Assembly (NCBI GenBank): GCA_965203805.1 | Contig: OZ241917.1 | Coordinates: forward strand, 1,504,001 to 1,568,000 | Direction of reading: 5' to 3' | DNA: 64,000 nucleotides | Source: Candidatus Latescibacterota bacterium | Lineage (GTDB): Bacteria; Latescibacterota; UBA2968; GCA-2709665 | In this document: positions 1-64,000 of the stretch, piece after piece | Layout of the letters: each line of letters starts with the position of its first letter | How positions within the stretch are numbered: position 1 is the first letter of the stretch | Position numbers and translations under genes: made by a program | The notes under the pieces: generated by a model | What the model saw: the letters and a program-made list of their open reading frames with translations, nothing else | The model's database searches: none | Told to the model about the DNA's origin: nothing

Positions 1-26
1 TGGCTGAAATCAATCGCCACAATGGT

Positions 27-78
27 CCTGCCTGCAGCGCAGGGGCACTGCGCAGGCAGGCGTATTCGCGCAGGCAGG
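27..78. repeat. CCTGCCTG..CAGGCAGG hairpin element (27-60, 34 bp) plus the right half of a second one (61-78)
   Basis: Reverse complement of 27-60 differs from the element at 39403-39435 by one extra C; 61-78 ends in CG-CAGGCAGG. Confidence 0.85.
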
Positions 79-101
79 CGCAAAACACATGCGGCCGACC
101 A

Positions 102-623
102 TCAAGTCTGGTAGGAATAGACGACACCGGCGTCAGTGAGAACCCCGGATAACTCGGGCACCGACGGAACCCAGATGAGTTGCATGCGCCATCGTCGGAT
201 AATCTCAGGCATCGCATACGATTCCGAGCCGATGGCTTCGACCGGGTGTCTCGAGACATATTCGTTACTGGGAACCTTGAAGAAATGGCGTTCTTCGAAA
301 ACATACACGTTGGCCTCAAACGCCATTATCTGCCCTTTGTCTTCACTGTTTACGAAGATAAAACAGCTCTTGGCCGGATCAGTCTCGTGCCCCAGGGAAT
401 CAAGCTTGTGCCTGGAGCATTCAGAGTTCCTGACTCTTATTCGATGAATCCCGGGAAACAGGTGGATTGATATCTCGTCGAAATCGCCAACATAGAGCAG
501 GCGATCCGGGATATAGCCTGGTTTGGACCTCTTGGTGCTGCTGCTGAAATCCCGGGTCCGGTAGAATCTCGTCGGATGAAACACATTGCTATCCCGTCGA
601 GGCGTCACTTTGTATAAGAGCAA
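102..623 (-). CDS. Hypothetical protein
   Basis: 173-aa ORF, normal composition, co-oriented with neighbours; no family recognised. Confidence 0.65.
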   Translation of the reverse strand: MLLYKVTPRRDSNVFHPTRFYRTRDFSSSTKRSKPGYIPDRLLYVGDFDEISIHLFPGIHRIRVRNSECSRHKLDSLGHETDPAKSCFIFVNSEDKGQIMAFEANVYVFEERHFFKVPSNEYVSRHPVEAIGSESYAMPEIIRRWRMQLIWVPSVPELSGVLTDAGVVYSYQT

Positions 624-789
624 ATTTGCGACTCCTCGCTTGCGAGAGAATCACACCCGGGACGCAATCTCCCATTCGAAGGGAAAAGCCGAATTTATCG
701 CGAATTCGACAGGGCTTCCAGGAGATGAATTCAGAACGCGCGGACGGTAGTGAGATTAGCTCAATATTCAATGGGAACAGCAAAACGAG

Positions 790-1335
790 TTAGTTCAAAA
801 GCACTGTGCCCGGGACCCGGAGAATCTCGCACGCTTCGAACGCGCCTTCCTCGAATCTCAACCTGATCCCTTCACAGTAATTGCACGAAGGCCCCCACCG
901 CTCGTGGTCCGCGTCGGGCAGGCAGCCGACCGCACTGGCTTCGATAACCCCCCCGTGCGAGATGAACAGCGCCTGGCCGCCGTCCGGGAGCGACCTGGCG
1001 ACGTTGAGGTGGAAATCAGCCAGCGTTTTGGCGAAGTTCGCAACGGCGCCGGCCGGATGTTGATGGATATATGTGGAAAATCCGGCGAATCCTACGTCGA
1101 AGGAGATCTCCGCGTCGGACGGCATGGATGCGAGCAGTTCGACCTGGCGGTCGACCGCAAACCCCATGGCGATAGCCGTTTCGAATGCGCGAGGGACCGG
1201 ACTGGTATAGACCCTGTCGAACGCCGGCATTCCCTCCCCGACGCGCCTGGCGAGGGCGACACCGGCCTGCGAGAGATGTTGTCCGGGCTTTGTCCGCATC
1301 GTGTGTCGTCGATGTTCGATGAATCTGGCTGCCAT
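790..1335 (-). CDS. Histidine phosphatase (phosphoglycerate mutase-like) family protein
   Basis: RH motif (HRRHTMR), LSQAG, VYTSPVPRAFETA, ISHGG; start MAARF chosen because copy 2 shares it. Confidence 0.85.
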   Translation of the reverse strand: MAARFIEHRRHTMRTKPGQHLSQAGVALARRVGEGMPAFDRVYTSPVPRAFETAIAMGFAVDRQVELLASMPSDAEISFDVGFAGFSTYIHQHPAGAVANFAKTLADFHLNVARSLPDGGQALFISHGGVIEASAVGCLPDADHERWGPSCNYCEGIRLRFEEGAFEACEILRVPGTVLLN

Positions 1336-2242
1336 TCGCTCATCCATCAATGAATTTATGGCGTTGGCGTCCTCAGCCTGCATTGCGGAAGAACGCCATC
1401 AGGTCCTCGCGCACCCGCCCGCTTCCGTGGACGACACTGTGGGGTTTGTCAGGATACACACGGAATTCGGCGGGTGGGATCTTCGATGCCAGGTCCTTGC
1501 CCCACTCCACGGGCACTTCCCGGTCCCTGGCGCCGTGAACCACAAGGGTTGGCGCATCTATCCGTCCGCATTCGTCAGTCAGGTCCCTTTCAAGGTACGC
1601 GTTAATTGACCGCAACTGAATCCCGTACCATTCGACACGTTCCTGCACGCTGGACTTCGCGACGAGCGCTTTCACTCGTCCTTCGTATTCCGCCAGCGTT
1701 CCCCGCTCTTCCATCTCGTCCCGTTCCCACAGCACATCCAGGGACAACTCGACACCTTCCGGGCGGTTGTTCCACGCGGCGCCAGCGCCGTCCCTATTAA
1801 GGATTTCCATCTGTCTTTTGACAATCCGGGTCACCGGATCGTCATCCGGCCAGAGATGCGCGGCCGTTCCGGCCAGTGCAAGTGTTCTGATCCGCTCCGG
1901 ATAGCGCGCAGCAAACAGAATTGCAATCGGCCCCCCCGCGGAGGAACCGATCAGGTGTGCGTTCTCGATCTGGAGGTAGTCCAGAAGTTTGACTAAGTCG
2001 CGCGTCTGATTCTCGAGATCATAGCCCGAATCCGGGCGCGACGACAGCCAGCAGCCCCGCCGGTCGTACATCACATACCGGAATTCAGACGCGAAGTCCA
2101 TCTCCCACCCCCACGCACCGCTCGCATCCGCGCGGAGATGCATGTCAATCGAAGGAAATCCCCCGTGTACGAACACGATGACATCGCCCTCGCCCCGAAC
2201 GTCGTAGAACATCGTGAAACCGTTTATGGTAGCGTATGGCAT
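1118..2242. repeat. Direct repeat copy 1 (about 1.12 kb; partner 6083-7206)
   Basis: Colinear with scattered substitutions from GACGGCATGG to the hydrolase start codon. Confidence 0.95.
1373..2242 (-). CDS. Alpha/beta hydrolase
   Basis: FVHGG, YDRRGC, nucleophile elbow GSSAGG, TLVVHGARD, C-terminal His. Confidence 0.92.
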   Translation of the reverse strand: MPYATINGFTMFYDVRGEGDVIVFVHGGFPSIDMHLRADASGAWGWEMDFASEFRYVMYDRRGCWLSSRPDSGYDLENQTRDLVKLLDYLQIENAHLIGSSAGGPIAILFAARYPERIRTLALAGTAAHLWPDDDPVTRIVKRQMEILNRDGAGAAWNNRPEGVELSLDVLWERDEMEERGTLAEYEGRVKALVAKSSVQERVEWYGIQLRSINAYLERDLTDECGRIDAPTLVVHGARDREVPVEWGKDLASKIPPAEFRVYPDKPHSVVHGSGRVREDLMAFFRNAG

Positions 2243-2263
2243 CGGCCTATCCTGGTGAGACCT

Positions 2264-2420
2264 CTACGCTCTTCCTGCTTTCAGGCTCTCTATTATCTTA
2301 CGGTCTGTCTCGAATGCCATGTCCGCCGGCGGATGCTCCAGGGGGAACAGCCCGACCTCGGCCGCGTCGTTACCAGCCACATCGTCGCCATATAACAACG
2401 CGAGGGAGCACATCATATAC
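2264..2420 (-). pseudogene. C-terminal remnant of a Nudix hydrolase
   Basis: Manual translation ...VAGNDAAEVGLFPLEHPPADMAFETDRKIIESLKAGRA*; Nudix box absent; 5' boundary approximate. Confidence 0.5.
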
Positions 2421-2498
2421 GCAGGTACGAATCACGTGTCAAGGTCATTTCCCCGAATGCGCCGCCATATTTGCGGCTGCTTTCCGGCTTCCGGTCAC

Positions 2499-2527
2499 TT
2501 GACGAAGCCGGCCGTTTCTCGTATAAT
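2499..2527 (+). promoter_or_regulatory. Sigma70-type promoter
   Basis: TTGACG-17 nt-TATAAT upstream of the lipoprotein gene. Confidence 0.7.
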
Positions 2528-2578
2528 ACCAAACGGATCCCCGTAAGTTCTGTATTCTTCCGGAGACGGCAAGTCGGA

Positions 2579-2817
2579 CTACATCTGCAATGGCGGATAA
2601 CCGCCGCGGCGGATTGGCGTTTCGCCAACACGCCGACGATCCCGCAATACGTCTCCAGCACCGGTGGATGCTCACGCGAGAATCGTGGCGCAGTGAGATT
2701 CCGGTAAACGGGAGGACATTGATGTTCATTATAATGAAGATGAAAACATCCTTTCACTGGATTGTGACGGCGGCGCTTTTTGCCGTGTTCCTGTCCGGTT
2801 GTGGAAAAGAAGACCCC
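2579..2817 (+). repeat. Diverged 239-bp duplicated leader plus signal-peptide segment (partner 4732-4970)
   Basis: Constant offset of 2153; shared blocks GGATGCTCACGCGAGA, TGAGATTCCGGTA, TTTTGCCGTGTTCCTGTCCG. Confidence 0.85.
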
Positions 2818-3987
2818 GTTGCGCCAGAGGAAGAGCACTATGAAGCCGAAGGCCTGGTCCTCATCGACTCCGGCCAGCGGTTCTTCCGTTATTTCCAGGG
2901 CAGGATCGACTCAGGAGACGACCGGGCGGAAATCCTGTCGGTCGCTCACGGCGAAGTGACCAGCAAGTGGAACATCCGCTTCCTGGACAAGGACGGAAAC
3001 GAAATGGCGCCCCCCACCGGCGAGGGCTTCAGTTTCACGTGGGAGATTGCGGACACGTCGATCGTGGAGGTCGTCCAGGACGAGGGGGAAGCGGGCAAAT
3101 TCGTCTTCGCCCTGCGCGGCCTCGAAACTGGCGAAACCACCATCAGGCTTCAGATTTCGCACGAAGGACACGTCGACTTCACCACGGTATCGCTCCCGGT
3201 GTACGTGATAGAAGAGAACTGGTCCCATTTCATAGCGGAAGGGCTTGTCATCATCGAATCCGGCGTTCGATTCTTCCGCTATTTCCAGGGCGAGATCGAC
3301 TCTGGCGAAGGTCGGGTATCGGAACTCACGGCCCCAATTGGCCTGACGCCTCACTGGCGCATCATGTTTCTGGACGAACACGGCGAAGAAAAAGACGCGC
3401 CGGACGATTCGACATTCACGCTCGGCTGGACCATTGCCAACCCCGACGTTCTCGAAGTCGTTCAGGACGAGGGCGACGAAGGTTCATTCGAGTTTCACCT
3501 GCGCGGCTTGCAGGAGGGCGAAACCACGATTGTATTTGAAGTCTGGCACGAAGGGCACATTGACTACCGCACACGACCCATTCCCGTACATGTGGAGTCA
3601 CAGGAGGGCCAGCACGGCGAACCCGTGGGCGTTCGGCTTAAGGAAGAAGACAGCGGCGAGTTGCTTACACAGGCGCCCGTTAAGGGAGAGGGCGAAGCCA
3701 CCGAGGCCCTGACCGTTGCCGTAGGCGACACCACCGACCACGTCGCGACGTTCTTCTTTGACGAAGACGACGTTGAATTCCAGCCGGAAGCGCCCGACCA
3801 CACGCTGGGCATCGCGGTGGCCGACACCTCACTGCTGGCCATCGATCCGCCTGTAGCGCCCGAATACTGGGCGTTCAGGCTTATCGGCAAAAAGGCCGGC
3901 ACGACCACCATAACGCTCTCCATTATCCACGACGGAGAGGCCGAAGACGAATTCGCGCCCATTTCGGTGGCGATCACGGCGCCGTAG
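2722..3987 (+). CDS. Acidic lipoprotein with three repeated beta-rich domains, putative metal-uptake accessory protein
   Basis: GGAGGA RBS, lipobox LSGC, repeats H(Y/F)xAEGLV..RFFRYFQG..GETTI..HEGH(V/I)D; next to a TonB receptor. Confidence 0.85.
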   Translation: MFIIMKMKTSFHWIVTAALFAVFLSGCGKEDPVAPEEEHYEAEGLVLIDSGQRFFRYFQGRIDSGDDRAEILSVAHGEVTSKWNIRFLDKDGNEMAPPTGEGFSFTWEIADTSIVEVVQDEGEAGKFVFALRGLETGETTIRLQISHEGHVDFTTVSLPVYVIEENWSHFIAEGLVIIESGVRFFRYFQGEIDSGEGRVSELTAPIGLTPHWRIMFLDEHGEEKDAPDDSTFTLGWTIANPDVLEVVQDEGDEGSFEFHLRGLQEGETTIVFEVWHEGHIDYRTRPIPVHVESQEGQHGEPVGVRLKEEDSGELLTQAPVKGEGEATEALTVAVGDTTDHVATFFFDEDDVEFQPEAPDHTLGIAVADTSLLAIDPPVAPEYWAFRLIGKKAGTTTITLSIIHDGEAEDEFAPISVAITAP

Positions 3988-3997
3988 CGGAAAGCGC

Positions 3998-4026
3998 GGC
4001 GGGAGGGTTGTTCTCGCCCTCCCGCC
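3998..4026 (+). terminator. Hairpin after the lipoprotein gene
   Basis: 10-bp stem GGCGGGAGGG/CCCTCCCGCC, no U-tract. Confidence 0.4.
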
Positions 4027-4293
4027 ATCTGCAACGCGGAAGCACATTGCTGTTGACTGACTTGCACAGGATAGAGCTTCCGCCCGGACTGTCCGCCTGA
4101 TCCCAAAGGCTGGCAGGGCGACCTAACAATTCAAATCCGTCTGGCCCAGCAAGTCCGGGCTCCGGTACGGCATCAACAGAGCCCATGCCGGTACGATGTC
4201 CTTTGGCACGAAAGTGACGGGTTCGGAAGTTGCGTTTCCAGTAAAATCGTGGCTGTATCCAGGTTTGTTTTGCGCTCATCTGGAGACCGCAGG

Positions 4294-4569
4294 ATGCTTT
4301 TTCCCTCCGGACGGATTCATCCGATTGTTCTTTTCGTGCAGGCGATATTCGCGGCCTACCTGGCGATATTTCTGCTTGCCGCCTTCCCCGAACACGATCA
4401 CGATCAACAATGTACTGTCTGCGCCTAGTTCAACAGCCTGAGCATCAGTCTGCCGGCAGTACTGGCGTTGCAACTCTGCTTTTTGTATTTAAGGCAGAGT
4501 TCTTCTTCGTTCCGCTCCCTGCGTTCTTCCCTCCTTCTGCCACAAGGACGCGCGCCTCGTGTGTCCTGA
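4294..4569 (+). pseudogene. DUF2946/CruR-like upstream ORF with internal stop
   Basis: Manual translation: hydrophobic segment, EHDHDQQCTVCA*, C-terminal QGRAPR; TAG at 4426-4428; lies upstream of a TonB receptor. Confidence 0.7.
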
Positions 4570-4874
4570 TCCATCCTCACGTGTCTTCAAGACACATCCT
4601 CAGTACTTCTAATTGATCGTTCCAGATCAGCCCGGGATCGAGTCCGCGTATTCAGAAATGTGACCAGATTGTGCACGTCGGTACGTTCTCCGGGCCGCGT
4701 ATCACGCATTCCTGCCCCTCTCCGGGTCAGGCTACATCCGCAAAGGCGGCTTACCGGCCCGGCCATCTGGCATTTGGCCGGCATTCCGGCAAATTCGCAG
4801 TTCGTCCAACGCGTCGGCGGATGCTCACGCGAGATTCGGGGCGAATTGAGATTCCGGTACACAGGAGAACACAA

Positions 4875-6090
4875 ATGTTCAGCACGTTAAAAAGAAAAAC
4901 AACCAGTCAACGGATCGGAGCAACGGCGAATTTTGCCGTGTTCCTGTCCGTTCGTGGAAAGGAAGACCCCAACCCGGACGACGGATCCAGCCGCCGTTCC
5001 GCCATCCGGTTGCCCATTATCCTTACGGCGCTCGCATTGCTGCCTCTGGGCCTTCTGGCGGGTATCGGCTCGGCAAATCAGGCCGTGTTGATCGAAGGGT
5101 ATGTCTTCGACGGCGAGACCGGGCTGCCCATCGGGAACGTAAACGTCCAGCCCGAAGATCACGCCGTGGGCGCGTCTACGGACGAAAGAGGCCGGTTCGT
5201 GCTTCACCTGTCACCGGGTGTTCATCGGCTGTCACTTACCCACGTCGGCTATCAGGAAACCCGCCACGAACTGAACCTCTCAGGTGCGAACCATCCCGTT
5301 GTCTATCTGGAACTGGCGCGGCTCGACCTCAAGCTGGACCCCATCGACGTTGTGGCCGAACGCGCTGAAACCTGATTTGAAGAGCTGCATGAGGCCACCC
5401 GGGTGCTTTCGGGCGACGAACTCAGGAAGAAATACAGCATCACGTTGGCCGAGACCATGAAGAACGAACTCGGCGTTGCCATCCGCAGCATGGGTCCGGC
5501 GCCGGCCCGCCCCGTCATCCGCGGGCTCAGCGGCGACCGTGTACAGATCAACGTCGACGGCATTCAGTCTCAGGATCTTTCCGCAACGTCGGCTGATCAT
5601 GCGGTAACCGTCGAGACTTCAACGCGGAACGCCTGGAAATCATCCGCGGACCCCGCACGCTGCTGCACACGTCCACTGCCGACGGCGGCGTCATCAACGT
5701 CGTCAAGCACAAGATTCCCGAAATACGACCGGGGCGCTTCATCGGGAGCGTCGGCGCCTACGGGGAAACAGCGAACCGGGGATATTTCTCGTCCGCCGCC
5801 CTCACCGCCCCCGTTGGGCCGCTCGCGATACACGGTGAGTCCACCTACCGGGATACCCGCGACATCCGGACCCCGGTCGGCCGGCTTGCCAACACGCCCA
5901 TCAACACCCGCACATATGCCCTCGGCACGTCCTACACGGGCGACCGGGGATACGTCGGCGGCTCCTTCGATCAATTCGAGACTCAGTACGGCATTCCCGG
6001 TGGATTCATCGGCGCGCATCCCAACGGCGCGGACCTCGATATCATACGCCGGGTCTTCGAAGGGCAGGCTGTCTATCGGTTCGACGGCAT
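4875..6090 (+). pseudogene. TonB-dependent receptor (ZnuD-like), N-terminal part only
   Basis: CarboxypepD_reg-like domain, plug motif GPAPARPVIRGLSGDRV..SADHAV; in-frame TGA 5373-5375, frameshift near 5618, truncated at about 6083. Confidence 0.88.
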
Positions 6091-6300
6091 GGATGCGAGC
6101 AGTTCGACCTGACGGTCGACCGCAAACCCCATGGCGATAGCTGTTTCGAATGCGCGAGGGACCGGACTGGTATAGACCCTGTCGAACGCCGGCATTCCCT
6201 CCCCGACGCGCCTGGCGAGGGCGACACCGGCCTGCGAGAGATGTTGTCCGGGCTTTGTCCGCATCGTGTGCCTTCGATGTTCGATGAATCTGGCAGCCAT
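6073..6300 (-). pseudogene. 3'-truncated second copy of the histidine phosphatase
   Basis: Matches copy 1 up to LLASMPS, then runs into TonB sequence. Confidence 0.9.
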
Positions 6301-7206
6301 TCGTTCATCCCTAAGCGGGTTTTGTGGTTGGCGTCGTCAGCCTGCATTGCGGAAAAACGCCATCAGGTCCTCGCGCACCCGCCCGCTTCCGTGGACGACG
6401 CTGTGGGGTCTGTCAGGATACACACGGAATTCGGCGCATGGGATCTTCGATGCCAGGTCCTTGCCCCACTCCACGGGCACTTCCCGGTCCCTGGCGCCGT
6501 GGACCACAAGGGTTGGCGCATCTATCCGTCCGCATTCGTCAGTCAGGTCCCTTTCAAGGTACGCGTCAATTGACCGCAACTGAATCCCGTACCATACCGC
6601 GCGCTCCTGAACGCTGGATTTCGCCACAAGCGCTTTCACTCGCTCTTCGTATTCCGCCAGCGTTCCCCGCTCTTCCATCTCGTCCCGTTCCCACAGCACA
6701 TCCAGGGACAACTCGACACCTTCCGGGCGGTTGTTCCACGCGGCGCCAGCGCCGTCCCTATTAAGGATTTCCAACTGTCTTTTGACAATCCGGGTCACCG
6801 GATCGTCATCCGGCCAGAGATGCGCGGCCATACCTGCCAGTGCAAGTGTTCTGACCCGCTCCGGATAGCGCACAGCAGACAGAATTGCAATCGGACCCCC
6901 TGCGGAAGACCCGATCACGTGCGCCTTTTCCACCGAAAGGTGGTCCAGCAATGCGACCAGGTCGCGCACCTGATTGTCCAAATCATAGCCCGACTCCGGG
7001 CGCGAAGACAGCCAGCAGCCTCGCCGGTCGTACATCACATACCGGAATTCAGACGCGAAGTCCATCTCCCACCCCCAAGCACCGCTCGAATCGGCGCGGA
7101 GATGCATATCGAGCGAAGGAAATCCTCCGTGTACGAACACGATGACATCGCCCTCGCCGCGCACGTCGTAAAACATACGAAAGCCGTTAATAGATGCATA
7201 TGGCAT
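6083..7206. repeat. Direct repeat copy 2 (partner 1118-2242)
   Basis: Colinear with 1118-2242. Confidence 0.95.
6337..7206 (-). CDS. Alpha/beta hydrolase, second copy
   Basis: 289 aa, close paralogue of 1373-2242. Confidence 0.92.
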   Translation of the reverse strand: MPYASINGFRMFYDVRGEGDVIVFVHGGFPSLDMHLRADSSGAWGWEMDFASEFRYVMYDRRGCWLSSRPESGYDLDNQVRDLVALLDHLSVEKAHVIGSSAGGPIAILSAVRYPERVRTLALAGMAAHLWPDDDPVTRIVKRQLEILNRDGAGAAWNNRPEGVELSLDVLWERDEMEERGTLAEYEERVKALVAKSSVQERAVWYGIQLRSIDAYLERDLTDECGRIDAPTLVVHGARDREVPVEWGKDLASKIPCAEFRVYPDRPHSVVHGSGRVREDLMAFFRNAG

Positions 7207-8974
7207 GATTACATCTCAGCCTGCCTTGCAAAGCTGACTCTCGTATAACGGGGTTGGCGATACCACAACGAGAGCGGGAGGTGCGCGACAGGGCTACGAC
7301 CGAACGAGCGGAGCCGGTGCACGCCGTTTTGTCAGAAGTTTCTCAGGATGGCACAGCCGACATTTTTTGGCGACGGCGCAGGAAGCGCTGTCACCTTGAT
7401 TGTCCTCTCACCAATAACGAGAATCTACCCGATTTGTACACCCGCCGTCAATTAAATACGCGACTGGCATAGAGTGCGGAAAAGAGATGCTGCAATTGGA
7501 ATCCAGTAAACGGAGATTGGGATATCCGACGGATTAGCTACTTCTGGCTCTCGATCCGCGATCAAAAATGGACGAATTCACAACGGGAAGTTTTACTCTC
7601 GATTACCTTTGGACTTTCTTGGAGGACGCTGCAGATTGTTCGGCTCTACGCGTTCGATTATCGGATCTTGGCTTGTGGTTCGGTTAGCGTCACGATCCCT
7701 CTTGTGCCGTCCACCTCAACTTGGCAACCGTCGACGAACATCTCTAAAATCGAAGGGACGACGTTTACTACAGGCACGCCGCACTCCCGTGCAATCTGGC
7801 TGATATGATTCATCCACATATCCGGGGCGTCCGGTACGATGAGGCCACGCACCCGCAGCAGCACAGAGAACAGAAGCGGCACATGCCAGTTGGTCGATTG
7901 GATCGGCTTCACGAGAACCACCACGTCCCCACTACCAGCGACGTCGTCTCCTTCTTCCAGTGTCTCGATTCGGCGTACGATACCCGTGGTGCGGCCTGGA
8001 CCTGCAGGGCGTCCTCTTATCGCGCTCCCAGCATCTTTTTCGGCTGCATCTGCGTCGGCAGCAACGCGGGTTTTCGGCGAGGATTCTTCCTCCGGTGGCC
8101 TTCCAATGAAGGCCGGCGCAACAAGGCGGTTGGAGTGTTCGTATTCAAGACGCCGTTTCTGCAACAGCCGTCGTCCTGTCGCGATGTCGCCTGTCGCGCC
8201 CATAACTTTCAAATCGTCCACGGTGAAGTACAAGACGTCGTCTATGTCATCGATCAGGCCGGCAGCCAGCAGCACGCCCTGCAAGCTTCGGAAGAGACGC
8301 TTTAACCTCCTGGTCGGAACGTCCGACCGGAGAACACGATGATTCAAAGCCGGTCCCCAGAAAAGAGCCCAGTCGTGAAGCCGCTCAAAACGCGCCAATT
8401 CGGTACGTTGCGAAGCCAAAGTCTCGCGGACCACGGTCACAACTAGCTCGCGCCGCCGGGTTGTCTGTCCTAAAATCCGGCCCACGGATGGGGCTCCTTT
8501 GATTGCATTTCGAACAAGCCTCAGGATATCACACGTGGGGTCGCGGAGAATTTCACAAGGAAACCCGAACTTCCACGGCGGCACCAGGCAAAAGCGCTCG
8601 CAGAAGTCTTCAAGTGCGGCAGCAAACGGGACTTGCATCTCTTTTTTTTGCATGGCACCGATAAACTCGTCCATACTTAGACTCTCGAATCGCTCGCGTT
8701 CTGATTCAAGGAAGCTCTGATTAAGTTACCTATTGGCACGCCATGCAGAAAGTCGTAGAATTGGAGCGTGAGCCGTCGTGTTGTGATTTCTGATGGATCG
8801 ACATAGAACGAGGGGCCCAGGGATGAAACAAATGAGTTTTTCGGATCTGGCGTACAGGACGAAGAAGAAGCAGACGCGCAGGGAACGTTTTCTGAAAGAG
8901 ATGGATGCGGTGTTGCCGTGGGAGATACTGCTTAAATCGATTGAGAGGAAGTATCCGAAACCTGGCAACGGTCG

Positions 8975-9001
8975 CCTGCCTGCCGAGTCGGCGCAGGCAG
9001 G
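8975..9001. repeat. Hairpin element, 27 bp, in frame
   Basis: CCTGCCTGCCGAGTCGGCGCAGGCAGG; removal restores GNGRRP. Confidence 0.92.
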
Positions 9002-9111
9002 TCGTCCGATCGGTGCGGAGGTGATGCTGCGTATCTACTTTATGCAACAATGGTATGGATTGAGCGATCCGGGAATGGAAGACAGTCTCTACGACGTGGA
9101 GTCGATGCGTC

Positions 9112-9130
9112 CCTGCCTGCTGCAGGCAGG
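9112..9130. repeat. Hairpin element, 19 bp, frameshifting
   Basis: CCTGCCTGCTGCAGGCAGG; removal restores ESMRRFAGV. Confidence 0.92.
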
Positions 9131-9666
9131 GCTTTGCGGGTGTGAACATCAACGGCGTACCTGATGAGACGACGATCTGCAAATTCCGTCACTTTCTGGA
9201 GCACCATGGGTTGACGGAAGCGTTGTTTCGGCAAACGAAGCGCTACTTGTCCAGGCGGGGATTGATCGTGAACGAAGGCACGATCGTGGATGCCACGATC
9301 ATTCACGCGCCTTCTTCGACGAAGAACAAGGATCGGAAACGGGATCCTGAAATGGCCAGCACGAAGAAGGGCAACACGTGGCATTTCGGCATGAAGGCGC
9401 ACGTGGGCGCGGATGTGAAGGGACGGGTGCACAGTGTGGTGACCACCCCCGCTTCGGTGCATGATTCGCAGGCGATGGATGCCTGTCTGCACGGAAAAGA
9501 AAAGACCATCTACGGCGACAAGGCCTATGCGGATCAGACGCGAAAAGAACGGGCCGAAGCCAACGACGTGGAATGGCGAGTGCTTCGCAAGGCCCGCCGG
9601 GGCAAGCGGCTCAACTGCGCGGATGTTTCGTTCAACAAGAAGAGCAATCGCACGCGCGCACGGGTC

Positions 9667-9702
9667 CCTGCCTGTGCGTGCTGTCTCACGCACGCAGACA
9701 GG
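9667..9702. repeat. Hairpin element, 36 bp, in frame
   Basis: CCTGCCTGTGCGTGCTGTCTCACGCACGCAGACAGG; removal restores RARVEHPF. Confidence 0.92.
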
Positions 9703-11830
9703 GAACATCCCTTTGGGATCATCAAACACCTGTGGGGCTACCGAAAGGTCAGGTATCGCGGTCTGGCGAAGAATACGGCGCATCTGTTCACCTTGTTTGC
9801 CTTGGCTAACTTCCATATGGCACGTCAGGAACTGGCTACTACATAGGCACCCGTGCCTCCAATTCGGACGCTGGCGGCCAAAATGGCCGGCACCGAGCGC
9901 ATCCGGGGCCGGAATCACCCGTGCAAACCCGAAAGATGACGACCCTCTCAACATAAACAGCCTCCGAAACGACCCATAAGTTACAACTTGCTCATTCCCT
10001 CTGGTTGATCAGAGGTTCCTCAAGCAGTTTCGCCATCTTCTCCGCTTCTGCCATCAATACGTGGGGCAAATAGGGATCCAACGCGGGGTGATGGCCAAGC
10101 GTCAGGTCGTTGACATCGACATTGGGCGTATGTTTGTCCACAAAGTCATTCAACAGGTTCCGGCAGTGATGGGCCAGAAACTGAGAAGGTCCCGAAGTGT
10201 CACCGAGGAGGCTCCACGCCTCCTCCCGTACCCACAGGATTGCGTCAATTGCTCGTTCTAGCGTTCTTTCCTCGTTCTCCAGGCGGACTGCCTTTGTTTC
10301 TACAGCGGTAATCCTCGTGTTCATGCTGTGCAAGAGTTCGGACCGCATTTGAGGTTCGTATTCGACGAGATACTGTTCCAGCTCTTCGGGAGGCATATGT
10401 GGCCATGGGTCTTTTCCCTGAACCAGATAGCGATGTCCGTGAAAGTCCATCTCGGCAACGTACTTTCGGTGGCAAGGCGTCTTGACGGGTCCCACCTCAA
10501 GTGAGCGACTGTACCTCTCTGTAATCAGCTTATCACGGTAGAACGGCAGGGTTACCGTCACATCATCCCTTTTGAATGGGAAATTCCATTTCTTGGGGGA
10601 CCGCCACGTCATATCCGCCAAGTGCGGTGGCAGGTGATGTGGAAAGAAGGCCGGCATTGCCGTGATTGGCCTTACCTGTACGACGTAGATGCTTTCCCCT
10701 ACGACCACCCACTCAACGTCGACACGTGTATCAAAGACCCGGTCGATCTGCAGACCTACCTGAGCGATTTGTCTCGCAATATGGTCGCTCAGTGACGGTT
10801 CGCGCTGCTGATCTGAAGGGATGTCAATATTGTCAATGCCGCTGACACCCGGGATCAAGGCGTTTTTCTTCGTCGAAATGTCTCGACCCATGATATCTCC
10901 CGTATTCCATTCAAACAGGAAACGGTCAACTGGAATTTGGCCGGTAGACGTCATCAGATCGCGAGCCAGACCGAAGGACGACTCCAAAACGAACCGCCAC
11001 GGATTTCCCGTCAGTGGGTCTGCGGTGAACAGTACGCCGGCGCTATCGGCTGGTAGGAGTGACTGAACGAGGACGGCCATAGCGTCCGGCTCAGGCTCAA
11101 TGCCCATTTTCCGTTCGTATTCGAGTGCGAGTGGCACCCAGGCAGCACACCAGCACTTTTTAATCGCATGCAGAAGTTCATCGAGCGCTCGGATGCCAAG
11201 GAAACTCTCATAAACGCCCGCAAAGCTCGCACGGACCGAGTCCTCGTTATTGGTTGAAGAACGCACGGCCAATCCATAGGGAGCATTTGCAAATAGCCCT
11301 TCGGCAAACGGCGCAATCGCGTCGATTAAGGGTCGTGGGAATGAAGCTGCCAGTAGTCTTGGTAGAAATGCCTGATAATTCACAACACGTGCAGAATGTG
11401 TCAGACCCCTGGAACACTGAATGAGTCTTCGTACATGATTAGAAAGGTCGGATCGTGCAAGAAACAGGTTAAGTGCGTTCCGGGTGATTATAAATCCTGG
11501 AGGCACGTGGAATCCGTGTTCAATGGTCTTGCCAAGATTTGCCGATTTTGCGCCGACTAAGGAAGATTTCAGCCCAGGTTGAAGTTGGATGACCAGCTTA
11601 CCCGAATGAGAATTTCGAGGCATATTTTCGCACCGTTCCTTTCCACCGCCCTGACACAAAAAAGGATGCGCACAGGACGACATAATCGTGAGGTAAGTTT
11701 ATCTCACGGGTTATATCAGCCTATCCGCACCCTTGAGATCATCAAAAGTGCTATGGACGGCAGGATTTTATTGTTGGTGTAATATAGGAAAAACGCCCCG
11801 GCACGTCAAATGTAGTACAGGGCGTTGTTA

Positions 11831-11853
11831 CCCTTCGACAAGCTCAGGACAGG
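11831..11853. repeat. TTCGACAAGCTCA-type short repeat
   Basis: Related copies at 34484-34500, 34527-34541, 34669-34683. Confidence 0.65.
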
Positions 11854-11907
11854 CTCACAGTACTGACTCGGTACCGATCTACATAAGTCGGCGTCCATTT
11901 TGTATTC

Positions 11908-11932
11908 GTAGGGGTGACCCTTGTGGTCGCCC
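11908..11932 (+). repeat. GTAG-type REP palindrome
   Basis: GTAGGGGTGACCCTTGTGGTCGCCC; inverted relatives at 62704-62728 and 39359-39476. Confidence 0.75.
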
Positions 11933-12025
11933 TGGTGTAAGGCAAACAGGCAACATCCTTCGACATCAACCTGACTCTTCGCTGTCGAAGGACGGTATAA
12001 TGTCTCCCCTCCCCTGAACGCCTCG

Positions 12026-12946
12026 TCAAACGTTCTCCTCGTTGGTTCCCGAAAATATCCTTTGTGCTTCCCGTGGCAGCTCGCAGACATGCACCAGGAA
12101 GGCCATCGCTCGTTCGACGTTTTCCGCCGGAAACCGGTATCGATAGTGATTTCCGACGGCCCTCGCGGCCCTGCTGAACAACCTTTGGATCGCGAACAGC
12201 GACTCCCGAACGTCGTCATAATCGGATCCGGCGTATGTGCGCTCGAACTCACGCCAGTCCTCGGGCTCGAGGTGCTTCTCCAGATCCCTGCCTTCGCTTC
12301 CCAGCGATCTCTCAAACCCCTTCGTGACGCCAATGTACCAACCGAGCATCAGGACGAGATCCTGCCGCAGGCGTTCGACGTGGCACTTCAGGAGGGGAAG
12401 CTTTCGTCGCCACAAAGTCTTCGGGATATGCGAGCCGAGCGTGAAGCAGAACGTGTTGCAGCAGTCGTCGTACCACTTCTGCGTCGGTTCCGTGATGAAA
12501 TGGCTTCGTTCACTGGGATTCGGGAGATCGGCAGTGAGACCGTCCTTGTCCAGCAGAACCCGGGTGAGGCTGTCGAATGGGCGCCTCTCCAGCATGTCGA
12601 CATGCAAGAACGCCATATCGGTTCGATTGCCGTCGGTAAACTGGACGTTGTAGGTATAGCGACCGTCTCGTAGCCCGGGTCGGTAGACCTGATCCTCTAC
12701 TTTCTCTACCAGCAACGGTACTCCAAAGTGCGGAACGACGCGACTCTCTTCTCTGTAGGGTTCGACATCGGTGACGAAGAATGCAATATCGTAGTCCTGG
12801 AAGATGTCCCTCTGGGCGTTCGGGTTGGCACGAGACCCATTCATCACAACCGCACGAATGCGGTCGTCGGACCGGGCGAATTCGACAATCAGCGCCAGCA
12901 CTTCCTCTTCGGTTTGCGTCCTCAAGTGATCCTCTTCACGTCTCAA
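12026..12946 (-). CDS. Aminoglycoside 6-adenylyltransferase (AadK/ANT(6)) family protein
   Basis: IRAVVMNGSRANP..DIFQDYDI, FTDGNRTD, VLLDKD; activity not demonstrated. Confidence 0.88.
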   Translation of the reverse strand: MRREEDHLRTQTEEEVLALIVEFARSDDRIRAVVMNGSRANPNAQRDIFQDYDIAFFVTDVEPYREESRVVPHFGVPLLVEKVEDQVYRPGLRDGRYTYNVQFTDGNRTDMAFLHVDMLERRPFDSLTRVLLDKDGLTADLPNPSERSHFITEPTQKWYDDCCNTFCFTLGSHIPKTLWRRKLPLLKCHVERLRQDLVLMLGWYIGVTKGFERSLGSEGRDLEKHLEPEDWREFERTYAGSDYDDVRESLFAIQRLFSRAARAVGNHYRYRFPAENVERAMAFLVHVCELPREAQRIFSGTNEENV

Positions 12947-13089
12947 AACTGAGACTATCCGGCGCGGAATTCTGTACCGACCATCGTCAGTCCAGTATCA
13001 GTGGACAGACAGAATCCCGCTAGGGGTACTGGAAGTCGCACAGATTGTCTCACGTTGAAATGGCCAAGACTTCTTTTCAGCCTACATCC

Positions 13090-13161
13090 CGTGGGATGGA
13101 GAAGCACAATTGCCGTGGGATGGAGAAGCACAATTGCCGTGGGATGGAGAAGCACAATTGC
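13090..13161. repeat. Perfect tandem repeat, 3 x 24 bp
   Basis: Unit CGTGGGATGGAGAAGCACAATTGC, no spacers. Confidence 0.95.
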
Positions 13162-13184
13162 GCACAAAATCGGGTTCTACGCAC

Positions 13185-14093
13185 TTATCCCGTCCCCACA
13201 AGAACGAGCCCTACGAATAACACGGCGACGCCGATGTACTTAGGAACATATGCAGGTTCTTTAAGAATGAGTATACCCAAAACTGTCCCCATGGGAACGC
13301 TAATTTGCCGAAATGCAACGACATAGCTCACGTTTGAGACAAAGGCGAGACTGATAAGGACCAGGGTATAAGTGGCAAACATGCCGGCCCCCGCCAGTAG
13401 GGCTCGGGATGCCCGCGTTTCCAGAATTTCCCTTACAGCCTTGCGACCACGATGTCGAAATAGAAACCACATCCCCAGCCAGAGAGAGGTCGTAAGGCCC
13501 TCGAAGAAAGCGTATAACATCGCGGCCTGCCACGCTTCAATGGGGAGGGCGGAAGGTTCTCTCAGGCGTCGCAAAGCTTCGTCATCGATGATCGTATAGC
13601 CCGCCGTTGCGAAGGCGGCCGACAATGCAAACAATACAGATGAATTCAGGTAGTTGCCAATTCGAAAATCGCCAAAGCTCTTCATGGGCAGTACAAACAT
13701 CCCAACCACTACCAGCACAATCCCACAGATGCATTGTGCGCTGACTTGGTCCGATCGCTTTAGGAGAATTGTGACAATTATGACCACGATGATTGGAGAG
13801 GACCGCGCGATGGGATAGAGTATGGAAAGGTCTCCCCGACGGTAGGCGTTGGCCAATCCGAGCATATAGAGGGCCTGAACAAAACCTGTTGCGGCAAGCA
13901 GCAGCCATACTGAGGTAGGGAACACTGGAATTGCGGAACCGAATGGAATAAGTGTAGGCATCAAACACAGAAAACCAAACGTGTTGGCCAACAGAAAGAA
14001 AGCAGCGGACGGATGTTCCCGCTTGCCCAGCAAGTTCCAGCCTACGTGAGTTAAGGCCGAGATGAGAATCAGGATGACGGCGGTGAGGGTCAA
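13185..14093 (-). CDS. EamA/DMT family transporter
   Basis: About 10 hydrophobic helices, AYRRGDLSILYPIARS, VAFRQISV..LKE. Confidence 0.92.
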   Translation of the reverse strand: MTLTAVILILISALTHVGWNLLGKREHPSAAFFLLANTFGFLCLMPTLIPFGSAIPVFPTSVWLLLAATGFVQALYMLGLANAYRRGDLSILYPIARSSPIIVVIIVTILLKRSDQVSAQCICGIVLVVVGMFVLPMKSFGDFRIGNYLNSSVLFALSAAFATAGYTIIDDEALRRLREPSALPIEAWQAAMLYAFFEGLTTSLWLGMWFLFRHRGRKAVREILETRASRALLAGAGMFATYTLVLISLAFVSNVSYVVAFRQISVPMGTVLGILILKEPAYVPKYIGVAVLFVGLVLVGTG

Positions 14094-14290
14094 GGCTATA
14101 TTTCTCAGATTCTACGGGGGGTGTCTTCGTGGAGAATACCCTCATTTGGCAGATAGACTCGACGGCTACCAAATCTTGAGTCCACTCCGAAAAGTCGCAT
14201 TTACTTAACCAGGAAAAAGTACTAAATTCGAGGTGTAAACAGGTTGCACTGATTCAGACTGATGTTTGAACACAAAGCAGCGAGGGACCT

Positions 14291-15850
14291 ATGTTTAGAA
14301 GGAGTGCTCCTTCAAGTGCGCCGGATCTGTTTAGCAGTATTGAGTCGCATTTCACAGGTCGGAAGCGGAACCGTCTAAATGATCCGTTGTGCTGGCATAA
14401 TCTGTTTTACGAGCACATCACGTCAAAGGTGGATGAGGATAACTTCCGTGAGGTGTATGCCCCTGGCGTAGGGCGTCCCAATGCGCCGATTCGTCAGTTG
14501 GTGTCGATGATGATCATCAAGGAGGGTTTTGGGTGGAGCGATGCCCAACTTTTCGATCAATGTCGGTTCAACATCCTGGTGATGGGGGCATTGGGGTTGG
14601 TGAATCTTACGGATGAAGTGCCTGTCGAGTCCACGTATTATCTGTTCAAGCAGGCGTTGTATGCGTATCACCTGAAGACCGGTCGCGATCTGATCGGCGA
14701 GACCTTTGTCAGGGTAACAAAGACGCAGGCCAAGGCCTTTGGTGTGTTGGGTCAGCAAATTCGAATGGACAGCCTGCCTGCGCCGAGTTCTGTTCGGCAG
14801 GCAGGTAAGTTGATCGGCTCGAACATTGCGCTTTGTTGTCGGTTGCAGTTGGTGGTGGGTTGCGTACAAGGGTTCTGGAGGTCGTTGGACAAGGCCCAAA
14901 AGGGACGATCATCGGCAACGGATCAGCAGGTTTTGGAGGCTCTGATCCAGGGGAAGCCCCATCAGGTTGTCTACCGTCTCACCAGCGCTGAAAAAGGCGA
15001 GAAGCTACAGGAATTGGGGCTGTTGTTGAGCAGGCTACAAGCGACCTATACCGAGAAAGACAGCGACCAGTACGATCTGATCGTGCGTGTTTTTGGGGAC
15101 CACTATACGGTTTCATCTTCCCCCAAGGAGGTGCTGCCCAAGCCGCATGAAGCGATCTGTTCATCCTCGTTGCAGTCTGCCCATGATGAAGAGGCGGCCT
15201 TTCGTAAGAAAGGGAAGGACAAGGTGAAAGGGTATAGTGTCAACCTCACCGAGACCTGTGATGAGGAGGGCCTCAATTTGATCACGGACGTTGACGTCAA
15301 ACCCGCGACGCGTCCCGACAATGCGTTTGTCCAAGGCGCCATACAGCGGACGCAACAGGTGGTGGACGACGTCGTCGAAGTGTCAATGGATGGGGCCTAT
15401 CATGATCGATCCAACGCCGAGTATGCCGACGAAAACAACAAGCAATTCTATTACAGTGGCCTGCAAGGAAAGCCAGGGCGTTTCAGCTATGAACGCACAA
15501 CAGACGGTGTCAAGGTCACCGATCAACAAACCGGAGAGGTTCACATCGCCCAAGAATACAAACCGGGAAAATACAAAATCACCATCGATGGCAAACCCCG
15601 ATACTTTAAGGAACAACATATCGACAGTTACCTCAATCGCAAACAGATTGAAGCCCTGCCTGACCCCATCAGAAACCGACGCAATAACGTCGAAGCCAGC
15701 ATCTTTCAGTTGAGCTATTACACCAAGGATGGCAAGACGCGCTATCGCGGAGAAAGGCCACACCAACGGTGGGCCTGGTGTCGTGGCCTATGGATCAATC
15801 TGGTTCGGATCAAGAACTACCTCGCTACACCCCCGATGCTCACCGCATAA
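14291..15850 (+). CDS. DDE transposase carrying an 11-aa hairpin-derived insertion
   Basis: GRP motif, RMDS, MDGAY, RNNVEAS, RYRG. Confidence 0.9.
   Translation: MFRRSAPSSAPDLFSSIESHFTGRKRNRLNDPLCWHNLFYEHITSKVDEDNFREVYAPGVGRPNAPIRQLVSMMIIKEGFGWSDAQLFDQCRFNILVMGALGLVNLTDEVPVESTYYLFKQALYAYHLKTGRDLIGETFVRVTKTQAKAFGVLGQQIRMDSLPAPSSVRQAGKLIGSNIALCCRLQLVVGCVQGFWRSLDKAQKGRSSATDQQVLEALIQGKPHQVVYRLTSAEKGEKLQELGLLLSRLQATYTEKDSDQYDLIVRVFGDHYTVSSSPKEVLPKPHEAICSSSLQSAHDEEAAFRKKGKDKVKGYSVNLTETCDEEGLNLITDVDVKPATRPDNAFVQGAIQRTQQVVDDVVEVSMDGAYHDRSNAEYADENNKQFYYSGLQGKPGRFSYERTTDGVKVTDQQTGEVHIAQEYKPGKYKITIDGKPRYFKEQHIDSYLNRKQIEALPDPIRNRRNNVEASIFQLSYYTKDGKTRYRGERPHQRWAWCRGLWINLVRIKNYLATPPMLTA
14773..14805. repeat. 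Hairpin element, 33 bp, in frame
   Basis: CCTGCCTGCGCCGAGTTCTGTTCGGCAGGCAGG; removal restores RMDSKLIGSNI. Confidence 0.92.
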
Positions 15851-16271
15851 GTGGGGCTTTCTTGCAAAAAACTCCATACCATAGGCCCTGAGCACCTTCG
15901 TAGCTTGCCCCAAAGTCGATATGCCGCACCTACAACGTTTTATCGTCCACACACGCTAAATCACAATACCCAACCTTGACCACTTGCACCAGACTCTGAT
16001 AACCCCCGTTTTCGGAGGGGACTCAATCTTACATTGACAAACAAATACCCCTACGTGTCAATCTTTACGTGTCAATCTTATAGTATGACAATTCCTCTTT
16101 GAAAATAGAGAACAACGGAGAGTGCGAACGGGTATAGAACGATGTTTGATGTATCAGGTCGCGCAAAGGCCTCCAATAGAGCCTTGGTTCCTTTCACGAT
16201 GGAACTCCTGCAACCCTCAAAACGGATCAAATCCGGTCTGCCGACTGGACATGATTGGATGCAACTCCGGG

Positions 16272-17282
16272 TTACAATGCGATGGCATCGGATACGAACT
16301 GGCTGAAAGTATCCCGCAAGGCGTGCTGCGACTCCGGCAGTTCAGGCCGCCATTGACGGGCGGCCATCCAACCCTGGGCGATTCTCGTTGCGGCAATCAG
16401 GTCGGGACCCTCAAGGCTCGCGAGTCCGGCTGCCTGGCGCTTGACGGCCATTCTCCGGACGAGGTCCCGGTGGCCCGGCCGATTCCGGTCTCCTGAATTC
16501 AGGACCTGGAGGTACGCCGGGTCCAGAATCCACGGCCGGCGAATCGGGTGGACGTCAATCAGGACCGCGCGGTCGCCCGCGGGAGGCGGCTCTCTCATCA
16601 AACCGTTGCACATGTGAAAGTCATCGAAGCAGGTTTCCGATCCGCATTTTTCGAAGACGAAATCCCAGTGGTCCTCGACTCTCGATAGCAGCACGTCGAC
16701 GGGTCCGGGACATTGCCAGCGAATTGCGCCCTCGAGCCAGCCGGCAACTTCCCCTTGTGTAGTTACATACAACTCAGGGTCGTCGATAGAATCCGCCTGC
16801 TGATAGAACCGGACCCCCGCGTCGAGCATCAGTTCGAACTCCCTGCCGTTCCAGGAATTGCCCAGGGGCCCGAACGGAATGGCTTCCAATGCGATCCAGT
16901 GGACGTCGATATCCCCCAGGCGGGATCCCGCGGCATAGACCGCCGGTGTGAGATCGGGCGCGAGGCGATGGAGTTCCCGGCACCAGAAATTCTCGCGCGC
17001 GCTGGTGCCGACCTTGACAATGACGACAAGGCCCGTTTCCCGGTGCAGACCCCGGAGATGGACCGCGATCAGCCCGTATTCCTGGACGAAGAGCTCGATA
17101 TCGCGCGCGATCGACGTGATTGCTTCCGTCCGGTTCACGACGTGGAGAATCGTACGCAAAACCTCGTCTTCGCGCGAGACCCGTCCGTTACCATCAAAGA
17201 TCCCCACAGCCGAATTTCCCCTTCCTCCTGTCTCGCAGTTCCGAATCGCATCGTACGTTGAAGGAAACACGTTTCGGCACAT
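16272..17282 (-). CDS. Divergent phosphotransferase/kinase-like protein
   Basis: VIVK, DDFHMCN, VLID resemble APH-fold motifs; start uncertain. Confidence 0.55.
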   Translation of the reverse strand: MCRNVFPSTYDAIRNCETGGRGNSAVGIFDGNGRVSREDEVLRTILHVVNRTEAITSIARDIELFVQEYGLIAVHLRGLHRETGLVVIVKVGTSARENFWCRELHRLAPDLTPAVYAAGSRLGDIDVHWIALEAIPFGPLGNSWNGREFELMLDAGVRFYQQADSIDDPELYVTTQGEVAGWLEGAIRWQCPGPVDVLLSRVEDHWDFVFEKCGSETCFDDFHMCNGLMREPPPAGDRAVLIDVHPIRRPWILDPAYLQVLNSGDRNRPGHRDLVRRMAVKRQAAGLASLEGPDLIAATRIAQGWMAARQWRPELPESQHALRDTFSQFVSDAIAL

Positions 17283-17291
17283 CCTCGGTGT

Positions 17292-17639
17292 TCAATCCTC
17301 GAATACCTCCGCCGACAGATCAAAGCTGGGTGTATGGAACAGCAACAGAGTCGACTTCACTGGCGTATCATTCCTGTATCCGAATACCGTACCCTTTGGC
17401 ACCAGGCAGAAGTCTCCCCTTTCCAGATGGTGTTCTCGGGAACCCAATGTGAAACGTACTTCTCCCTCGATCACGAAGTAGTATTTGTCCGAGCGGGTTG
17501 ACCGTGCATTGCGATGGTGAATTCCGGGAGGAATCTCGACCGTGGCCAGTGACGAACCGCGATCATGGCGTGGCGTGTAGTCTCGGATTTCAAGACCTTC
17601 AAGTGTGACTTCTCTTGCAGCCTCAGATTTGACGATCAT
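17292..17639 (-). CDS. Cupin domain protein
   Basis: YYFVIEGE..LERGD..VPKG. Confidence 0.85.
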   Translation of the reverse strand: MIVKSEAAREVTLEGLEIRDYTPRHDRGSSLATVEIPPGIHHRNARSTRSDKYYFVIEGEVRFTLGSREHHLERGDFCLVPKGTVFGYRNDTPVKSTLLLFHTPSFDLSAEVFED

Positions 17640-17832
17640 CTATAGTTCCTATATGTCGATCGATTGCTGTTTTTCGATAGATTCAGCGGAGTATTATGCG
17701 ACAGCACTCAAGGAATCGTGGAGTCTGATTGGTCTGGATGATGTTGCAGGGTTCGCAGGGGTATGGGTTCATTTCAATCGACCGGAAACGCGAGCATTGG
17801 TGCTGCTCTTGGCTTTTTTGTGCATCAGGATT

Positions 17833-17925
17833 TGATCCTGTTCTTGGTTTCTAATCCTGCTTAATCCTTTCAATCCTGTTAATCCTGATCCGTTTTGGTT
17901 CTTTTCCTGTCCATCCATGCAAGAT
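17833..17925. repeat. ATCCTG-rich repeat, related to 46461-46519 and 55952-56037
   Basis: Repeated AATCCTG(T/C)T units and CCTGTCCATCCATG. Confidence 0.6.
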
Positions 17926-17967
17926 TGGGTTTTTGAATTATGGACGCCACGGTCGTCCGCGTATCGA

Positions 17968-19059
17968 TCAGAAGTGGTCCGGTGCCCAGAAGATGACCTC
18001 GCGGCGGGGGAACCACTCGTCGAGTCGGCGAACTTCCTCGGCCGACAGCGAGATGCCGCGGGCGCGGATGATGGGCGCCAGATCGCTGCCGGACGCCTCG
18101 CCAAAGAGAAGCCGGCACATCAGATCGGCAGGCAGCCCGCGTGCCAGCGCCGCCGCGTCGGGTGCGGCCCTTGCGACCAGCGAACCGAGGTCGAAGGGCA
18201 GTACCATCATCGAGTTGTCGCCCGTGATTTCCAGGTCCGCGTCTGCGGCTGCGACCAGTGCGTCGACAAAGGGGTGGCTGTGCGGGATCGCTCCGCCTAT
18301 TCGCGTCACGCCGGCCTCCGCGCACGCGTCAAGCACGAATTGCACAAGAGCATCCAGGGCCGGTCCGTTATCGTAAGCGACCTCATGCACCACGGCGCTG
18401 TTGTCGTCCGCTACCCAGTTGATGTATCCACACAATCCTTCCGGGCCTCGGATGACGGTCGTGGGCAGGACACCCCGCACGCGGGAGGGCGCGTAGTCCC
18501 AGTATGGACGCGGACGCAACATGCTGCCGCTGCGACCGGCGTTGTGGCGCTCATAGAGCGCAACCGTCTCCTCCAGGTCACGCGTCTCGTCGAAGGGTAG
18601 CATCTCCAGCGCGGACCGACCCGGCTTCGGGGCGCCGCGCAACTCGGCCCGAAAACCCGTCAGCGGCACGCAGCACCAGCCGAGACGCAGGTAGAAGCGT
18701 GCCGGGATCGCTGAGAACAGCAGGCCCAGGTCGTAACCATCGTCGCGCATGTACTCTGCGGCATGCGCCATCAACCGCGTCGCGATGCCGCGCTCCCGAT
18801 AGTCGGGATGCGTGGTGACACCGCCAATGCCGCCCATCCGGACGGGTGTGGCCCCCAGATGGACCCGGCGGTCCCAGATCCGCAGCGTCGAGACAATCCG
18901 ACCTCCCACGACAACAACCGGCGTCTGCGACGGACGCCAGGTCGGATCGCCCTTGATGTAGCCCGTGTAGCGCTCCCGGCCCGCGGGATTGTGCACGGCG
19001 CAGAGCAGGTCCAGGAGTTCGTCGAGCTCCGACTCGTGAATGGGGCGAATCGTTTCCAT
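17968..19059 (-). CDS. GNAT acetyltransferase, Eis-like
   Basis: GIGGVTTHPDYRERGIA, FYLRLGW, second GNAT-like half. Confidence 0.88.
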   Translation of the reverse strand: METIRPIHESELDELLDLLCAVHNPAGRERYTGYIKGDPTWRPSQTPVVVVGGRIVSTLRIWDRRVHLGATPVRMGGIGGVTTHPDYRERGIATRLMAHAAEYMRDDGYDLGLLFSAIPARFYLRLGWCCVPLTGFRAELRGAPKPGRSALEMLPFDETRDLEETVALYERHNAGRSGSMLRPRPYWDYAPSRVRGVLPTTVIRGPEGLCGYINWVADDNSAVVHEVAYDNGPALDALVQFVLDACAEAGVTRIGGAIPHSHPFVDALVAAADADLEITGDNSMMVLPFDLGSLVARAAPDAAALARGLPADLMCRLLFGEASGSDLAPIIRARGISLSAEEVRRLDEWFPRREVIFWAPDHF

Positions 19060-19110
19060 GGGAACTGTGATAGAAATGCCGGTGAAGTTCAGCAGCGGGG
19101 GGCGCTGCCG

Positions 19111-19977
19111 TCACCTGGCGATTGTCAGCGACAATCCGTCAAATGCAATTCGGTATCCGTTTGCCGCGGCAAACCGGTCGAGTTGATCGTGTTCCAGGTA
19201 TCCTTCGTGAGAAATGTGGGTCGCATAGGCCTGCGCGCCGTTCTTGAGAAGGCCGTTTCGGCGAAACCGGTCGACATGGTCAATGACGTCGACGGATGCC
19301 AGATGATCCGGCGGACTTGCGTCGATCCCGACGCCGTACGTGTGATCGAGGACCAGCAGATCGAACCGTGTGCCGGCAGACAGCAGATGCTCCCATACCT
19401 GCTCCGATAGGACCGAGGTATCGGTGCCGTAAAATATGGCATGGGTGTCTTGTTCGATCGCGTAGAGGAGTGCCCCCTTAACGGATCCGTGGCTTGCAGG
19501 ATACCCTGTAATCGAATATCTGCCGACCGCGTGTTTCCTGAACGGCTCCAGGATTACCGTGTCGATCCTCAGGACAAGCTGCGTCTGTCGATCGAAGATG
19601 CTGCCGTACTCGCATCTCCGGTCAAGGTCCTCGTCGATCGACCTCAGCGTATCGATTGAACCAGCCAGAATCATATCCTTCGCGACCTGAGTCCCGTAAT
19701 CCGAGTGCCTGGACATCAGAAATTCGGGATCGTAGTGGTCCTCGTGGGCGTGCGTCATGAGGCACACGTCGATACCCGTGAGGCAAACGTCATGGTCGAA
19801 TGACGCGCTGACGACGTCTGAACCGATATCCACCAGCGAATCGTCGTTCACGATCATGGACGACCGCCTGCGCAGGTTCTTTCCCCCTGCCCGCCTCGCA
19901 CCCGTGCACGCCTGGCACACGCAGAAGGGACTTGGCGCCGCAGGTGCGGCCGATGTCCCGAGGAATGTGACTTGCAT
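19111..19977 (-). CDS. Metallo-beta-lactamase-fold hydrolase, PhnP-like
   Basis: FLGT..CVCQAC, THAHEDH, THISH. Confidence 0.88.
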   Translation of the reverse strand: MQVTFLGTSAAPAAPSPFCVCQACTGARRAGGKNLRRRSSMIVNDDSLVDIGSDVVSASFDHDVCLTGIDVCLMTHAHEDHYDPEFLMSRHSDYGTQVAKDMILAGSIDTLRSIDEDLDRRCEYGSIFDRQTQLVLRIDTVILEPFRKHAVGRYSITGYPASHGSVKGALLYAIEQDTHAIFYGTDTSVLSEQVWEHLLSAGTRFDLLVLDHTYGVGIDASPPDHLASVDVIDHVDRFRRNGLLKNGAQAYATHISHEGYLEHDQLDRFAAANGYRIAFDGLSLTIAR

Positions 19978-20011
19978 CGGTTATCCGGTCTCCATTGTGG
20001 AGCATCGCGAA

Positions 20012-20914
20012 TCACCCCAGATGCTCCGTCCTGAGTTCCCGTGACCACTCGAAGTAATCGTACAGCCGCACCAGTTCGAATTCATCGACGATATCGGCTG
20101 CCGTTCGCTCTTCAGACTCGCTGTAGATCACCGACGTACCCACCTCCCCGGTGATCACAATGCGCACGGCCTCGCCGTATTTCCGGTGTATATCGTCGAA
20201 CCTGGCCCGATTCTTGTCGAGATGCACCACTTCGAAGTCCAGATTGATGCGGGCGGAGGCCCAGCTTCTGTAGTTATTGCTCGTGTCCAGGGTGGTCCCC
20301 TGCGGATCGATGATGGTGCAGGGCGTCCCCCTGTACACCGAGCCCACGAAGTAGGCCTGCACGTCCAATGCCCAGAAGTTCTGCACCAGACCGCCGTGGT
20401 ACATGGAACTGAAGAGCAGCAATTTGGGCTTAAGCTTCTTGTACTGGTCCCGCAATTCACCGAAGTTCAGATCGAAACAGATCACCCCGCCCACCGGCCC
20501 GAATTCGGTCCGGATCAGGGTCGCGCCGGGACCCGGCCGGGTGCCGTGATCGAACTCCGGATAGACCGGAATGTATTTGCGGTAGATGCCGGCCAGTTCT
20601 CCCCGCCTGTCGAGCAACCCGAGGACATTGAAAACCGCCTCGCTCTTGGTCTCTTTCTGATGCACCGGCACGGTGATATAGCAGTTGTATTCCCGCGCCA
20701 GACCAGCTAGAAGCTGTGTCGTCGGCCCTTCCGGCACCTGCTCGTCGCAGGTGCGGCAAATGGTCTCGGGAAGGACGATCAGATCGGGCGTGGTGGCCCG
20801 CGCGACCTGTCCCACCAGGTCCTTCAGGTCCTTGTGGGTCTGCGCCATCACCTTCTCGTCATCACCGCTGATCGGCGCGTAGGAAACGCTCGATACGACA
20901 ATGTAATCGCTCAT
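20012..20914 (-). CDS. Carbon-nitrogen hydrolase (nitrilase superfamily)
   Basis: LIVLPE, YRK, ICFD triad; start MSDYIVV after an AAGG-like RBS. Confidence 0.9.
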   Translation of the reverse strand: MSDYIVVSSVSYAPISGDDEKVMAQTHKDLKDLVGQVARATTPDLIVLPETICRTCDEQVPEGPTTQLLAGLAREYNCYITVPVHQKETKSEAVFNVLGLLDRRGELAGIYRKYIPVYPEFDHGTRPGPGATLIRTEFGPVGGVICFDLNFGELRDQYKKLKPKLLLFSSMYHGGLVQNFWALDVQAYFVGSVYRGTPCTIIDPQGTTLDTSNNYRSWASARINLDFEVVHLDKNRARFDDIHRKYGEAVRIVITGEVGTSVIYSESEERTAADIVDEFELVRLYDYFEWSRELRTEHLG

Positions 20915-21005
20915 GGGATTTCCTTTCGAAAGTCGGTTTCTGTGGCCGCAGTGCCATGCTCCAGCAAGGGTATCCATGTCCGGACTGCTCAACAGACAAG
21001 CTCGA

Positions 21006-21371
21006 TCACCCTTCCGCGGGAGCATCACGTTTGCCGACCCAGACTTTGTTGCCGTCGGGATCGCGAACTCGAAATTCCGTCATGTCGTAAAATGTCACGC
21101 CGATAGGTTCGGGGTCGAAACCAGCGGCGATCAGGCGATCTCGTATTGACTCGATATCGGACGTATAGTAGTAAACGACAGTGGATGCGTTCGATTCCTT
21201 GCGAATTGACCGGTCGATCATCACCTGGCAGCCGTGGTCGCCTTCCAGGATGGCGTGGCCCCAATCGTCCCTGCGTCGTATGATCTGCAGACCCAATCCC
21301 TTCGCATAGAAGTCCAAAGCTCGATCCAGGTCGGTTATTGGAACCATCGAGGTGATGCGATGAATGCTCAA
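21006..21371 (-). CDS. VOC/glyoxalase family protein
   Basis: DLDRALDFY..LGL, FRVRDPDGN. Confidence 0.9.
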   Translation of the reverse strand: MSIHRITSMVPITDLDRALDFYAKGLGLQIIRRRDDWGHAILEGDHGCQVMIDRSIRKESNASTVVYYYTSDIESIRDRLIAAGFDPEPIGVTFYDMTEFRVRDPDGNKVWVGKRDAPAEG

Positions 21372-21466
21372 GGTTTGCCTCCCAGCTGAAATCTGAACTC
21401 GGCAACGGCGTCCACGTCCTGTTCGGTGAACTCCCTCAGAAGCAGGCGTTTAGTCAGCTTCTCCAT
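21368..21466 (-). pseudogene. N-terminal remnant of a RimJ/RimL-type GNAT
   Basis: MEKLTKRLLLREFTEQDVDAV.. stops after 32 aa. Confidence 0.5.
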
Positions 21467-21543
21467 TTCAATGGACCCGTTCGTGATTTGCCGTCCGTCG
21501 TCGGTTCCGCAGATCGGCGGCTGTGAAATACCAACTCTTTATG

Positions 21544-21999
21544 TCATTTCGAAACGGGTCGGACCCCGGTCCGAACAGGCTCATCAACCAGTGCTGAATT
21601 CGGCCAGCCGGCGTATTTGGGTATACCATCGTGTAGATCGAGTACGGCCTCGTCGCAGTGTATATGACAGTTTGCTTCGTGGACGTAGCCCGATTCGGCA
21701 AGAATCATGGCATACACCACCGTTCTGTCATTCTCAAGCCGGTTCAGCAGTCCGGACCCGCAATGCCGGCACTAGTGTCGATTGCTCCGTCTACCCCGAT
21801 AGATGTCCATCAATTCTTCACCCTTTGTGACGTGTACAGCCTCATTGGGCCAGGAGGCGTAGGCGTTGACCGGCGCCGCGTGCCACGTCCTGCAATTCTC
21901 GCAATGGCAGTATCCGGTCGTGGCAGGCGGACCCGTTACCTGGATTCTGACTCGACCGCACAGGCAACTCCCTTCGTACTCTTCGGGATAGGTTGACAT
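21544..21999 (-). pseudogene. GFA (glutathione-dependent formaldehyde-activating) family, internal stop
   Basis: GSCLCG, CHCENCR, RH*CRHCGS with TAG at 21772-21774; frame continues to TGA at 21544. Confidence 0.85.
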
Positions 22000-22314
22000 T
22001 CCTGCACTCCTCAGTCGCAGGTAGCATTTCAGTCGTTGGCATAAAAACGACATGGCGGTGACTTAACTCGTCCGTAATACACCGACAGCCCTCTTCGCGT
22101 CAAGCAATAGAGGGCCGTTATCAAAGTCGCGCCATCGCCTTGTCTTGCAATTATCTACACCGACGTCTTCGGGGGAAAACCTCCTTAGGAGCGAAGCCGT
22201 TTGACCCGGGGCATCTCTTTCGTCTGAAGTTGTGGCAGTGATAGATGTTGATCCGAAGATGCGGTAGGAATTCGAGGCGTGACTTGAAAGGCGGAAGGGG
22301 GAAAGGTGGGCAGT

Positions 22315-22587
22315 CTATTCCGAGGCGTTTATCCTGGCTTCGTTTTTGGCGATACGCTCACCGAAGGAATCCAGGCGGCTGTCGATTTTATCAAGGCGGT
22401 CGTCGATTTCCTTAAAACGTACGTCGATTTCCTTAAAACGGTCGTTCAATGTATCTTCGAGCCTGTCAATTCGTTGCGTAAGTCTGTTTTCGAGGTTGGA
22501 GGTAAGCGTCCACATGGCGCCTATTAAAAGAAACAGGAAGGTGGCCATGCGGATGTTATCAGCGCAGAAAAAAGATTTCGCGTTCAT
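22315..22587 (-). CDS. Small membrane-anchored coiled-coil protein
   Basis: Hydrophobic N-terminus then heptads RFKEIDV/RFKEIDD/RLDKIDS. Confidence 0.7.
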   Translation of the reverse strand: MNAKSFFCADNIRMATFLFLLIGAMWTLTSNLENRLTQRIDRLEDTLNDRFKEIDVRFKEIDDRLDKIDSRLDSFGERIAKNEARINASE

Positions 22588-22885
22588 AGCGTACTTTCCC
22601 AGAATACTCTTGGCTTTACCTATCTGGAAAAGTATGCGGATTTGCTTAACTTGTCAAGGGTCAATATTTAACTGATCGGTGGAAGGATTACTCGCGAAAG
22701 TTGGAGGCAGTTCGGGTGCTGAAAGCGTAACCAAACGGAACAGAATGGAAGACGCTGGCAGATGAACTGAAGTCGACAGAACTCCAGGTCCGAGACCGTA
22801 TCGGGGATTCGGAAAGCCGGGATGTTACCACCCGGCAGAATTCGGTGACAGCGCATCAACTGGCCGAGCTTCGCCGGTTCAAGGC

Positions 22886-23404
22886 TCAAGCATTCGCGAC
22901 GACGCGCCGAAAGCGGATTTGGCGCCCGCCATCCCGGGCGCCTCCGTCACGTCTCCAACCCGTGGCCTCGTAGAAAGCGATCCCCTGCTCGTAGCCTTCG
23001 ACGGTCCACACAACTGCCTCATCGTAGCCGTCCGCAGCCAGATAACGAAGAGCGAGAGACATCAATGCTTTCCCAATACCTGTGCGCCAGTGCAGCGGAC
23101 ATATTGCGATCGTATCCAGTTCGCCAAGGCGCGGATCTACCGGATTCCGGCTGGGTCCGATCCCCACGAACCCTGCAATGGAACCCGTACATTCGGCAAC
23201 CCACCAACGATGAGGGACAGGTTGTGCAAGATCGTGCCGCCACCGTTCAGTAAGCTCCGGCGTCACGATCCTATCGGCCCGGGACAGAAGCGCGCCAAAT
23301 CCAGCGTTCCACGAGTCGATGTAGATCCGCGTTATAGTCTCGGCGTCAACAGGGGTAGCCGATCGGATCGTCGGAGGTGATAATATCCTGTCCAAACAGC
23401 CCAT
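22886..23404 (-). CDS. GNAT acetyltransferase
   Basis: IRSAT, WRTGIGKALM, FYEATGW. Confidence 0.88.
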   Translation of the reverse strand: MGCLDRILSPPTIRSATPVDAETITRIYIDSWNAGFGALLSRADRIVTPELTERWRHDLAQPVPHRWWVAECTGSIAGFVGIGPSRNPVDPRLGELDTIAICPLHWRTGIGKALMSLALRYLAADGYDEAVVWTVEGYEQGIAFYEATGWRRDGGARDGGRQIRFRRVVANA

Positions 23405-23449
23405 CCATGATTATTCAGGCTATTGAATGAGTTCGCCCAGCATACCCAA

Positions 23450-23923
23450 TCATTCCATTCGGATGAATTCGAACTCACCCCCGTTCGTGCGGTTCATATA
23501 GCGTTCGACTTCCCTGAAACCGACGCGTTCGTAAACCTTAATCGCCCGCTGGTTGAATGCCGCGACGCGAAGTTGAATGGTCTTCGGCGAGAACCGGGTT
23601 TGCGCGAAATCCAGTCCCGCACGAACAAAATGCTCCCCCAGTCCCTTCCCCGTCAGATCCGGATGAAGACCCAGACCGAAATCCACGACGCCGTCTGAGT
23701 CTTGATACGCAAAAAACCCCATCAATTCGCCAGCGTCATCCCGGACGGCAAACATGGAGTCGCCCCGAAGCGCGGGATCCAGAAGTCCGGCCAGGTCCTC
23801 GGCGTCCGCTTCCGCATCATAGAACGCATATTCGCCCTGGTAATGCCACGAAGCGATCGTTTCAGCGTCCGATTGACTCAGAGGTTCGATATCAAAGCGC
23901 ATCGGCCAACTCCCGCAGCACAT
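23450..23923 (-). CDS. GNAT acetyltransferase
   Basis: GLHPDLTGKGLG, FNQRAIKVYERVGF; true start probably MRFDIEP. Confidence 0.88.
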   Translation of the reverse strand: MCCGSWPMRFDIEPLSQSDAETIASWHYQGEYAFYDAEADAEDLAGLLDPALRGDSMFAVRDDAGELMGFFAYQDSDGVVDFGLGLHPDLTGKGLGEHFVRAGLDFAQTRFSPKTIQLRVAAFNQRAIKVYERVGFREVERYMNRTNGGEFEFIRME

Positions 23924-25304
23924 CCACTGCCATGAGTACGTCCTCCCGCCGGCAATCGAACTGCCCGACCTGGAAGCGGATGACGAACCGCCCGTCGTGG
24001 ATCGTATGTGTCAGGTAGATCCGACCGTCGTCGTTCACCGCACGGAGCAGGCGCTCGGTGGCCTCGTCGGCATTCCCGCCATCAGGCGCGAACTGGAACG
24101 TGAAGAGCGACAGGCGGCATTCCGTGGTCAGGCGGAAGCCTTCCAGCGATGCGATTGCGGCGGCGGCTTCCCCTGCCCAGGCGACGTGGTTCCGGATCCG
24201 CTGTCGCAGGTCATCGAGACCGTGGGCGCGCAGCAGAAACCAGAGTTTGAGGGCGCGGAACCGGCGTCCGAGAGGGATCGTCCACTCACTGTAATTGGTG
24301 ATTTCCGACTGGCCGAGCGTCTCGAGGTATTCGGGGCGGATACCCAGGGTCCGGACCTGCGGTTCCGGGTCCGCGAGGAACTGGATGGAACAATCGAACT
24401 GGGCGCCGAGCCATTTGTGGGGATTGAAGACAATGCTGTCGGCGCGCTCGACGCCCTCCCACAGCCCCCGAAGTTCGGGGCAGATCATCGCGGAACCGGC
24501 CCACGCCGCGTCCACGTGGACGTAGAGATCATGCTCTTGCGCGACGTCGATGGCCGGGGCCAGACGGTCCGACGCGCCGATTGACGTGCCGCCGATGCAG
24601 AGGACGACGCCGGACGGCAAAAAGCCCGCCTTGAAGTCGGCGTCGACCGCGGCCCCAAGCGCCTGGGAATCGAGCGCGCCGGAACCGTCGGTCGGGACCT
24701 TGACGAGATTCCGCTGGCCGATCCCGGCGATCCGGATCGACTTGTCGATGGACGAATGGGTCTCCGGCGACGCGTAGATCCGCAGCTTTTTCTCACCCGC
24801 CATTCCGGTGTCGATCCCGCGCCAACCCAGCGCGCGCTCGCGCATCGTCAGAACGGCGCAGAGGTTGGCCGACGTTGCGGTGTCCTGAATGACCCCCTGG
24901 AACCCCTCCGGCAACCCCAGGGCCTGGCGCATCCAGTCGACCATCCGCGTCTCGATCTCAGTTGCCGCGGGCGAGGTCTGCCAGAGCATGCATTGGGCCG
25001 CCATCACCGCCGTCAGGTTCTCGGCGATCATCGAAACCGGCGCCGCGTTCGCCGCGAAATAGGCGAAGAAGCGGCGGTGCTGCCAGTGCGTCATCCCGTC
25101 CGGCACAATTCGCTCGAAGTCTGCGAAGATCGTCTCCATGTCTTCTGGCGCTTCAGGCGGCGCAGCGGGCAGCATCGCGGCGATCTCACCCGGCTCGCTC
25201 TGCGCCCGAACGGGCCGCTCGTCGAGCGTATCCAGGTACTCAGCACCCCATCGGGCGGCCCGCTCGGCCCATCGATAGTAGTCTTCTCGCTTCATAGCCA
25301 ACAA
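23892..25304 (-). CDS. PLP-dependent aromatic-L-amino-acid decarboxylase family protein
   Basis: THWQH..FFAYF, TSPAATE, HVDAAWAG, NPHKW, LGRRFRALKLW. Confidence 0.93.
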   Translation of the reverse strand: MLAMKREDYYRWAERAARWGAEYLDTLDERPVRAQSEPGEIAAMLPAAPPEAPEDMETIFADFERIVPDGMTHWQHRRFFAYFAANAAPVSMIAENLTAVMAAQCMLWQTSPAATEIETRMVDWMRQALGLPEGFQGVIQDTATSANLCAVLTMRERALGWRGIDTGMAGEKKLRIYASPETHSSIDKSIRIAGIGQRNLVKVPTDGSGALDSQALGAAVDADFKAGFLPSGVVLCIGGTSIGASDRLAPAIDVAQEHDLYVHVDAAWAGSAMICPELRGLWEGVERADSIVFNPHKWLGAQFDCSIQFLADPEPQVRTLGIRPEYLETLGQSEITNYSEWTIPLGRRFRALKLWFLLRAHGLDDLRQRIRNHVAWAGEAAAAIASLEGFRLTTECRLSLFTFQFAPDGGNADEATERLLRAVNDDGRIYLTHTIHDGRFVIRFQVGQFDCRREDVLMAVDVLRELADAL

Positions 25305-25625
25305 TATAACACAATCGCTTCAAAACCACTAAAGTTCGTGATTCCAACAGAGAAATCGGATCGAACCGGGCGCGAAAACGCCAAACAGGGGTTTCGCGGA
25401 CACCGATTGGACCGCTCCGCAGCGTCATTGGCATAGGACTTGAAACCGGGGTGCGAATTCTATAGCTTGGTGCCAGGCCGGTAGAGGAAAAACCTGAAAG
25501 CGGGGAGACGTAAGACGTGAGCCGGCAGATGACATCCTTGCCCGATTGGTTCTACCTTTATGCTTCCGGCAAGAAATGAATTCTCACACGGCAGGCAATC
25601 TCTCACGTGACTCACCGCCTCTAGG

Positions 25626-25726
25626 AGACCTACCCCCTTTCCCCCTTCCTGAAGGAAGGGGGAATTGTGATCCACTCGCGGTCTCCTGGTTTTCTCCCCC
25701 TTTCCTTTAGGAGAGGGGGAGAGGTC
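25626..25726. repeat. Pyrimidine/purine-tract double hairpin (relative at 55660-55698)
   Basis: CCCCCTTCCT..AGGAAGGGGG and CTCCCCCTTTCC..GGAGAGGGGGAG. Confidence 0.55.
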
Positions 25727-25962
25727 TGCGCCCATTGTGGTCCTGCCACTTCACGGCGTTGACGTCAACTGATTGGGTCTTAGATTCAAGCGGATTGCTG
25801 AAAGCCGACAGCTGATCGCTGCTTTTCGACTGGCGGGGGTATAGATTCCGCCAAAATCGCCAATAGATATCTCCAGGCCATATCGATATCCCGTGAACGC
25901 GGTGTGATCATCTCCCGTCTCCCTTCTTCCGTCTTACCGCTCTTTGTCTAAAGGATTTTTGT

Positions 25963-27237
25963 ATGGATACCCTTCCGCTGCCCGCCCTTCCCGTACTCGC
26001 GGATTACGTGAAACGCGCCGAGGATCTCGTCGGGGCCGTTCAGTCGGATGACACGAACGCTGTTCAGGAGTTCTGCAACGGTTGGCTCGAGGAGATTGTC
26101 CCCGTGTCTGGACCCGACCTGACGGACTTTGTGCGGGGCAGCTGGGAACGGGCTATCGGCGAAGTCAAAAATTGTGCCAGTGACATGTCGGCGACGGTCG
26201 GAGATGAGAGCGACCGGTTTTCGATTGCGGACGCTCAGTCGCTCATCGCAGGGGCGCATAGTTTCGAGAGTTGGGTCTCATTTGTCGACTTCATCGAGCA
26301 CGACACTCGCCAGACGCCCGACGGCGCCGAGTTCGAGGTCGCGGCCGACGCCGTGGTCGATGGAGACCTCGCCAGACTCGCATCGCTCCTGCGCGGGAAT
26401 CCGGCCCTGGCCCACGCCAGATCGGCGCGGATTCACCGGGCGACGCTGCTGTATTGCCTCGCCGCCAACGGCATTGAGGACTTCCGCCAGAGGTCGCCCG
26501 CCAATGCGCCGGAGATCGCGCGGCTTCTGCTGGATGCCGGCGCCGAGGTGGATGCCCTGTGCGGGCCGGGCGATTCGGGAGACACCCCCATGCTGGCGCT
26601 GGTGACCAGCGTTCATCCTCACTGCAGGGGTGTGGCGACCGAGCTGATTGAGATATTCGTGCAGGCGGGTTCAAAGGTGGATGGTGTGAACGGAGACGGC
26701 GCGCCGGTACGTCTGGCGCTCAAGTTCGGATATCCCGAATCGGCGGCCGCCCTGGTGCGTCTCGGGGCGGAGGTGAAAACCGCAGCGATGGCCGCAGGAC
26801 TGGGCCGCTTGGACCTGACGAAGGAATTCGTGAACAAGCGTGGCGCATCTGAGGCCGATCTGGCGGTCGCGTTTGAAGATGCCTGCCGGTTCGGACGGAC
26901 GGAGATCGCCGAATACCTTCTGTCACGGGGCGCCAACGTGGACGGACAGGGAACCTGGGACATGACGGGCCTGATGTGGGCCGCTTCGCAGGGTCATCTC
27001 GACACCATGTCACTGATCCTGGATCGCGGCCCGTCCCTCGAATTGAGGAACGAGTTCGGCGGCACCGCGATGGGCACGACCCTGCACTTCGCGATCAATT
27101 CGCCGAACCCCGGGGCGGACTATCCGGCCGTGATCGACATGCTGCTTGACGCGGGATTGGAGTTTGAAGGAACCAGGAAGGGAACGGGGCAGGATGATAT
27201 TGACGCCGTGCTTCGCAGGCACGGTCGGATCGACTGA
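25963..27237 (+). CDS. Ankyrin repeat protein
   Basis: LLDAGAEVD, LLSRGANVD, TGLMWAASQGH. Confidence 0.9.
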   Translation: MDTLPLPALPVLADYVKRAEDLVGAVQSDDTNAVQEFCNGWLEEIVPVSGPDLTDFVRGSWERAIGEVKNCASDMSATVGDESDRFSIADAQSLIAGAHSFESWVSFVDFIEHDTRQTPDGAEFEVAADAVVDGDLARLASLLRGNPALAHARSARIHRATLLYCLAANGIEDFRQRSPANAPEIARLLLDAGAEVDALCGPGDSGDTPMLALVTSVHPHCRGVATELIEIFVQAGSKVDGVNGDGAPVRLALKFGYPESAAALVRLGAEVKTAAMAAGLGRLDLTKEFVNKRGASEADLAVAFEDACRFGRTEIAEYLLSRGANVDGQGTWDMTGLMWAASQGHLDTMSLILDRGPSLELRNEFGGTAMGTTLHFAINSPNPGADYPAVIDMLLDAGLEFEGTRKGTGQDDIDAVLRRHGRID

Positions 27238-27295
27238 ACCGGCAATCCGTCGATCGGCACCACAAAAACAATGCGCTGCCATCGAGGCGGCGCCT
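26651..27295. repeat. Direct repeat copy 1, 645 bp (partner 33794-34438)
   Basis: Constant offset of 7143 at both ends. Confidence 0.95.
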
Positions 27296-27318
27296 ATCTG
27301 ACATTGGGAACGATTTGC

Positions 27319-27347
27319 TTGACAATACGCGCGTAGTACTTTATGCT
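27319..27347 (+). promoter_or_regulatory. Sigma70-type promoter for the four-gene operon
   Basis: TTGACA-17 nt-TATGCT. Confidence 0.65.
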
Positions 27348-27486
27348 GAATGAACCTCGCCGCCACTGGGCGATTTCGGCTATTTTCATGAAGGGGAACA
27401 AGAAGAAATTCCGGTAATAACTGTGTCTACGCCACCATTGATCATGTCGCCGATTCGACAGATCTTTCGAACGCGGGAAATAAACA

Positions 27487-28287
27487 ATGGACAATATCGG
27501 ACAAGCATTCGACGACTCCGAGAATGCGGCTGAAGCAGCCCGCCAATCCGCCACCAAACTGGTGAATTTGACCAGACGCCTGCAAAAAGCAGCCAAAGAG
27601 GGTAACGTCGGCGCTATCAAGAAGACGCGAGTCGGACTCAACGTGGCACTTGAGAACCTGACGCAGGCGGTGGCGGACGCCATCCAATCCTGGCCCTATG
27701 AAGATGATGAATTGGTAGAATATCTCAAGGGTGGCTATACACAAGAATTGCGTCGCGTCGCGTCGGAAAAGGGACTGGAAATCCATTTGCGGGACGAACA
27801 GTTGATCTCACACCCTTCCATCGTGCGAATATTACCCGAGGATGGGGCGATCCGAATTGACAACAAGAAGGTCTCGACCATAAAACCTTCCTACCTGTCC
27901 GATCTGCTGATCGCAAACCAGAACAAGGGCAGCCGCTTCTCGGCTAAACGGTTTCTGGAAGCCCTGTACAGGGTTTACCTGGAGCTTGTGAAGGAAGATG
28001 CTTCGGACAGACTCATGAAGGGCGATTCCGGGCGGGTGGTACTCCTGGCAAGAATCTACAGGTTGTTCACGTCGCTGCCAGGTAGCGGGCGAGATTACGC
28101 AAAAATTGACTTTGCACGTGACCTTTACCAGTTGGAAACAAGCGGTGTTACAGAAACGACTTCAGGCGCCAGAGTATTTTTTCACGCATCCACCGGCACT
28201 CGGGGCGCAAGTAACGTATTCACTTTTGTGGGTCCACAGGGCCAGGACATCAAGTACTTCGGCATTCGATTTGCGAAGGATGACTGA
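27487..28287 (+). CDS. Hypothetical protein, first gene of putative defence operon
   Basis: 266 aa, helical N-terminus; TGATG overlap with next gene. Confidence 0.85.
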   Translation: MDNIGQAFDDSENAAEAARQSATKLVNLTRRLQKAAKEGNVGAIKKTRVGLNVALENLTQAVADAIQSWPYEDDELVEYLKGGYTQELRRVASEKGLEIHLRDEQLISHPSIVRILPEDGAIRIDNKKVSTIKPSYLSDLLIANQNKGSRFSAKRFLEALYRVYLELVKEDASDRLMKGDSGRVVLLARIYRLFTSLPGSGRDYAKIDFARDLYQLETSGVTETTSGARVFFHASTGTRGASNVFTFVGPQGQDIKYFGIRFAKDD

Positions 28288-29270
28288 TGCAAAACGAAAT
28301 TTCCATCTCTTTCAAGGACTGGCTTCAGGTCATTAACGAAGAGTACCTTTCGTCGTTTGTCCGCGGTGGCGGCGCGTCGATCAAGTTTGCGGTTCCATCA
28401 GACGAGGGTTCAAAGGCTGGTATGTACGCAGAAATGGAGGCCAGTTGCCACGAGTCGGACTATCTTTTCATTAAGCTGAACGCAGAGACGATGCGGGCGC
28501 ACATGCCGCAGGACTTCTTCTTCAGGATCGCCAGCCAGGTCGATTGGCGGCGGCTGGCTCGTCGTATGATCCTGAAGCTGGCCGTGGAGCAGGGCTACCG
28601 GATTGACAGTATACGTCCCGGCGAGGACGGCAACGTCTTCGACGCCATCGCGACGGTCAATGGTCTCGAATCGGAGTTCGTTCTCGGAAACCTGAGGTTG
28701 ATGATACAGAACAGTGTCTACAAGAACACGAGGATGGCGAGAGATTTCCGGGTGTGCATGAGCCATCTTTGCATGGAAGAGAACAACCGCGGCGGGTACA
28801 CCGGCGAGGCGCTATTGGATTGGCTGACCGGCGAAAACACGCGAATCAGCGGCGTCCGTCCCTTTTCCATCTACACCAGCATAAATCGCAACACGGCCAG
28901 ATACTTCATCGAATCGGCCTTCTACTGGATTCATTACGTGGGGCACTCCGGAACGCTCGTGTTGTTTGACAACGCCCGCGTCACGGTGGCGAGAAACCCG
29001 AAGGACGGACTGCGCTACTACACCAGAGCCATGGCGATGGAACACTACGAGTTACTACGTGAATTTATCGACGGCGCTGACCGTTTGACGAGCACGATGC
29101 TGGTCGTCGTCACCAACAGCGATTTCCTCGACGACAGTGGCGATCGCGGGTCCAGAGGCTACGGGATATACGAGGCCCTGCGCACGCGGGTGATGGACGA
29201 CGTTCGAGATAGGAACCGGGTAAATCCGGTCGCATCCCTGGTGCGGCTGACATCGGAAGGTGGCAGGTAG
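28287..29270 (+). CDS. DUF2791/BrxD-like P-loop protein with degenerate Walker A
   Basis: EYLSSFVRGGGASIKF, GTLVLFD, LREFID, YEALRTR; no GxxxxGK. Confidence 0.75.
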   Translation: MQNEISISFKDWLQVINEEYLSSFVRGGGASIKFAVPSDEGSKAGMYAEMEASCHESDYLFIKLNAETMRAHMPQDFFFRIASQVDWRRLARRMILKLAVEQGYRIDSIRPGEDGNVFDAIATVNGLESEFVLGNLRLMIQNSVYKNTRMARDFRVCMSHLCMEENNRGGYTGEALLDWLTGENTRISGVRPFSIYTSINRNTARYFIESAFYWIHYVGHSGTLVLFDNARVTVARNPKDGLRYYTRAMAMEHYELLREFIDGADRLTSTMLVVVTNSDFLDDSGDRGSRGYGIYEALRTRVMDDVRDRNRVNPVASLVRLTSEGGR

Positions 29271-30538
29271 TGGCAGTTTGCGCCGATAAACACAAATTCG
29301 CCTCCAGGCGGGCCCTGGAGGCTCTCCGAAACGGCGTGCCTAACAGGGACGCCGTGAAGCTATTGGGCTGCAACCAGCCGGAAGCCGAAGGACAATTCGA
29401 AGGTATGTTGACCGGAGCTGCGGAAGGCGGCGACCACTCGTCCGGCACTTTGGGAATGCTGGTCTCGGGCGATTTCGGCGCCGGCAAGTCTCACCTGCTT
29501 ACTCACCTGGAAGATCGCGCACTTTCGCAGGGTTTCGTCTGCAGCAAGGTAGCCATAAGCAAAGAGACGCCGCTATACGACCTGGGCAAGGTATTTAAGT
29601 CGGCCGTGGATAGCGCCCAGATGCCCGATCGCACCGGCCGGTTGATGGAGGAACTGGGCCAGGCGCTGAAGCCCGACTCACAAGAATACGCCGACTTCTT
29701 CAAGTGGGCAAACGACACCGGCAACAATGGGCTGAGCCAGATGTTTCCGGCCAGCCTGCTGGTTCACGAACGATCGCGTGATCTCGAGTTGAACAGCGAA
29801 ATCGAGAATTTCTGGGCGGGCGACAGAATCTACATCTCCCGCGTCAAGAATGGCCTCAGACAGATAGGGCAGAAGCAGAGTTACTCCTTCCGAGCGCCCA
29901 AAGCCGCCGAACTGCCGCCCCAGCGTCTCCGTTTCGCCGTCCAGCTGATCAGGGCGGCAGGTTACAGGGGCTGGGTGGTGCTGCTGGACGAGATCGAACT
30001 CATCGGTTCGTACTCACTCCTGCAGCGTGGAAGGTCTTACGCCGAGCTGGCTCGCTGGCTGGGACAGGCTGCATTCGGGTCGTACCCCGGGCTGAGAACC
30101 GTGGGTTCCGTCACTGGCGACTTTGCTTCCGCGATCATCATGGACGGAAAAAAAGACCGGGACTACGTAGTGCCAAAATTGGAAAGTAAGGATCGTTACG
30201 AAAGTTTGAAGGCAGACGCCGATACCGGCATGAGATTGCTCGTGCGGGGATGTTCGCCATTGAATGACCCAACGGACGATGACGTTCAGCTGACAATGGA
30301 GAATCTACGGAGACTCTACGCCGACGCCTACGGCTGGGATGCTCCGCAGGTGCCAATGAGGGCCGGCGGCGCCGGGTATCAGAACCGGATGCGCTACAAA
30401 GTCCGTGCCGCCATCAATGAATGGGATCTGATGCGGCGCTATCCTGACTACCAACCCAACACCGAGGGCGAGGAGTTCCGACACTTCTATGCAGAGAACG
30501 CCGACCTCGAACGAGAGTCCCGGGACGACACTGATTAG
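29270..30538 (+). CDS. DUF2791/BrxD-like ATPase
   Basis: RRALEALRNGVP, Walker A GDFGAGKS, Walker B VVLLDE. Confidence 0.85.
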   Translation: MAVCADKHKFASRRALEALRNGVPNRDAVKLLGCNQPEAEGQFEGMLTGAAEGGDHSSGTLGMLVSGDFGAGKSHLLTHLEDRALSQGFVCSKVAISKETPLYDLGKVFKSAVDSAQMPDRTGRLMEELGQALKPDSQEYADFFKWANDTGNNGLSQMFPASLLVHERSRDLELNSEIENFWAGDRIYISRVKNGLRQIGQKQSYSFRAPKAAELPPQRLRFAVQLIRAAGYRGWVVLLDEIELIGSYSLLQRGRSYAELARWLGQAAFGSYPGLRTVGSVTGDFASAIIMDGKKDRDYVVPKLESKDRYESLKADADTGMRLLVRGCSPLNDPTDDDVQLTMENLRRLYADAYGWDAPQVPMRAGGAGYQNRMRYKVRAAINEWDLMRRYPDYQPNTEGEEFRHFYAENADLERESRDDTD

Positions 30539-30555
30539 AAGGCGACCATCCCTCC

Positions 30556-32706
30556 TTGCCGGGGTATACCGAATTGCGGGAACTTTTCGATGAAATAAAA
30601 CCGGTGAATGCGTGTCCCGGCACGGTGGCATGGCTGCGGTTCATCGAAGAAAAGGGCGGCAAGAGCATACGTGCGGCGCTATTCCAAACGAACGCACAGG
30701 GTGAACCTCTGGACTTCTGCTTCACCCGAAGGGTTTGGTCGGATTCTGACGGACAACCCGCGATCGATAAGCCGCAATTCTTGCAATCGCTGGCAAAATC
30801 ACTACTCAAAGCTGTCACCCATGTGCCAACGCTGATTCTCGCTCGGGCTGATGAACTACCTCATGGAGCTATCAACGAAGAATTAAAGGTACAGGGACCC
30901 TTTTGCCGTATAGCAACATCAGGTGTTCCGTCCAATGGCAAATCGGACGACCAGCATATTAAAGGCTTAGAATTGCTTTGGGTCGCGGAAAAGCCCAATC
31001 CGGATACGGAAGCGGGCCAACTTCTCCTGGAGATACTGGACCGCGACAATCCCGCTGAACCTTTCGAACGGGCGACTGCAGGACTGGACGTGGCCTTCCG
31101 CGACGACCGAGTTCATGCTGTCACCGACATTCCTGGTTTGGCCTTTGTAGTCAGCTTGTCTTCATTGCCCGAACGTCCCGAGTATCCCACCCGCGATTCC
31201 CCCCCAATTCGTGGGAACGTCCATAAGGCAAATTCAGGCCCGAAATCCGACGTAACTCTGGCCGAACGCCTGTGGGCCGTTCTTGCCAAACCGCCGGAAC
31301 CCTTACGGACGATCCCGCTGCATTGGGCAGGTGACTTGATGCCCTTTCAGCGGCAGGGCGTTGGTGCATTGTTGAAGAACCGCCGGCTGCTGCTGGCTGA
31401 CGATATGGGTCTGGGCAAAACCGTACAAGCGCTCACAGCCTTACGGATTCTCCGGGCGCGGCGCGAAATCAAATCTTGCTTGATCGCGGCGCCTGCAAGC
31501 GTGCTGAACCAGTGGCGGCGAGAAATCGAAAAGTGGGCGCCTGAGCTTTCCGCCATCATCATCCGGGGTTCGGCATCGGACCGCCGCTGGCAGTGGAATG
31601 CCGAGAAAGAAATATCGCTTGTCAGTTATGATACCCTGAGGTCTGACTTCAGCACCCAATCTCTGTTGGGTCTCAAAAACTGGGACGTGGTCGTAGCAGA
31701 CGAGGCTCAGAGGATCAAGAACCGCAACGATACGAGCGAAGCCCTGAAGGGGTTGAAAAGAAATCGCTCCTGGGCTCTGACCGGCACACCTTTGGAGAAT
31801 CGCGAAGAGGAGTTGGCCTCGATACTGGAGTTCGTTGACTATGACCTCACCGGAGTGGCCAGGCGTTACCGCCCAGGGGCGGAATTGCGGAGGCGACACC
31901 GCGAGTTGCAGGTTCGACGGAAAAAAGCGGAGGTCTTGAAGGACCTTCCAGCCAAGCAGGTCAAGAAGGTCGATATCGAATTGGGACCCCGCCAACGCGA
32001 GAGCTACGATAAGGCCGAACAGGAAGGAATCGTCTACCTGAAGTCTCTTGGCGAGGAAGTCAACGTACGGCACGTGCTTGAGCTCATCACCCGCCTGAAG
32101 CAGATCTGCAACGCCGACCCAAAGACCGGTGAATCCAGCAAGTTGTCGGACATCAAGGACCGCGTCGACCAACTGGCGGCCCAGGGACACAAGACGCTGA
32201 TCTTTTCGCAGTACGTCACCGACCAATCCGGGGTGGGCGCCGTGGCCAACCGTCTCGTAGATTTCAACCCGCTTACCATCACCGGAGACGTGCCTCCGCA
32301 CGAACGAGCGGAAATCATCGAACGCTTCAAAACCAGCAGCGAACACAAAGTGTTGGTATTGTCACTGCGGGCGGGCGGACTGGGATTGAACCTGCAGGAG
32401 GCGTCATACGTGATACACCTGGACCGATGGTGGAACCCCGCCGTAGAAAGTCAGGCCGAAGACCGAAGCCACCGCGTCGGCCAGACAGTCAAGGTTAACG
32501 TCATCAAGTACTCCTGCAACGAAACTATCGAGCAGCGCATTGACGATATTCTCGAGAACAAACGGGAACTGTTCAATCAACTCATCGACGACGTGTCGAT
32601 GGATCTGTCCACCCAGATGAACAGCGATGAACTTTTCGGGCTATTCGGATTGGAACGGCCGCTCGACTCGTGCTTTCATGAAAAGAAAGGACTGGCTCAA
32701 GGGTAG
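30556..32706 (+). CDS. SNF2-family helicase/ATPase with unknown N-terminal domain
   Basis: LADDMGLGKT, DEAQ, LTGTP, GGLGLNL, WWNPA, QAEDRSHRVGQ. Confidence 0.95.
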   Translation: MPGYTELRELFDEIKPVNACPGTVAWLRFIEEKGGKSIRAALFQTNAQGEPLDFCFTRRVWSDSDGQPAIDKPQFLQSLAKSLLKAVTHVPTLILARADELPHGAINEELKVQGPFCRIATSGVPSNGKSDDQHIKGLELLWVAEKPNPDTEAGQLLLEILDRDNPAEPFERATAGLDVAFRDDRVHAVTDIPGLAFVVSLSSLPERPEYPTRDSPPIRGNVHKANSGPKSDVTLAERLWAVLAKPPEPLRTIPLHWAGDLMPFQRQGVGALLKNRRLLLADDMGLGKTVQALTALRILRARREIKSCLIAAPASVLNQWRREIEKWAPELSAIIIRGSASDRRWQWNAEKEISLVSYDTLRSDFSTQSLLGLKNWDVVVADEAQRIKNRNDTSEALKGLKRNRSWALTGTPLENREEELASILEFVDYDLTGVARRYRPGAELRRRHRELQVRRKKAEVLKDLPAKQVKKVDIELGPRQRESYDKAEQEGIVYLKSLGEEVNVRHVLELITRLKQICNADPKTGESSKLSDIKDRVDQLAAQGHKTLIFSQYVTDQSGVGAVANRLVDFNPLTITGDVPPHERAEIIERFKTSSEHKVLVLSLRAGGLGLNLQEASYVIHLDRWWNPAVESQAEDRSHRVGQTVKVNVIKYSCNETIEQRIDDILENKRELFNQLIDDVSMDLSTQMNSDELFGLFGLERPLDSCFHEKKGLAQG

Positions 32707-32952
32707 AGTTGTGATGCGGCGCAGCGTGATTTGTGCCGAGACCGTAGAGCGCGTGACACAACCCTGCGGGGTTTTCGCAGATCCAAGGCAGGGAATCCAC
32801 ACGTACCTGGAGCTTCCTGTGCGAATGTCGCAATTGCACACATTGTGACGCTTAACCCTACCGTTCGGTCAATGCCCTTTTTGCCGTAGAATAATTACGA
32901 ATAGTCCACATAACGCGATTCTCAGACCCTCGATCCAAATGGAGATCTCACC

Positions 32953-33156
32953 CTGCAAGTTCCAACACCACAAGACAAACTCGCCGAATTTGACGCCCGA
33001 TCGTCACGGATCGAGGGGATTGTCGAGCAGATGGATGCACGCTTGAACAGTCTCGAGCAAGGCCAACGTGATTTATTGTCCTGGACTCGATGGCTTTTGG
33101 GAATCCAGATTACAAGCTTGATCACGCTTGGCACGCTCATTTTGATAAAGCTATGA
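32953..33156 (+). CDS. Small coiled-coil protein with C-terminal TM helix (CTG start)
   Basis: GGAG at 32941; ..RIEGIVEQMDARLNSLEQGQRDLLSWTRWLLGIQITSLITLGTLILIKL*; not in the ORF track. Confidence 0.6.
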   Translation: MQVPTPQDKLAEFDARSSRIEGIVEQMDARLNSLEQGQRDLLSWTRWLLGIQITSLITLGTLILIKL

Positions 33157-33354
33157 TCGTGCTTGCACAACCCCAACCGCAGGTTTCCAATTCCGTGAGA
33201 AATGGGTCTCCGGCCACCTTGAAGCGCCTTCTGCATGCACAGCACAGACATCACCGAGCCCCGGACCGACGCGAAACGTAATGACGGGCCGAGCGGAATT
33301 CGGGTTGTCTAGTCATTCGGCCTGCCCCCCGGTTCAACAGGTCCCCTCCGAATT

Positions 33355-33793
33355 TCAAATAAATGAGGCGAATTCGGACGCTTTCAACATTGCCACCGGT
33401 TTGCCTGCGTCTTCTTGAAGCTTGTCCAATGCCTGCCTGAAGTTTTCGCCCGGGGTCGTCCCCGTCGAGACGATCAGTCCCTCACTTGCGTGTTCATATT
33501 GCTGAAACGGTCTTCTGATATCTTCGATCGCGCGCGTATTGTAAATCTCCCCTTCGAAGGATTTGACCTGAACAACCAGCGCATCTCGGTGAACCAATCG
33601 GGGGATTGAACCGAATTCGAAATCCACTATCAAGTCGGCCCCGTAATCACGAGCGCCTCCTTGTCGTTTCACAGCCCTAACGCCGGGAACGCTTTGAAAT
33701 ACCTTCTTAACGAGAGGTTCAAGATCCCTGTTTGGATGTGTGCGGCTGATTTTATGTGAGATTTCTTTGAGAAGAGGTTGAATCTGCTCGGAA
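33355..33793 (-). pseudogene. 5'-truncated Mrr-like PD-(D/E)xK restriction endonuclease
   Basis: HPNRDLEPLV..DYGADL..VQVK; frame stays open up to the repeat junction at 33794. Confidence 0.8.
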
Positions 33794-34438
33794 AGATAGT
33801 CGTGCAGGCGGGTTCAAGGGTGGATGGCGTGAACGGAGACGGCGCGCCGGTACGTCTGGCGCTCAAGTTCGGATATCCCGACTCGGCGGCCACCCTGGTG
33901 CGTCTCGGGGCGGAGGTGAAAACCGTAGCAATGGCCGCAGGACTGGGCCGCTTGGACCTGACGAAGGAATTCGTGAACAAGCGTGGCGCATCTGAGCCCG
34001 ATCTGGCGTCAGCGTTTGAGGATGCCTGCCGGTTCGGACGGACGGAGATCGCCGAATACCTTCTGTCACGGGGCGCCAACGTGGACGGACAGGGCACGTG
34101 GGATATGACGGGCCTGATGTGGGCCGCTTCGCAGGGACATCTCGACACCATGTCACTGATCCTGGACCGCGGCCCGTCCCTCGAATTGAGGAACGAGTTC
34201 GGCGGCACCGCGATGGGCACGACCCTGCACTTCGCGATCAATTCGCCGAACCCCGGGGCGGACTATCCAGCCGTGATCGACATGCTGCTTGAGGCAGGAT
34301 TGGAATACGAGGGGTCCAGGAAGGGAACGGGGCTGAATCATATCGACGCCGTGCTTCGCCGGCACGGTCGGATCGACTGAACCGGCAATCCACCGAACAG
34401 TATCACAAAAACAAGGCGCGGCCATCATGGCGGCGCCT
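33794..34438 (+). pseudogene. Direct repeat copy 2: 3' half of the ankyrin gene (stop at 34380) plus 3' flank
   Basis: Near-identical to 26651-27295. Confidence 0.93.
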
Positions 34439-34479
34439 TTTCCTTTTAGACTGGAGACAGAGCCAGTCGGGCGAATTCT

Positions 34480-35150
34480 TGCGCTGAGCCTGTTAAAGGG
34501 TCGGGGAATGGATACGAAGCGCGGCATTTCGACAAGCTCAATGAACGCGCTTCTTACCGCCAGGGAAAAGGCGCACGGGTCTCGGATGCATCTCACGGAG
34601 GGTTGCCGGCCAGCATGTCACCCTAGACGACGTACAAAATCCGTATCGATACGTGGTCATTGCTTGCGTTGAGCCTGTCGAAACGGCTTGTCGAAATGCC
34701 CGTATTACAGAGTCCCATCGACATGCACGCCGCCTCGGCAAGACCTTCTGGGCGCTAACGTGCCGCCTTTAAGGCTCGGGACACGTTCAAATCACGCTGG
34801 TGTGAACCGATGCCGCAGCAGATCCTTCGTCAGCCGGCCTGCCAATGATGCTCCGGCAGGCCCGACCGCTTCTTCAGGATGACAGTTTGGGCTAACGAAT
34901 GACAGATTCATTTCAACGATGGCTATTGCAAAACATGTCATTCTGAGCGGAGCGAAGAATCTCCCGTCTTCTCAGCTTGACGTGCGGCGGAAGCCTTCAC
35001 CGGCCCATATGCGCGGAGGCCTGGTCTCCCTGCCGGCGTCCTCACAGTCCGGGCGCACGTCGGCAGACAGGAATGTCTGCCTGCCTGCGCAGCGAACCGC
35101 GCTGCAGGCAGGCCCCACCCTTTCAACGGCTTCTTCAGAATGACAGTTCA
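34480..35150. repeat. Intergenic cluster of REP-like repeats
   Basis: TTCGACA(A/G)GCTCA types, GTCATTCTGAGCGGAGCGAAGAATCT (34937), TTCTTCAG(G/A)ATGACAGTT twice, GGCAGACA-GGAA-TGTCTGCC hairpin. Confidence 0.7.
35080..35112. repeat. Hairpin element, 33 bp, inside a REP-like palindrome
   Basis: CCTGCCTGCGCAGCGAACCGCGCTGCAGGCAGG. Confidence 0.9.
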
Positions 35151-35172
35151 GCGAGCGAGCGGCGGATTGACT

Positions 35173-35556
35173 CTACGTCTGCATGATCTGGATGAGATTG
35201 CCGCACGTATCGTCGAAGATCGCCAGCATAACTTCCTGATATTTGGTGGGTTCCATCGAAAACGAGACGTCGAGCGCCTTCAATCGCTCAAACTCGGCTT
35301 GAATATCCTCAACGCCGAACGACGCAGCCGGGATCCCCTGTTCGAAGAGTCCCTTTTGATATGTCTTTGCGACCTGATTTTCGTTCGGTTCGAGCAAGAG
35401 CTCGGGACCGTCGGGGTTATCGGGCGAGACGACAGTGAGCCACTTGAACTCCCCGACCGGAACGTCATGCTTTTTCACAAAACCAAGCGTTTCCGTATAG
35501 AACTTCAGGGCATTGTCCTGGTCTTCCACAAATACACCGGTAAGTACGATTTCCAT
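35173..35556 (-). CDS. VOC family protein
   Basis: VEDQDNALKFYTETLGF, FDDTCGNLIQ; start MEIVLT. Confidence 0.92.
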   Translation of the reverse strand: MEIVLTGVFVEDQDNALKFYTETLGFVKKHDVPVGEFKWLTVVSPDNPDGPELLLEPNENQVAKTYQKGLFEQGIPAASFGVEDIQAEFERLKALDVSFSMEPTKYQEVMLAIFDDTCGNLIQIMQT

Positions 35557-35661
35557 ATTGTCATTTCCCCTTGTTATCAGACGGTTTCGGGAACGGATGT
35601 TGCGCAGACGCATGATCGTTTTCCGACAGCATTGATAAATGATCGGCCTCTACTGTAATTC

Positions 35662-36543
35662 TCACGCGGCCATGAAGTCGGCAAAAGAACACCCCTTCGG
35701 ATGACAGTAGTTGTATTTGAAGTACGACCTGAATCCAATTTTTCGGTAGACCGGCTCTCCCATCGTCGATGCTTGAAGTACGGCAATTCTGTACCCCATT
35801 TGGCGAGCGTCCCTCATTGGCGCCAACGTCATTGCGGTTCCATTTCCCTTCCTTCTATGCTCCGGCGAAACTTCCACCTGATAGATTCCCGCAACCCCGG
35901 ATGACAGAAACATCATCGAAGTACCGACCGCTACCCCGTCGATCCTCCCCACATAAAGCCTTACCTCAGGCGAATGAATGAGACCCTTGAACATCCCGAA
36001 TTCGAATAGCGTGAAGAAGGACAACCATTCGCGCAGTGCCTTGTCATCACCCACCCGTTCTATTCTGAGGTCGAGCGGAAATGGACGCACTCCATTCATC
36101 GCATCCAGTTCCATGGCCATTCCGGGAGGATTGTGATCCATCGCCACGAAGCCATTTCTCAAGAGTTCGTTTCTCAAATTCGCCGGATGTGCTTTCGGAC
36201 CGAACTTGAGAAGCGGTGGCAGCTCCCTTTGCTCGATACCCTCGCGAATACGTTGGATACGTTTCTTGAGCATCGCTTCGTGGAAGCGCGGTTCGACCAG
36301 GTAATTCGGCCACCACGGTTTGCCGATGACGCCGGTGTAATCTTCTTCTCTCAGGATCGTCTTACCGCCCAATTCCGCGGCGAAGAGGAACAGATCGATG
36401 TTGTTCTGCTCGATCGCAGCAATGACAGCGGAATCCGAAGAATCATTCAACACATCTGGCATCTTGGAATCTATCTCGATCGATCCTGTGGTGGGTAATG
36501 TGACCTTGGTCGCATTGCAGTGCGTCGTGGCCGATTGAGCCAC
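35662..36543 (-). CDS. GNAT acetyltransferase
   Basis: VSPEHRRKGNG, LQASTMGEPVYRKIGF. Confidence 0.88.
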   Translation of the reverse strand: MAQSATTHCNATKVTLPTTGSIEIDSKMPDVLNDSSDSAVIAAIEQNNIDLFLFAAELGGKTILREEDYTGVIGKPWWPNYLVEPRFHEAMLKKRIQRIREGIEQRELPPLLKFGPKAHPANLRNELLRNGFVAMDHNPPGMAMELDAMNGVRPFPLDLRIERVGDDKALREWLSFFTLFEFGMFKGLIHSPEVRLYVGRIDGVAVGTSMMFLSSGVAGIYQVEVSPEHRRKGNGTAMTLAPMRDARQMGYRIAVLQASTMGEPVYRKIGFRSYFKYNYCHPKGCSFADFMAA

Positions 36544-36546
36544 TCC

Positions 36547-36975
36547 TTAATCGAGCCTTAACTGCGAACCTATTTCTGCCAGACTCTCCTTATCTGCCTC
36601 CAAATGTGACGAGCCAAACTCGATGTTCCCCTTGTTCAGAATGTAGCGGGCAGACGTAACGTCCATATCTTCGTGCATTGGAAAGACATGCCCGTGCGCG
36701 TGGGGCACGCCACTTCCGGCGTAGACAAATGCAATTCGTTCTACCCCGTAGATGGCTTTCATTCTTCTGGCGAGGCGCTGGCCAAGTGCCATGATTCGTG
36801 CCGCGAGGTCACCGGGAACCTCGTCGAACGAATCGAAATGAACCCTGGGGATGATCAGGGTATGACCGTCTCGTATGGGCCTGGCGTCCAGAAACGCGAC
36901 AATCTCGGAATCCTCCCATACGATTACCGCTTCTGCGTTTCCGTTGGCAATTTCGCAAAAAGGACACACCGTCAC
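36547..36975 (-). CDS. HIT family hydrolase
   Basis: CPFC, GHTLIIP, VPHAHGH. Confidence 0.92.
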   Translation of the reverse strand: MTVCPFCEIANGNAEAVIVWEDSEIVAFLDARPIRDGHTLIIPRVHFDSFDEVPGDLAARIMALGQRLARRMKAIYGVERIAFVYAGSGVPHAHGHVFPMHEDMDVTSARYILNKGNIEFGSSHLEADKESLAEIGSQLRLD

Positions 36976-37107
36976 AATATCCTCAATCTGGCAGTTGTCC
37001 CACTGTTGACGGAATGTGTCACTGACACCGGCCTGAATTTATCCAATCTCCGATCCATTGGCAATACCAGCCGCGGTCTGCGGGTCCCGATAACCCGGTC
37101 AGGGCAT

Positions 37108-37515
37108 TCATCGCGGCTCGGTTTGAATTGTCTTTGAGATGATCGATTGCAGATCCGGTTCGCTAAACCGGTCCGACTTCAACACTTTGCCGTCCTCCCT
37201 GTATATCGGTTTACCGTGCTTGTCGAGTTTACTCATGTTGCTCCGGTGGACTTCGTCAAAGAGCGCTTCAGCGATATCGTGCAGTCCATGGGTGATGAAT
37301 GTGCCCAGGAGTACGTAGAGCAAATCGGTAAGGGAGTCCGCGATCTCGACGATGTCCCGGTCTTGTACGGCCACTCGATATTCCTCCAGTTCTTCCAGGA
37401 GCATCTTGACCCGCCATTCGCTCAACTCCGCGGGTACTTTTGCGGTAGGCGTGCGCTCTACGTGCGCCCCGAACACCTCATGAAATCTCCTCACGCTATC
37501 GAGTTGATCTTTCAC
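37108..37515 (-). CDS. MazG-like (PRA-PH) nucleoside-triphosphate pyrophosphohydrolase
   Basis: EELEEY..EIADSLTDLLY, EVHRSNMSK, REDGKVLK. Confidence 0.9.
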   Translation of the reverse strand: MKDQLDSVRRFHEVFGAHVERTPTAKVPAELSEWRVKMLLEELEEYRVAVQDRDIVEIADSLTDLLYVLLGTFITHGLHDIAEALFDEVHRSNMSKLDKHGKPIYREDGKVLKSDRFSEPDLQSIISKTIQTEPR

Positions 37516-37677
37516 ACGGATTCTCCCAAAGGCTCTGCCTCAAATGTTGTCGGAATGTCCATTGTCCCGCGAACCCAATGACTGACGTCCTGGCTGATTG
37601 GGCGAGCGTGAATCCTCTCAGCCGCAGCGCAAACCCACATGGCTCGCCGAATGTGGAATCGCCAGTCGGAGCTTCGA

Positions 37678-38472
37678 CTAAAGCGATTGTCGACGCTTCA
37701 GCAGGAAGATCATTTCGGGCGCGTTCGGCCCTATCGGCTTCCTGTCAAACGACCCGAATTCCCCCACGGTCTCGAGACCGGCGGCGTGGAAAAGCGCTTT
37801 GAGATGAGGATAGGTGTACACGCTCATCCTGAATGGCTCTTCTTCCTCGGACACGACCCGGCCGCCTTCATACAGCCTGAAGATAAACCGCCCGGCGAAA
37901 CCCATGTTGACCGGATCGAATCCATCTTTGACGAAGAATCTCCGGATGGTCCGACCGGTCCCGTCGCCGTCAGGCCATTCCAGTTCCAGGTGTTCCTCGC
38001 CGTCGCCGGATTGAAGCTTGTCGAAGCGGGGATTGAACACGTCAAACGCGAGGACGCCTCCATCCTTCAGGTGTCTCCCGGCGTTTGTCAGCGCCGCCAG
38101 TTGATCTTCCACGGTGTACATATGCTGCATGGGTCTGAATGGAATCACGACCAGGGGGAATTGATCTCCAAGACAAAGGGTCCTGAAATCACCCTCGACA
38201 ACTCGTACCCTGCGTCTGAGACCTGCAGGTTCTTTGGCGAGCTTTGCACGCAGAGCCTCCAACATCGCGCGAGAAGCATCCAGCCCCGTGACGTCAACAC
38301 CCTGCCGCGCAAGCGGCAACGTGATTCTGCCGGTCCCGCAGCCCAGCTCCAGGACAGGCCCGCCATATTCCCCGGCCAGGTCCAGATAGAAGTCTCTGTC
38401 AACCAGATCTACCTTCGTACTGTATGCGGCGTCGTAGTGCTTCGCCGCCAGACTGTAGGCATCATCAATCAT
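37678..38472 (-). CDS. Class I SAM-dependent methyltransferase
   Basis: VLELGCGTGR. Confidence 0.92.
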   Translation of the reverse strand: MIDDAYSLAAKHYDAAYSTKVDLVDRDFYLDLAGEYGGPVLELGCGTGRITLPLARQGVDVTGLDASRAMLEALRAKLAKEPAGLRRRVRVVEGDFRTLCLGDQFPLVVIPFRPMQHMYTVEDQLAALTNAGRHLKDGGVLAFDVFNPRFDKLQSGDGEEHLELEWPDGDGTGRTIRRFFVKDGFDPVNMGFAGRFIFRLYEGGRVVSEEEEPFRMSVYTYPHLKALFHAAGLETVGEFGSFDRKPIGPNAPEMIFLLKRRQSL

Positions 38473-39302
38473 CGCGAGGTTCCGATCGCCTTCTCCGGAC
38501 CAACCAGTTTCTCCGTCAATTCGATCGCTGACTGGTAAGCATCCGCAAGGAATTCGGATGGAGCTTGAGCGCTATTCTGGGGAACCGCCTCAATTATAAT
38601 CGGTCCCTGACGGGATTCGGAATATGCTCTCGAAACGGCATCCCAATCGACAATTCCCCTCATCGGCAACCAGTGAACGTCGCCATGGCCGTCCGTATCC
38701 GAGAAGTGGGTCGTGAGAAGACGATGTGCCCATTTCTCGAGCACGGCGCCGGGAGCATCGGAATACAGGAAGTCGTGTGAACTATCGTAGCACAAGCCGA
38801 GGTTCGCCAGGGGAAGCTCAGTCAAAATGAAATCAACGCGATTGGGCACCCTTGTATTCTCCAGAGCCAGCGCGACCCCGCACTTTGCCGCCTCCTCGCC
38901 CAACCGCCGGAGAATCTCCAGGCCTTCCTCACAAGGCGGAGGCGGCGATGGCCCCTTCGTTACGTGAAGCACGATGCGGGAAATGGAATGCCGGCTGCAG
39001 TACTCAATCAGCCTGAGATGTTCGTCTGCCAGCCGGTCCCGTTCGCTGGGCCGATCGGACCAGAGAGCATTCGCGTTGTCGTATGGCGCGTGGACGTGAT
39101 CGACGGCGAGCCCGGCATCTGCGGCCATTCCCGGCATTTCGTGGGCACGACCCGATGCAACCAGGGGTTCTTTGTTGCCCATCCACAGAGATGTGTGACT
39201 GAAACCACTCTGCCTGATCAGACTCAAGCGTTCAGCCAGAGGCAGGTCGTAGCCGAACCAGGAAAATATGCCGAGAGGGGCCAGGGCGGCAAAAGTCGTC
39301 AT
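38469..39302 (-). CDS. Sugar-phosphate isomerase/epimerase (AP-endonuclease-2 TIM barrel) family
   Basis: HVHAP, ALEN, YDSSH, THFSD..DVH; start MTTFAA. Confidence 0.88.
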   Translation of the reverse strand: MTTFAALAPLGIFSWFGYDLPLAERLSLIRQSGFSHTSLWMGNKEPLVASGRAHEMPGMAADAGLAVDHVHAPYDNANALWSDRPSERDRLADEHLRLIEYCSRHSISRIVLHVTKGPSPPPPCEEGLEILRRLGEEAAKCGVALALENTRVPNRVDFILTELPLANLGLCYDSSHDFLYSDAPGAVLEKWAHRLLTTHFSDTDGHGDVHWLPMRGIVDWDAVSRAYSESRQGPIIIEAVPQNSAQAPSEFLADAYQSAIELTEKLVGPEKAIGTSR

Positions 39303-39363
39303 GGATAATTCATCTCTTGATGTTGTACCAAAGGTGAGTTCCGACCGCCCCGGACGCCGGGCG

Positions 39364-39456
39364 CCTGCCTGCGCAGCGTACTGCCTGCCTGTGCGGAGCA
39401 CGCCTGCCTGCGCAGTGCCCTGCGCTGCAGGCAGGCAGACAGGCGCTGCAGGCAGG
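39364..39456. repeat. Three nested hairpin elements (33+27+33 bp) inside a GTAG-type REP
   Basis: Outer 39364-39456, middle 39384-39443, inner 39403-39435. Confidence 0.9.
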
Positions 39457-39565
39457 CCCACAACGGACGCCCCTACAAGTTGGTGAAGAGCGATTCTGTA
39501 AGGAGTATCGCGACGGGTCAACGAGTAGCCGGACATGGGTTTGTTCGCCCGTCGTGACGCTTCTG

Positions 39566-40107
39566 CTATTTGCGGCGCTGTCCCGCAATATACAGGCGTA
39601 GCGCTTTGATCGCCGGAAGATCTACATCTCTCACGGGTGCGCCAGCGTGGTGTTTGTGGAAGTTGACCTTCTCGTCAAGCTGGGCTTCAGCGCTGAGGAT
39701 CGGACAGGATAGGTCGCCCAGTTGCCCCTCCGGCGCACAAAAGGCTCCAGGCGAATACGGCCAGAGGCTACGACGTCTCCGGATTGAGTCCGTTGGAGTA
39801 ACCCAAAACTGACATATTGATCGAGTTTGCAAAACCCAATGTGTTCTTCGGGATGCCGGACTTCCTGTTGGGTATACCCCAACGCACAAAGACAGGCAGA
39901 CACGTCCGGCGCATCTGTCTTCCAAATCGCCCAATCGGCGTCGCCGTGGACGCGCGAGACTTCGTCGAGCAGAAAATCCAGAGCCCAACCCCCGCCAAGC
40001 CAGTGTGGGACCGAACGGGCTTTCAATGCCACATGAATCTCCCTGATCAGCCCAAGCTGGACAGAATTCGGGTCGGCCAGACACTCGATATCTACAGATT
40101 CAGACAT
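39566..40107 (-). pseudogene. ANT(2'')/lincosamide-type nucleotidyltransferase, probable frameshift
   Basis: WLGGGWALD..SRVHGDAD in one frame; C-terminal PGAF..CPILSAEAQL..K in another; switch near 39765. Confidence 0.7.
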
Positions 40108-40192
40108 GGGTCAAGCTCATGGAATATAAATTAACTCAATACGCCGAACCAGATGCCGCAATGCCATGTGCTGTGCCCATCAGATTTCCTCC

Positions 40193-41053
40193 TTATTCTT
40201 CTATCGAACTACAGTTCGAACCCAATACAAAATCCACCTCGGCCAACCAGGTTTGAAAAGTACTGTCAGCAGGCGCACACAGTCCTGATTCATGGAATAT
40301 CAGCCGTTCAAGGAACTTTAACTGAACCATACTCTGCGGGAGCGGACCAGACAAAGGACTCGTTTGTAGATTCAAGTGCTCCAGACGGGAAAGATGACTT
40401 ATTTCCCCCGGCACAGAACCTTCTAATTGACTACCGCCCACAAATAGGTGAGTAAGTCGGCTAAGGTTGGTCAACTCAATCGGGAATGAGCCTGTCAAGG
40501 GATTGGTACCAATCCATAATTTATTCAAATTTGATAGGCTGCTCAATTCAGGAGGGATCGGGCCACTTAACTGATTTTCAGAAAGAAACAAGACGCGAAG
40601 GTCTGGTAACTTGGCCAATTCGGGAGGGATCGGGCCGGTTAACTGATTCTTGTGCAAATAAAGCACTTGGAGTTTATCCAGACCACCGAGTTCCTTCGGT
40701 ATTGAACCTGTCAGATTATTTCCCTGCAGATTTATAGTCACAACTCGATTATTTGACACCACGATACCGTGCCAGGTAGAAATATCACTATCTGTCAACC
40801 AATTGGCTTTGACCCGCCAATTATCTCCGTTCGTCGCGAGATAAAGCGCAATCAACCTATCGCGGTCTGACAAGGGTGGAGAATAAGTAGATCCGAAGAC
40901 TCGAGCAAAGGCTATAAAATCAGCGAAATCGACATCAAAATCACCGTCAAAGTCTCCAGGATACGGTGAACAATTTTCCTGCGCAGAAACCGAACCCACT
41001 ATAAGCACGAACAGAATAAACAAAGTCAATCGTGCCTTCATAGTATCCCCCAA
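40193..41053 (-). CDS. Secreted leucine-rich-repeat protein with EF-hand/dockerin-like motif
   Basis: Signal peptide, GDFDGDFDVDFADF, plant-type LRRs LxLxxNQL(T/S)GPIP; visibly AT-richer than flanks. Confidence 0.92.
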   Translation of the reverse strand: MGDTMKARLTLFILFVLIVGSVSAQENCSPYPGDFDGDFDVDFADFIAFARVFGSTYSPPLSDRDRLIALYLATNGDNWRVKANWLTDSDISTWHGIVVSNNRVVTINLQGNNLTGSIPKELGGLDKLQVLYLHKNQLTGPIPPELAKLPDLRVLFLSENQLSGPIPPELSSLSNLNKLWIGTNPLTGSFPIELTNLSRLTHLFVGGSQLEGSVPGEISHLSRLEHLNLQTSPLSGPLPQSMVQLKFLERLIFHESGLCAPADSTFQTWLAEVDFVLGSNCSSIEE

Positions 41054-41090
41054 ATTATATAAAACAAGCCATGGGACAATATTGCTCAGT

Positions 41091-41303
41091 TCAAAGCTTC
41101 AGGTGGCTGTCGATCCATTCGTACACTTTCTCTCTGACGCCTCCCGGAAAACCATGATTACCACCGTCCTCGTCGAAGAAGATGGTTCGCAAATTATCAC
41201 CCGCACCGAGACCAGCGTACCGCTTGCGGGCGTGCCGCTCGATTCTCTTTGTCTCGGCGACCTGCCGCTCACTGATCCTCTTCCAATTCCCCTGATCGGC
41301 CAA
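41091..41303 (-). pseudogene. C-terminal remnant of an alpha/beta (dienelactone-hydrolase-like) enzyme
   Basis: YAGLGAGDNL..GNHGFP..VYEWI. Confidence 0.45.
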
Positions 41304-41451
41304 GGAATTCAGTTGACGCCGGAGGACCCAATTTCGTCTGAGGTGTCTTCAGCTACCGATATGGCGCAGCCGGTTGACGTCGGTTTCTTCAGACGAACTA
41401 TCTCACGGCAGATTAGCCGTCATCTGGTCTCGCAAGGACGCCCCTCCCGGT

Positions 41452-42252
41452 TCACGACTCGAACATCCAGCTAGCCCTGCCGTAATCGAATGCTTCGAAG
41501 TCGTCACGGTACATGTTGTAGACCAGCGCGGCCAATTCGCGGCTGTACGCCGTGGTGAGCGGAACCCGAACCGTCGCGTTTCGCCTCTCTGACGCTAGCG
41601 CGACCGTCTCCTCTGGCGCACCGAGCCGCCTAAGAATCGCCTTAAAATCGTCTGCGAAATTCTCAAATCGGCCGATAAAATCATAATTGATCAAATCCTG
41701 CATCAGAATCCGGTTCTGAGCATTGAAGTGCCCGTCATAGATGGCATCAGGCTTCAATTCGTAACGTACCGTTGCGCGACAGTCTGACAGGAAGTGTACG
41801 AAGTCTGCAAACGTCACCATAGCACGGTGATTTCCATCCCCGGCAGGGTAATTGAACTCGTCCCGAATCACATCCTGCAGCCACAAATACTGGGTATCCC
41901 GCGTGTTTCCGATCTTCGACTTGTAGGCCGAGAGCAATCGATGATACGGATTGCGGACAAAGCAGAATTTCACCCATTCGGTCGAGGTCAGCATCTCAAC
42001 GATCTCCTTAGTGCTGTAGCGGGCGAGAAATAACCCGCGATCGAGACCGTGGACGTCGTTCGGATTTTCCTGCACCGACTTTCCGGCCAAGTGATATAGC
42101 GCCACCTTAACCGTCGTGCAAGCGACTTTGGGTAACGTCATGCACAGGCATTTGTACTCGGGAAGGACCCACCCGTGGTAAGTGAAACTCTGGTTAACAT
42201 CGTTTTCCCGTGCTGTCCGGATACGCGATGTCAGCTGTTTCGCATCGTCCAT
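41452..42252 (-). CDS. Sulfotransferase family 2 protein
   Basis: PKVACT, FVRNPYHRLLSAY, YDFIGRFE, YRDDFEAFDY. Confidence 0.92.
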   Translation of the reverse strand: MDDAKQLTSRIRTARENDVNQSFTYHGWVLPEYKCLCMTLPKVACTTVKVALYHLAGKSVQENPNDVHGLDRGLFLARYSTKEIVEMLTSTEWVKFCFVRNPYHRLLSAYKSKIGNTRDTQYLWLQDVIRDEFNYPAGDGNHRAMVTFADFVHFLSDCRATVRYELKPDAIYDGHFNAQNRILMQDLINYDFIGRFENFADDFKAILRRLGAPEETVALASERRNATVRVPLTTAYSRELAALVYNMYRDDFEAFDYGRASWMFES

Positions 42253-42288
42253 TTCTGCCTCGAGCTGTCGCTCCCATACTGGAGGGCA

Positions 42289-42702
42289 TCAAAGCCGCCG
42301 TTGATTCTTGAGTTCCGGGACGATGTGATTCCGCAGAATGGGATTCAGCGGATATTTCTCCGATTCCAGTTCCGCCATGGATGCCCATGCGATCTCGAGC
42401 ACCTCGTCCTGGTCGGGAACGGGGTTTCCCTCAAAGCCTGCCGTGTAAGCCCTGATCCTGACCATGTGCCGTTCTCCCGTTCCGTCAGGGTCGACCAAAC
42501 GCTCGTATTCGCCGAAGAATTCTGGATCCGTGGGCGTGATGTTCAGCTCTTCCAACAACTCTCTTCGCAGTGTCTCCAGGTCCGACTCCCCGTCTTCGAC
42601 CTTTCCGCCAGGCAGGAGATAATCATCGATGCCGTCGCATTTCACGAGCATGAGGCCATCCTGCGTAATCAGAATTCCAGATATGCGAACGAATGTCTTC
42701 AT
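42289..42702 (-). CDS. Nudix hydrolase
   Basis: PGGKVEDGE..RRELLEEL. Confidence 0.92.
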   Translation of the reverse strand: MKTFVRISGILITQDGLMLVKCDGIDDYLLPGGKVEDGESDLETLRRELLEELNITPTDPEFFGEYERLVDPDGTGERHMVRIRAYTAGFEGNPVPDQDEVLEIAWASMAELESEKYPLNPILRNHIVPELKNQRRL

Positions 42703-42805
42703 TGCCTGCTTTCAGGCTTGGGTGAAGGCGATCGTCTGTGAAAGACTCGAAGTTATCGGGGAGATCCCTTGTCGATCCACAGTCCGCCCGGATTGTCTTT
42801 CCTGT

Positions 42806-43300
42806 CTACGCCGATTCCTCCACCTTCAGGGACTTAACCGTAACAGTGGACCCCCACCCCGGTCCGATACATACCGGCCCTATGAGACCGCTGTAGTCGT
42901 TTCGTTGAAACTCATCCGGGTTCTCGCCCTCGTTGCTGTAACGCAACTCACCGTCGACCAACACCCGCATGAAATCCTCCTGTATCTCCCACGTCACCCT
43001 CACCCATGTATCCCGCGGAATCCGCCCCTGTCCCTCCGCGAAGAACGCGTGGCCGTAGACCGGCTCGTAACACGCCATCTCTTCAAGTGCGACTTCCCAG
43101 TTCAAGATCACGTGCCCCTTCGCGAAATGGAGCCGAAGGTTTGTGGAATCCGTCTTCGCCACCGCTTCGATGCGCAGCGGCACGGCGTAAACACCTGGAG
43201 TGCGAACATATCCGTATCCCGAAAGGCTCAGCCGCTCACTGTCGCATTTTGCGACACATTCGCTGACCGGGACGAGCTCGAAAAGCGGAATCTCCGGCAT
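42806..43300 (-). CDS. Hypothetical beta-rich protein
   Basis: GGAGG RBS, 164 aa, co-oriented. Confidence 0.7.
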   Translation of the reverse strand: MPEIPLFELVPVSECVAKCDSERLSLSGYGYVRTPGVYAVPLRIEAVAKTDSTNLRLHFAKGHVILNWEVALEEMACYEPVYGHAFFAEGQGRIPRDTWVRVTWEIQEDFMRVLVDGELRYSNEGENPDEFQRNDYSGLIGPVCIGPGWGSTVTVKSLKVEESA

Positions 43301-43312
43301 CTCAACCTCCTG

Positions 43313-44152
43313 TTAAACCAGTCCGATTTTCCTGAACAGAAACAGGGCTTCAACGGTAAAACTCGCCCGGTGTTCCTCCCCGTGGCCGGTAATCCAGCCC
43401 CCGTCCTCCTGTTGATTGCCCGTCACGCTGGCCAATGACAATTCAAAGAGGTCTTCCGCAACGTCACCGGCAAGATGGCTGGCGTGCGCAATGGAGATGA
43501 CGTCTCCCGGATCCCCTTTGCCCTGTTCCACGGTATCATACAATATCCTCCTGCACCCGCTGACAATCTGTTCGTCTGTCCCAATGCCGGATGTGTGGAG
43601 ATGAAACAGTGGCAACGCCATCCAGTGTGTGTGATTGTAGTCCGGAAATCTCTCGCCATTCCATCCCCGCCGGACGAAATTCACGGCTTTTGAGAAATCT
43701 ACCTCGTGCTGCAGGCCCGATTCCATCAGTTTGCAGCACAGAGCCGCGGTCAACCAGACCTGGTTTCCATACCGGCCGGGCAGCATCCAGAACGGCGGAT
43801 TGAAAGCCACGATTGCTTCCGGCTCATCCCAGCTTCCGTCATCCCGCTGGGTTCTGCGGAGAAAGTCGAGTGTATTCAGCATTACCGAACTGTCGCGGTC
43901 TCCAATCCAGCTCAGCCATTGTAGCGCGACGAATGTCGCGGTGATGATCGACAGGTCGCCCTGAAAGTCCTTGTCGGTTCTCGTCCAGCCACCGTCGTCT
44001 CTCTGATTGACGGCGAGAGCCTCGATGACCTCGCCGCGACTGCAATCTCCCGTCGCATATCTGGCCAAACTCGAAAGTGCGGGATCGTCCGAATCAAGGA
44101 CGAAAGCCACGGCTCTTCCCGGATCAATTCTGCTCACGATTCCTTCCTCCAA
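43313..44152 (-). CDS. Prenyltransferase/squalene-oxidase (QW) repeat protein
   Basis: NQRDDGGW, TQRDDGSW, NQQEDGGW. Confidence 0.85.
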   Translation of the reverse strand: MEEGIVSRIDPGRAVAFVLDSDDPALSSLARYATGDCSRGEVIEALAVNQRDDGGWTRTDKDFQGDLSIITATFVALQWLSWIGDRDSSVMLNTLDFLRRTQRDDGSWDEPEAIVAFNPPFWMLPGRYGNQVWLTAALCCKLMESGLQHEVDFSKAVNFVRRGWNGERFPDYNHTHWMALPLFHLHTSGIGTDEQIVSGCRRILYDTVEQGKGDPGDVISIAHASHLAGDVAEDLFELSLASVTGNQQEDGGWITGHGEEHRASFTVEALFLFRKIGLV

Positions 44153-44296
44153 CGGTCACTCGAACCTGGTGGCCGAAAACGAACAGTGCTCAATCCAGCG
44201 TTGCGGTTAAGACACACACCGCGACGATGGCGACCGCTCCGATCCCGAGGAAGAGTTGCGGGTGCAGATTGAGCACGCTCGATCGGGCTTGTAAAG

Positions 44297-45052
44297 CTAC
44301 ATGATCGGCCTGAACCTGGCCTGTAGAATCCTCTGGGCCGACGACTCGCCAAAAGGCGCGCTGCAGCCCCGCAGATCCTCCACGACAGAGCGGTAATCGT
44401 AGACCAATCTGTGATTTGCCACGTTCCAATCCTGCCCATCCCAGCTCACGGTTGCATATCCAATGCGACGGTCCCCGTCGAACGGAAACCCAACCGAGTC
44501 GACGATACTATAGCGCTGACCGCACGGGACGCCGGAGGACGCATAGTGGAGGTGTCCCGCTACAATAAGATTTGCCTTCACACTTCCGAGCAGTTCTCCG
44601 GCCTCTTCCTCTTGCGTCACGGTCAGAAGTCCGAAGGGATCCGGCTCGAGAACCAGAACACCGGTCACGTCGGCAGGCGTCGCGTGCACGATGAATAGAT
44701 CGTCTTCCGGAGACGCGCCTCCCGGCGGGGTAATCCTGTGTTCAAAGGGTAGGCTCTTCAAGTAGCTCAAGCCATCTGACCCCAGTTTCTCCCTGACCCA
44801 ATCCGCGCCGTCGTCTGGATACCCTTCATCAAAGACGAAAAGGTCTGCGTTACCGTAAACCGCAGGAAACTCCAGGTCACGTATCATGTCCAGACTCTCG
44901 GCCGGGCGGGGTCCGTTCAGCACCAGGTCTCCGGCGACCACCAGACTGTCAATCCGTTGACTCTGCAGGTCCTTGAGAACGGCGTCGAGCGCAGCGGCAT
45001 TGCCGTGAATGTCCGCAATCACGGCTACTGTATAGAACTGGCGATTACTCAT
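44297..45052 (-). CDS. Metallophosphoesterase
   Basis: ADIHGN, GDLV, GNAD, GHLH. Confidence 0.9.
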   Translation of the reverse strand: MSNRQFYTVAVIADIHGNAAALDAVLKDLQSQRIDSLVVAGDLVLNGPRPAESLDMIRDLEFPAVYGNADLFVFDEGYPDDGADWVREKLGSDGLSYLKSLPFEHRITPPGGASPEDDLFIVHATPADVTGVLVLEPDPFGLLTVTQEEEAGELLGSVKANLIVAGHLHYASSGVPCGQRYSIVDSVGFPFDGDRRIGYATVSWDGQDWNVANHRLVYDYRSVVEDLRGCSAPFGESSAQRILQARFRPIM

Positions 45053-45617
45053 TCAAACCTGGAGAGCTTCGATCCCTTTTCAAATCATACGCGAAACGGT
45101 ACAGTTCACCGAAGTCCGCAGATTCCGGGCCGAACAACCCCGGCGCCTTGCTGAAATGGACGGCGCGAACTTCCACAATCCTGCTGTGCGGATCAGGATC
45201 AGATCTGTTCTCGCTTTTCCGAACCACGTTCACCCACGATACGACACGCACGTGCGCCGGATGCGGGATGTGGGGCAGCCTGGGGCGGTCGCTTCGTGAG
45301 ACGCAATAGTACATCCCCATGGGATGAAGCTTTCCCGGAACCCAACCGGTCTCCTCCAACAGCTCGCGACGACCGGCCTCCTCCCAATTCTCGCCGGATT
45401 CAAGCGTGCCTCCCGGCAGGACCCATTTCCCGTTAGACCGCCTGGTCACGAGACAATGCGTTTCCGATACGAAGGGAATGACATAAGACGAGCCACAAAC
45501 GGTCGACGCCAGCACATCTTCGAATCTGCGGAAGTGGACACCAGGACGCAACTGTCCGTTCTTTCCGCTCAGCACGGGGTATTGGGAGATCAATTCGTCG
45601 AAATGCGAATAGTCCAC
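45045..45617 (-). CDS. Nudix hydrolase
   Basis: PGGTLESGE..RRELLEETG; GTG start inferred. Confidence 0.8.
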   Translation of the reverse strand: MDYSHFDELISQYPVLSGKNGQLRPGVHFRRFEDVLASTVCGSSYVIPFVSETHCLVTRRSNGKWVLPGGTLESGENWEEAGRRELLEETGWVPGKLHPMGMYYCVSRSDRPRLPHIPHPAHVRVVSWVNVVRKSENRSDPDPHSRIVEVRAVHFSKAPGLFGPESADFGELYRFAYDLKRDRSSPGLNE

Positions 45618-45699
45618 GTTCAGCCTGCTCTGTTTCCAGAGTCGGGTCCTTCCCCGCAGCGACGATCGTGCAACAACAGATCGTTCCGATTCCCGAGAA

Positions 45700-46413
45700 T
45701 CAATCGGCGTTGGCGATGGAATCGACCGCCGACGGCAGTTCTTCCATGTTGGAAATTGTCTCGTCCGGCAATTCATCCGGCACACGAGGTTCCAATTCCG
45801 CGTATCTGCCTCGCCGCATCCAAACGGTCCGTAGACCGACCTGCTTTGCAGGGATGATATCGTTGTCCAGGCGATCGCCGATCATAATCGCCTCCGAAGG
45901 CGCAAATCCCGCCCGGTCGAAAATTGTACGGAAGAATCGCTCATCAGGCTTCTTGATCCCGAGGCTGCCTGACACGTCCGTATGGCGGAACCATCGCAAT
46001 ACACCAAGATCGTCCAGGACGTCGACGATGTCCGCCGGCGCGTTGCCGGCCAGCGCGAGCGTGTATTCACAGGCCAACTGCTCGAGGACCGCCTCGGCCC
46101 CCGGGTACAACCGGCAACCGAGAGACCTGATCTCAGAGTAGTGCGATCGCACCTCACGTGTGATCTCGTTGAAGAGGCGTACATCAGACCCGGCGAAGTG
46201 CCACGTGATCGCGGGCATGGCGCTCGGAACGAACTGCGATATCTTCTCGCTGTCCAACTGTCTGTACTCTTCAATGGACAACTCAAAGCCGAAGTTGCCA
46301 AGCGTGGTTCGATGCGCCTCCATCAACGCATCCTGTTGACCGACGGCATGGAGAAGGGTCTCTCCGATATCGAACAACAGCACCGAAATCATGCGAATCT
46401 CACCTTGGTTCAT
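45700..46413 (-). CDS. HAD-superfamily hydrolase
   Basis: FDIGETL, KP, IGDRLDND. Confidence 0.9.
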   Translation of the reverse strand: MNQGEIRMISVLLFDIGETLLHAVGQQDALMEAHRTTLGNFGFELSIEEYRQLDSEKISQFVPSAMPAITWHFAGSDVRLFNEITREVRSHYSEIRSLGCRLYPGAEAVLEQLACEYTLALAGNAPADIVDVLDDLGVLRWFRHTDVSGSLGIKKPDERFFRTIFDRAGFAPSEAIMIGDRLDNDIIPAKQVGLRTVWMRRGRYAELEPRVPDELPDETISNMEELPSAVDSIANAD

Positions 46414-46460
46414 CCAATATGCGGCGCGACGTCATCCAGCCTCTATTAATCTAAGGCACA

Positions 46461-46519
46461 AACTTACATGGACGGACAGGATGAACAGGATAAAGACCAC
46501 AAGCAGGACAAATGCTCAC
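46461..46519. repeat. CAGGAT-type repeat; empty-site homologue of 55952-56037 (inverted)
   Basis: Reverse complement aligns with 55952-56037 apart from the 27-bp insert and a few substitutions. Confidence 0.85.
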
Positions 46520-46705
46520 CTTCCGGGCTAAATCGATAAATCCTTACTACTGTAGACCGCGCAACATCAACCTGACCCATCAGATTCCGCATTTTTTAAA
46601 CGCTGTCGTATAATTCTCCGCTGAAATTATTTAAATACAATCAGTTATACAACAGAACCGCGGATTCTCGTTAATCATCCAACCTGCGCGATTCGCTTGT
46701 ACAAA

Positions 46706-47680
46706 TCAACAGTCACTAAAGGAGGTTAACACGGCGTCCCATGCGAGCTCGGAAGCGATAAATCCGATATCGAACTCATCCAGGGTTTTCGTTTTGACTT
46801 CGTTTGTGGTCATCGCATACAGGATATCGCCGTCATATTGGGTGTGAAAAGGCTGAATCGCCTGAGACATGGAACTATGCACCTGTTTCGCCATTTGATG
46901 CAAAGGTCCTGAATCCATCTGCCGGTTGGTGACGACCAGCGTCAGGGTCGTGTTTTCGCGGGAAAGGTCGCGCTTTGTCGATCGGGCGGACCTGCGTTCA
47001 ACCCGATCCCGTATATGAACGCGGTTTCCTGTCTTGGGATCCCTATTCCCCCTGACAACCTGCCCCTGGCGATCGACAATCGCGCCGAGCGCATTCACAA
47101 CGGTAAATACAGCTATTTTCGTACGTCCGATCTGTCGAAAGGCGGCCCCCTGTCCGGATGATTCCCGAACGCCCAACCCGGATCCGCCGCCCACGTTGGC
47201 CGAACGACCTGCGCCGCGGGCGCCGAGCGGGAAGACGCCGGTACGGGCTGCTCTCAGAGCGGCACGACCGAGTTTCATATCCGGATAGATGGCGTTTTTC
47301 CTCCCTCTCCAATCCCAGATAATAGCGCCCGATACGAGGGGAATATTCTCCCAGTTAATGGAATATTCCTGCATCGCGAGGAGTTCGGCGCGCACACCCA
47401 GAACTGCTTCAAGACCGTAAAGTGAGCCGCCGGCGAAGCAAATGGCGTGGTACCAGCCATATCCCGTCTCGATTGCGCCAACGCTGCCCCCTCGAATATC
47501 GACAGCCGTCGAGACGCCTTTCGGGAAGTGGAACACCGTACAACCGGTCGGACCCTCTTCATACTCAGCGATACCGACCTTCATGTCCGGAAAGTTGAAC
47601 TCGAGGATTGGACCGTCAAAGTCGGTCTTTGGATTCAACTGTACGGTATCATGTGAGACCGGTTTTCTTCGCTTTGCCAT
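46706..47680 (-). CDS. Peptidase family S58 (DmpA/P1) protein
   Basis: PTGCTV, GGSLYGL, VVNALG, NTTL, DGD. Confidence 0.9.
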   Translation of the reverse strand: MAKRRKPVSHDTVQLNPKTDFDGPILEFNFPDMKVGIAEYEEGPTGCTVFHFPKGVSTAVDIRGGSVGAIETGYGWYHAICFAGGSLYGLEAVLGVRAELLAMQEYSINWENIPLVSGAIIWDWRGRKNAIYPDMKLGRAALRAARTGVFPLGARGAGRSANVGGGSGLGVRESSGQGAAFRQIGRTKIAVFTVVNALGAIVDRQGQVVRGNRDPKTGNRVHIRDRVERRSARSTKRDLSRENTTLTLVVTNRQMDSGPLHQMAKQVHSSMSQAIQPFHTQYDGDILYAMTTNEVKTKTLDEFDIGFIASELAWDAVLTSFSDC

Positions 47681-47683
47681 CGG

Positions 47684-49027
47684 TCAATCCCGTTTGGAAT
47701 CGCCTTTCGCCAGGCTGGCGCAGACAAGCTCCTCGTCATTTCGCGCAAACACATGCTTATAGGCGAACGCGGGATGTGCCCATGTGACCCCGCCTCTCCG
47801 GTTCAACTGATCGCGCGTCGGTTCGATCAGTTTCGCGCGACTGATGATATTCAGCCCGTCCGGCGAAAGCGTTGTAATCAGGAGTTCGCCACGCTCATTG
47901 AACATCCAGACCCTGTCGCCGTTCCTGATGAAATGGATATTGCTCCAGCGGGCTTTGGGCACCGCTGTCAGGTCTTCCCAGATCCGTTCGCCGTTGCGGG
48001 CATCAAGGCAGCGGAGTTCCCCGTAGCTATCCACACCGTAAATGTAATGGCCAAGTCGGACCGGAGTCGACATCGTGGAATGGAGGGCATCCGTGTTCCG
48101 CTCGTCCTTGCCCTTTCGGTGCCACCCGAATTGCATCTCCGGCTTATCCGGACTCACCTTCAGCAGCAACGATCCATCGAAGAAATCCGTAAAAAACAAC
48201 TCGTTACGATAAAAAACAGGGGATGCGATCCCGATCTCCATTCGATTCGGCGGAAAAGGATGGCGCCAGTAGACACCGCCCGTCTTCGGATTGAGACCGA
48301 CGATACTCTCGGCCGTCCGACAGACCAGGATGCGCTTATTGCCCTGCTTAATCGCAATCGGCGCCGAGTAAGATGCCTTGTCGTCCAGCGCCTTCCATTT
48401 CTCAACGCCGGTTTCGCGGTCGAATGCGACGATGCAGGCATCGGGCGTACCGCCGACCTGGACGATTACGTTTGATCCTTCAACGATCGGCGCACCTGCA
48501 ATGCCCCAGGTCGGCATCGCGATATTGTATTCGGAGTTCAGATCTCTCTTCCACTTCAATGCGCCGGTCGCCGCGTCGAAGCAGTGGAGATGGCCCATCG
48601 CGCCAAGGGCGTACGCCAGGCCGTTGTGAACGGTAACCGTCGCGCGGGGTCCCGCGACATAGTTGATCCGGTACTCGCAATCGTACGTGTAGGACCAGAT
48701 CAGTTCTCCCGTTTCCCATGCAAAACAGTGGACCCGCTCGACCTGTTTGGGTTTTGCGAGACGGTCCGTAACGTAAACGCGCCCGTTGGCGACGCTCGGG
48801 CCGCTATAGCCGCTGCCGATCGGCACTCGCCAGCGGACCGGGATCTCCGGGCCGTCAAGCGCTTCGATGATCCCGGTCTCTCGCCAGACCCCATCCCGGG
48901 CCGATCCGCGCCACTGCGGCCATTCGTCGGCCGCAATCGAAGAGATGGGGATGAACACCGCCAACATCATTGCCGTAAATCTCAAATGGATCCCCTTCAT
49001 GTTTCGTCCTGTCATTTGTTCTGGCAC
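47684..49027 (-). CDS. Secreted PQQ-like beta-propeller protein
   Basis: Signal peptide, WPQWRG, GYSGP, repeated TG..W. Confidence 0.92.
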   Translation of the reverse strand: MPEQMTGRNMKGIHLRFTAMMLAVFIPISSIAADEWPQWRGSARDGVWRETGIIEALDGPEIPVRWRVPIGSGYSGPSVANGRVYVTDRLAKPKQVERVHCFAWETGELIWSYTYDCEYRINYVAGPRATVTVHNGLAYALGAMGHLHCFDAATGALKWKRDLNSEYNIAMPTWGIAGAPIVEGSNVIVQVGGTPDACIVAFDRETGVEKWKALDDKASYSAPIAIKQGNKRILVCRTAESIVGLNPKTGGVYWRHPFPPNRMEIGIASPVFYRNELFFTDFFDGSLLLKVSPDKPEMQFGWHRKGKDERNTDALHSTMSTPVRLGHYIYGVDSYGELRCLDARNGERIWEDLTAVPKARWSNIHFIRNGDRVWMFNERGELLITTLSPDGLNIISRAKLIEPTRDQLNRRGGVTWAHPAFAYKHVFARNDEELVCASLAKGDSKRD

Positions 49028-49146
49028 GTAAATCTCCTTGAGGTATCGACGCTTCCGGCATTTGCAGCCGCCGCGAGCTTGACGGGTCGGAGCGGCACGA
49101 GCGACCTGGTAATCTGACGATTGCGCATCACGCGGGGCTGGCTCCC

Positions 49147-50547
49147 TTGACGGTTTCTGATTCTAATGATTCCAGACGAACCTTTTCGCCTTCCAATACG
49201 TCATGCTATCAGGAGGGCATAGACCGAATGTTACGACATCCGCCCAAAGAACTCGTCGGGCAATCCTCAGAGGGAAACACCGAAGCGTTTGTTGCCGCAG
49301 TCAGGTACTATGAAGATCGACTGGCCACGCTCATCAGATACTTCATTGATAATGAAAACGATGCGGCGGATGTGCTCCAGGATACTCTGCTCCAGGCCTG
49401 GTCCACTCGGCACCAGTTGCGGGAACCGACAAAGTTCGGCCCATGGCTCTTCCAGGTTGCGAGAAACCGCTGCCGGGATTTCCTCAGAGGAAAGCACAGA
49501 AGAGAACTGCCGACGTCGCCAATTGAGCTGGAGCGGATCCTGAATGAGTCACGTACGACGCCGCAGGATCGAATGGAATCGATCCGGCGGATCAGACGAG
49601 CAATAGAGAAAATACCAAATTACGAAGCGAACGCCATCAAAGACTTTTACTTCAAAGGTCTTACAATCGGAGAAATCGCAAAACGTACCGGACGTTCCGA
49701 TGGCACAATCAAACGCCGGCTTTCAACCGGACGTAATCGGATACGTGAAGTACTCGGCGTGTCAGAACAAAGAAGGAGGCCGCCAATGCCGGCACCTGTC
49801 TCACATGAGTTGAAGCACCGATTTCCCCAGGAACGTCCCACGATTCAGATCGGCAGGTCGGAGTGTCCATCATTTTCCGTAGACTGCCAGGAACTCCGAT
49901 GGTGGTTCGCCGTACCCAAAATAGACCAGTCGGTGCTCGTCGCAACCTATAGTCCGGACTCCTGGAAGCTGACGTCGGTAATGAGACTGAAAGCAACCGG
50001 AGTCGCTGAGGTCCACGGGGTCGAAGGTATCGAAATCGAGGTGACCGAGTCCAGTACGCAAACGCCCACGGAGAGCAGGGTCTGCTCGATCGTCGGACGG
50101 CTCACAGAAGAAAGGGCTCAGTACCTCGCCGTCATTCAGCGAAACGGAACGTTCAGTGTCGAGACTTTCTTGAGCGAGGCCTTCTGGCGAGATGCTCTCC
50201 GGATGCTTGAACCTCAGGGGACATTTAACGAGGTGGCGCCTCGGGAGTTTCGCAGAACTGACGAGTCCTGTGAAGAAGCGGGGGCGGGAAATCACGACGT
50301 ACGAGTAGAAGGTCGTTTGTTCTCGTGCCTGAGGGTCCTTGAGCTCGAGGGAGATCCCCGGGCGTCGGATTCCGTCTTCACCGAGAGTTTTCTAACTACG
50401 GAGGGCCGCACCCTGCTCAGGAGACATTTCTGCCGCCCTGAATGCGAGAACGTCTCCGTCGATCATTCGGAGGGGGTCGTAGTGGACGGATTCAGTTTCG
50501 TACACTGGTATGACAATCTGACAGATCTGGCGTTTCAGCAGCGGTAA
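49147..50547 (+). CDS. ECF sigma-70 factor with long C-terminal extension
   Basis: DAADVLQDT, WLFQVARNRCRD, EIAKRTG..GTIKRRL; start may be later. Confidence 0.88.
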   Translation: MTVSDSNDSRRTFSPSNTSCYQEGIDRMLRHPPKELVGQSSEGNTEAFVAAVRYYEDRLATLIRYFIDNENDAADVLQDTLLQAWSTRHQLREPTKFGPWLFQVARNRCRDFLRGKHRRELPTSPIELERILNESRTTPQDRMESIRRIRRAIEKIPNYEANAIKDFYFKGLTIGEIAKRTGRSDGTIKRRLSTGRNRIREVLGVSEQRRRPPMPAPVSHELKHRFPQERPTIQIGRSECPSFSVDCQELRWWFAVPKIDQSVLVATYSPDSWKLTSVMRLKATGVAEVHGVEGIEIEVTESSTQTPTESRVCSIVGRLTEERAQYLAVIQRNGTFSVETFLSEAFWRDALRMLEPQGTFNEVAPREFRRTDESCEEAGAGNHDVRVEGRLFSCLRVLELEGDPRASDSVFTESFLTTEGRTLLRRHFCRPECENVSVDHSEGVVVDGFSFVHWYDNLTDLAFQQR

Positions 50548-50755
50548 CTCCGGCCCGTTCGCGAGAGATATCTGCTGTCGCAAATCGTAACGAACGTGCT
50601 GAAGCAAACCTCAACAGAAATTCGAGCGTTGTCACGGATTACTCATAGCGGCAGCCTGTCGCGTCACCCCTCCGGGTTGCCAGGCGCAAATCTGCCGGGA
50701 CGGGATTCCCCATTGCATGAATGAGTCGCTCCGGTTCGCCGCTCGCTGCACAAGT

Positions 50756-51595
50756 TTAGATCTTGTCGGCAACATTCAATCCGTTCCGGGCGACGGTATG
50801 CTCCTTGACGATCGTCCTGTCTGAATGAAGGGTGACAAAGTTGAAACAAGGCGGGTGCGCATCGTCAAAATCCAATTCCTGTTCATCTGGCCAATAGTTG
50901 AGTTGGCAAAAGGTGCTGCCTACACTGATGTATGCGATGCCGTCCTTGTGGATATGGGTCCCTCGATGAACATGACCGAAGAACACGCCTCGCAGACGAT
51001 CTCTTGCCGGTAACAGCGCCTCGTGCAGTTCATGGCCGTTAAGCATGCCCACGTCCCTGGAGTACCACCTGGAATCCAGATCGTGGGGCGAGTGATGAAT
51101 GAACACAGTCAGTGAACCGTTCTGTCGGCAAACTTCCGTTCGAACAAAATCAAGCTGATCGTCAGATACATTGCCAAAGTGTCCGACCTCTTCAAATGGC
51201 TGCTTGGTATCCAGCACCAGAAACCGTTCGTCCTGATACGCAAATCGATAGCAGTTCAGGTCCGAGTTGGACAGCGCGTCCTCTTTGGGACCCATTGCCA
51301 GATGCTTGCGCATATATTGGCGGATGTCATGGTTTCCTGTAACAAAGTAGATCGGGACGTTGATTTGAGAGAATGCCTCCGCAGCCAATTCGTAGGCGAC
51401 CTCTGTCTCGTGATTTGCGACGTCCCCGGTATGAATCACAAACCGGGGAGCCGTCGGCAGGCCGTTTATGGCTTCAGCGACCCGCGAAAGATTGCCAAAT
51501 GGGTTGTTGCCGAATGCGACCCAATCTCTCTTGTGCCCTAAGTGAGTGTCACTGATGTGGACAAAATGCAGTGGATCGGCCATGTCTTCCTCCAT
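50756..51595 (-). CDS. CpdA/Icc-like metallophosphoesterase
   Basis: SDTH, TGD, GNHD, HH, GHVH. Confidence 0.92.
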   Translation of the reverse strand: MEEDMADPLHFVHISDTHLGHKRDWVAFGNNPFGNLSRVAEAINGLPTAPRFVIHTGDVANHETEVAYELAAEAFSQINVPIYFVTGNHDIRQYMRKHLAMGPKEDALSNSDLNCYRFAYQDERFLVLDTKQPFEEVGHFGNVSDDQLDFVRTEVCRQNGSLTVFIHHSPHDLDSRWYSRDVGMLNGHELHEALLPARDRLRGVFFGHVHRGTHIHKDGIAYISVGSTFCQLNYWPDEQELDFDDAHPPCFNFVTLHSDRTIVKEHTVARNGLNVADKI

Positions 51596-51680
51596 TACCG
51601 GTAGTTGGGATCCGTTGACCTGTCTATGCCGGCGCGCTACGATCCGGGTTTCCGGAGATCGCGCAGGAATCGCCCCGGTC

Positions 51681-52772
51681 TCAGAGCGCTGCGGTCGTCT
51701 CTTTCAACGACCGGAGCAGCCGTCTTACTTCGGATCCATATGAAGGTCCCCCGTTTCCGATGGCCTTTCGCGCGGTTATTGTCCAAATGAGTTCCTGAAG
51801 GCTGTAAAGGAGATGGACCGATTCCCACGTCGGCCCATCAAGTCCCCTCGTCCGCAGGTACTCGCCCCAAAAAGCCTCTCGGAACGCCGAAAAATCGCTT
51901 CGGTATCGCCAAAGCTCCTCTCCCCACTCTCCGAAGTTGAACTCGAGGACCGGATTTCCGATACCCGCGTTTCCCCAATCCAGGATTCCGGTGACTTTCA
52001 GGTCCACGTCTGATCGGACCAGAATCTGGTCCTCGTGGATATCCCCATGGAGTACCACGTCTTCCATCTCGGCAAGCGCTCCAAATGCCCGCTGCCATTT
52101 TTCGTAACTCGCTACGGAATTCAACGCTCCGAATTCCTCCGTGCTGCCCTCGGCAGCCAATTCCCGGATCGACGAAGCAACTGAATCCGGTGCGTTTCCG
52201 AGCGAACCCGATTGGAGTGCTCCGTAAAGCCATCGATACGAGTCGCCATGATCGCCGTCGAGGTCGTGAGACTGTGGTTTCAGGAAGGCAGTTTCGGGAC
52301 CCAACGGCAGGTTGTGCCAGATTCCGGCGAGCCGTCCGACGGCGCAAATCACATTTCCATAGTCGGTCGTACTGCACGCATGTTCGATTCTCCCGAGCAG
52401 CACCCCCTGCAGACGCGTGACAACGCCGAACCGGTACGGGCTTATCTCGCGGTTTTCGACCAATTCGACAAGCCTGGGAACCGGCAATCCGTCCAGTCCG
52501 CTCAACAGTTCATATACTGCCAACTCCAAATTCAGCGAAGACTGGTACCTGGGATGCCTCGGAAACAGAAACGCGTGATCCCGGGACTTGATCACGTGCT
52601 TGGACCATCCGGTAAAGTCGGTTTCGAGCTCAACGGGTGTCAGCCCGAACGCTTCACAGAAGCGATCGAGTTGAGGCCTGATCAATATGGCTTCGAGTGC
52701 ATTAGAGTCTGCCACGATGCAGTGATCCCGGAACGTACGCCCTATGCTGATTCTATGGGACGTCTTTCCCAA
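51681..52772 (-). CDS. Aminoglycoside phosphotransferase (APH-fold) family protein
   Basis: PVPRL, LHGDIH, ILDWG. Confidence 0.85.
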   Translation of the reverse strand: MGKTSHRISIGRTFRDHCIVADSNALEAILIRPQLDRFCEAFGLTPVELETDFTGWSKHVIKSRDHAFLFPRHPRYQSSLNLELAVYELLSGLDGLPVPRLVELVENREISPYRFGVVTRLQGVLLGRIEHACSTTDYGNVICAVGRLAGIWHNLPLGPETAFLKPQSHDLDGDHGDSYRWLYGALQSGSLGNAPDSVASSIRELAAEGSTEEFGALNSVASYEKWQRAFGALAEMEDVVLHGDIHEDQILVRSDVDLKVTGILDWGNAGIGNPVLEFNFGEWGEELWRYRSDFSAFREAFWGEYLRTRGLDGPTWESVHLLYSLQELIWTITARKAIGNGGPSYGSEVRRLLRSLKETTAAL

Positions 52773-52916
52773 ACCAATGTGTTATGCCTCGTTTTACTTC
52801 CCCACGACAAGAAGAATGTGGCTGCTGGCGCCCAGGAGAGAACGGTCTCGATCCGTTCGCTGTCCAGCAGATACAATCGGCGAATGCGCCACGGTTTGAC
52901 TCGTTTGGAGGCCATA

Positions 52917-53309
52917 TCAGACCTGAACATCGGCATAGAAGTTGATGATATTTCGATCCGGATCGCGGAACCACACGGACCGACGGCCCCACGGCTGGGT
53001 TGCGGGAGGTTTGACGATCTCGATGTTCATGGCCTTCAATCGTCTGAATTCACGGTCAACGTCGTCTACTTCAAATTCGATCGTATAGCTACCGGTACCA
53101 GCACCTTTTAGGCATCCAGGCGCCATTTTCTCCGTGCGTTCCGAGGAGTAGATGGACAGAACCGCACCCTCCGTCGGGATGATCTCGAAGATATTCGCCT
53201 CTTCAGGCTCGAGTTCCAGGATTTCCCTGTAGAACGCGCAGAGACGAGGCACGTTTTCTGTCACAATGCAAATGCCATTGAACCGCATGGTTAGCCCCCG
53301 CAAGTCCAC
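52917..53309 (-). CDS. VOC family protein
   Basis: PWGRRSVWFRDPD. Confidence 0.9.
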   Translation of the reverse strand: MDLRGLTMRFNGICIVTENVPRLCAFYREILELEPEEANIFEIIPTEGAVLSIYSSERTEKMAPGCLKGAGTGSYTIEFEVDDVDREFRRLKAMNIEIVKPPATQPWGRRSVWFRDPDRNIINFYADVQV

Positions 53310-53372
53310 GTGGGATTATCACTCGCACGTCGCCACCGTCGCACATGCCCCCGCATAAGGAAAACATGATGG

Positions 53373-54197
53373 TCACGTGTTAATCTCCGGTCCCCAATCG
53401 GCGGCGAAGTCATTGGCCGAACTGTTGGATAGATTGACCAGGTTCCGACCGTCAAAATCGATCCGGTAGATCTGCTGGCGGCCGTCTTCGTGGCCTGTAA
53501 AGACGATCTGTCGGCCGGTCGGAGACCAGGAGAGTTCTCCTACGCCCGTTACCCGGTCAGTGAGGCGTCTGGGATCCGATCCGTCAGCCTTCATGACGTA
53601 GACCTGCCGTTCACCGGCGCGGTCAGAGTTGAAGGCAATCCACTTTCCGTCCGGCGACCAGACAGGGTCACCGTCGTCGCTATCTGAAACGTGCAGGCGT
53701 CGCTGCGCGCTTCCGTCCGGGTCCATCACGTAAATCTGGGAGCGTCCATCACGGTCCGTGGTGAACGCGATCTGAGAGCCGTCGGGAGAAAAGGTGGATT
53801 CCAGTTCGCACGCCGAATGATTCGTCAGGTTCCTCTGGTGGGAGCCGTCGCTGTCCATCGTGTAGATTTCCACATTGTCGTCTCGATCGGTGGTAAAGAT
53901 GATCGTCTCCCCGTCCGGCGACCAGTGCGGCCGGAGATCCGGTGCCGCATTCCGGGTCAGTCGCTCCGGCCGGCTCCCGTCCGCGTCGATCAGGTAGATT
54001 TCCCCTTTCCCGTGACGCCTGTCGCAATACGCGATCCGCGTGCCGTCCGGCGACCATCGCGGATGATCTTCCTCCCATTCCGCGGTACGGGTGATATTCG
54101 TCTGATCACTTCCATCCGGATTCATTACGAAGAGATCGAAGGTCCCATCCCTATCGCTGACAAACGTGATCTTCGATGAATTCATGACGGCGCCCAC
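53373..54197 (-). CDS. TolB-like PD40-repeat beta-propeller
   Basis: Repeated WSPDG..IAF..DRDG. Confidence 0.92.
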   Translation of the reverse strand: MGAVMNSSKITFVSDRDGTFDLFVMNPDGSDQTNITRTAEWEEDHPRWSPDGTRIAYCDRRHGKGEIYLIDADGSRPERLTRNAAPDLRPHWSPDGETIIFTTDRDDNVEIYTMDSDGSHQRNLTNHSACELESTFSPDGSQIAFTTDRDGRSQIYVMDPDGSAQRRLHVSDSDDGDPVWSPDGKWIAFNSDRAGERQVYVMKADGSDPRRLTDRVTGVGELSWSPTGRQIVFTGHEDGRQQIYRIDFDGRNLVNLSNSSANDFAADWGPEINT

Positions 54198-54218
54198 GTC
54201 GACTGGTTGGGTTTTGGG

Positions 54219-55605
54219 GAGATATTGTCAAATGTTGTGGATGGCGGCGAGCGTATCCTGATGGATCAGGCGGCGGCTTTGACGTCTCCATCCTCGAATT
54301 CGACGCCCTGGACCACGAGTTCAATGAGCTTGTGACTGTGTAATCGTTGCCAGTGTTTCTGGGCTTGGTCGGCCAGTTTGTAAACCATCATCAACGTGGC
54401 GTTTCGAGAGCCGCATCCTTTGGTCTGGCGCGTGCGGTGGCGAACGGTGCTGAAAGTGGATTCAATGGGATTGGTGGACCGGAGGTGTCGCCAGTGAGCG
54501 GCCGGGAAATCGTAAAAGGTGAACAGCACGTCCTTGTCTTTTTCCAGGCACGCACACGCTTTGGGGTATTTGGCTTCATAAAGGGACAGAAAGTCCTCGT
54601 AAGCGGCCAGGGCATCCTCTCTGGTGGGTGAGAGATACATCTCGTGGAGGCGCCCTTTGGCCTGCGCCTGGACCGTTTTGGGGAGGTTATCCAGCACGTT
54701 GGCACTCTTGTGCACCCAGCAGCGCTGATGGCTTGTCTCGGGGAAGACTTCCTCCAGCGCGGCCCAGAAACCCAGGCCGCCATCGCCAATGGCCAGGGCA
54801 GGCGCTTCTTTCAACCCTCTTCTTTTCAGGTCCCTGAGCACACCTTCCCAGGACAGCTTGCTTTCACGATGTCCATCCTCGATCGCCAACAGTTCCTTAC
54901 GGCCATCCTTCGTGGCACCGATGATGACTAAGACGCAGGGCCGGTCCGGTTCCAGTCGCACCTGGAAATAGATGCCATCGGCCCAGACATACACGTAGTG
55001 TTTATCTGAAAGATCCCGTTGTTGCCACGCTCGATATTCTTCGTCCCAGATCTGCTTGAGCCGAACGATGTTGGCCGGTGACAGCCCCACCGCATTCTCA
55101 CCCAAAATCGCAGAAAGTGCCTCGGGGAAGGACGACGTCGAGACCCCCTTGAGATACAGTGCCGGAATCAACGCATCGATAGAGGGTGCCCGACGCATAT
55201 ATCTCGGCAAAATGGCTGAGCTGAATGTCTTTCCCTTACGCCTGTCGTGCACACGCGGCTGCCGGATCTCAAGGTGTCCTACGCCCGTGATCAGTTCCCG
55301 TGGCTTGTGAGATCCATTCCTGACCACTTGCCGGTGACCACGTTCATCCTTCTCCGCTTGCAACCCTTCAACGTAGGCGTCCACTTCAAACTCCAACGCG
55401 GCTTGCAGCATCCGCCTGGCCCCAACACGAATCAGATCTTCCAGGCTCAACGTCACTTCATCTTTGACTATCGTCTCAACTTCGGAGGCCGTATATTGTC
55501 TCATCGAGCGTATCCTTCCTCCCTCGTCTGAGGGATCTCGGGTTAATAGTGATACTATAGGATACGCTCTTTTTTTACCTCATCCACAACTTTTGAATAT
55601 AACTC
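54219..55605 (-). mobile_element. IS256-family insertion sequence, 1387 bp
   Basis: Imperfect TIRs GAGATATTGTCAAATGTTGTGGATG / CATCCACAACTTTTGAATATAACTC; 8-bp TSD GTTTTGGG. Confidence 0.95.
54266..55504 (-). CDS. IS256 transposase, intact
   Basis: WADG, IGDG, QRCWVH, STNPIES. Confidence 0.95.
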   Translation of the reverse strand: MRQYTASEVETIVKDEVTLSLEDLIRVGARRMLQAALEFEVDAYVEGLQAEKDERGHRQVVRNGSHKPRELITGVGHLEIRQPRVHDRRKGKTFSSAILPRYMRRAPSIDALIPALYLKGVSTSSFPEALSAILGENAVGLSPANIVRLKQIWDEEYRAWQQRDLSDKHYVYVWADGIYFQVRLEPDRPCVLVIIGATKDGRKELLAIEDGHRESKLSWEGVLRDLKRRGLKEAPALAIGDGGLGFWAALEEVFPETSHQRCWVHKSANVLDNLPKTVQAQAKGRLHEMYLSPTREDALAAYEDFLSLYEAKYPKACACLEKDKDVLFTFYDFPAAHWRHLRSTNPIESTFSTVRHRTRQTKGCGSRNATLMMVYKLADQAQKHWQRLHSHKLIELVVQGVEFEDGDVKAAA

Positions 55606-55994
55606 GTTTTGGGTTCAAGCTGATTAGTGAACGCTGATAGCTGCTCTTGCTCCGCTTCCTCCCCTCTCCCCTTGGGAGATGGGGCTGGGGGGTGAGGGTC
55701 ACCACTTCGCACCAGACGAATCCAATGCCGAATCGAGACATGATGCAATAAGAACGTGATATAAATTATCGCAACACAGGAATCTATGGTGGATTATTCA
55801 CGAAAACCCTGGTTTTGATGTATAACGGGTTGTTTTTCAATAGATTCTGCGAAATATTACGCGTCAGCATTTCATGAATTACGAAATTGATTGGTCAGGG
55901 AGATGTTTTGTAGCCCACCGAGGTAAGGATCCATCGGTTTGGCCCGGAATCGTGAGCATTTGTCCTGTTCTTGGTCTTTATCCTGTTCATCCTG

Positions 55995-56021
55995 CCTGCC
56001 TCGCCTGCTTCAGCAGGCAGG
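55995..56021. repeat. Hairpin element variant, 27 bp, inside an ATCCTG-type repeat
   Basis: CCTGCCTCGCCTGCTTCAGCAGGCAGG; absent from the homologous repeat at 46461-46519. Confidence 0.88.
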
Positions 56022-56050
56022 TCCATCCATGTAAGTTCATGTTTAGTGAA

Positions 56051-56740
56051 TTATGCAGGCGATATGTCATATTTCCTCAGGACGAGAAGCTTGTCTTCCT
56101 GCGCCGCCTCCAGGATAAAGTCGAACCGGTCCGCATCCAGACACATTTCAACGTCTCGTGGATTTATGCCCGGGTAGCCCTCTGCCGCTGCCTGACGAAT
56201 ATCGTCTGCAGCCCCGGACTCGGCGGCTCTCCGGATATACGGCGCAGGATCGGTCCGCGGGTCCCGAATGAGCGCATCGATGTATTGGGCGCATGCCAGG
56301 TCCTCTTCAGCCGTACCGTCCTCTCCGGTCACGACATAGGTCAACTCCATCGGCGCCAGTTCGCGCAATCTGTGAGCGACAGCCGATGCGCAGACGAAAC
56401 CCGTGCAGATCAGTGGCTTGCAGTGGCGTACGGCAACCGCGCCTATTGTGCCGGCAGTCGTACGTTGGACGATGGTTTTCCCGCGAATGTCCGCTTCCTG
56501 CAAGTCCGCGGGTGAATTGTATAAATCGAAACCTTCTGCCGGCGCGCCGTCCTTCAATGCCACGGACCCAGGAATCCGCGCCTTGATTTCAAGAGCTTCC
56601 TCGAGGTCGTCAACCAGAATCATCCTCGACGCGCCCATGTGCAAGGCCCATGCGGCAACGGTATACGCCCGCATTACGTCGATAACAACTGCCGCGCCGG
56701 AGACAGACTCACACTCTCCGATGCCTACAAATCTTGCCAT
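56051..56740 (-). CDS. 2-phosphosulfolactate phosphatase (ComB family)
   Basis: VVIDVMRA, NSP, TTAGT, EDLACA. Confidence 0.88.
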   Translation of the reverse strand: MARFVGIGECESVSGAAVVIDVMRAYTVAAWALHMGASRMILVDDLEEALEIKARIPGSVALKDGAPAEGFDLYNSPADLQEADIRGKTIVQRTTAGTIGAVAVRHCKPLICTGFVCASAVAHRLRELAPMELTYVVTGEDGTAEEDLACAQYIDALIRDPRTDPAPYIRRAAESGAADDIRQAAAEGYPGINPRDVEMCLDADRFDFILEAAQEDKLLVLRKYDISPA

Positions 56741-56785
56741 GGAATTTCCGCCTCACTTTTCGCTTGGGTTGCTATTGGATTGAAA

Positions 56786-57589
56786 TTAACCGCGCTCCGG
56801 ATACGGATTCTCGGTGAGCTTGATTCCCCCGACCCAGGTCGTGTGGTGTGTGGTCACGATTTCACCCGATGAGGTCGTATTGCGTTCAGCGAACAGTTTG
56901 AGGCGAGGGTCATCATGGCCGGGAAGCGATCCTCCGGCCCAGGCCCAGATGGAACACTGGAACTGAAGCCATTCGTAGATATCCGGATAGATCCTTTTCT
57001 CAATGACGTCGGCCGCGAAACGAATCCCTACACCGCTCCTTTCCATTGAGACGCGCATCTGGTCCTGAACGGTGATCGTCTGGGATAGCCGCGCGCCATC
57101 ACCGAAAACGTCCTTCACCTCCTGATGGTGCAGCTCTCCGATCAGTTCACAGAAGATAAGACCGCCGGGCTTCAGGACACGCAGTGCGGCCTGTACACCG
57201 TAGGTGTCGTACCCGATGGGCGCGCGTTCGGAGTAGACGAAGTCGAACGATTCCGGCTCCAGGGAGTCGCTCTCTGCAAGGAAATCGAGACGCCTGAATT
57301 CAACGTTCTGCGCATCACTTTTTCTCAGGGCGTTCTCGGCCAGTTCTATGTGTTTGGGGTCGTTTTCGACACCGAGAGCCGAGTCAAAGCGTACGGCATT
57401 CTGCAGTAGCGTTCCGCCGTTCCCGCATCCAATGTCCAGCACCCGCATCTCCGGGCGAAATTGCGAAGCGATAATTTCCGTTGCCCGGGGCGCAATGTCC
57501 GAATCAGTGCGGTACTTCGCCGGTCGCGAACCGTAGTAAAAGTGTTCCAGATTCAGAATCGACTTCAGGCGGTCTTCGTCAAGTTCCAC
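56786..57589 (-). CDS. Class I SAM-dependent methyltransferase
   Basis: VLDIGCGNG, LKPGG. Confidence 0.9.
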   Translation of the reverse strand: MELDEDRLKSILNLEHFYYGSRPAKYRTDSDIAPRATEIIASQFRPEMRVLDIGCGNGGTLLQNAVRFDSALGVENDPKHIELAENALRKSDAQNVEFRRLDFLAESDSLEPESFDFVYSERAPIGYDTYGVQAALRVLKPGGLIFCELIGELHHQEVKDVFGDGARLSQTITVQDQMRVSMERSGVGIRFAADVIEKRIYPDIYEWLQFQCSIWAWAGGSLPGHDDPRLKLFAERNTTSSGEIVTTHHTTWVGGIKLTENPYPERG

Positions 57590-57676
57590 AAATCGAATCT
57601 CCGATCGGGTCGAGATGCGCTGAAGCGGGAAGACGTGCCCAGGCTTTGAGCCGCATGCTACATCAAAAATACCTGA

Positions 57677-58339
57677 TTACGGCCGCGCGCCTCTGACGGC
57701 AAAGAAAAACGGATGGACCTCTTCCGCAGTATCGGCACTTGTAAGCCCTGCGCCCACGACACCATCCTGTTCGATCTCAAATCCGGTCTCGGCAAGGATC
57801 ATTCTGTAGGTATCGGGACCAAAATTGCTCCAGTACATCGTCTCGCCGAGGAAGTCATCTTCGGTATAGCCAGGACCGTCGTCATGCCTGGCAACCGTAA
57901 CCAGGAGGAGACCACCGGGTCGAAGCCACCGGAAAAATCGACAGAAGAGTTCCCGATGCTTCTGCCTGGGGATATGGAAGATGGCGTAGAAGCTGACAAT
58001 TGCATCGAAGCCGGCTGCCGGGAAGTCAGCCTCCATAACGTCGGCGGTGAGGAATCTGCCCGATGGGACGTTTTTCCCGGCCAGAGCGATCATGCTTGAA
58101 GAGACGTCGATCCCCGTAACGTCAAACCTCTTCGCAAGGTGGCGCGCGACCGGTACGCCGGCGCCGCAGCCGACGTCAAGGATCCTTGAACCGGGCTTCA
58201 GACGTTCAGAGATCAAATTGAGCTCCGCCTCGGCCGTGGTGCGCCGCTGCTCCGCGTAGCCCTTCGCACACCGGTCGTAGGCTGCCCTCACGAGCTCTCG
58301 ATAATCGACGTCGGGGTCGTCAGCAATCTTGAACGGCAT
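57677..58339 (-). CDS. Class I SAM-dependent methyltransferase
   Basis: ILDVGCGAG, WLRPGG. Confidence 0.92.
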   Translation of the reverse strand: MPFKIADDPDVDYRELVRAAYDRCAKGYAEQRRTTAEAELNLISERLKPGSRILDVGCGAGVPVARHLAKRFDVTGIDVSSSMIALAGKNVPSGRFLTADVMEADFPAAGFDAIVSFYAIFHIPRQKHRELFCRFFRWLRPGGLLLVTVARHDDGPGYTEDDFLGETMYWSNFGPDTYRMILAETGFEIEQDGVVGAGLTSADTAEEVHPFFFAVRGARP

Positions 58340-58468
58340 GATACCACTTCCTGGACGGGGTCAACCCTTCAACGAGATTTCACGAAGTGATGGATTCGCT
58401 CCCCCAGTATACCCGGCAATAGGACCTACAATATACACAGAAAACCGGCGGTAGTGTTCTTATCCCCA

Positions 58469-60838
58469 CTATTCTTCCCGAAGGGCGTTTGCGGGATTCA
58501 TCAGGGATGTCCGGTAGGCCTGTCCTCCTGCAATCAAGATGACGATCGACGTCGTCAGCAGGGTGGCATAAACGAACACATCCACGCCAATCTGAATACG
58601 ATAAGCAAATCCCTGAAGCCACAGTGTCAGTACATAGTAGGCGACAGGACAGGCCGCCAGAGCACCAATAATACCCAGGAATGCAAACTTCCGCACGTAC
58701 CGTGCCGCCACCGGCCATTCCGATGCCCCCACGACTTTCCGGATACCAATATCCCTGGTTTCTTGTTCAACCATCAGCCTGACAAGACCCAGCAGTCCGA
58801 GGCCCGACAGGAACAGGACAAGAAAGACACATATGCTTACGATCTGAGTTAACGCCCGTTCGTTCCTGTATAATCGTTCGATCCTATCGACCAGAAAGCC
58901 GCTGTTGGTCGGAAAGGCAGTCCGAGGCGCAACTTTCGACCATGTCCGATGTATCCACTCGACGGCATCGTCTACACCGTCCGGATGGATTCTCACCAGT
59001 ATACCGGAACCGCTTTCTGTTAAAAAAATCCCAAGCGGTTCAATCGGGTTGTGGAGCGACATAAAGTGGTAATCTCTGACAACACCCACAACCGTCCTGC
59101 GTTTACCCCACCAACTGATCTCTTCCCCGATCGGCGCCTCCAACCCGAGTAGCCTGACGGCCGTTTCGTTAAGGAGGCAGGTGCGCTCAACTTCATGCAG
59201 GGTTGTAAAATTCCGGCCTCGACTGAGTGCAATGCCCAACGTCTGCAGATAGTCGATGCTTGCCGCGAGACTGCGAATGGAGACGCCGCCCGTAATGGAA
59301 CGACCCCTGGCGGTATAGCTCCTCAGATTGCCGCCGGGGATGCCGCCCGATGCAACATTCAGAATAGATGGTGAATCCTTCAGCTCCCGTTCGATCGTGA
59401 GACGCTGAGACGCCGACAGCCCCGGCGTTGAAAAATAGAAGACATCCTCCAGAGAATAACCGAGTTTCTTTTTGTCAATATGGTCCATCTGCAGAAAGAC
59501 AACTGCGGCACTTGACAGGAAGAACGTGGAAACCGCAAATTGCAGCGGCAACAGGATCTGTTGCAGCCACTTCGCGGTGTCGAATTTCAACTGACCCTTT
59601 ACAACCTGGGTCGGCTGTATCCCGGATACCCATCGGGCGGAAGTACCCCCGATCGCGATCCCTGCAACGAGAACGAGCGCAAGCAGTGTCAACACGATGA
59701 ATGAAATCCGGCCGGATGCTGAATACACCTCGTAAAATACCATGCCATTCAAGTAAGGGAAGCAGAGGTAAGCAATTCCGACACCGGCCAGTACCGATAC
59801 TGAAGATATCGCAAACGACTCCACCAGAATCTGGAATGCCAGTTCGGACCGCGTTGCCCCGATAACCTTTCTGATTCCGAATTCCCTGGCGCGCGACAGA
59901 TATGCTGCCGCATTTAGATTGAAGACATTCAGACATGCACCGATCAATACGAGAACGGCGGCAATCAGGAAGACGTAGACATAGGCAGATTGGCGGAGCA
60001 TTGCATTCGCTGAAAACTGTTGATTTGCCGGCGACTCGAGATGGAGATCGGTTAACGATTGAAGAGAAAGTTGGAACCGTTGTGCGTCTTTCCGTCCGTA
60101 AAACCTCTGAATGAAGTCGCGCTCCTGCACTTCGAAATTCTCATTGGTGTAGCCTTTCGCCAGCAGCACGTACGTATAGACGGACATCCAGCCCTTTGAA
60201 TCCAGATAGTTCGAGAGGTGGTTCGTTACCGTATTGATCGAGAACAGGTAATCGAATGAAAGATGCGAATTCCGCGGAATGTCTCTTAAAATGCCGGTTA
60301 CCGTCAGGAAATACGCTTTGCCCTTGAATTCGCCCGCTTTAACGACCTTTCCCATGGGATCTTCATCCCCGAACAACTTTTTGGCCAGGGACTCCGTAAT
60401 CACGATTGAATTGGGTTTCTCAAGGGCGATCCGGGGGTCTCCTTCGACAAGTGGAAACGTGAACAAATCGAAGACATTGGCGTCAACGCAGTAACCCGAC
60501 GCACGGTACTGACGTTCGCGGGTTTGAATGACTCTGTTGAATCTGAAGAAACGTACGTAATCGAGAATATACGGGTAGTCGCCCGCGAGACGCGGCCCCA
60601 TGAACCAGGCAGACTGTTGCCAGATACGTTCACCGTTTTCGAATTGCTGGCGTACTGTCAGACGATATATCCGTTCGGCATTTTCGTGAAATCGATCATG
60701 GCTGAATTCGTGCCGGACGTAGACGGCAATCATCAACGTCGCGGCAACGCCGATCGCCAGCGCCAGGACGATTGTCGCAGAAATGAATTTGCGCCCCATT
60801 AGATGGCGCGCAGTGATTTTGAGATGGTGTTTGAGCAA
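58469..60838 (-). CDS. ABC transporter permease, duplicated MacB-PCD/FtsX architecture
   Basis: EFGIRKVIGA, DIGIRKVVGAS, NPANALREE. Confidence 0.92.
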   Translation of the reverse strand: MLKHHLKITARHLMGRKFISATIVLALAIGVAATLMIAVYVRHEFSHDRFHENAERIYRLTVRQQFENGERIWQQSAWFMGPRLAGDYPYILDYVRFFRFNRVIQTRERQYRASGYCVDANVFDLFTFPLVEGDPRIALEKPNSIVITESLAKKLFGDEDPMGKVVKAGEFKGKAYFLTVTGILRDIPRNSHLSFDYLFSINTVTNHLSNYLDSKGWMSVYTYVLLAKGYTNENFEVQERDFIQRFYGRKDAQRFQLSLQSLTDLHLESPANQQFSANAMLRQSAYVYVFLIAAVLVLIGACLNVFNLNAAAYLSRAREFGIRKVIGATRSELAFQILVESFAISSVSVLAGVGIAYLCFPYLNGMVFYEVYSASGRISFIVLTLLALVLVAGIAIGGTSARWVSGIQPTQVVKGQLKFDTAKWLQQILLPLQFAVSTFFLSSAAVVFLQMDHIDKKKLGYSLEDVFYFSTPGLSASQRLTIERELKDSPSILNVASGGIPGGNLRSYTARGRSITGGVSIRSLAASIDYLQTLGIALSRGRNFTTLHEVERTCLLNETAVRLLGLEAPIGEEISWWGKRRTVVGVVRDYHFMSLHNPIEPLGIFLTESGSGILVRIHPDGVDDAVEWIHRTWSKVAPRTAFPTNSGFLVDRIERLYRNERALTQIVSICVFLVLFLSGLGLLGLVRLMVEQETRDIGIRKVVGASEWPVAARYVRKFAFLGIIGALAACPVAYYVLTLWLQGFAYRIQIGVDVFVYATLLTTSIVILIAGGQAYRTSLMNPANALREE

Positions 60839-60956
60839 CTGGCGGTTCTTTCAGCCGGGCCTGTGCAGGTTTCTCACAGGCGCCACGGGATTGCGTCACA
60901 ACGTGGAGACGTGTTCGACGCCGTAGCGTGGACGGTGCAGTCAATCGCTCCACACG

Positions 60957-61325
60957 CTACCCGTTCTTGTCTTGCGCAATGCACAGACTGTTTCCATCGG
61001 GGTCGTCGAAACTGAATTCGAGATTGCCCCAGCTCTGGTCCCAGAGCTTTCCAACGGAGATGCCCGCTTTCTTGTACTCGTCGTACACTGTTGCCGCGTC
61101 CTCGACGTAGATCTGTACCGTCCGTGCCCCCGGCGGTCCATCTCCGGGAAAGGACGAAACGACAATATGGGCAGCGTCCCGGACGACGCCCATATAGCAG
61201 GGGTCGAGTTTTTCCGGATGTGGCCTCCAGGCGTACACGCGACGGAACCCGAGTTTTCCGCAGTAGAATTCCTCGGCAGCTTTCGAACTCGACACCCCCA
61301 GAATAGGTACCGCCTCTTTAAACAC
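60957..61325 (-). CDS. VOC/bleomycin-resistance family protein
   Basis: FYCGKLGF, WGNLEFSFDDPDGN. Confidence 0.9.
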   Translation of the reverse strand: MFKEAVPILGVSSSKAAEEFYCGKLGFRRVYAWRPHPEKLDPCYMGVVRDAAHIVVSSFPGDGPPGARTVQIYVEDAATVYDEYKKAGISVGKLWDQSWGNLEFSFDDPDGNSLCIAQDKNG

Positions 61326-61326
61326 G

Positions 61327-61494
61327 CTATAACCTCCAATTTTGCTTTGCGATCGGAAGGATCGACACTAAAAGACGGGGCTGCGCAACGGCCGACTCCA
61401 GTCTGCCTGTATCACGCAACCCCGATGCTCCGCCAGTTTGAACAACGACCTGTCTGTGAAGTTCGATTACCTCTGCCAGAGAGAGATACCTCAT
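61327..61494 (-). pseudogene. Truncated Doc/Fic toxin
   Basis: MRYLSLAEVIELHRQ..GGASGLRDTGRLESAVAQPR then stops at 55 aa; Fic motif missing; TAATG overlap with upstream gene. Confidence 0.8.
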
Positions 61495-61688
61495 TAACTA
61501 AGCCTTCTATAGAGTTCCTCATTCTTGCTCAATACATGTTGCGCAGCGGCATCGAAGTCCGTTTGAAGCTTGTTTAACAGCTCGTCCAACGCAGTTCTTG
61601 CAAGCTCTTCCCGGCGTATACCAAGGCGTTTGGCGGTTAGATCCAACCTTTCGTTTTGTGACTCTGTGAGTTCAAGTAGTAGCTTCAT
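61494..61688 (-). CDS. Ribbon-helix-helix antitoxin
   Basis: MKLLLEL..AKRLGI..KNEELYRRLS; GGAGG RBS; directly upstream of doc remnant. Confidence 0.8.
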   Translation of the reverse strand: MKLLLELTESQNERLDLTAKRLGIRREELARTALDELLNKLQTDFDAAAQHVLSKNEELYRRLS

Positions 61689-61846
61689 CGTCGTTCCTCC
61701 AAGCGTTGTTGGTTTTTCCACATAATCGCAAATTTCGCAGCAGGGTTCAAGTAGGATCGTGCTTCTGGACCCTATTCAAATGTCACTCTTTGGAGTCATG
61801 TCGGTTTACGAAGCCTCGACCTGTATTCTGAGCTTGCCGCGGGTGT

Positions 61847-62644
61847 TCACGTCTTCCGGAGTATCACGTAGACGTTTCCATGTTCCCCGGACACGTGTTC
61901 CATGTCCTCGATCTCTTCGAATTCCTCCCCGTATATGGCGGCAATCTGCAACTGTTCAGATCTGTGGGCAAGCTTCTCCAGATCGGAGTAAAGCCAGAGC
62001 CTCAACGTATGGCGCTCTTCAAACCGATCGATCTTCCCGTCCTGTGCGACCTCAAACGTGCAGACCTGGTGACTCAATCGTGATTCTCTGTCTTCGTCGA
62101 GAATTCTCCACGACGTACTCACACAAATGCCGCCGCGCTCCAGCGTCCAATGATCGCCATCCGGAAGTTGGCCTTCGTGAGCGAAGTTAAGGTGGACAAT
62201 GTAGATTCCGTTCTGACGAAGTGACGAACCTGTAGCTCGCAGATGAGAGACGATTTCGTCATCCGAATGGAGATATCCGATGCTGTTGATCGAATTCACC
62301 GCGGCATCGAATGCGCCGGGGACCTCAGCGGATACCATTTCCCCAGGCACGACGCGGACATTCATGGCGTATCCTGCCGCTGCAACCGTGTCGATTGCAT
62401 ATTGAACCATATATCGGTTGGCGTCATACCCCGCAACGTGGAATCCACCCGCTGCCAGGGCCCTCAGCATGCGCCCCGTTCCACAGGCGGGTTCCAGAAT
62501 GTGACTAACGGGGAAGGGAACGTGTGACTCAAAGACTCGTTTGAAAAAGCGTATCTCCTCGGACAGATCCCATGAGAACGCGATGTCATAGATCTGAGGA
62601 TGGTTGTAGAGCTCGAACGTTTTAGTCGGTTCGGGTGTAATCAC
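61847..62644 (-). CDS. Class I SAM-dependent methyltransferase
   Basis: ILEPACGTGR. Confidence 0.92.
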   Translation of the reverse strand: MITPEPTKTFELYNHPQIYDIAFSWDLSEEIRFFKRVFESHVPFPVSHILEPACGTGRMLRALAAGGFHVAGYDANRYMVQYAIDTVAAAGYAMNVRVVPGEMVSAEVPGAFDAAVNSINSIGYLHSDDEIVSHLRATGSSLRQNGIYIVHLNFAHEGQLPDGDHWTLERGGICVSTSWRILDEDRESRLSHQVCTFEVAQDGKIDRFEERHTLRLWLYSDLEKLAHRSEQLQIAAIYGEEFEEIEDMEHVSGEHGNVYVILRKT

Positions 62645-62703
62645 CTGATTCTCCCTGTCGTTCGAGGTTCCTGGCGCGTGCGAACCGCACGATATTCAGG
62701 CAA

Positions 62704-62728
62704 GGGCACCCACAAGGGACGCCCCTAC
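62704..62728 (-). repeat. GTAG-type REP palindrome (uninterrupted)
   Basis: GGGCACCCACAAGGGACGCCCCTAC. Confidence 0.75.
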
Positions 62729-62912
62729 ATGACGAGGGGATTGTTTCAGTCCAGCAATCTCTTGACCACATAGCGCAAACTGACAGTTTGCGGCACTGTC
62801 ACAGAGCCGTTGCCCTGAGTTTGCGGTTCCTGAGTGTCGTAGCGTCGACGGATGTTGCGTGGTTGGCCGACCGGCGTGATCCCGGCTTTGCTAATCTGGT
62901 CAGCGAACAGCG

Positions 62913-63587
62913 TCAGGTACTGCCCCAGCTTTCAACCAGATCCCGATCCGCGCCCCCTTCTACCAACACGGGTATCAGTTCCGGATGCTTCTGGCGCACG
63001 GCCGTATTGTACAATAGCCTGGTATAGGGCTTCACGAGTGCGCCTTCTCCGATCAGCCACCGGGTGAGTTGCTCGTGGCCTCCCGCCACGGCAAAGTGCA
63101 GGGGGGTCACGCGCCAGACGGTGTCGTCCTCCTGTTCCCTGGTCAACAGGTCCGGCTCGGCATTCAGGAGGTGTTGTACCCGGTCCGTGTCACCCAGATA
63201 GCACGTCGAGTAGATATCCAGTACGGTCCCGGCCTTTTCCAACATCCGGGCGAGTTCCATCCGGCGATAACGTCGCGCAATACAGTAGGGCTTCAGGAGA
63301 ACCGTGATCTCCGCCCGGATCCGCCCAGGGATATTGGGATCGGCTCCCTCGCGCAACAGGAACCGAGCGACGTTAATCCGATTGCCGCGTGTTGCTTCCC
63401 ACAGAAACGACCGGTTGTGCCCCCCGCTCTTGGCATGCAGGAGCGACGGATCCTGTCTCAGATACCGCTTCACGGCCCTCAAATCGCCGCGCCGGACTTC
63501 CTTTAATATCTTGTCGATGCCGAAGCGGCCGCTGTGGCCCGCGCGCGGCTTGGTTTCATTTCCCCATCCGTTGTCGCCCGACGGCAT
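62913..63587 (-). CDS. Ankyrin repeat protein
   Basis: LLREGADPN, TPLHFAVAGGH. Confidence 0.88.
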   Translation of the reverse strand: MPSGDNGWGNETKPRAGHSGRFGIDKILKEVRRGDLRAVKRYLRQDPSLLHAKSGGHNRSFLWEATRGNRINVARFLLREGADPNIPGRIRAEITVLLKPYCIARRYRRMELARMLEKAGTVLDIYSTCYLGDTDRVQHLLNAEPDLLTREQEDDTVWRVTPLHFAVAGGHEQLTRWLIGEGALVKPYTRLLYNTAVRQKHPELIPVLVEGGADRDLVESWGST

Positions 63588-63736
63588 ACTTATCGTCCTC
63601 TTAAAATCGATATCGGAGTCTGATATCTGACAGATTTTCCCGGCGCGCGAACTTCTCGTGGCGGTCGGCCGAAGGTGCGAATGCGCCTCGCCCAGTGCCG
63701 TCGTATTGACGCCCCTCGCGGAGTATCTCTGGAGAT

Positions 63737-64000
63737 TCAGGCGGTTTTTCGCAGTTCACGATCCAGGCGCTCCAGGCTCTCTTGTGGCCATGTCTCTTTC
63801 CTGTCATACCCCTTGTCAAACTGAGGAACATGGGCTGGCAGTTCGAGCCAGGCATGCTTTTCCCTGGTCCAGATGTGCGCATTTATATTCAGAACCCTCG
63901 GGTCGTCCAGCGTTTGCGACCTCAATAACGCCGTGCATGGGTGATGAGTAGCAGTATTGTAGATCACATCCTCGCACGACTGGCAGATGAACGTCGTTCG
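63737..64000 (-). CDS. GFA-family protein, C-terminal part (runs off the window)
   Basis: FICQSC, AHIWTREKHAWLELP..VPQF. Confidence 0.7.
   Translation of the reverse strand, partial: RTTFICQSCEDVIYNTATHHPCTALLRSQTLDDPRVLNINAHIWTREKHAWLELPAHVPQFDKGYDRKETWPQESLERLDRELRKTA

Follow-up and report, generated by a model that had tools for sequence, protein, structure and literature searches.

Very small palindromic hairpin elements, probably mobile and of the REP/SDR kind, in a Candidatus Latescibacterota genome

The 64,000-nt stretch of DNA analysed here (the window) and the genome around it carry a family of non-coding palindromic hairpins, only 19-37 nt long, that are probably mobile elements of the REP/SDR kind. 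They are read as a new, untagged REP/SDR-like family mobilised in trans, a reading in which the SDR4-6 repeats were compared by description only, and no published description of a CCTGYCTG/CAGRCAGG hairpin family was found.

The defining part is a terminal stem of 8 bp in which CCTGYCTG pairs with CAGRCAGG. An abundant version of 19-20 nt consists of both arms and a 3-4-nt loop and nothing more, and in most bigger copies an inner stem-loop of variable sequence is added along with a 2-nt bulge, which reads CG in 37/48 oriented contexts. The search pattern CCTGYCTG-N(3-25)-CAGRCAGG has eight matches in the window, compared with a mean of 0.00 in 100 shuffles. All ten copies noticed in an earlier reading of the sequence alone were located, together with the half copy at 61-78, and are given below with their hosts (strand is indicated where one applies).

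27..60, read on the minus strand: 34-nt copy of the CG-bulge type (DNA fold -14.3 kcal/mol, z -2.9).
61..78: half copy made up of 10 nt and one CAGGCAGG arm.
8793..9846, plus strand: IS5-family transposase gene (DUF772 + DDE_Tnp_1), host of three copies.
8975..9001: 27-nt copy, in frame, adding 9 residues, target G|T; absent in 5/5 aligned homologues.
9112..9130: 19-nt minimal copy (arms and 3-nt loop) that frameshifts the transposase, target C|G.
9667..9702: 36-nt copy at target C|G, in frame, adding 12 residues; one of its arms is CAGACAGG.
14773..14805: 33-nt copy, in frame, within a 519-aa DUF772 transposase ORF (14291-15850).
35080..35112: 33-nt copy at a hot spot in a short host repeat (GGTGGGG|CRGACAYTCCTGTC, reversed here).
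39364..39456: nested triple, outer copy 33 nt, middle 27 nt (39384-39443), inner 33 nt (39403-39435).
54413..54414: empty G|C site in an IS256/Mutator-family transposase gene (54266-55504).
55991..56021: insertion of 27 nt (55995-56021) within a stretch of 31 nt, the target having had one CCTG beforehand.

Within the window the targets are without exception transposase genes, short host repeats or other copies, and the CG bulge is present in 8 of the 10 copies, both as first read. The half copy probably represents the right-hand end of an outer element that has lost its left part, and a right-hand remnant like it also trails complete copies at other loci of the genome. In the IS5 gene, the 27-nt and 36-nt copies appear as clean insertions of 9 and 12 residues when compared with a 92%-identical homologue of 313 aa, and the host reading on either side of the 19-nt copy is continuous sequence in the homologues. 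The 36-nt copy is absent in 4/5 homologues and present in P0001, which carries in-frame copies in a set differing from that of the window. This IS5 is found at 5 dispersed sites of the genome with the identical three copies at each, one of them frame-shifting. The nested triple, whose middle and inner insertions are both at G|C, lies upstream of a xylose-isomerase-like TIM-barrel gene; it is identical in the related species G001 and not alignable in G012. The stretch at 55991..56021 lies 30 nt downstream of a 2-phosphosulpholactate-phosphatase-like gene, and the orthologous site in G012 is empty.

DNA folding gave the hairpin with its bulge for every window copy on either strand, with z between -2.5 and -4.8. 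The inner stems (18 distinct) hold on average 2.99 Watson-Crick pairs versus 0.96 in shuffles, and when 25 distinct variants of 33 nt were compared, 14 had C-G and 9 had A-T at pair 12-24, while pair 14-22 occurs as five standard pair types. Inner stem pairing is thus maintained via compensatory changes, and this co-variation bears out the earlier remark that the inner stem varies in sequence and stays paired. The preference for lengths divisible by 3, first noted for 8 of the 10 window copies, is real and moderate genome-wide (149/227 copies, 52/77 variants and 18/29 subfamilies; one-sided binomial p = 0.0014). Since pairing rather than sequence is conserved and both arms are needed, the form that moves or is recognised would probably be a folded single strand or a cruciform, which a trans-acting protein reading the conserved arms may handle.

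The search of the whole genome returned 282 exact copies (19-55 nt, mode 33 nt) and 21 for an arms-swapped control, placing the family far above control. Among 132 contexts, independent by our own clustering of flanks, repeats, IS genes or the element itself account for 112, unique intergenic DNA for 12 and single-copy genes for 8; for comparison, a repeated flank is present at 49 of 600 random positions and at 115 of 500 random intergenic positions. The bias toward repeated and mobile DNA is therefore strong, as had been proposed, whereas the stricter claim that only selfish DNA is entered fails genome-wide on those 12 and 8 contexts. Intergenic contexts number 104/132 by a crude in-house model of gene calls, versus 18% of the genome, and the distribution is REP-like since it is mainly intergenic; extragenic copies are frequently found just 3' of genes. 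Genic copies are either tolerated, in frame or near gene ends, or located in IS genes. ImuB-like and TolC-like genes are among the single-copy hosts, with copies in frame; a flippase and further ordinary genes also host copies, and many of the copies within transposase genes are in frame. The repeat bias is best explained by three processes acting together, namely preferential targeting of a small number of GC-rich sites within those repeats, hitch-hiking as a host repeat or IS multiplies, and selection that would remove insertions elsewhere.

Movement was evident from the comparison of filled and empty sites. A clean empty paralogue exists in the same genome for 18 filled sites, and the hot spot in the short host repeat is empty 39 times and filled 13 times, by at least 5 variants. 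Between species, the copy after the gene RAYT1 in G000 is missing in G001, and one orthologous site displays empty, simple and nested states across G012, G001 and G000. Empty and filled alleles were also sought in other samples, and a contig of run X2 holds an extra 33-nt copy at the G|C of 54413..54414 inside the transposase gene, placed by the aligner as a 31-nt insert with a 2-nt overlap. Insertion is precise and repeated, into one another and at recurring hot spots, and insertions vary between sister species and between samples; the precision asserted in the sequence-only reading is thus upheld by the clean IS5 insertions as well as by the empty paralogues and orthologous sites. Copies shared by G000 and G001 show 0 differences over about 157 nt while their flanks are 78-95% identical, which speaks against purely selfish decay and suggests constraint or homogenisation, neither of them expected of mere junk.

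Insertion mostly prefers the gap between G and C. This was the target in 17 of the 18 sites with a clean empty paralogue and in 48/84 independent flank contexts, versus a GC dinucleotide frequency of 0.085, so the earlier impression of no obvious target consensus had to be given up. The flank logo, drawn from 48 contexts oriented so that the bulge is 5', has G at position -1 in 41 contexts and C at -2 in 28; past the opposite end, C stands at +1 in 37 contexts and T at +2 in none. At verified sites other than G|C the target is G|T (twice), C|G (twice) or A|T, and apart from the G|C itself targets share hardly any sequence. Because G+CCTG..CAGG+C equals GC+CTG..CAG+GC, the G|C sites can equally be written as a 2-bp GC duplication; hence the claim that no target site is duplicated stands wherever the verified target is G|T, C|G or A|T and cannot be asserted at G|C. 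At nearly all junctions an overlap of 2-4 nt between element ends and target is possible.

No copy has any coding capacity, and no arms 200-6000 bp apart in the genome enclose a transposase with extended matching ends, the only two weak end pairs of that search matching at 13-14/20 bases. Consequently the copies are moved in trans, in agreement with the minimal trans-mobilised element first proposed. The best guess for the chemistry, though less likely than not, is an HUH-type single-strand transposase (RAYT/IS200-like). HUH-type single-strand chemistry gives duplication-free insertion beside a short specific sequence. The genome has two HUH genes, both RAYT-like, and Y1_Tnp matches were obtained for G000, for G001, G011, G015 and G016, which are the four other relatives holding over 70 copies, and for the five genomes of other phyla that were searched (G041-G045). 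Within the genus, five genomes with a RAYT1 orthologue hold 166, 185, 74, 26 and 16 copies and seven with no Y1_Tnp match hold 31, 20, 8, 3, 2, 1 and 0, an association drawn from related genomes that is not a statistical test. Against it, G012 (98% complete, 2 contigs) has 20 copies yet no Y1_Tnp match, and G017 and G038 have many IS200-like genes and zero copies. Moreover, a separate GTAG-type REP borders both RAYT1 and the second RAYT domain, in the case of RAYT1 as GAGGGCA-GGGA-TGCCCTC hairpins of which one carries GTAG, while CCTGYCTG-type hairpins were found at 0/4 RAYT1 orthologues (loci of 3.5-4 kb) and in the flanks of 1/12 HUH loci in relatives and 2/21 in other phyla. Orientation in IS200-type elements is biased with the direction of replication, whereas no such bias was seen on either replichore here (10 vs 12 on one and 13 vs 15 on the other, Fisher p = 1). 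The HUH analogy of the sequence-only reading remains only a lead. A search of the genus turned up no Y2 (IS91-like) gene.

In relatives, the family is present in 22/41 genomes with 0-185 copies each (reversed-pattern control, 0-1), and the five genomes of other phyla hold 168, 99, 49, 23 and 2 copies (controls, 0). The latter were reached via loci titled Brocadiaceae, Thermodesulfobacteriota (two) and Lentisphaerae/Lentisphaeria, and as the cross-phylum occurrence rests on MAG binning, the same 8-bp arms appear common to several bacterial phyla in the sense that the MAGs are titled accordingly. Several sister species have 0-3 copies only, which speaks against an essential role.

Three other routes of movement are each unlikely. 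The first is a double-stranded miniature transposon reduced to its terminal inverted repeats (TIRs) and moved by a DDE transposase, with 7-bp inverted ends CTGYCTG..CAGRCAG and a duplicated GC dinucleotide. The formal equivalence at G|C in 17/18 pairs and 48/84 contexts, the 2-nt overlap of the X2 copy, the fit of symmetric ends and random orientation to a symmetric transposase and the abundance of several DDE families in the genome all suit it; however, the five verified sites outside G|C and the other 36/84 contexts cannot be duplications, no long element with these ends beyond the two weak pairs was found, a duplex of 19-37 bp is very short for synapsing two ends, and recognition of inverted ends has no need of conserved inner pairing. 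The second, of similarly low probability, is site-specific recombination by a serine or tyrosine recombinase that would read a cruciform or folded arms and exchange at a shared central GC, on the model of integron attC or CTX-phage sites. Folded integron attC sites have bulged bases and a variable terminal loop, which those of the hairpins may recall; abutted, the arms form a perfect 16-bp palindrome centred on GC, the preferred target, and such a core predicts the observed insertion in either orientation. Yet apart from G|C the targets share almost nothing, which is unusual for these recombinases, verified non-GC targets exist, no candidate gene is linked, and the attC R-box was absent in copies inspected by eye. 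The third route, about as doubtful, involves no dedicated enzyme: copies would spread by template switching or gene conversion while DNA is replicated or repaired, with a stalled 3' end pairing through 1-4 nt of microhomology with a hairpin at another place, copying it and returning. The near-universal 2-4 nt overlaps, a verified insertion that used a 4-nt CCTG overlap pre-existing in the target, the identity of shared copies between species despite diverged flanks, as conversion would give, and the nested insertions and half copies expected of recombination among copies are consistent with it, but it leaves unexplained the same 8-bp arms in several phyla, the range of 0-185 copies among sister species with similar genomes and the very exact boundaries.

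It is quite improbable that the hairpin is a functional host motif (a REP-like structural, terminator or protein-binding hairpin) under selection, with mobility minor. Its mainly extragenic position, often directly 3' of genes, shared copies that are unchanged over about 157 nt versus 5-22% flank divergence and the arms conserved across phyla would suit such a motif, whereas the 0-3 copies of several sister species, the copies nested in each other or inside genes and IS elements, an orientation relative to the nearest gene of 25 same and 25 opposite, hairpins with no T-run and 0 Rfam matches at or above the gathering threshold (64-kb window, both strands) argue against it. The sequence-only reading had also offered a host mechanism by which insertion sequences would be marked or disabled, and this is scarcely credible: 17/28 CDS contexts lie in repeated, IS-like genes versus 18/500 random CDS positions and frame-shifting 19-20-nt copies mostly fall within transposase genes, but selection alone would leave that enrichment, 104/132 contexts are intergenic, ImuB-like, TolC-like, flippase and other ordinary genes are hit as well, many transposase copies are in frame and the triply hit IS5 persists at five dispersed places.

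The placement among REP/SDR-like elements comes from comparison with known systems. The account of REPs in PMC3733652 describes imperfect GC-rich palindromes of 20-40 nt in hundreds of copies, mainly extragenic and patchy among relatives, some of them in frame inside genes, including error-prone polymerase genes, or inserted in other small palindromes; REPINs, grouped here with REPs and their RAYT (TnpA-REP) genes, are treated in PMC3116915. The hairpin family resembles them in size, copy number (282 imperfect palindromes that fold), extragenic bias, patchiness, in-frame genic copies and insertion of palindrome in palindrome. It differs in that no unpaired GTAG/CGTC stands at one end (A at -2 and T at -3 occur 3 times each in the 48-context logo), the RAYT-like genes adjoin a separate GTAG-type REP, the 8-bp arms are common to several phyla while REP sequences are usually lineage-specific, and the family is often self-nested and has a 19-nt minimal form.

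The SDR4-6 of Nostocaceae, reportedly treated in Elhai et al. 2008 (Genome Res 18:1484), are said to be repeats of 21-27 nt argued to be mobile, to share a predicted hairpin and to occur within other repeats; we know of no enzyme for them. They are likewise very small hairpin repeats inside other repeats with a short palindromic insertion site, but by description they have another sequence and another phylum, whereas the hairpins here reach 37 nt, target G|C and keep their arms across several phyla. According to the section concerned of PMC5861425, SDRs target HIP1 and are confined to Nostocaceae.

MITEs share with the family non-autonomy, inverted ends and mobilisation in trans, but they have a parent IS, which the search for arm pairs 200-6000 bp apart did not find for hairpins of 19-37 nt in which duplication does not appear obligatory. 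IS200/IS605 elements use imperfect hairpins as recognition elements and insert without duplication at a short fixed sequence, and Helitrons insert between A and T. Elements of the IS200/IS605 type and Helitron-like elements have two unlike ends, are full elements that encode their own function or derivatives of such elements, and are strand-biased relative to replication. The imperfect hairpin and apparently duplication-free insertion, here between G and C, are common ground, whereas the family is one symmetric hairpin and, unlike IS200/IS605-derived (PATE-like) elements, shows no replication-linked orientation. A fixed target of 4-5 nt on the 5' side only is a further trait of such derived elements; here the 5' flank favours C at -2 (28/48) and G at -1 (41/48), and the 3' flank also favours C at +1 (37/48). 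Rickettsia palindromic elements, about 100-150 bp in size, are palindromic repeats with in-frame genic copies as well, but they are bigger and CGTC-tagged, and the hairpin copies are mostly intergenic. The pertinent part of PMC3733652 places the Rickettsia elements in frame in functional genes, with a CGTC tag, and gives MITEs as 70-300 bp with TIRs of 15-30 bp.

On reading the sequence of the window, all ten copies claimed by the sequence-only reading were found to be present, and the pattern CCTGYCTG-N(3-25)-CAGRCAGG was matched 8 times there, whereas 100 shuffles that preserve dinucleotides gave 0.00 matches on average. The copies lie as follows, G|T denoting an insertion between G and T.

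27-60, 34-nt copy
61-78, half copy
8975-9001, 27-nt copy in the IS5 gene, target G|T
9112-9130, 19-nt copy in the IS5 gene, target C|G
9667-9702, 36-nt copy in the IS5 gene, target C|G
14773-14805, 33-nt copy
35080-35112, 33-nt copy in a host-repeat hot spot
39364-39456, triple nest of 33-, 27- and 33-nt copies
55991/55995-56021, hairpin copy, 27 nt inserted

As originally noted, the 2-nt CG bulge is found in eight of the ten copies and a length divisible by three likewise in eight, and all copies fold as bulged hairpins on both strands (z -2.5 to -4.8 compared with shuffles).

At 18 filled sites of G000, the closed genome to which the window belongs (5.87 Mb, 59% GC), a clean empty paralogue exists in the same genome and the difference between the two is exactly the element. 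The short host repeat GGTGGGG|CRGACAYTCCTGTC has 60 matches, the marked site being empty in 39, occupied by a hairpin in 13 (at least 5 variants) and otherwise in 8; this site is an insertion hot spot and holds the window copy at 35080. Orthologous places were also compared with two related genomes, G001 and G012. A hairpin located 10 nt past the RAYT-like gene of G000 is absent from G001, where the gene is 92% identical, and the site downstream of the phosphatase-like gene of the window is empty in G012, the window having 27 nt inserted with one CCTG already in the target. One orthologous site is empty in G012, holds a simple 33-nt copy in G001 and, in G000, that same copy with another of 33 nt inserted into it; a neighbouring site differs between G001 and G000 by the same kind of nesting. 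In a contig of X2, a sequencing run of another sample, a hairpin sits in a copy of the IS256-family transposase gene of the window, at 54413|54414 (G|C), a site that is empty in the window.

The comparison with other samples was made with contigs, which give no allele frequencies. Contigs of four runs from three studies end inside hairpins, as they do in repeats (stops at 39391/39429 and 55967/56025), their covered parts matching the window, and one joint in run X1 goes from 55965 to 56021. Since these contigs match and hairpin copies are also seen as translated insertions in independent database proteins, the copies are not assembly artefacts. The same two runs, X1 and X2, join 54210 straight to 55606 with 8 shared letters; window 54211-55605 is an IS256/Mutator-family insertion sequence (transposase 54266-55504, PF00872) and is polymorphic as an insertion, with 8 bp duplicated.

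The absence of an obvious target consensus, as first proposed, proved wrong, because G|C recurs at 17 of the 18 clean filled/empty paralogue pairs, at both nesting steps, at the X2 insertion, and in the flanks of 84 independent contexts (G at -1 in 63, C at +1 in 58, G|C in 48, for a GC dinucleotide frequency of 0.085). The companion claim of insertion without target-site duplication holds at the verified G|T, C|G and A|T sites but cannot be proved at G|C sites, where G+CCTG...CAGG+C and GC+CTG...CAG+GC read identically. In the IS5 gene, the verified sites of all three copies are incompatible with duplication (G|T, C|G and C|G), as are a further verified G|T site with CCTG overlap and an A|T site in the loop of another REP. 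We conclude that insertion strongly prefers G|C and that duplication is not obligatory. Targets consisting of foldable stem-loops in general were rejected, only particular hot spots being hairpins: the mean fold of reconstructed empty sites was -6.97 kcal/mol, a value not significantly different from the -6.14 of intergenic G|C sites drawn at random (p = 0.088), while CDS sites gave -7.09.

In the whole of G000, 282 exact copies were found (inner part 0-45 nt) against 21 with the arms in swapped order; merging reduced them to 227 loci and flank similarity to 132 independent contexts, this clustering being our own and approximate. Genes were called with our own codon-usage model, likewise approximate (4169 genes, 82% coding), which places 104 of the 132 contexts between genes and 28 within coding sequence. 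The orientation of the G000 copies showed no bias with respect to replication direction or to the nearest gene. The contexts are distributed as follows.

Placement of the 132 contexts in G000
Intergenic repeats of at least 100 nt: 40
Nested in or abutting another hairpin copy: 36
Short host repeats (flanking 14-mer present at least 3 times): 20
Repeated, IS-like genes: 16
Unique intergenic DNA: 12
Single-copy genes: 8

At random, a repeated 150-nt flank was met at 49 of 600 positions overall and at 115 of 500 intergenic ones, and a flanking 14-mer present at least 3 times at 30 of 300 intergenic positions; for coding sequence, a repeated flank was found in 17 of the 28 contexts as opposed to 18 of 500 random coding positions. 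Since the context counts exceed those of random positions, the bias of insertions to repeated DNA is real and large. It is not exclusive, and the 12 contexts in unique intergenic DNA and 8 in single-copy genes contradict the earlier restriction to selfish DNA. The coding-sequence copies listed have as hosts, among others, a Y-family polymerase resembling ImuB, with 30 nt in frame at residue 448, a TolC-like protein of the outer membrane, entered after the signal peptide, a polysaccharide flippase (at the C-terminus), a DUF6785 membrane protein (at the N-terminus) and a GH20b-like protein. Such positions are tolerant, as expected if selection purges harmful insertions. A published study already describes REPs in genes, including error-prone polymerase genes, and inside other small palindromes (PMC3733652).

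Of the 227 hairpin loci, 57 fall in a 240-kb region of the chromosome (G000:C1:3240000-3480000) where coding density is lower, 72% by our own gene calls. In this region the long spacers between genes are pieced together from several small hairpin repeats, and one 31-nt hairpin variant is almost restricted to it (32 of 36 matches inside).

The IS5 of the window (8793-9846) carries three hairpins, and it was compared with protein homologues because no DNA homologues were found in five relatives. The 27-nt copy adds 9 residues missing from all five close homologues aligned, while the 36-nt copy adds 12 residues missing from four of the five and present in the fifth, P0001, which has an additional 9-residue hairpin-coded insertion elsewhere in the protein. 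The 19-nt copy causes a frameshift, the host reading on either side matching the continuous sequence of the homologues. This IS5 occurs at five dispersed places in G000, all with the same three hairpins, the frame-shifting one included, and no copy without them was found in that genome; therefore the IS5 spread, or was spread, after acquiring them. A host device for disabling IS elements, as had been suggested, is ill-suited to such a history.

The conservation of structure rather than sequence, as first proposed, stood for the inner part; the arms are conserved as sequence. In 69 distinct variants with an inner part of at least 9 nt, the mean number of contiguous inner Watson-Crick pairs was 2.99, compared with 0.96 in same-letter shuffles, and at least 3 such pairs were present in 42 of them, with 18 distinct inner stems. 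Covariation was judged by explicit pair counts: in 25 distinct 33-nt variants, the outer 8 pairs are invariant except at position 5 (C-G 20, T-G 2, C-A 3), inner pair 12-24 is C-G in 14 and A-T in 9, and inner pair 14-22 takes five standard pair types. Pairing above shuffles together with these changes of pair type thus indicates that structure is what is conserved in the inner part. The CCAAG/CGCGG subfamily stands outside the common register and folds in a slipped one.

Of 227 simple copies, 149 have a length that is a multiple of three, as do 52 of 77 variants and 18 of 29 subfamilies (p = 0.0014); 19, 31 and 37 nt are common lengths too. This bias is moderate and may come both from the canonical 8+2+5+5+5+8 build and from survival inside genes. 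Read letter by letter, the arms appear free of stop codons in every frame, so that copies of such lengths would pass through reading frames.

The family was found in 22 of 41 relatives at 0-185 copies each (0-1 for the reversed-pattern control), the same 22 genomes being recovered by a wider scan, and copy number is patchy even inside the genus of G000. A one-genome-per-species scan gave well-formed copies in loci titled Thermodesulfobacteriota, Lentisphaerae, Kiritimatiellae, Verrucomicrobia and Brocadiaceae, among others, a cross-phylum occurrence that holds only if the binning of metagenome-assembled genomes is correct. Whole-genome counts in five genomes titled as other phyla were 168, 99, 49, 23 and 2, with 0 in the controls. 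Because forms of 19-20 nt, that is two arms and a 3-4-nt loop, are dominant in two of these five among the places listed, the arms alone seem to be a sufficient unit.

Old selfish insertions are expected to decay along with their surroundings. At the three loci sampled, the copies common to G000 and G001 (the triple nest of 93 nt plus two outer copies of 33 nt, together about 157 nt) have 0 differences for flanks that are 78-95% identical. G001 (locus L150) has the triple nest of 39364-39456 without any change, the DNA on either side differing at many positions, and the 396-nt alignment around it is 90.4% identical with the nest included. This identity may come from selection on the hairpin, from homogenisation between copies, or from correction of the palindrome with itself as template.

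As to the mobilising enzyme, our tentative best guess, which we put well short of an even chance, is an HUH single-strand transposase. Enzymes of this chemistry recognise imperfect hairpins and leave no scar when they insert next to a short fixed sequence. Two Pfam Y1_Tnp matches were obtained in G000, one in a 203-aa RAYT-like gene (RAYT1) and the other as a RAYT-like domain in a 1220-aa DUF1156/methyltransferase-like ORF. Both loci are flanked by another hairpin family, of the GAGGGCA-GGGA-TGCCCTC kind, with GTAG preceding one copy, which is the classical REP/RAYT arrangement; CCTGYCTG hairpins insert into the loops of this REP. Within the genus, the five genomes with a RAYT1 orthologue have 166, 185, 74, 26 and 16 hairpin copies and the seven without a Y1_Tnp match have 31, 20, 8, 3, 2, 1 and 0, an association that rests on genomes related to each other; G012 has 20 copies and no Y1_Tnp match. 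A RAYT acting as hairpin-flanked master gene was rejected for the orthologues and for the other phyla: no hairpins were found in the fetched flanks of four RAYT1 orthologues, and hairpins occur at only 2 of 21 HUH loci in the other-phylum genomes. A RAYT-like gene lies within 8 kb in 3 of about 111 pattern-hit loci, but each time it is flanked by its own GTAG-type repeats. Neither the tag nor the RAYT flanking that characterises REP/RAYT systems was found for the hairpin family. A parent IS with these ends was likewise rejected, no long element with hairpin ends being found in G000 by scans for extended complementarity and for 2-bp direct flanks, which gave only hairpin pairs or two weak chance pairs. 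An IS91-like Y2 transposase was dismissed, its gene having no match in G000 or the genus.

The RAYT-like gene of 203 aa, at G000:C1:4533300-4534500, has GAGGGCA-type hairpins in inverted orientation on its flanks and lies within an array of repeats of about 230 nt each, and GAGGGCA-N(2-6)-TGCCCTC occurs 29 times in G000. In the 1220-aa ORF (G000:C1:4547022-4550684), Y1_Tnp (Pfam positions 40-121) is in frame, with DUF1156 at the start and a weak D12-class methyltransferase match. Y1_Tnp also lies inside open frames of 1111-1441 aa in G008, G011 (two), G016 and G045, which may reflect the fusion of two domains or a mobile insertion, in frame, that several genomes have conserved.

Known relatives in kind are REPs and REPINs, the in-frame Rickettsia elements and the small dispersed repeats (SDRs) of Nostocaceae, of 21-27 nt. 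From these the hairpin family differs in having no tag and no link to a flanking RAYT, in having the same 8-bp arms in several phyla, in its 19-nt minimal form, and in its heavy nesting and preference for G|C. No description of it was found in the literature by phylum name, properties or arm sequences, and Rfam gave no match to the window. Of the initial interpretation, a trans-mobilised minimal element with a strong repeat bias is supported, but exclusivity for selfish DNA and an anti-IS role for the host are not. A wider reading, possible but on the whole rather unlikely, is that these are enzyme-orphan, cross-phylum hairpin transposons of 19-37 nt whose conserved 8-bp stem would be the whole recognition signal, and which would insert scarlessly at G|C, with landing that would favour repeats and the elements themselves (hyperparasitism) and copies that would be kept letter-perfect by active copying or correction. 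If so, the mover would be a conserved protein that has so far escaped recognition as a transposase, and the hairpins the smallest well-documented mobile DNA elements outside cyanobacterial SDRs. To our knowledge, ideas on how REP-like and SDR-like repeats a few dozen bases long multiply still rest largely on inference, and for the smallest of them an enzyme has yet to be proposed. The system is unusually clean: boundaries are exact, and one orthologous site can be met empty, singly filled or nested; copy number ranges over 0-185 in sister species, several of which have assemblies that are closed or nearly so, and the arms recur in unrelated phyla. Therefore the search for the mobilising protein becomes a tractable comparative problem. 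In practice, real proteins gain 9-12 residues in frame from the hairpins, which also cause short-read contigs to break and can lead gene calling and IS annotation of metagenome-assembled genomes astray.

Two further features were observed in the window. A minus-strand gene (12026-12946), with the IS5 (8793-9846) on one side and a DUF772 transposase gene (14291-15850) on the other, matches the streptomycin adenylyltransferase family in full length (PF04439, E 3e-83). Two 289-aa alpha/beta-hydrolase genes, also on the minus strand (1373-2242 and 6337-7206), are 5 kb apart with near-identical Pfam profiles and are probably a local duplication.

Follow-up and report, generated by a model that had tools for sequence, protein, structure and literature searches.

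How does a 93-nt insert that reads as three hairpins, each lying inside the next, come to sit within the hairpin of a short repeat? The locus, positions 39359-39476 of the window (the whole 64,000-nt stretch analysed here), belongs to a Candidatus Latescibacterota genome of 5,865,457 bp in a single contig with 59% G+C, denoted G000. We think it likely that, in these 118 bp, the hairpin of a GTAG-type REP holds very small (27–33 nt) non-autonomous mobile hairpin elements nested three deep, which would have moved in the manner proposed below.

Architecture of the nest

The nest is flanked by two minus-strand genes, which are separated by a spacer of 328 nt. The downstream gene (38469-39302), with the nest 57–174 nt upstream of its start codon, encodes a xylose-isomerase-like TIM-barrel protein (PF01261, 72.7 bits), and the upstream gene on the same strand (39631-40107) a nucleotidyltransferase-like protein (PF10706, 34.3 bits).

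A 25-nt GTAG-type REP is interrupted after base 5 by 93 nt, and these parse into 33 nt (outer, A2) around 27 nt (middle, B27) around 33 nt (inner, A1); the same 33/27/33 parse had been given in a first-pass annotation made from the letters alone, and it was confirmed base by base. The order on the plus strand is GGGCG / CCTGCCTGCGCAGCGTACTG / CCTGCCTGTGCGGAGCACG / CCTGCCTGCGCAGTGCCCTGCGCTGCAGGCAGG / CAGACAGG / CGCTGCAGGCAGG / CCCACAACGGACGCCCCTAC. Thus, the first part of the host REP (39359-39363), GGGCG on the plus strand, corresponds to the 3' end of the REP on the minus strand. It is followed by five pieces delimited by the parse and the element search, namely the 5' 20 nt of the outer element (39364-39383; type A2, loop CGTA), the 5' 19 nt of the middle element (39384-39402; type B, 27-nt variant), the full 33-nt inner element (39403-39435; type A1, loop TGCC), the 3' 8 nt of the middle element (CAGACAGG, 39436-39443) and the 3' 13 nt of the outer element (CGCTGCAGGCAGG, 39444-39456). 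The second part of the REP, with its GTAG head, closes the structure (39457-39476; GTAGGGGCGTCCGTTGTGGG on the minus strand). Within the outer element, the middle one sits at CTG^CGCTG.

Joining 39359-39363 to 39457-39476 gives a 25-nt REP of the GTAGGGGCGTCCCTTGTGGGCGCCC family, which has 25 matches in the genome at ≤4 mismatches and 0 in the reversed control. This residue, GGGCGCCCACAACGGACGCCCCTAC, had been described as close to the uninterrupted REP of the host family at 62704-62728 (minus strand); the two differ at 2 of 25 positions. Between the outer and inner elements, the sole difference is the 4-nt loop. The spliced outer 33-mer, CCTGCCTGCGCAGCGTACTGCGCTGCAGGCAGG, has 9 copies in the genome by spliced count, of which 5 are solo loci, mostly in REPs, and the A1 33-mer has 19, spliced hosts included. 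A 27-mer 1 nt off the middle unit is present in at least 43 uninterrupted copies in the relative G007, among the matches listed. In the window, the 12-mer CTGCCTGCGCAG (≤1 mismatch) has 7 occurrences, where shuffling gives 0.35 on average. Folded as single-stranded DNA, the nest forms nested helices at −47.5 kcal/mol (z = −3.2) and the inner A1 element a hairpin at −15.2 kcal/mol (z = −4.0; folded stretch 39402-39434, one base off the element), with hairpin-fold z values of single units ranging from −2.5 to −4.5.

Several relations to other copies in the window had also been drawn. The inner element was said to nearly match 27-60, a solo A1-type copy of 34 nt in reverse orientation; the reverse complement of the latter is indeed identical, save for one extra loop base (33 vs 34 nt). 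The middle element was likened to the 36-nt B-type copy at 9667-9702, which lies in frame in the transposase ORF of an IS5-family IS, and both 12-nt ends are common to the two. Disagreeing with the first-pass annotation, however, we find that the middle element is not in the opposite orientation. It reads like the 9667 copy on the plus strand and, judged by the 2–3-nt bulge, the only asymmetry shared, all three nested elements are co-oriented. One more solo A-type copy, with the loop variant CGAA, occurs at 35080-35112 and abuts the hairpin CAGACAGGAATGTCTG.

An element superfamily with common ends

The outer, middle and inner units are members of a single superfamily, whose 8-nt inverted termini read CCTG[C/T]CTG...CAG[G/A]CAGG. 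The genome was searched with the regular expression CCTG[CT]CTG ... CAG[GA]CAGG, innermost units being removed iteratively; the termini are thus CCTG...CAGG by definition. This returned 262 elements with 94 distinct spliced sequences, as opposed to 2 elements in the reversed, non-complemented genome used as a control. They comprise 227 uninterrupted elements, 30 second-level hosts and 5 third-level hosts, and together make up 0.14% of the genome. Lengths range from 19 to 45 nt, with peaks at 33, 31, 30 and 27 nt and the mode at 33. Counting nested against solo copies genome-wide, as had been proposed, shows that 36 of the 262 elements sit inside another element; by locus, there are 196 solo copies, 25 double nests and 5 triple nests.

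What the subfamilies have in common is a 7–8-bp terminal stem, a 2–3-nt bulge on one side, an inner stem of 4–7 bp and a small loop. The sequence of the inner stem varies by subfamily yet stays paired (for example GCCGA/TCGGC, GTGCG/CGCAC, GTCC/GGAC and CGCAG/CTGCG).

Two concentrations of copies deserve description in their own right. First, about 45 copies of one 31-nt subfamily, CCTGCCTGCCGAAAAACCACCGCCAGGCAGG, lie within 230 kb (C1, ~3,245,000-3,471,000), each in the same host repeat (cagacctctcccc^gaccctctcct...) and between unrelated genes. Second, the IS5-family IS at window 8709-10020 (~1312 bp) has five genome copies with 99.9–100% identity, all of which carry the same three CCTG elements within the transposase frame. 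Two of these, of 27 and 36 nt, are in frame; the third, a 19-nt palindrome, causes a frameshift. Their acquisition apparently came before the spread of the IS.

Distribution, gain and loss among relatives

Among 41 relatives, superfamily copies number 190 in the sister species G001, 175 in G000, 139 in G015, 129 in G016, 74 in G011, 34 in G007 and 28 in G008, and many genomes hold 0–3, with 0–1 in the controls. The dominant subfamily differs from genome to genome. A search of 185,579 species genomes for exact matches to the A-type pattern gave 54 loci, every one in a Latescibacterota record, and viral contigs gave 0 matches.

In G001, the nearest relative searched, which was assembled independently, the same nest occupies the orthologous REP between flanking genes that are 87–89% identical. 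The nest is identical at 93/93 positions, the REP at 24/25 and the left spacer at ~40/57, and the right flank diverges within 30 nt. The nest was therefore complete before G000 and G001 split. Its full identity amid ~30% change in the spacer implies either sequence constraint or homogenisation with other copies, for which selection on the hairpins, a recognition constraint combined with re-copying, or gene conversion among copies may be responsible. In G012, G013, G008 and G002, the corresponding spacer contains other genes and neither the REP nor the nest, and hence no intermediate allele.

Intermediate alleles with 0, 1 or 2 elements had been named as a way of following the build-up, and they were sought in reads and relatives. 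No one- or two-element allele was found at this locus. A contig from X6 joins 39362 to 39456, which corresponds to an empty REP; it comes from a relative of ~93% identity and its short side is 24 nt. Skips of 60 and 33 nt in X4 and X6 were considered as alleles and rejected, their short sides or unlike loose ends marking them as probable paralogues. The runs that hold the locus are labelled as sponge, marine and coral metagenomes.

Pairs of differing alleles came from other loci. The 150-nt flanks of the 54 A-type copies from other species were searched by BLAST against this genome, and collinear cases were aligned. At L046, a 33-nt A1 element in G001 is absent from the orthologous site in G000. 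At L067 and L054, a 33-nt A2 element in G015, a member of another genus, is absent in G000, the flanks being conserved and apparently coding. At L070, the A1 element is solo in G001, whereas the same A1 in G000 contains a 33-nt B element nested at CAGCG^CAG. In all four cases, the alleles differ by the element alone and no target duplication is seen. Such pairs fit insertion and precise excision alike. They bear out the earlier claim that these are discrete mobile units, in that orthologous sites differ by exactly one 33-nt element, with L070 providing a one- versus two-element pair.

Target choice and orientation

Insertion junctions read G^C in 98 of 164 unique contexts, the exact bond being ambiguous by 1–3 nt because the element begins with CC and ends with GG. 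The first-pass annotation held that the elements prefer hairpin-forming targets. As a preference this stands: besides the nested copies already counted, 30 of 176 outermost junctions fall in a perfect hairpin of at least 6 bp, compared with 119 of 3000 random G^C sites (odds ratio 5.0, p = 2e-10). As an exclusive rule it does not, since the other 146 of 176 lie outside any perfect hairpin. A fold-energy test on 50-nt joined outermost flanks gave only a weak difference (−14.5 vs −13.3 kcal/mol, p = 0.016), and pairs spanning the junction were not enriched (93/176 vs 681/1000). An uninterrupted paralogue, which means that the host is itself a repeat, was detected with blastn-short for 83 of 149 outermost insertion contexts, as against 33 of 300 random G^C sites. 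In the ~30-copy host REP family, about 8 copies are occupied, at GGG^CGCCC or GTAGGGG^C.

Within the superfamily, the choice of site is strict. B enters A at CAGCG^CAG in 12/12 nests, at the same bond and in the same relative orientation, and the A-B junction over 22 family genomes is co-oriented in 21 cases, anti-oriented in 0 and of another kind in 2; the events behind the 12/12 and 21/0 counts are partly non-independent, as a nest seen repeatedly may stem from the copying of a single composite. A1 enters B at TACG^CACG (3 nests) or CACG^CAGA (2 nests, including the present one), and a third subfamily pair uses CCTGCCTGCG^CC in 10/10. Self-nesting follows from these rules, because it is the elements' own conserved 5' part that supplies the preferred bonds. 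Thus, each new copy adds a fresh ...TGCG^C-like target, leading to Russian-doll build-up.

Alternative origins of the nest

Having described the nest as the work of mobile elements, we would note that its assembly need not have taken place here. The outer and middle elements, or the whole 93 nt, might have been assembled elsewhere and have entered the REP ready-made through the outer ends, in one or two local events. We take this seriously, while leaning somewhat against it. The composite A2::B27 is found in three host repeats, namely this REP, another REP at 5286112 (a 1-nt variant, with the middle element at the same bond) and a repeat on contig C5 of G001; moreover, every exact or 1-nt-variant copy of the middle 27-mer in G000 and G001 lies within an A2. 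For these two reasons, the outer-plus-middle composite, with its outer ends intact, probably moves as one unit. X6 adds a form that lacks only the inner 33 nt, besides the contig joining the REP halves without all 93 nt. On the other hand, a single bond in A1 and A2 hosts has received B variants of 27, 30 and 33 nt, so this site has been hit repeatedly; the bond of B that an inner A1 copy enters is one of two, depending on the nest; and L070 records a B element gained or lost inside a resident A1. The first-pass annotation spoke of sequential insertions. Of this, the succession of events is kept, but not the requirement that all took place here: in the preferred reading, the history of the locus would include three or more insertion events, some of which may have happened elsewhere, given that the nest predates the species split and that the outer-plus-middle composite exists elsewhere.

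A second possibility is that the hairpins are functional sites, be it RNA stem-loops or sites for protein binding or recombination, which are not mobile and have been copied by gene conversion or repeat recombination, the nest being a product of this copying. Several observations would agree with it, including the 93/93 identity of the nest between species whose flanking spacer is ~70% identical, the persistence of identical 33-mers over three genera, the fact that more than half of the insertion contexts are repeats and hence possible recombination substrates, and the location of elements mainly outside long ORFs (65 of 226 in frames of at least 300 aa, vs 745 of 1000 random positions). Nevertheless, we judge it improbable. 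The precise 33-nt presence/absence at L067 and L054 occurs in unique, apparently coding flanks without a homologous repeat; copies lie within an IS5 transposase ORF; and copy numbers vary from 0 to 190 among congeners. A search against Rfam gave sub-threshold miRNA-like hairpin matches only, no family reaching the threshold, and a promoter and terminator scan found no terminator and no terminator-like T-run, its one weak promoter-like site being outside the nest.

Third, the 93 nt might be of local origin, through duplication, replication slippage or palindrome amplification of one hairpin. This appears very improbable. The outer and inner elements differ in the 4-nt loop only and the region holds three direct repeats at 19–20 nt spacing, as such a process might leave behind. 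Yet the order is strictly nested (LLLRRR) instead of tandem, the middle unit comes from another subfamily, each unit type exists alone and uninterrupted elsewhere, and the same unit types recur in other triple nests, joined at other bonds. Genome-wide, nested LLRR patterns outnumber tandem LRLR patterns 20 to 3. The earlier assertion that these are not slippage products is thus upheld, and a simple local duplication, which had been named as a possible refutation, is contradicted.

Finally, an artefact of the long-read MAG assembly, the other refutation that had been named, has next to no chance of being right: short-read contigs do end within the nest, where k-mer depth is 20–100x that of the flanks, as expected of any repeat, but the identical nest is present at the orthologous site of the independently assembled sister species, and overlapping Logan unitigs from X16 and X1 (two studies; spans 39150-39391, 39366-39427, 39408-39458 and 39429-39700) tile 39150-39700 over every junction with 0–2 differences.

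Candidate enzyme and proposed mode of movement

Returning to nested mobile elements as the preferred reading, we propose that the elements move as folded single-stranded hairpins, and that a protein acting in trans may cut and rejoin them by reading the conserved terminal stem. Precise gain or loss without duplication, a strand-specific target and a conserved folded end would all point to a hairpin-recognising single-strand nuclease/ligase of this kind. The best candidate may be an HUH/Y1 enzyme of the RAYT kind, two of which are encoded in the genome (104 and 91 bits; NCBIfam cut-off 80).

The link between RAYTs and the elements is only suggestive. Element counts are higher in RAYT-positive genomes (Mann-Whitney p = 0.004), and a RAYT above the cut-off is present in 6/12 element-rich versus 3/29 element-poor genomes (p = 0.011), shared ancestry being ignored in both tests. 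There are counter-examples on either side. G015 has 139 elements and no RAYT above the cut-off, whereas G017, G018 and G020 have a RAYT and 0–2 elements. Furthermore, RAYT 1 (4533512-4534117) is flanked by its own GTAG REPs, GTAGGGCAGGGATGCCCTCG, and RAYT 2 (domain at 4547925-4548248) by repeats of the GGGAGCGCGGACG type; each RAYT has one CCTG element nearby, only as an insert within the RAYT-flanking repeats.

The two RAYT regions show further features. At C1:4533200-4534400 (L029), the 201-aa RAYT lies amid arrays of the second GTAG REP family, GTAGGGCAGGGATGCCCTCG, and this arrangement is a classical REPtron; CCTG elements enter the loop of that family at GGA^TG at several loci. At C1:4546926-4550684 (partly covered by L030), a stop-free frame of 1252 codons starts like a DUF1156-type DNA methylase and contains, in frame, a REP-RAYT-REP module together with a 27-nt CCTG element. 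RAYT matches within frames of 1203–1441 codons also occur in G008, G011 (two) and G016 (two), which suggests a conserved RAYT insertion within a large gene.

Other searches for an enzyme gave no lead. Hits to the generic Y1_Tnp profile showed no pattern with element counts. No CCTG termini lie within 1.5 kb of the IS200-like genes in G015, G016, G017 or G020. The genes between neighbouring elements, inspected as ORF translations, are ordinary genes and IS transposases, with no candidate enzyme among them. Replication-strand bias was absent for the A type alone and for all oriented elements (odds ratio ~1); on replichores defined by GC skew, orientations are 46:31 vs 24:17 (Fisher p = 1), a rough test in a MAG with unequal replichores. 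The cumulative GC skew itself has its minimum at ~4.43 Mb and its maximum at ~0.82 Mb, dividing the circular-looking single contig into very unequal replichores of ~2.3 and 3.6 Mb.

Relation to known elements and implications

The spread of REP-like and smaller palindromic repeats is largely inferred, and direct evidence of discrete insertions is scarce. The closest known kinds for the CCTG family are REP/REPIN sequences and cyanobacterial SDRs, from which it stands out by its shared ends with free interiors, its strict site and orientation rules and its frequent self-nesting.

REPs and REPINs, in the parts of the literature consulted, are 20–40-nt imperfect palindromes, mostly extragenic, clustered and present in tens to hundreds of copies, which vary between related genomes and can sit within other palindromes or ORFs (PMC3733652, PMC3116915). 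CCTG elements are likewise short imperfect palindromes in 262 dispersed copies, the host of the nest is a GTAG REP, and the genome has two RAYTs. Unlike REPs, however, they carry no GTAG/CGTC tag; their conserved part is the symmetric 8-nt terminus, flanked by G and C. Nor do they flank RAYT genes as cognate REPs do, and their many subfamilies have unrelated interiors behind the same ends, with prominent three-level self-nesting.

The SDRs of the Nostocaceae, the subject of Elhai et al. 2008, are reportedly 21–27-nt dispersed hairpin-forming repeats that are mobile by presence/absence and insert into palindromic sites and into each other. By that description, CCTG elements resemble them in being very small hairpins, mobile by presence/absence and inserted in one another. 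They differ in host (Latescibacterota vs Cyanobacteria) and in their longer units (19–37 nt, mode 33), and the sequences are probably unrelated.

With IS200/IS605 elements and their HUH Y1 TnpA, the likeness concerns the way of working only: hairpin ends, precise gain or loss without duplication, and a fixed orientation at a short target. In contrast, CCTG elements are 30 nt long, consist of a single hairpin, have no gene and show no lagging-strand bias, and the IS200-like genes in relatives are not flanked by them. MITEs are summarised, in the portion of the review seen, as being 70–300 bp long, with target-site duplications, and derived from ISs with matching ends (PMC3733652). CCTG elements are similarly non-autonomous, with terminal inverted repeats and many copies, but they are shorter than 70 bp, leave no duplication at empty sites and have no parent IS that we could find; IS5- and IS1380-like ISs carry them internally and not as ends. 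The same portion deals with RPEs and intragenic REPs, palindromic repeats for which an in-frame position within genes is possible (PMC3733652). Comparable cases here are the 27- and 36-nt copies in frame in the IS5 transposase and the 33-nt indels in apparently coding flanks. RPEs are longer, nesting is not mentioned for them in the text consulted (PMC3733652), and most CCTG copies lie outside long ORFs. In the main texts consulted, among them PMC3116915, PMC3733652, PMC5861425 and PMC12993501, we did not find these elements described in Latescibacterota; in the portion of PMC12993501 searched, 'palindrom' occurs for CRISPR only, and there is no mention of transposon, hairpin or extragenic.

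A bolder proposal, to which we give not quite an even chance, is that these elements form a previously undescribed superfamily of ultra-small (19–37 nt) self-targeting hairpin transposons, defined only by an 8-bp terminal stem and a bulge, whose interiors diversify by compensatory change. They would be moved by non-classical REP-RAYT machinery, that is, a RAYT acting on non-GTAG substrates or another enzyme, and nests and composites would themselves be mobile. The family would build nests and mobile composites because each copy recreates its own preferred target.

If true, this would offer a minimal system for how hairpin DNA is recognised, cut and pasted. Dozens of nests have a known uninterrupted host, from which the insertion bond can be read to within 1–3 nt. 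Natural experiments are provided by filled and empty orthologous sites, by the fixed orientation and by subfamilies in which nothing but the terminal stem, the bulge and the pairing is retained. The recognition signal is accordingly small, and could be tested in vitro with the two RAYTs of the genome. There are practical consequences as well. Inserts of 30 nt break short-read assemblies, can sit in frame in genes, and alter the intergenic hairpin landscapes of abundant sponge symbionts. In this last connection, a minor observation on the neighbourhood of the nest may be added. The minus-strand ORF at window 40193-41053 encodes, as judged from its translation, a secreted-looking leucine-rich-repeat protein with an N-terminal dockerin-like GDFDGDFDVDFADF motif. 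Eukaryote-like repeat proteins of this sort are often reported from sponge symbionts.
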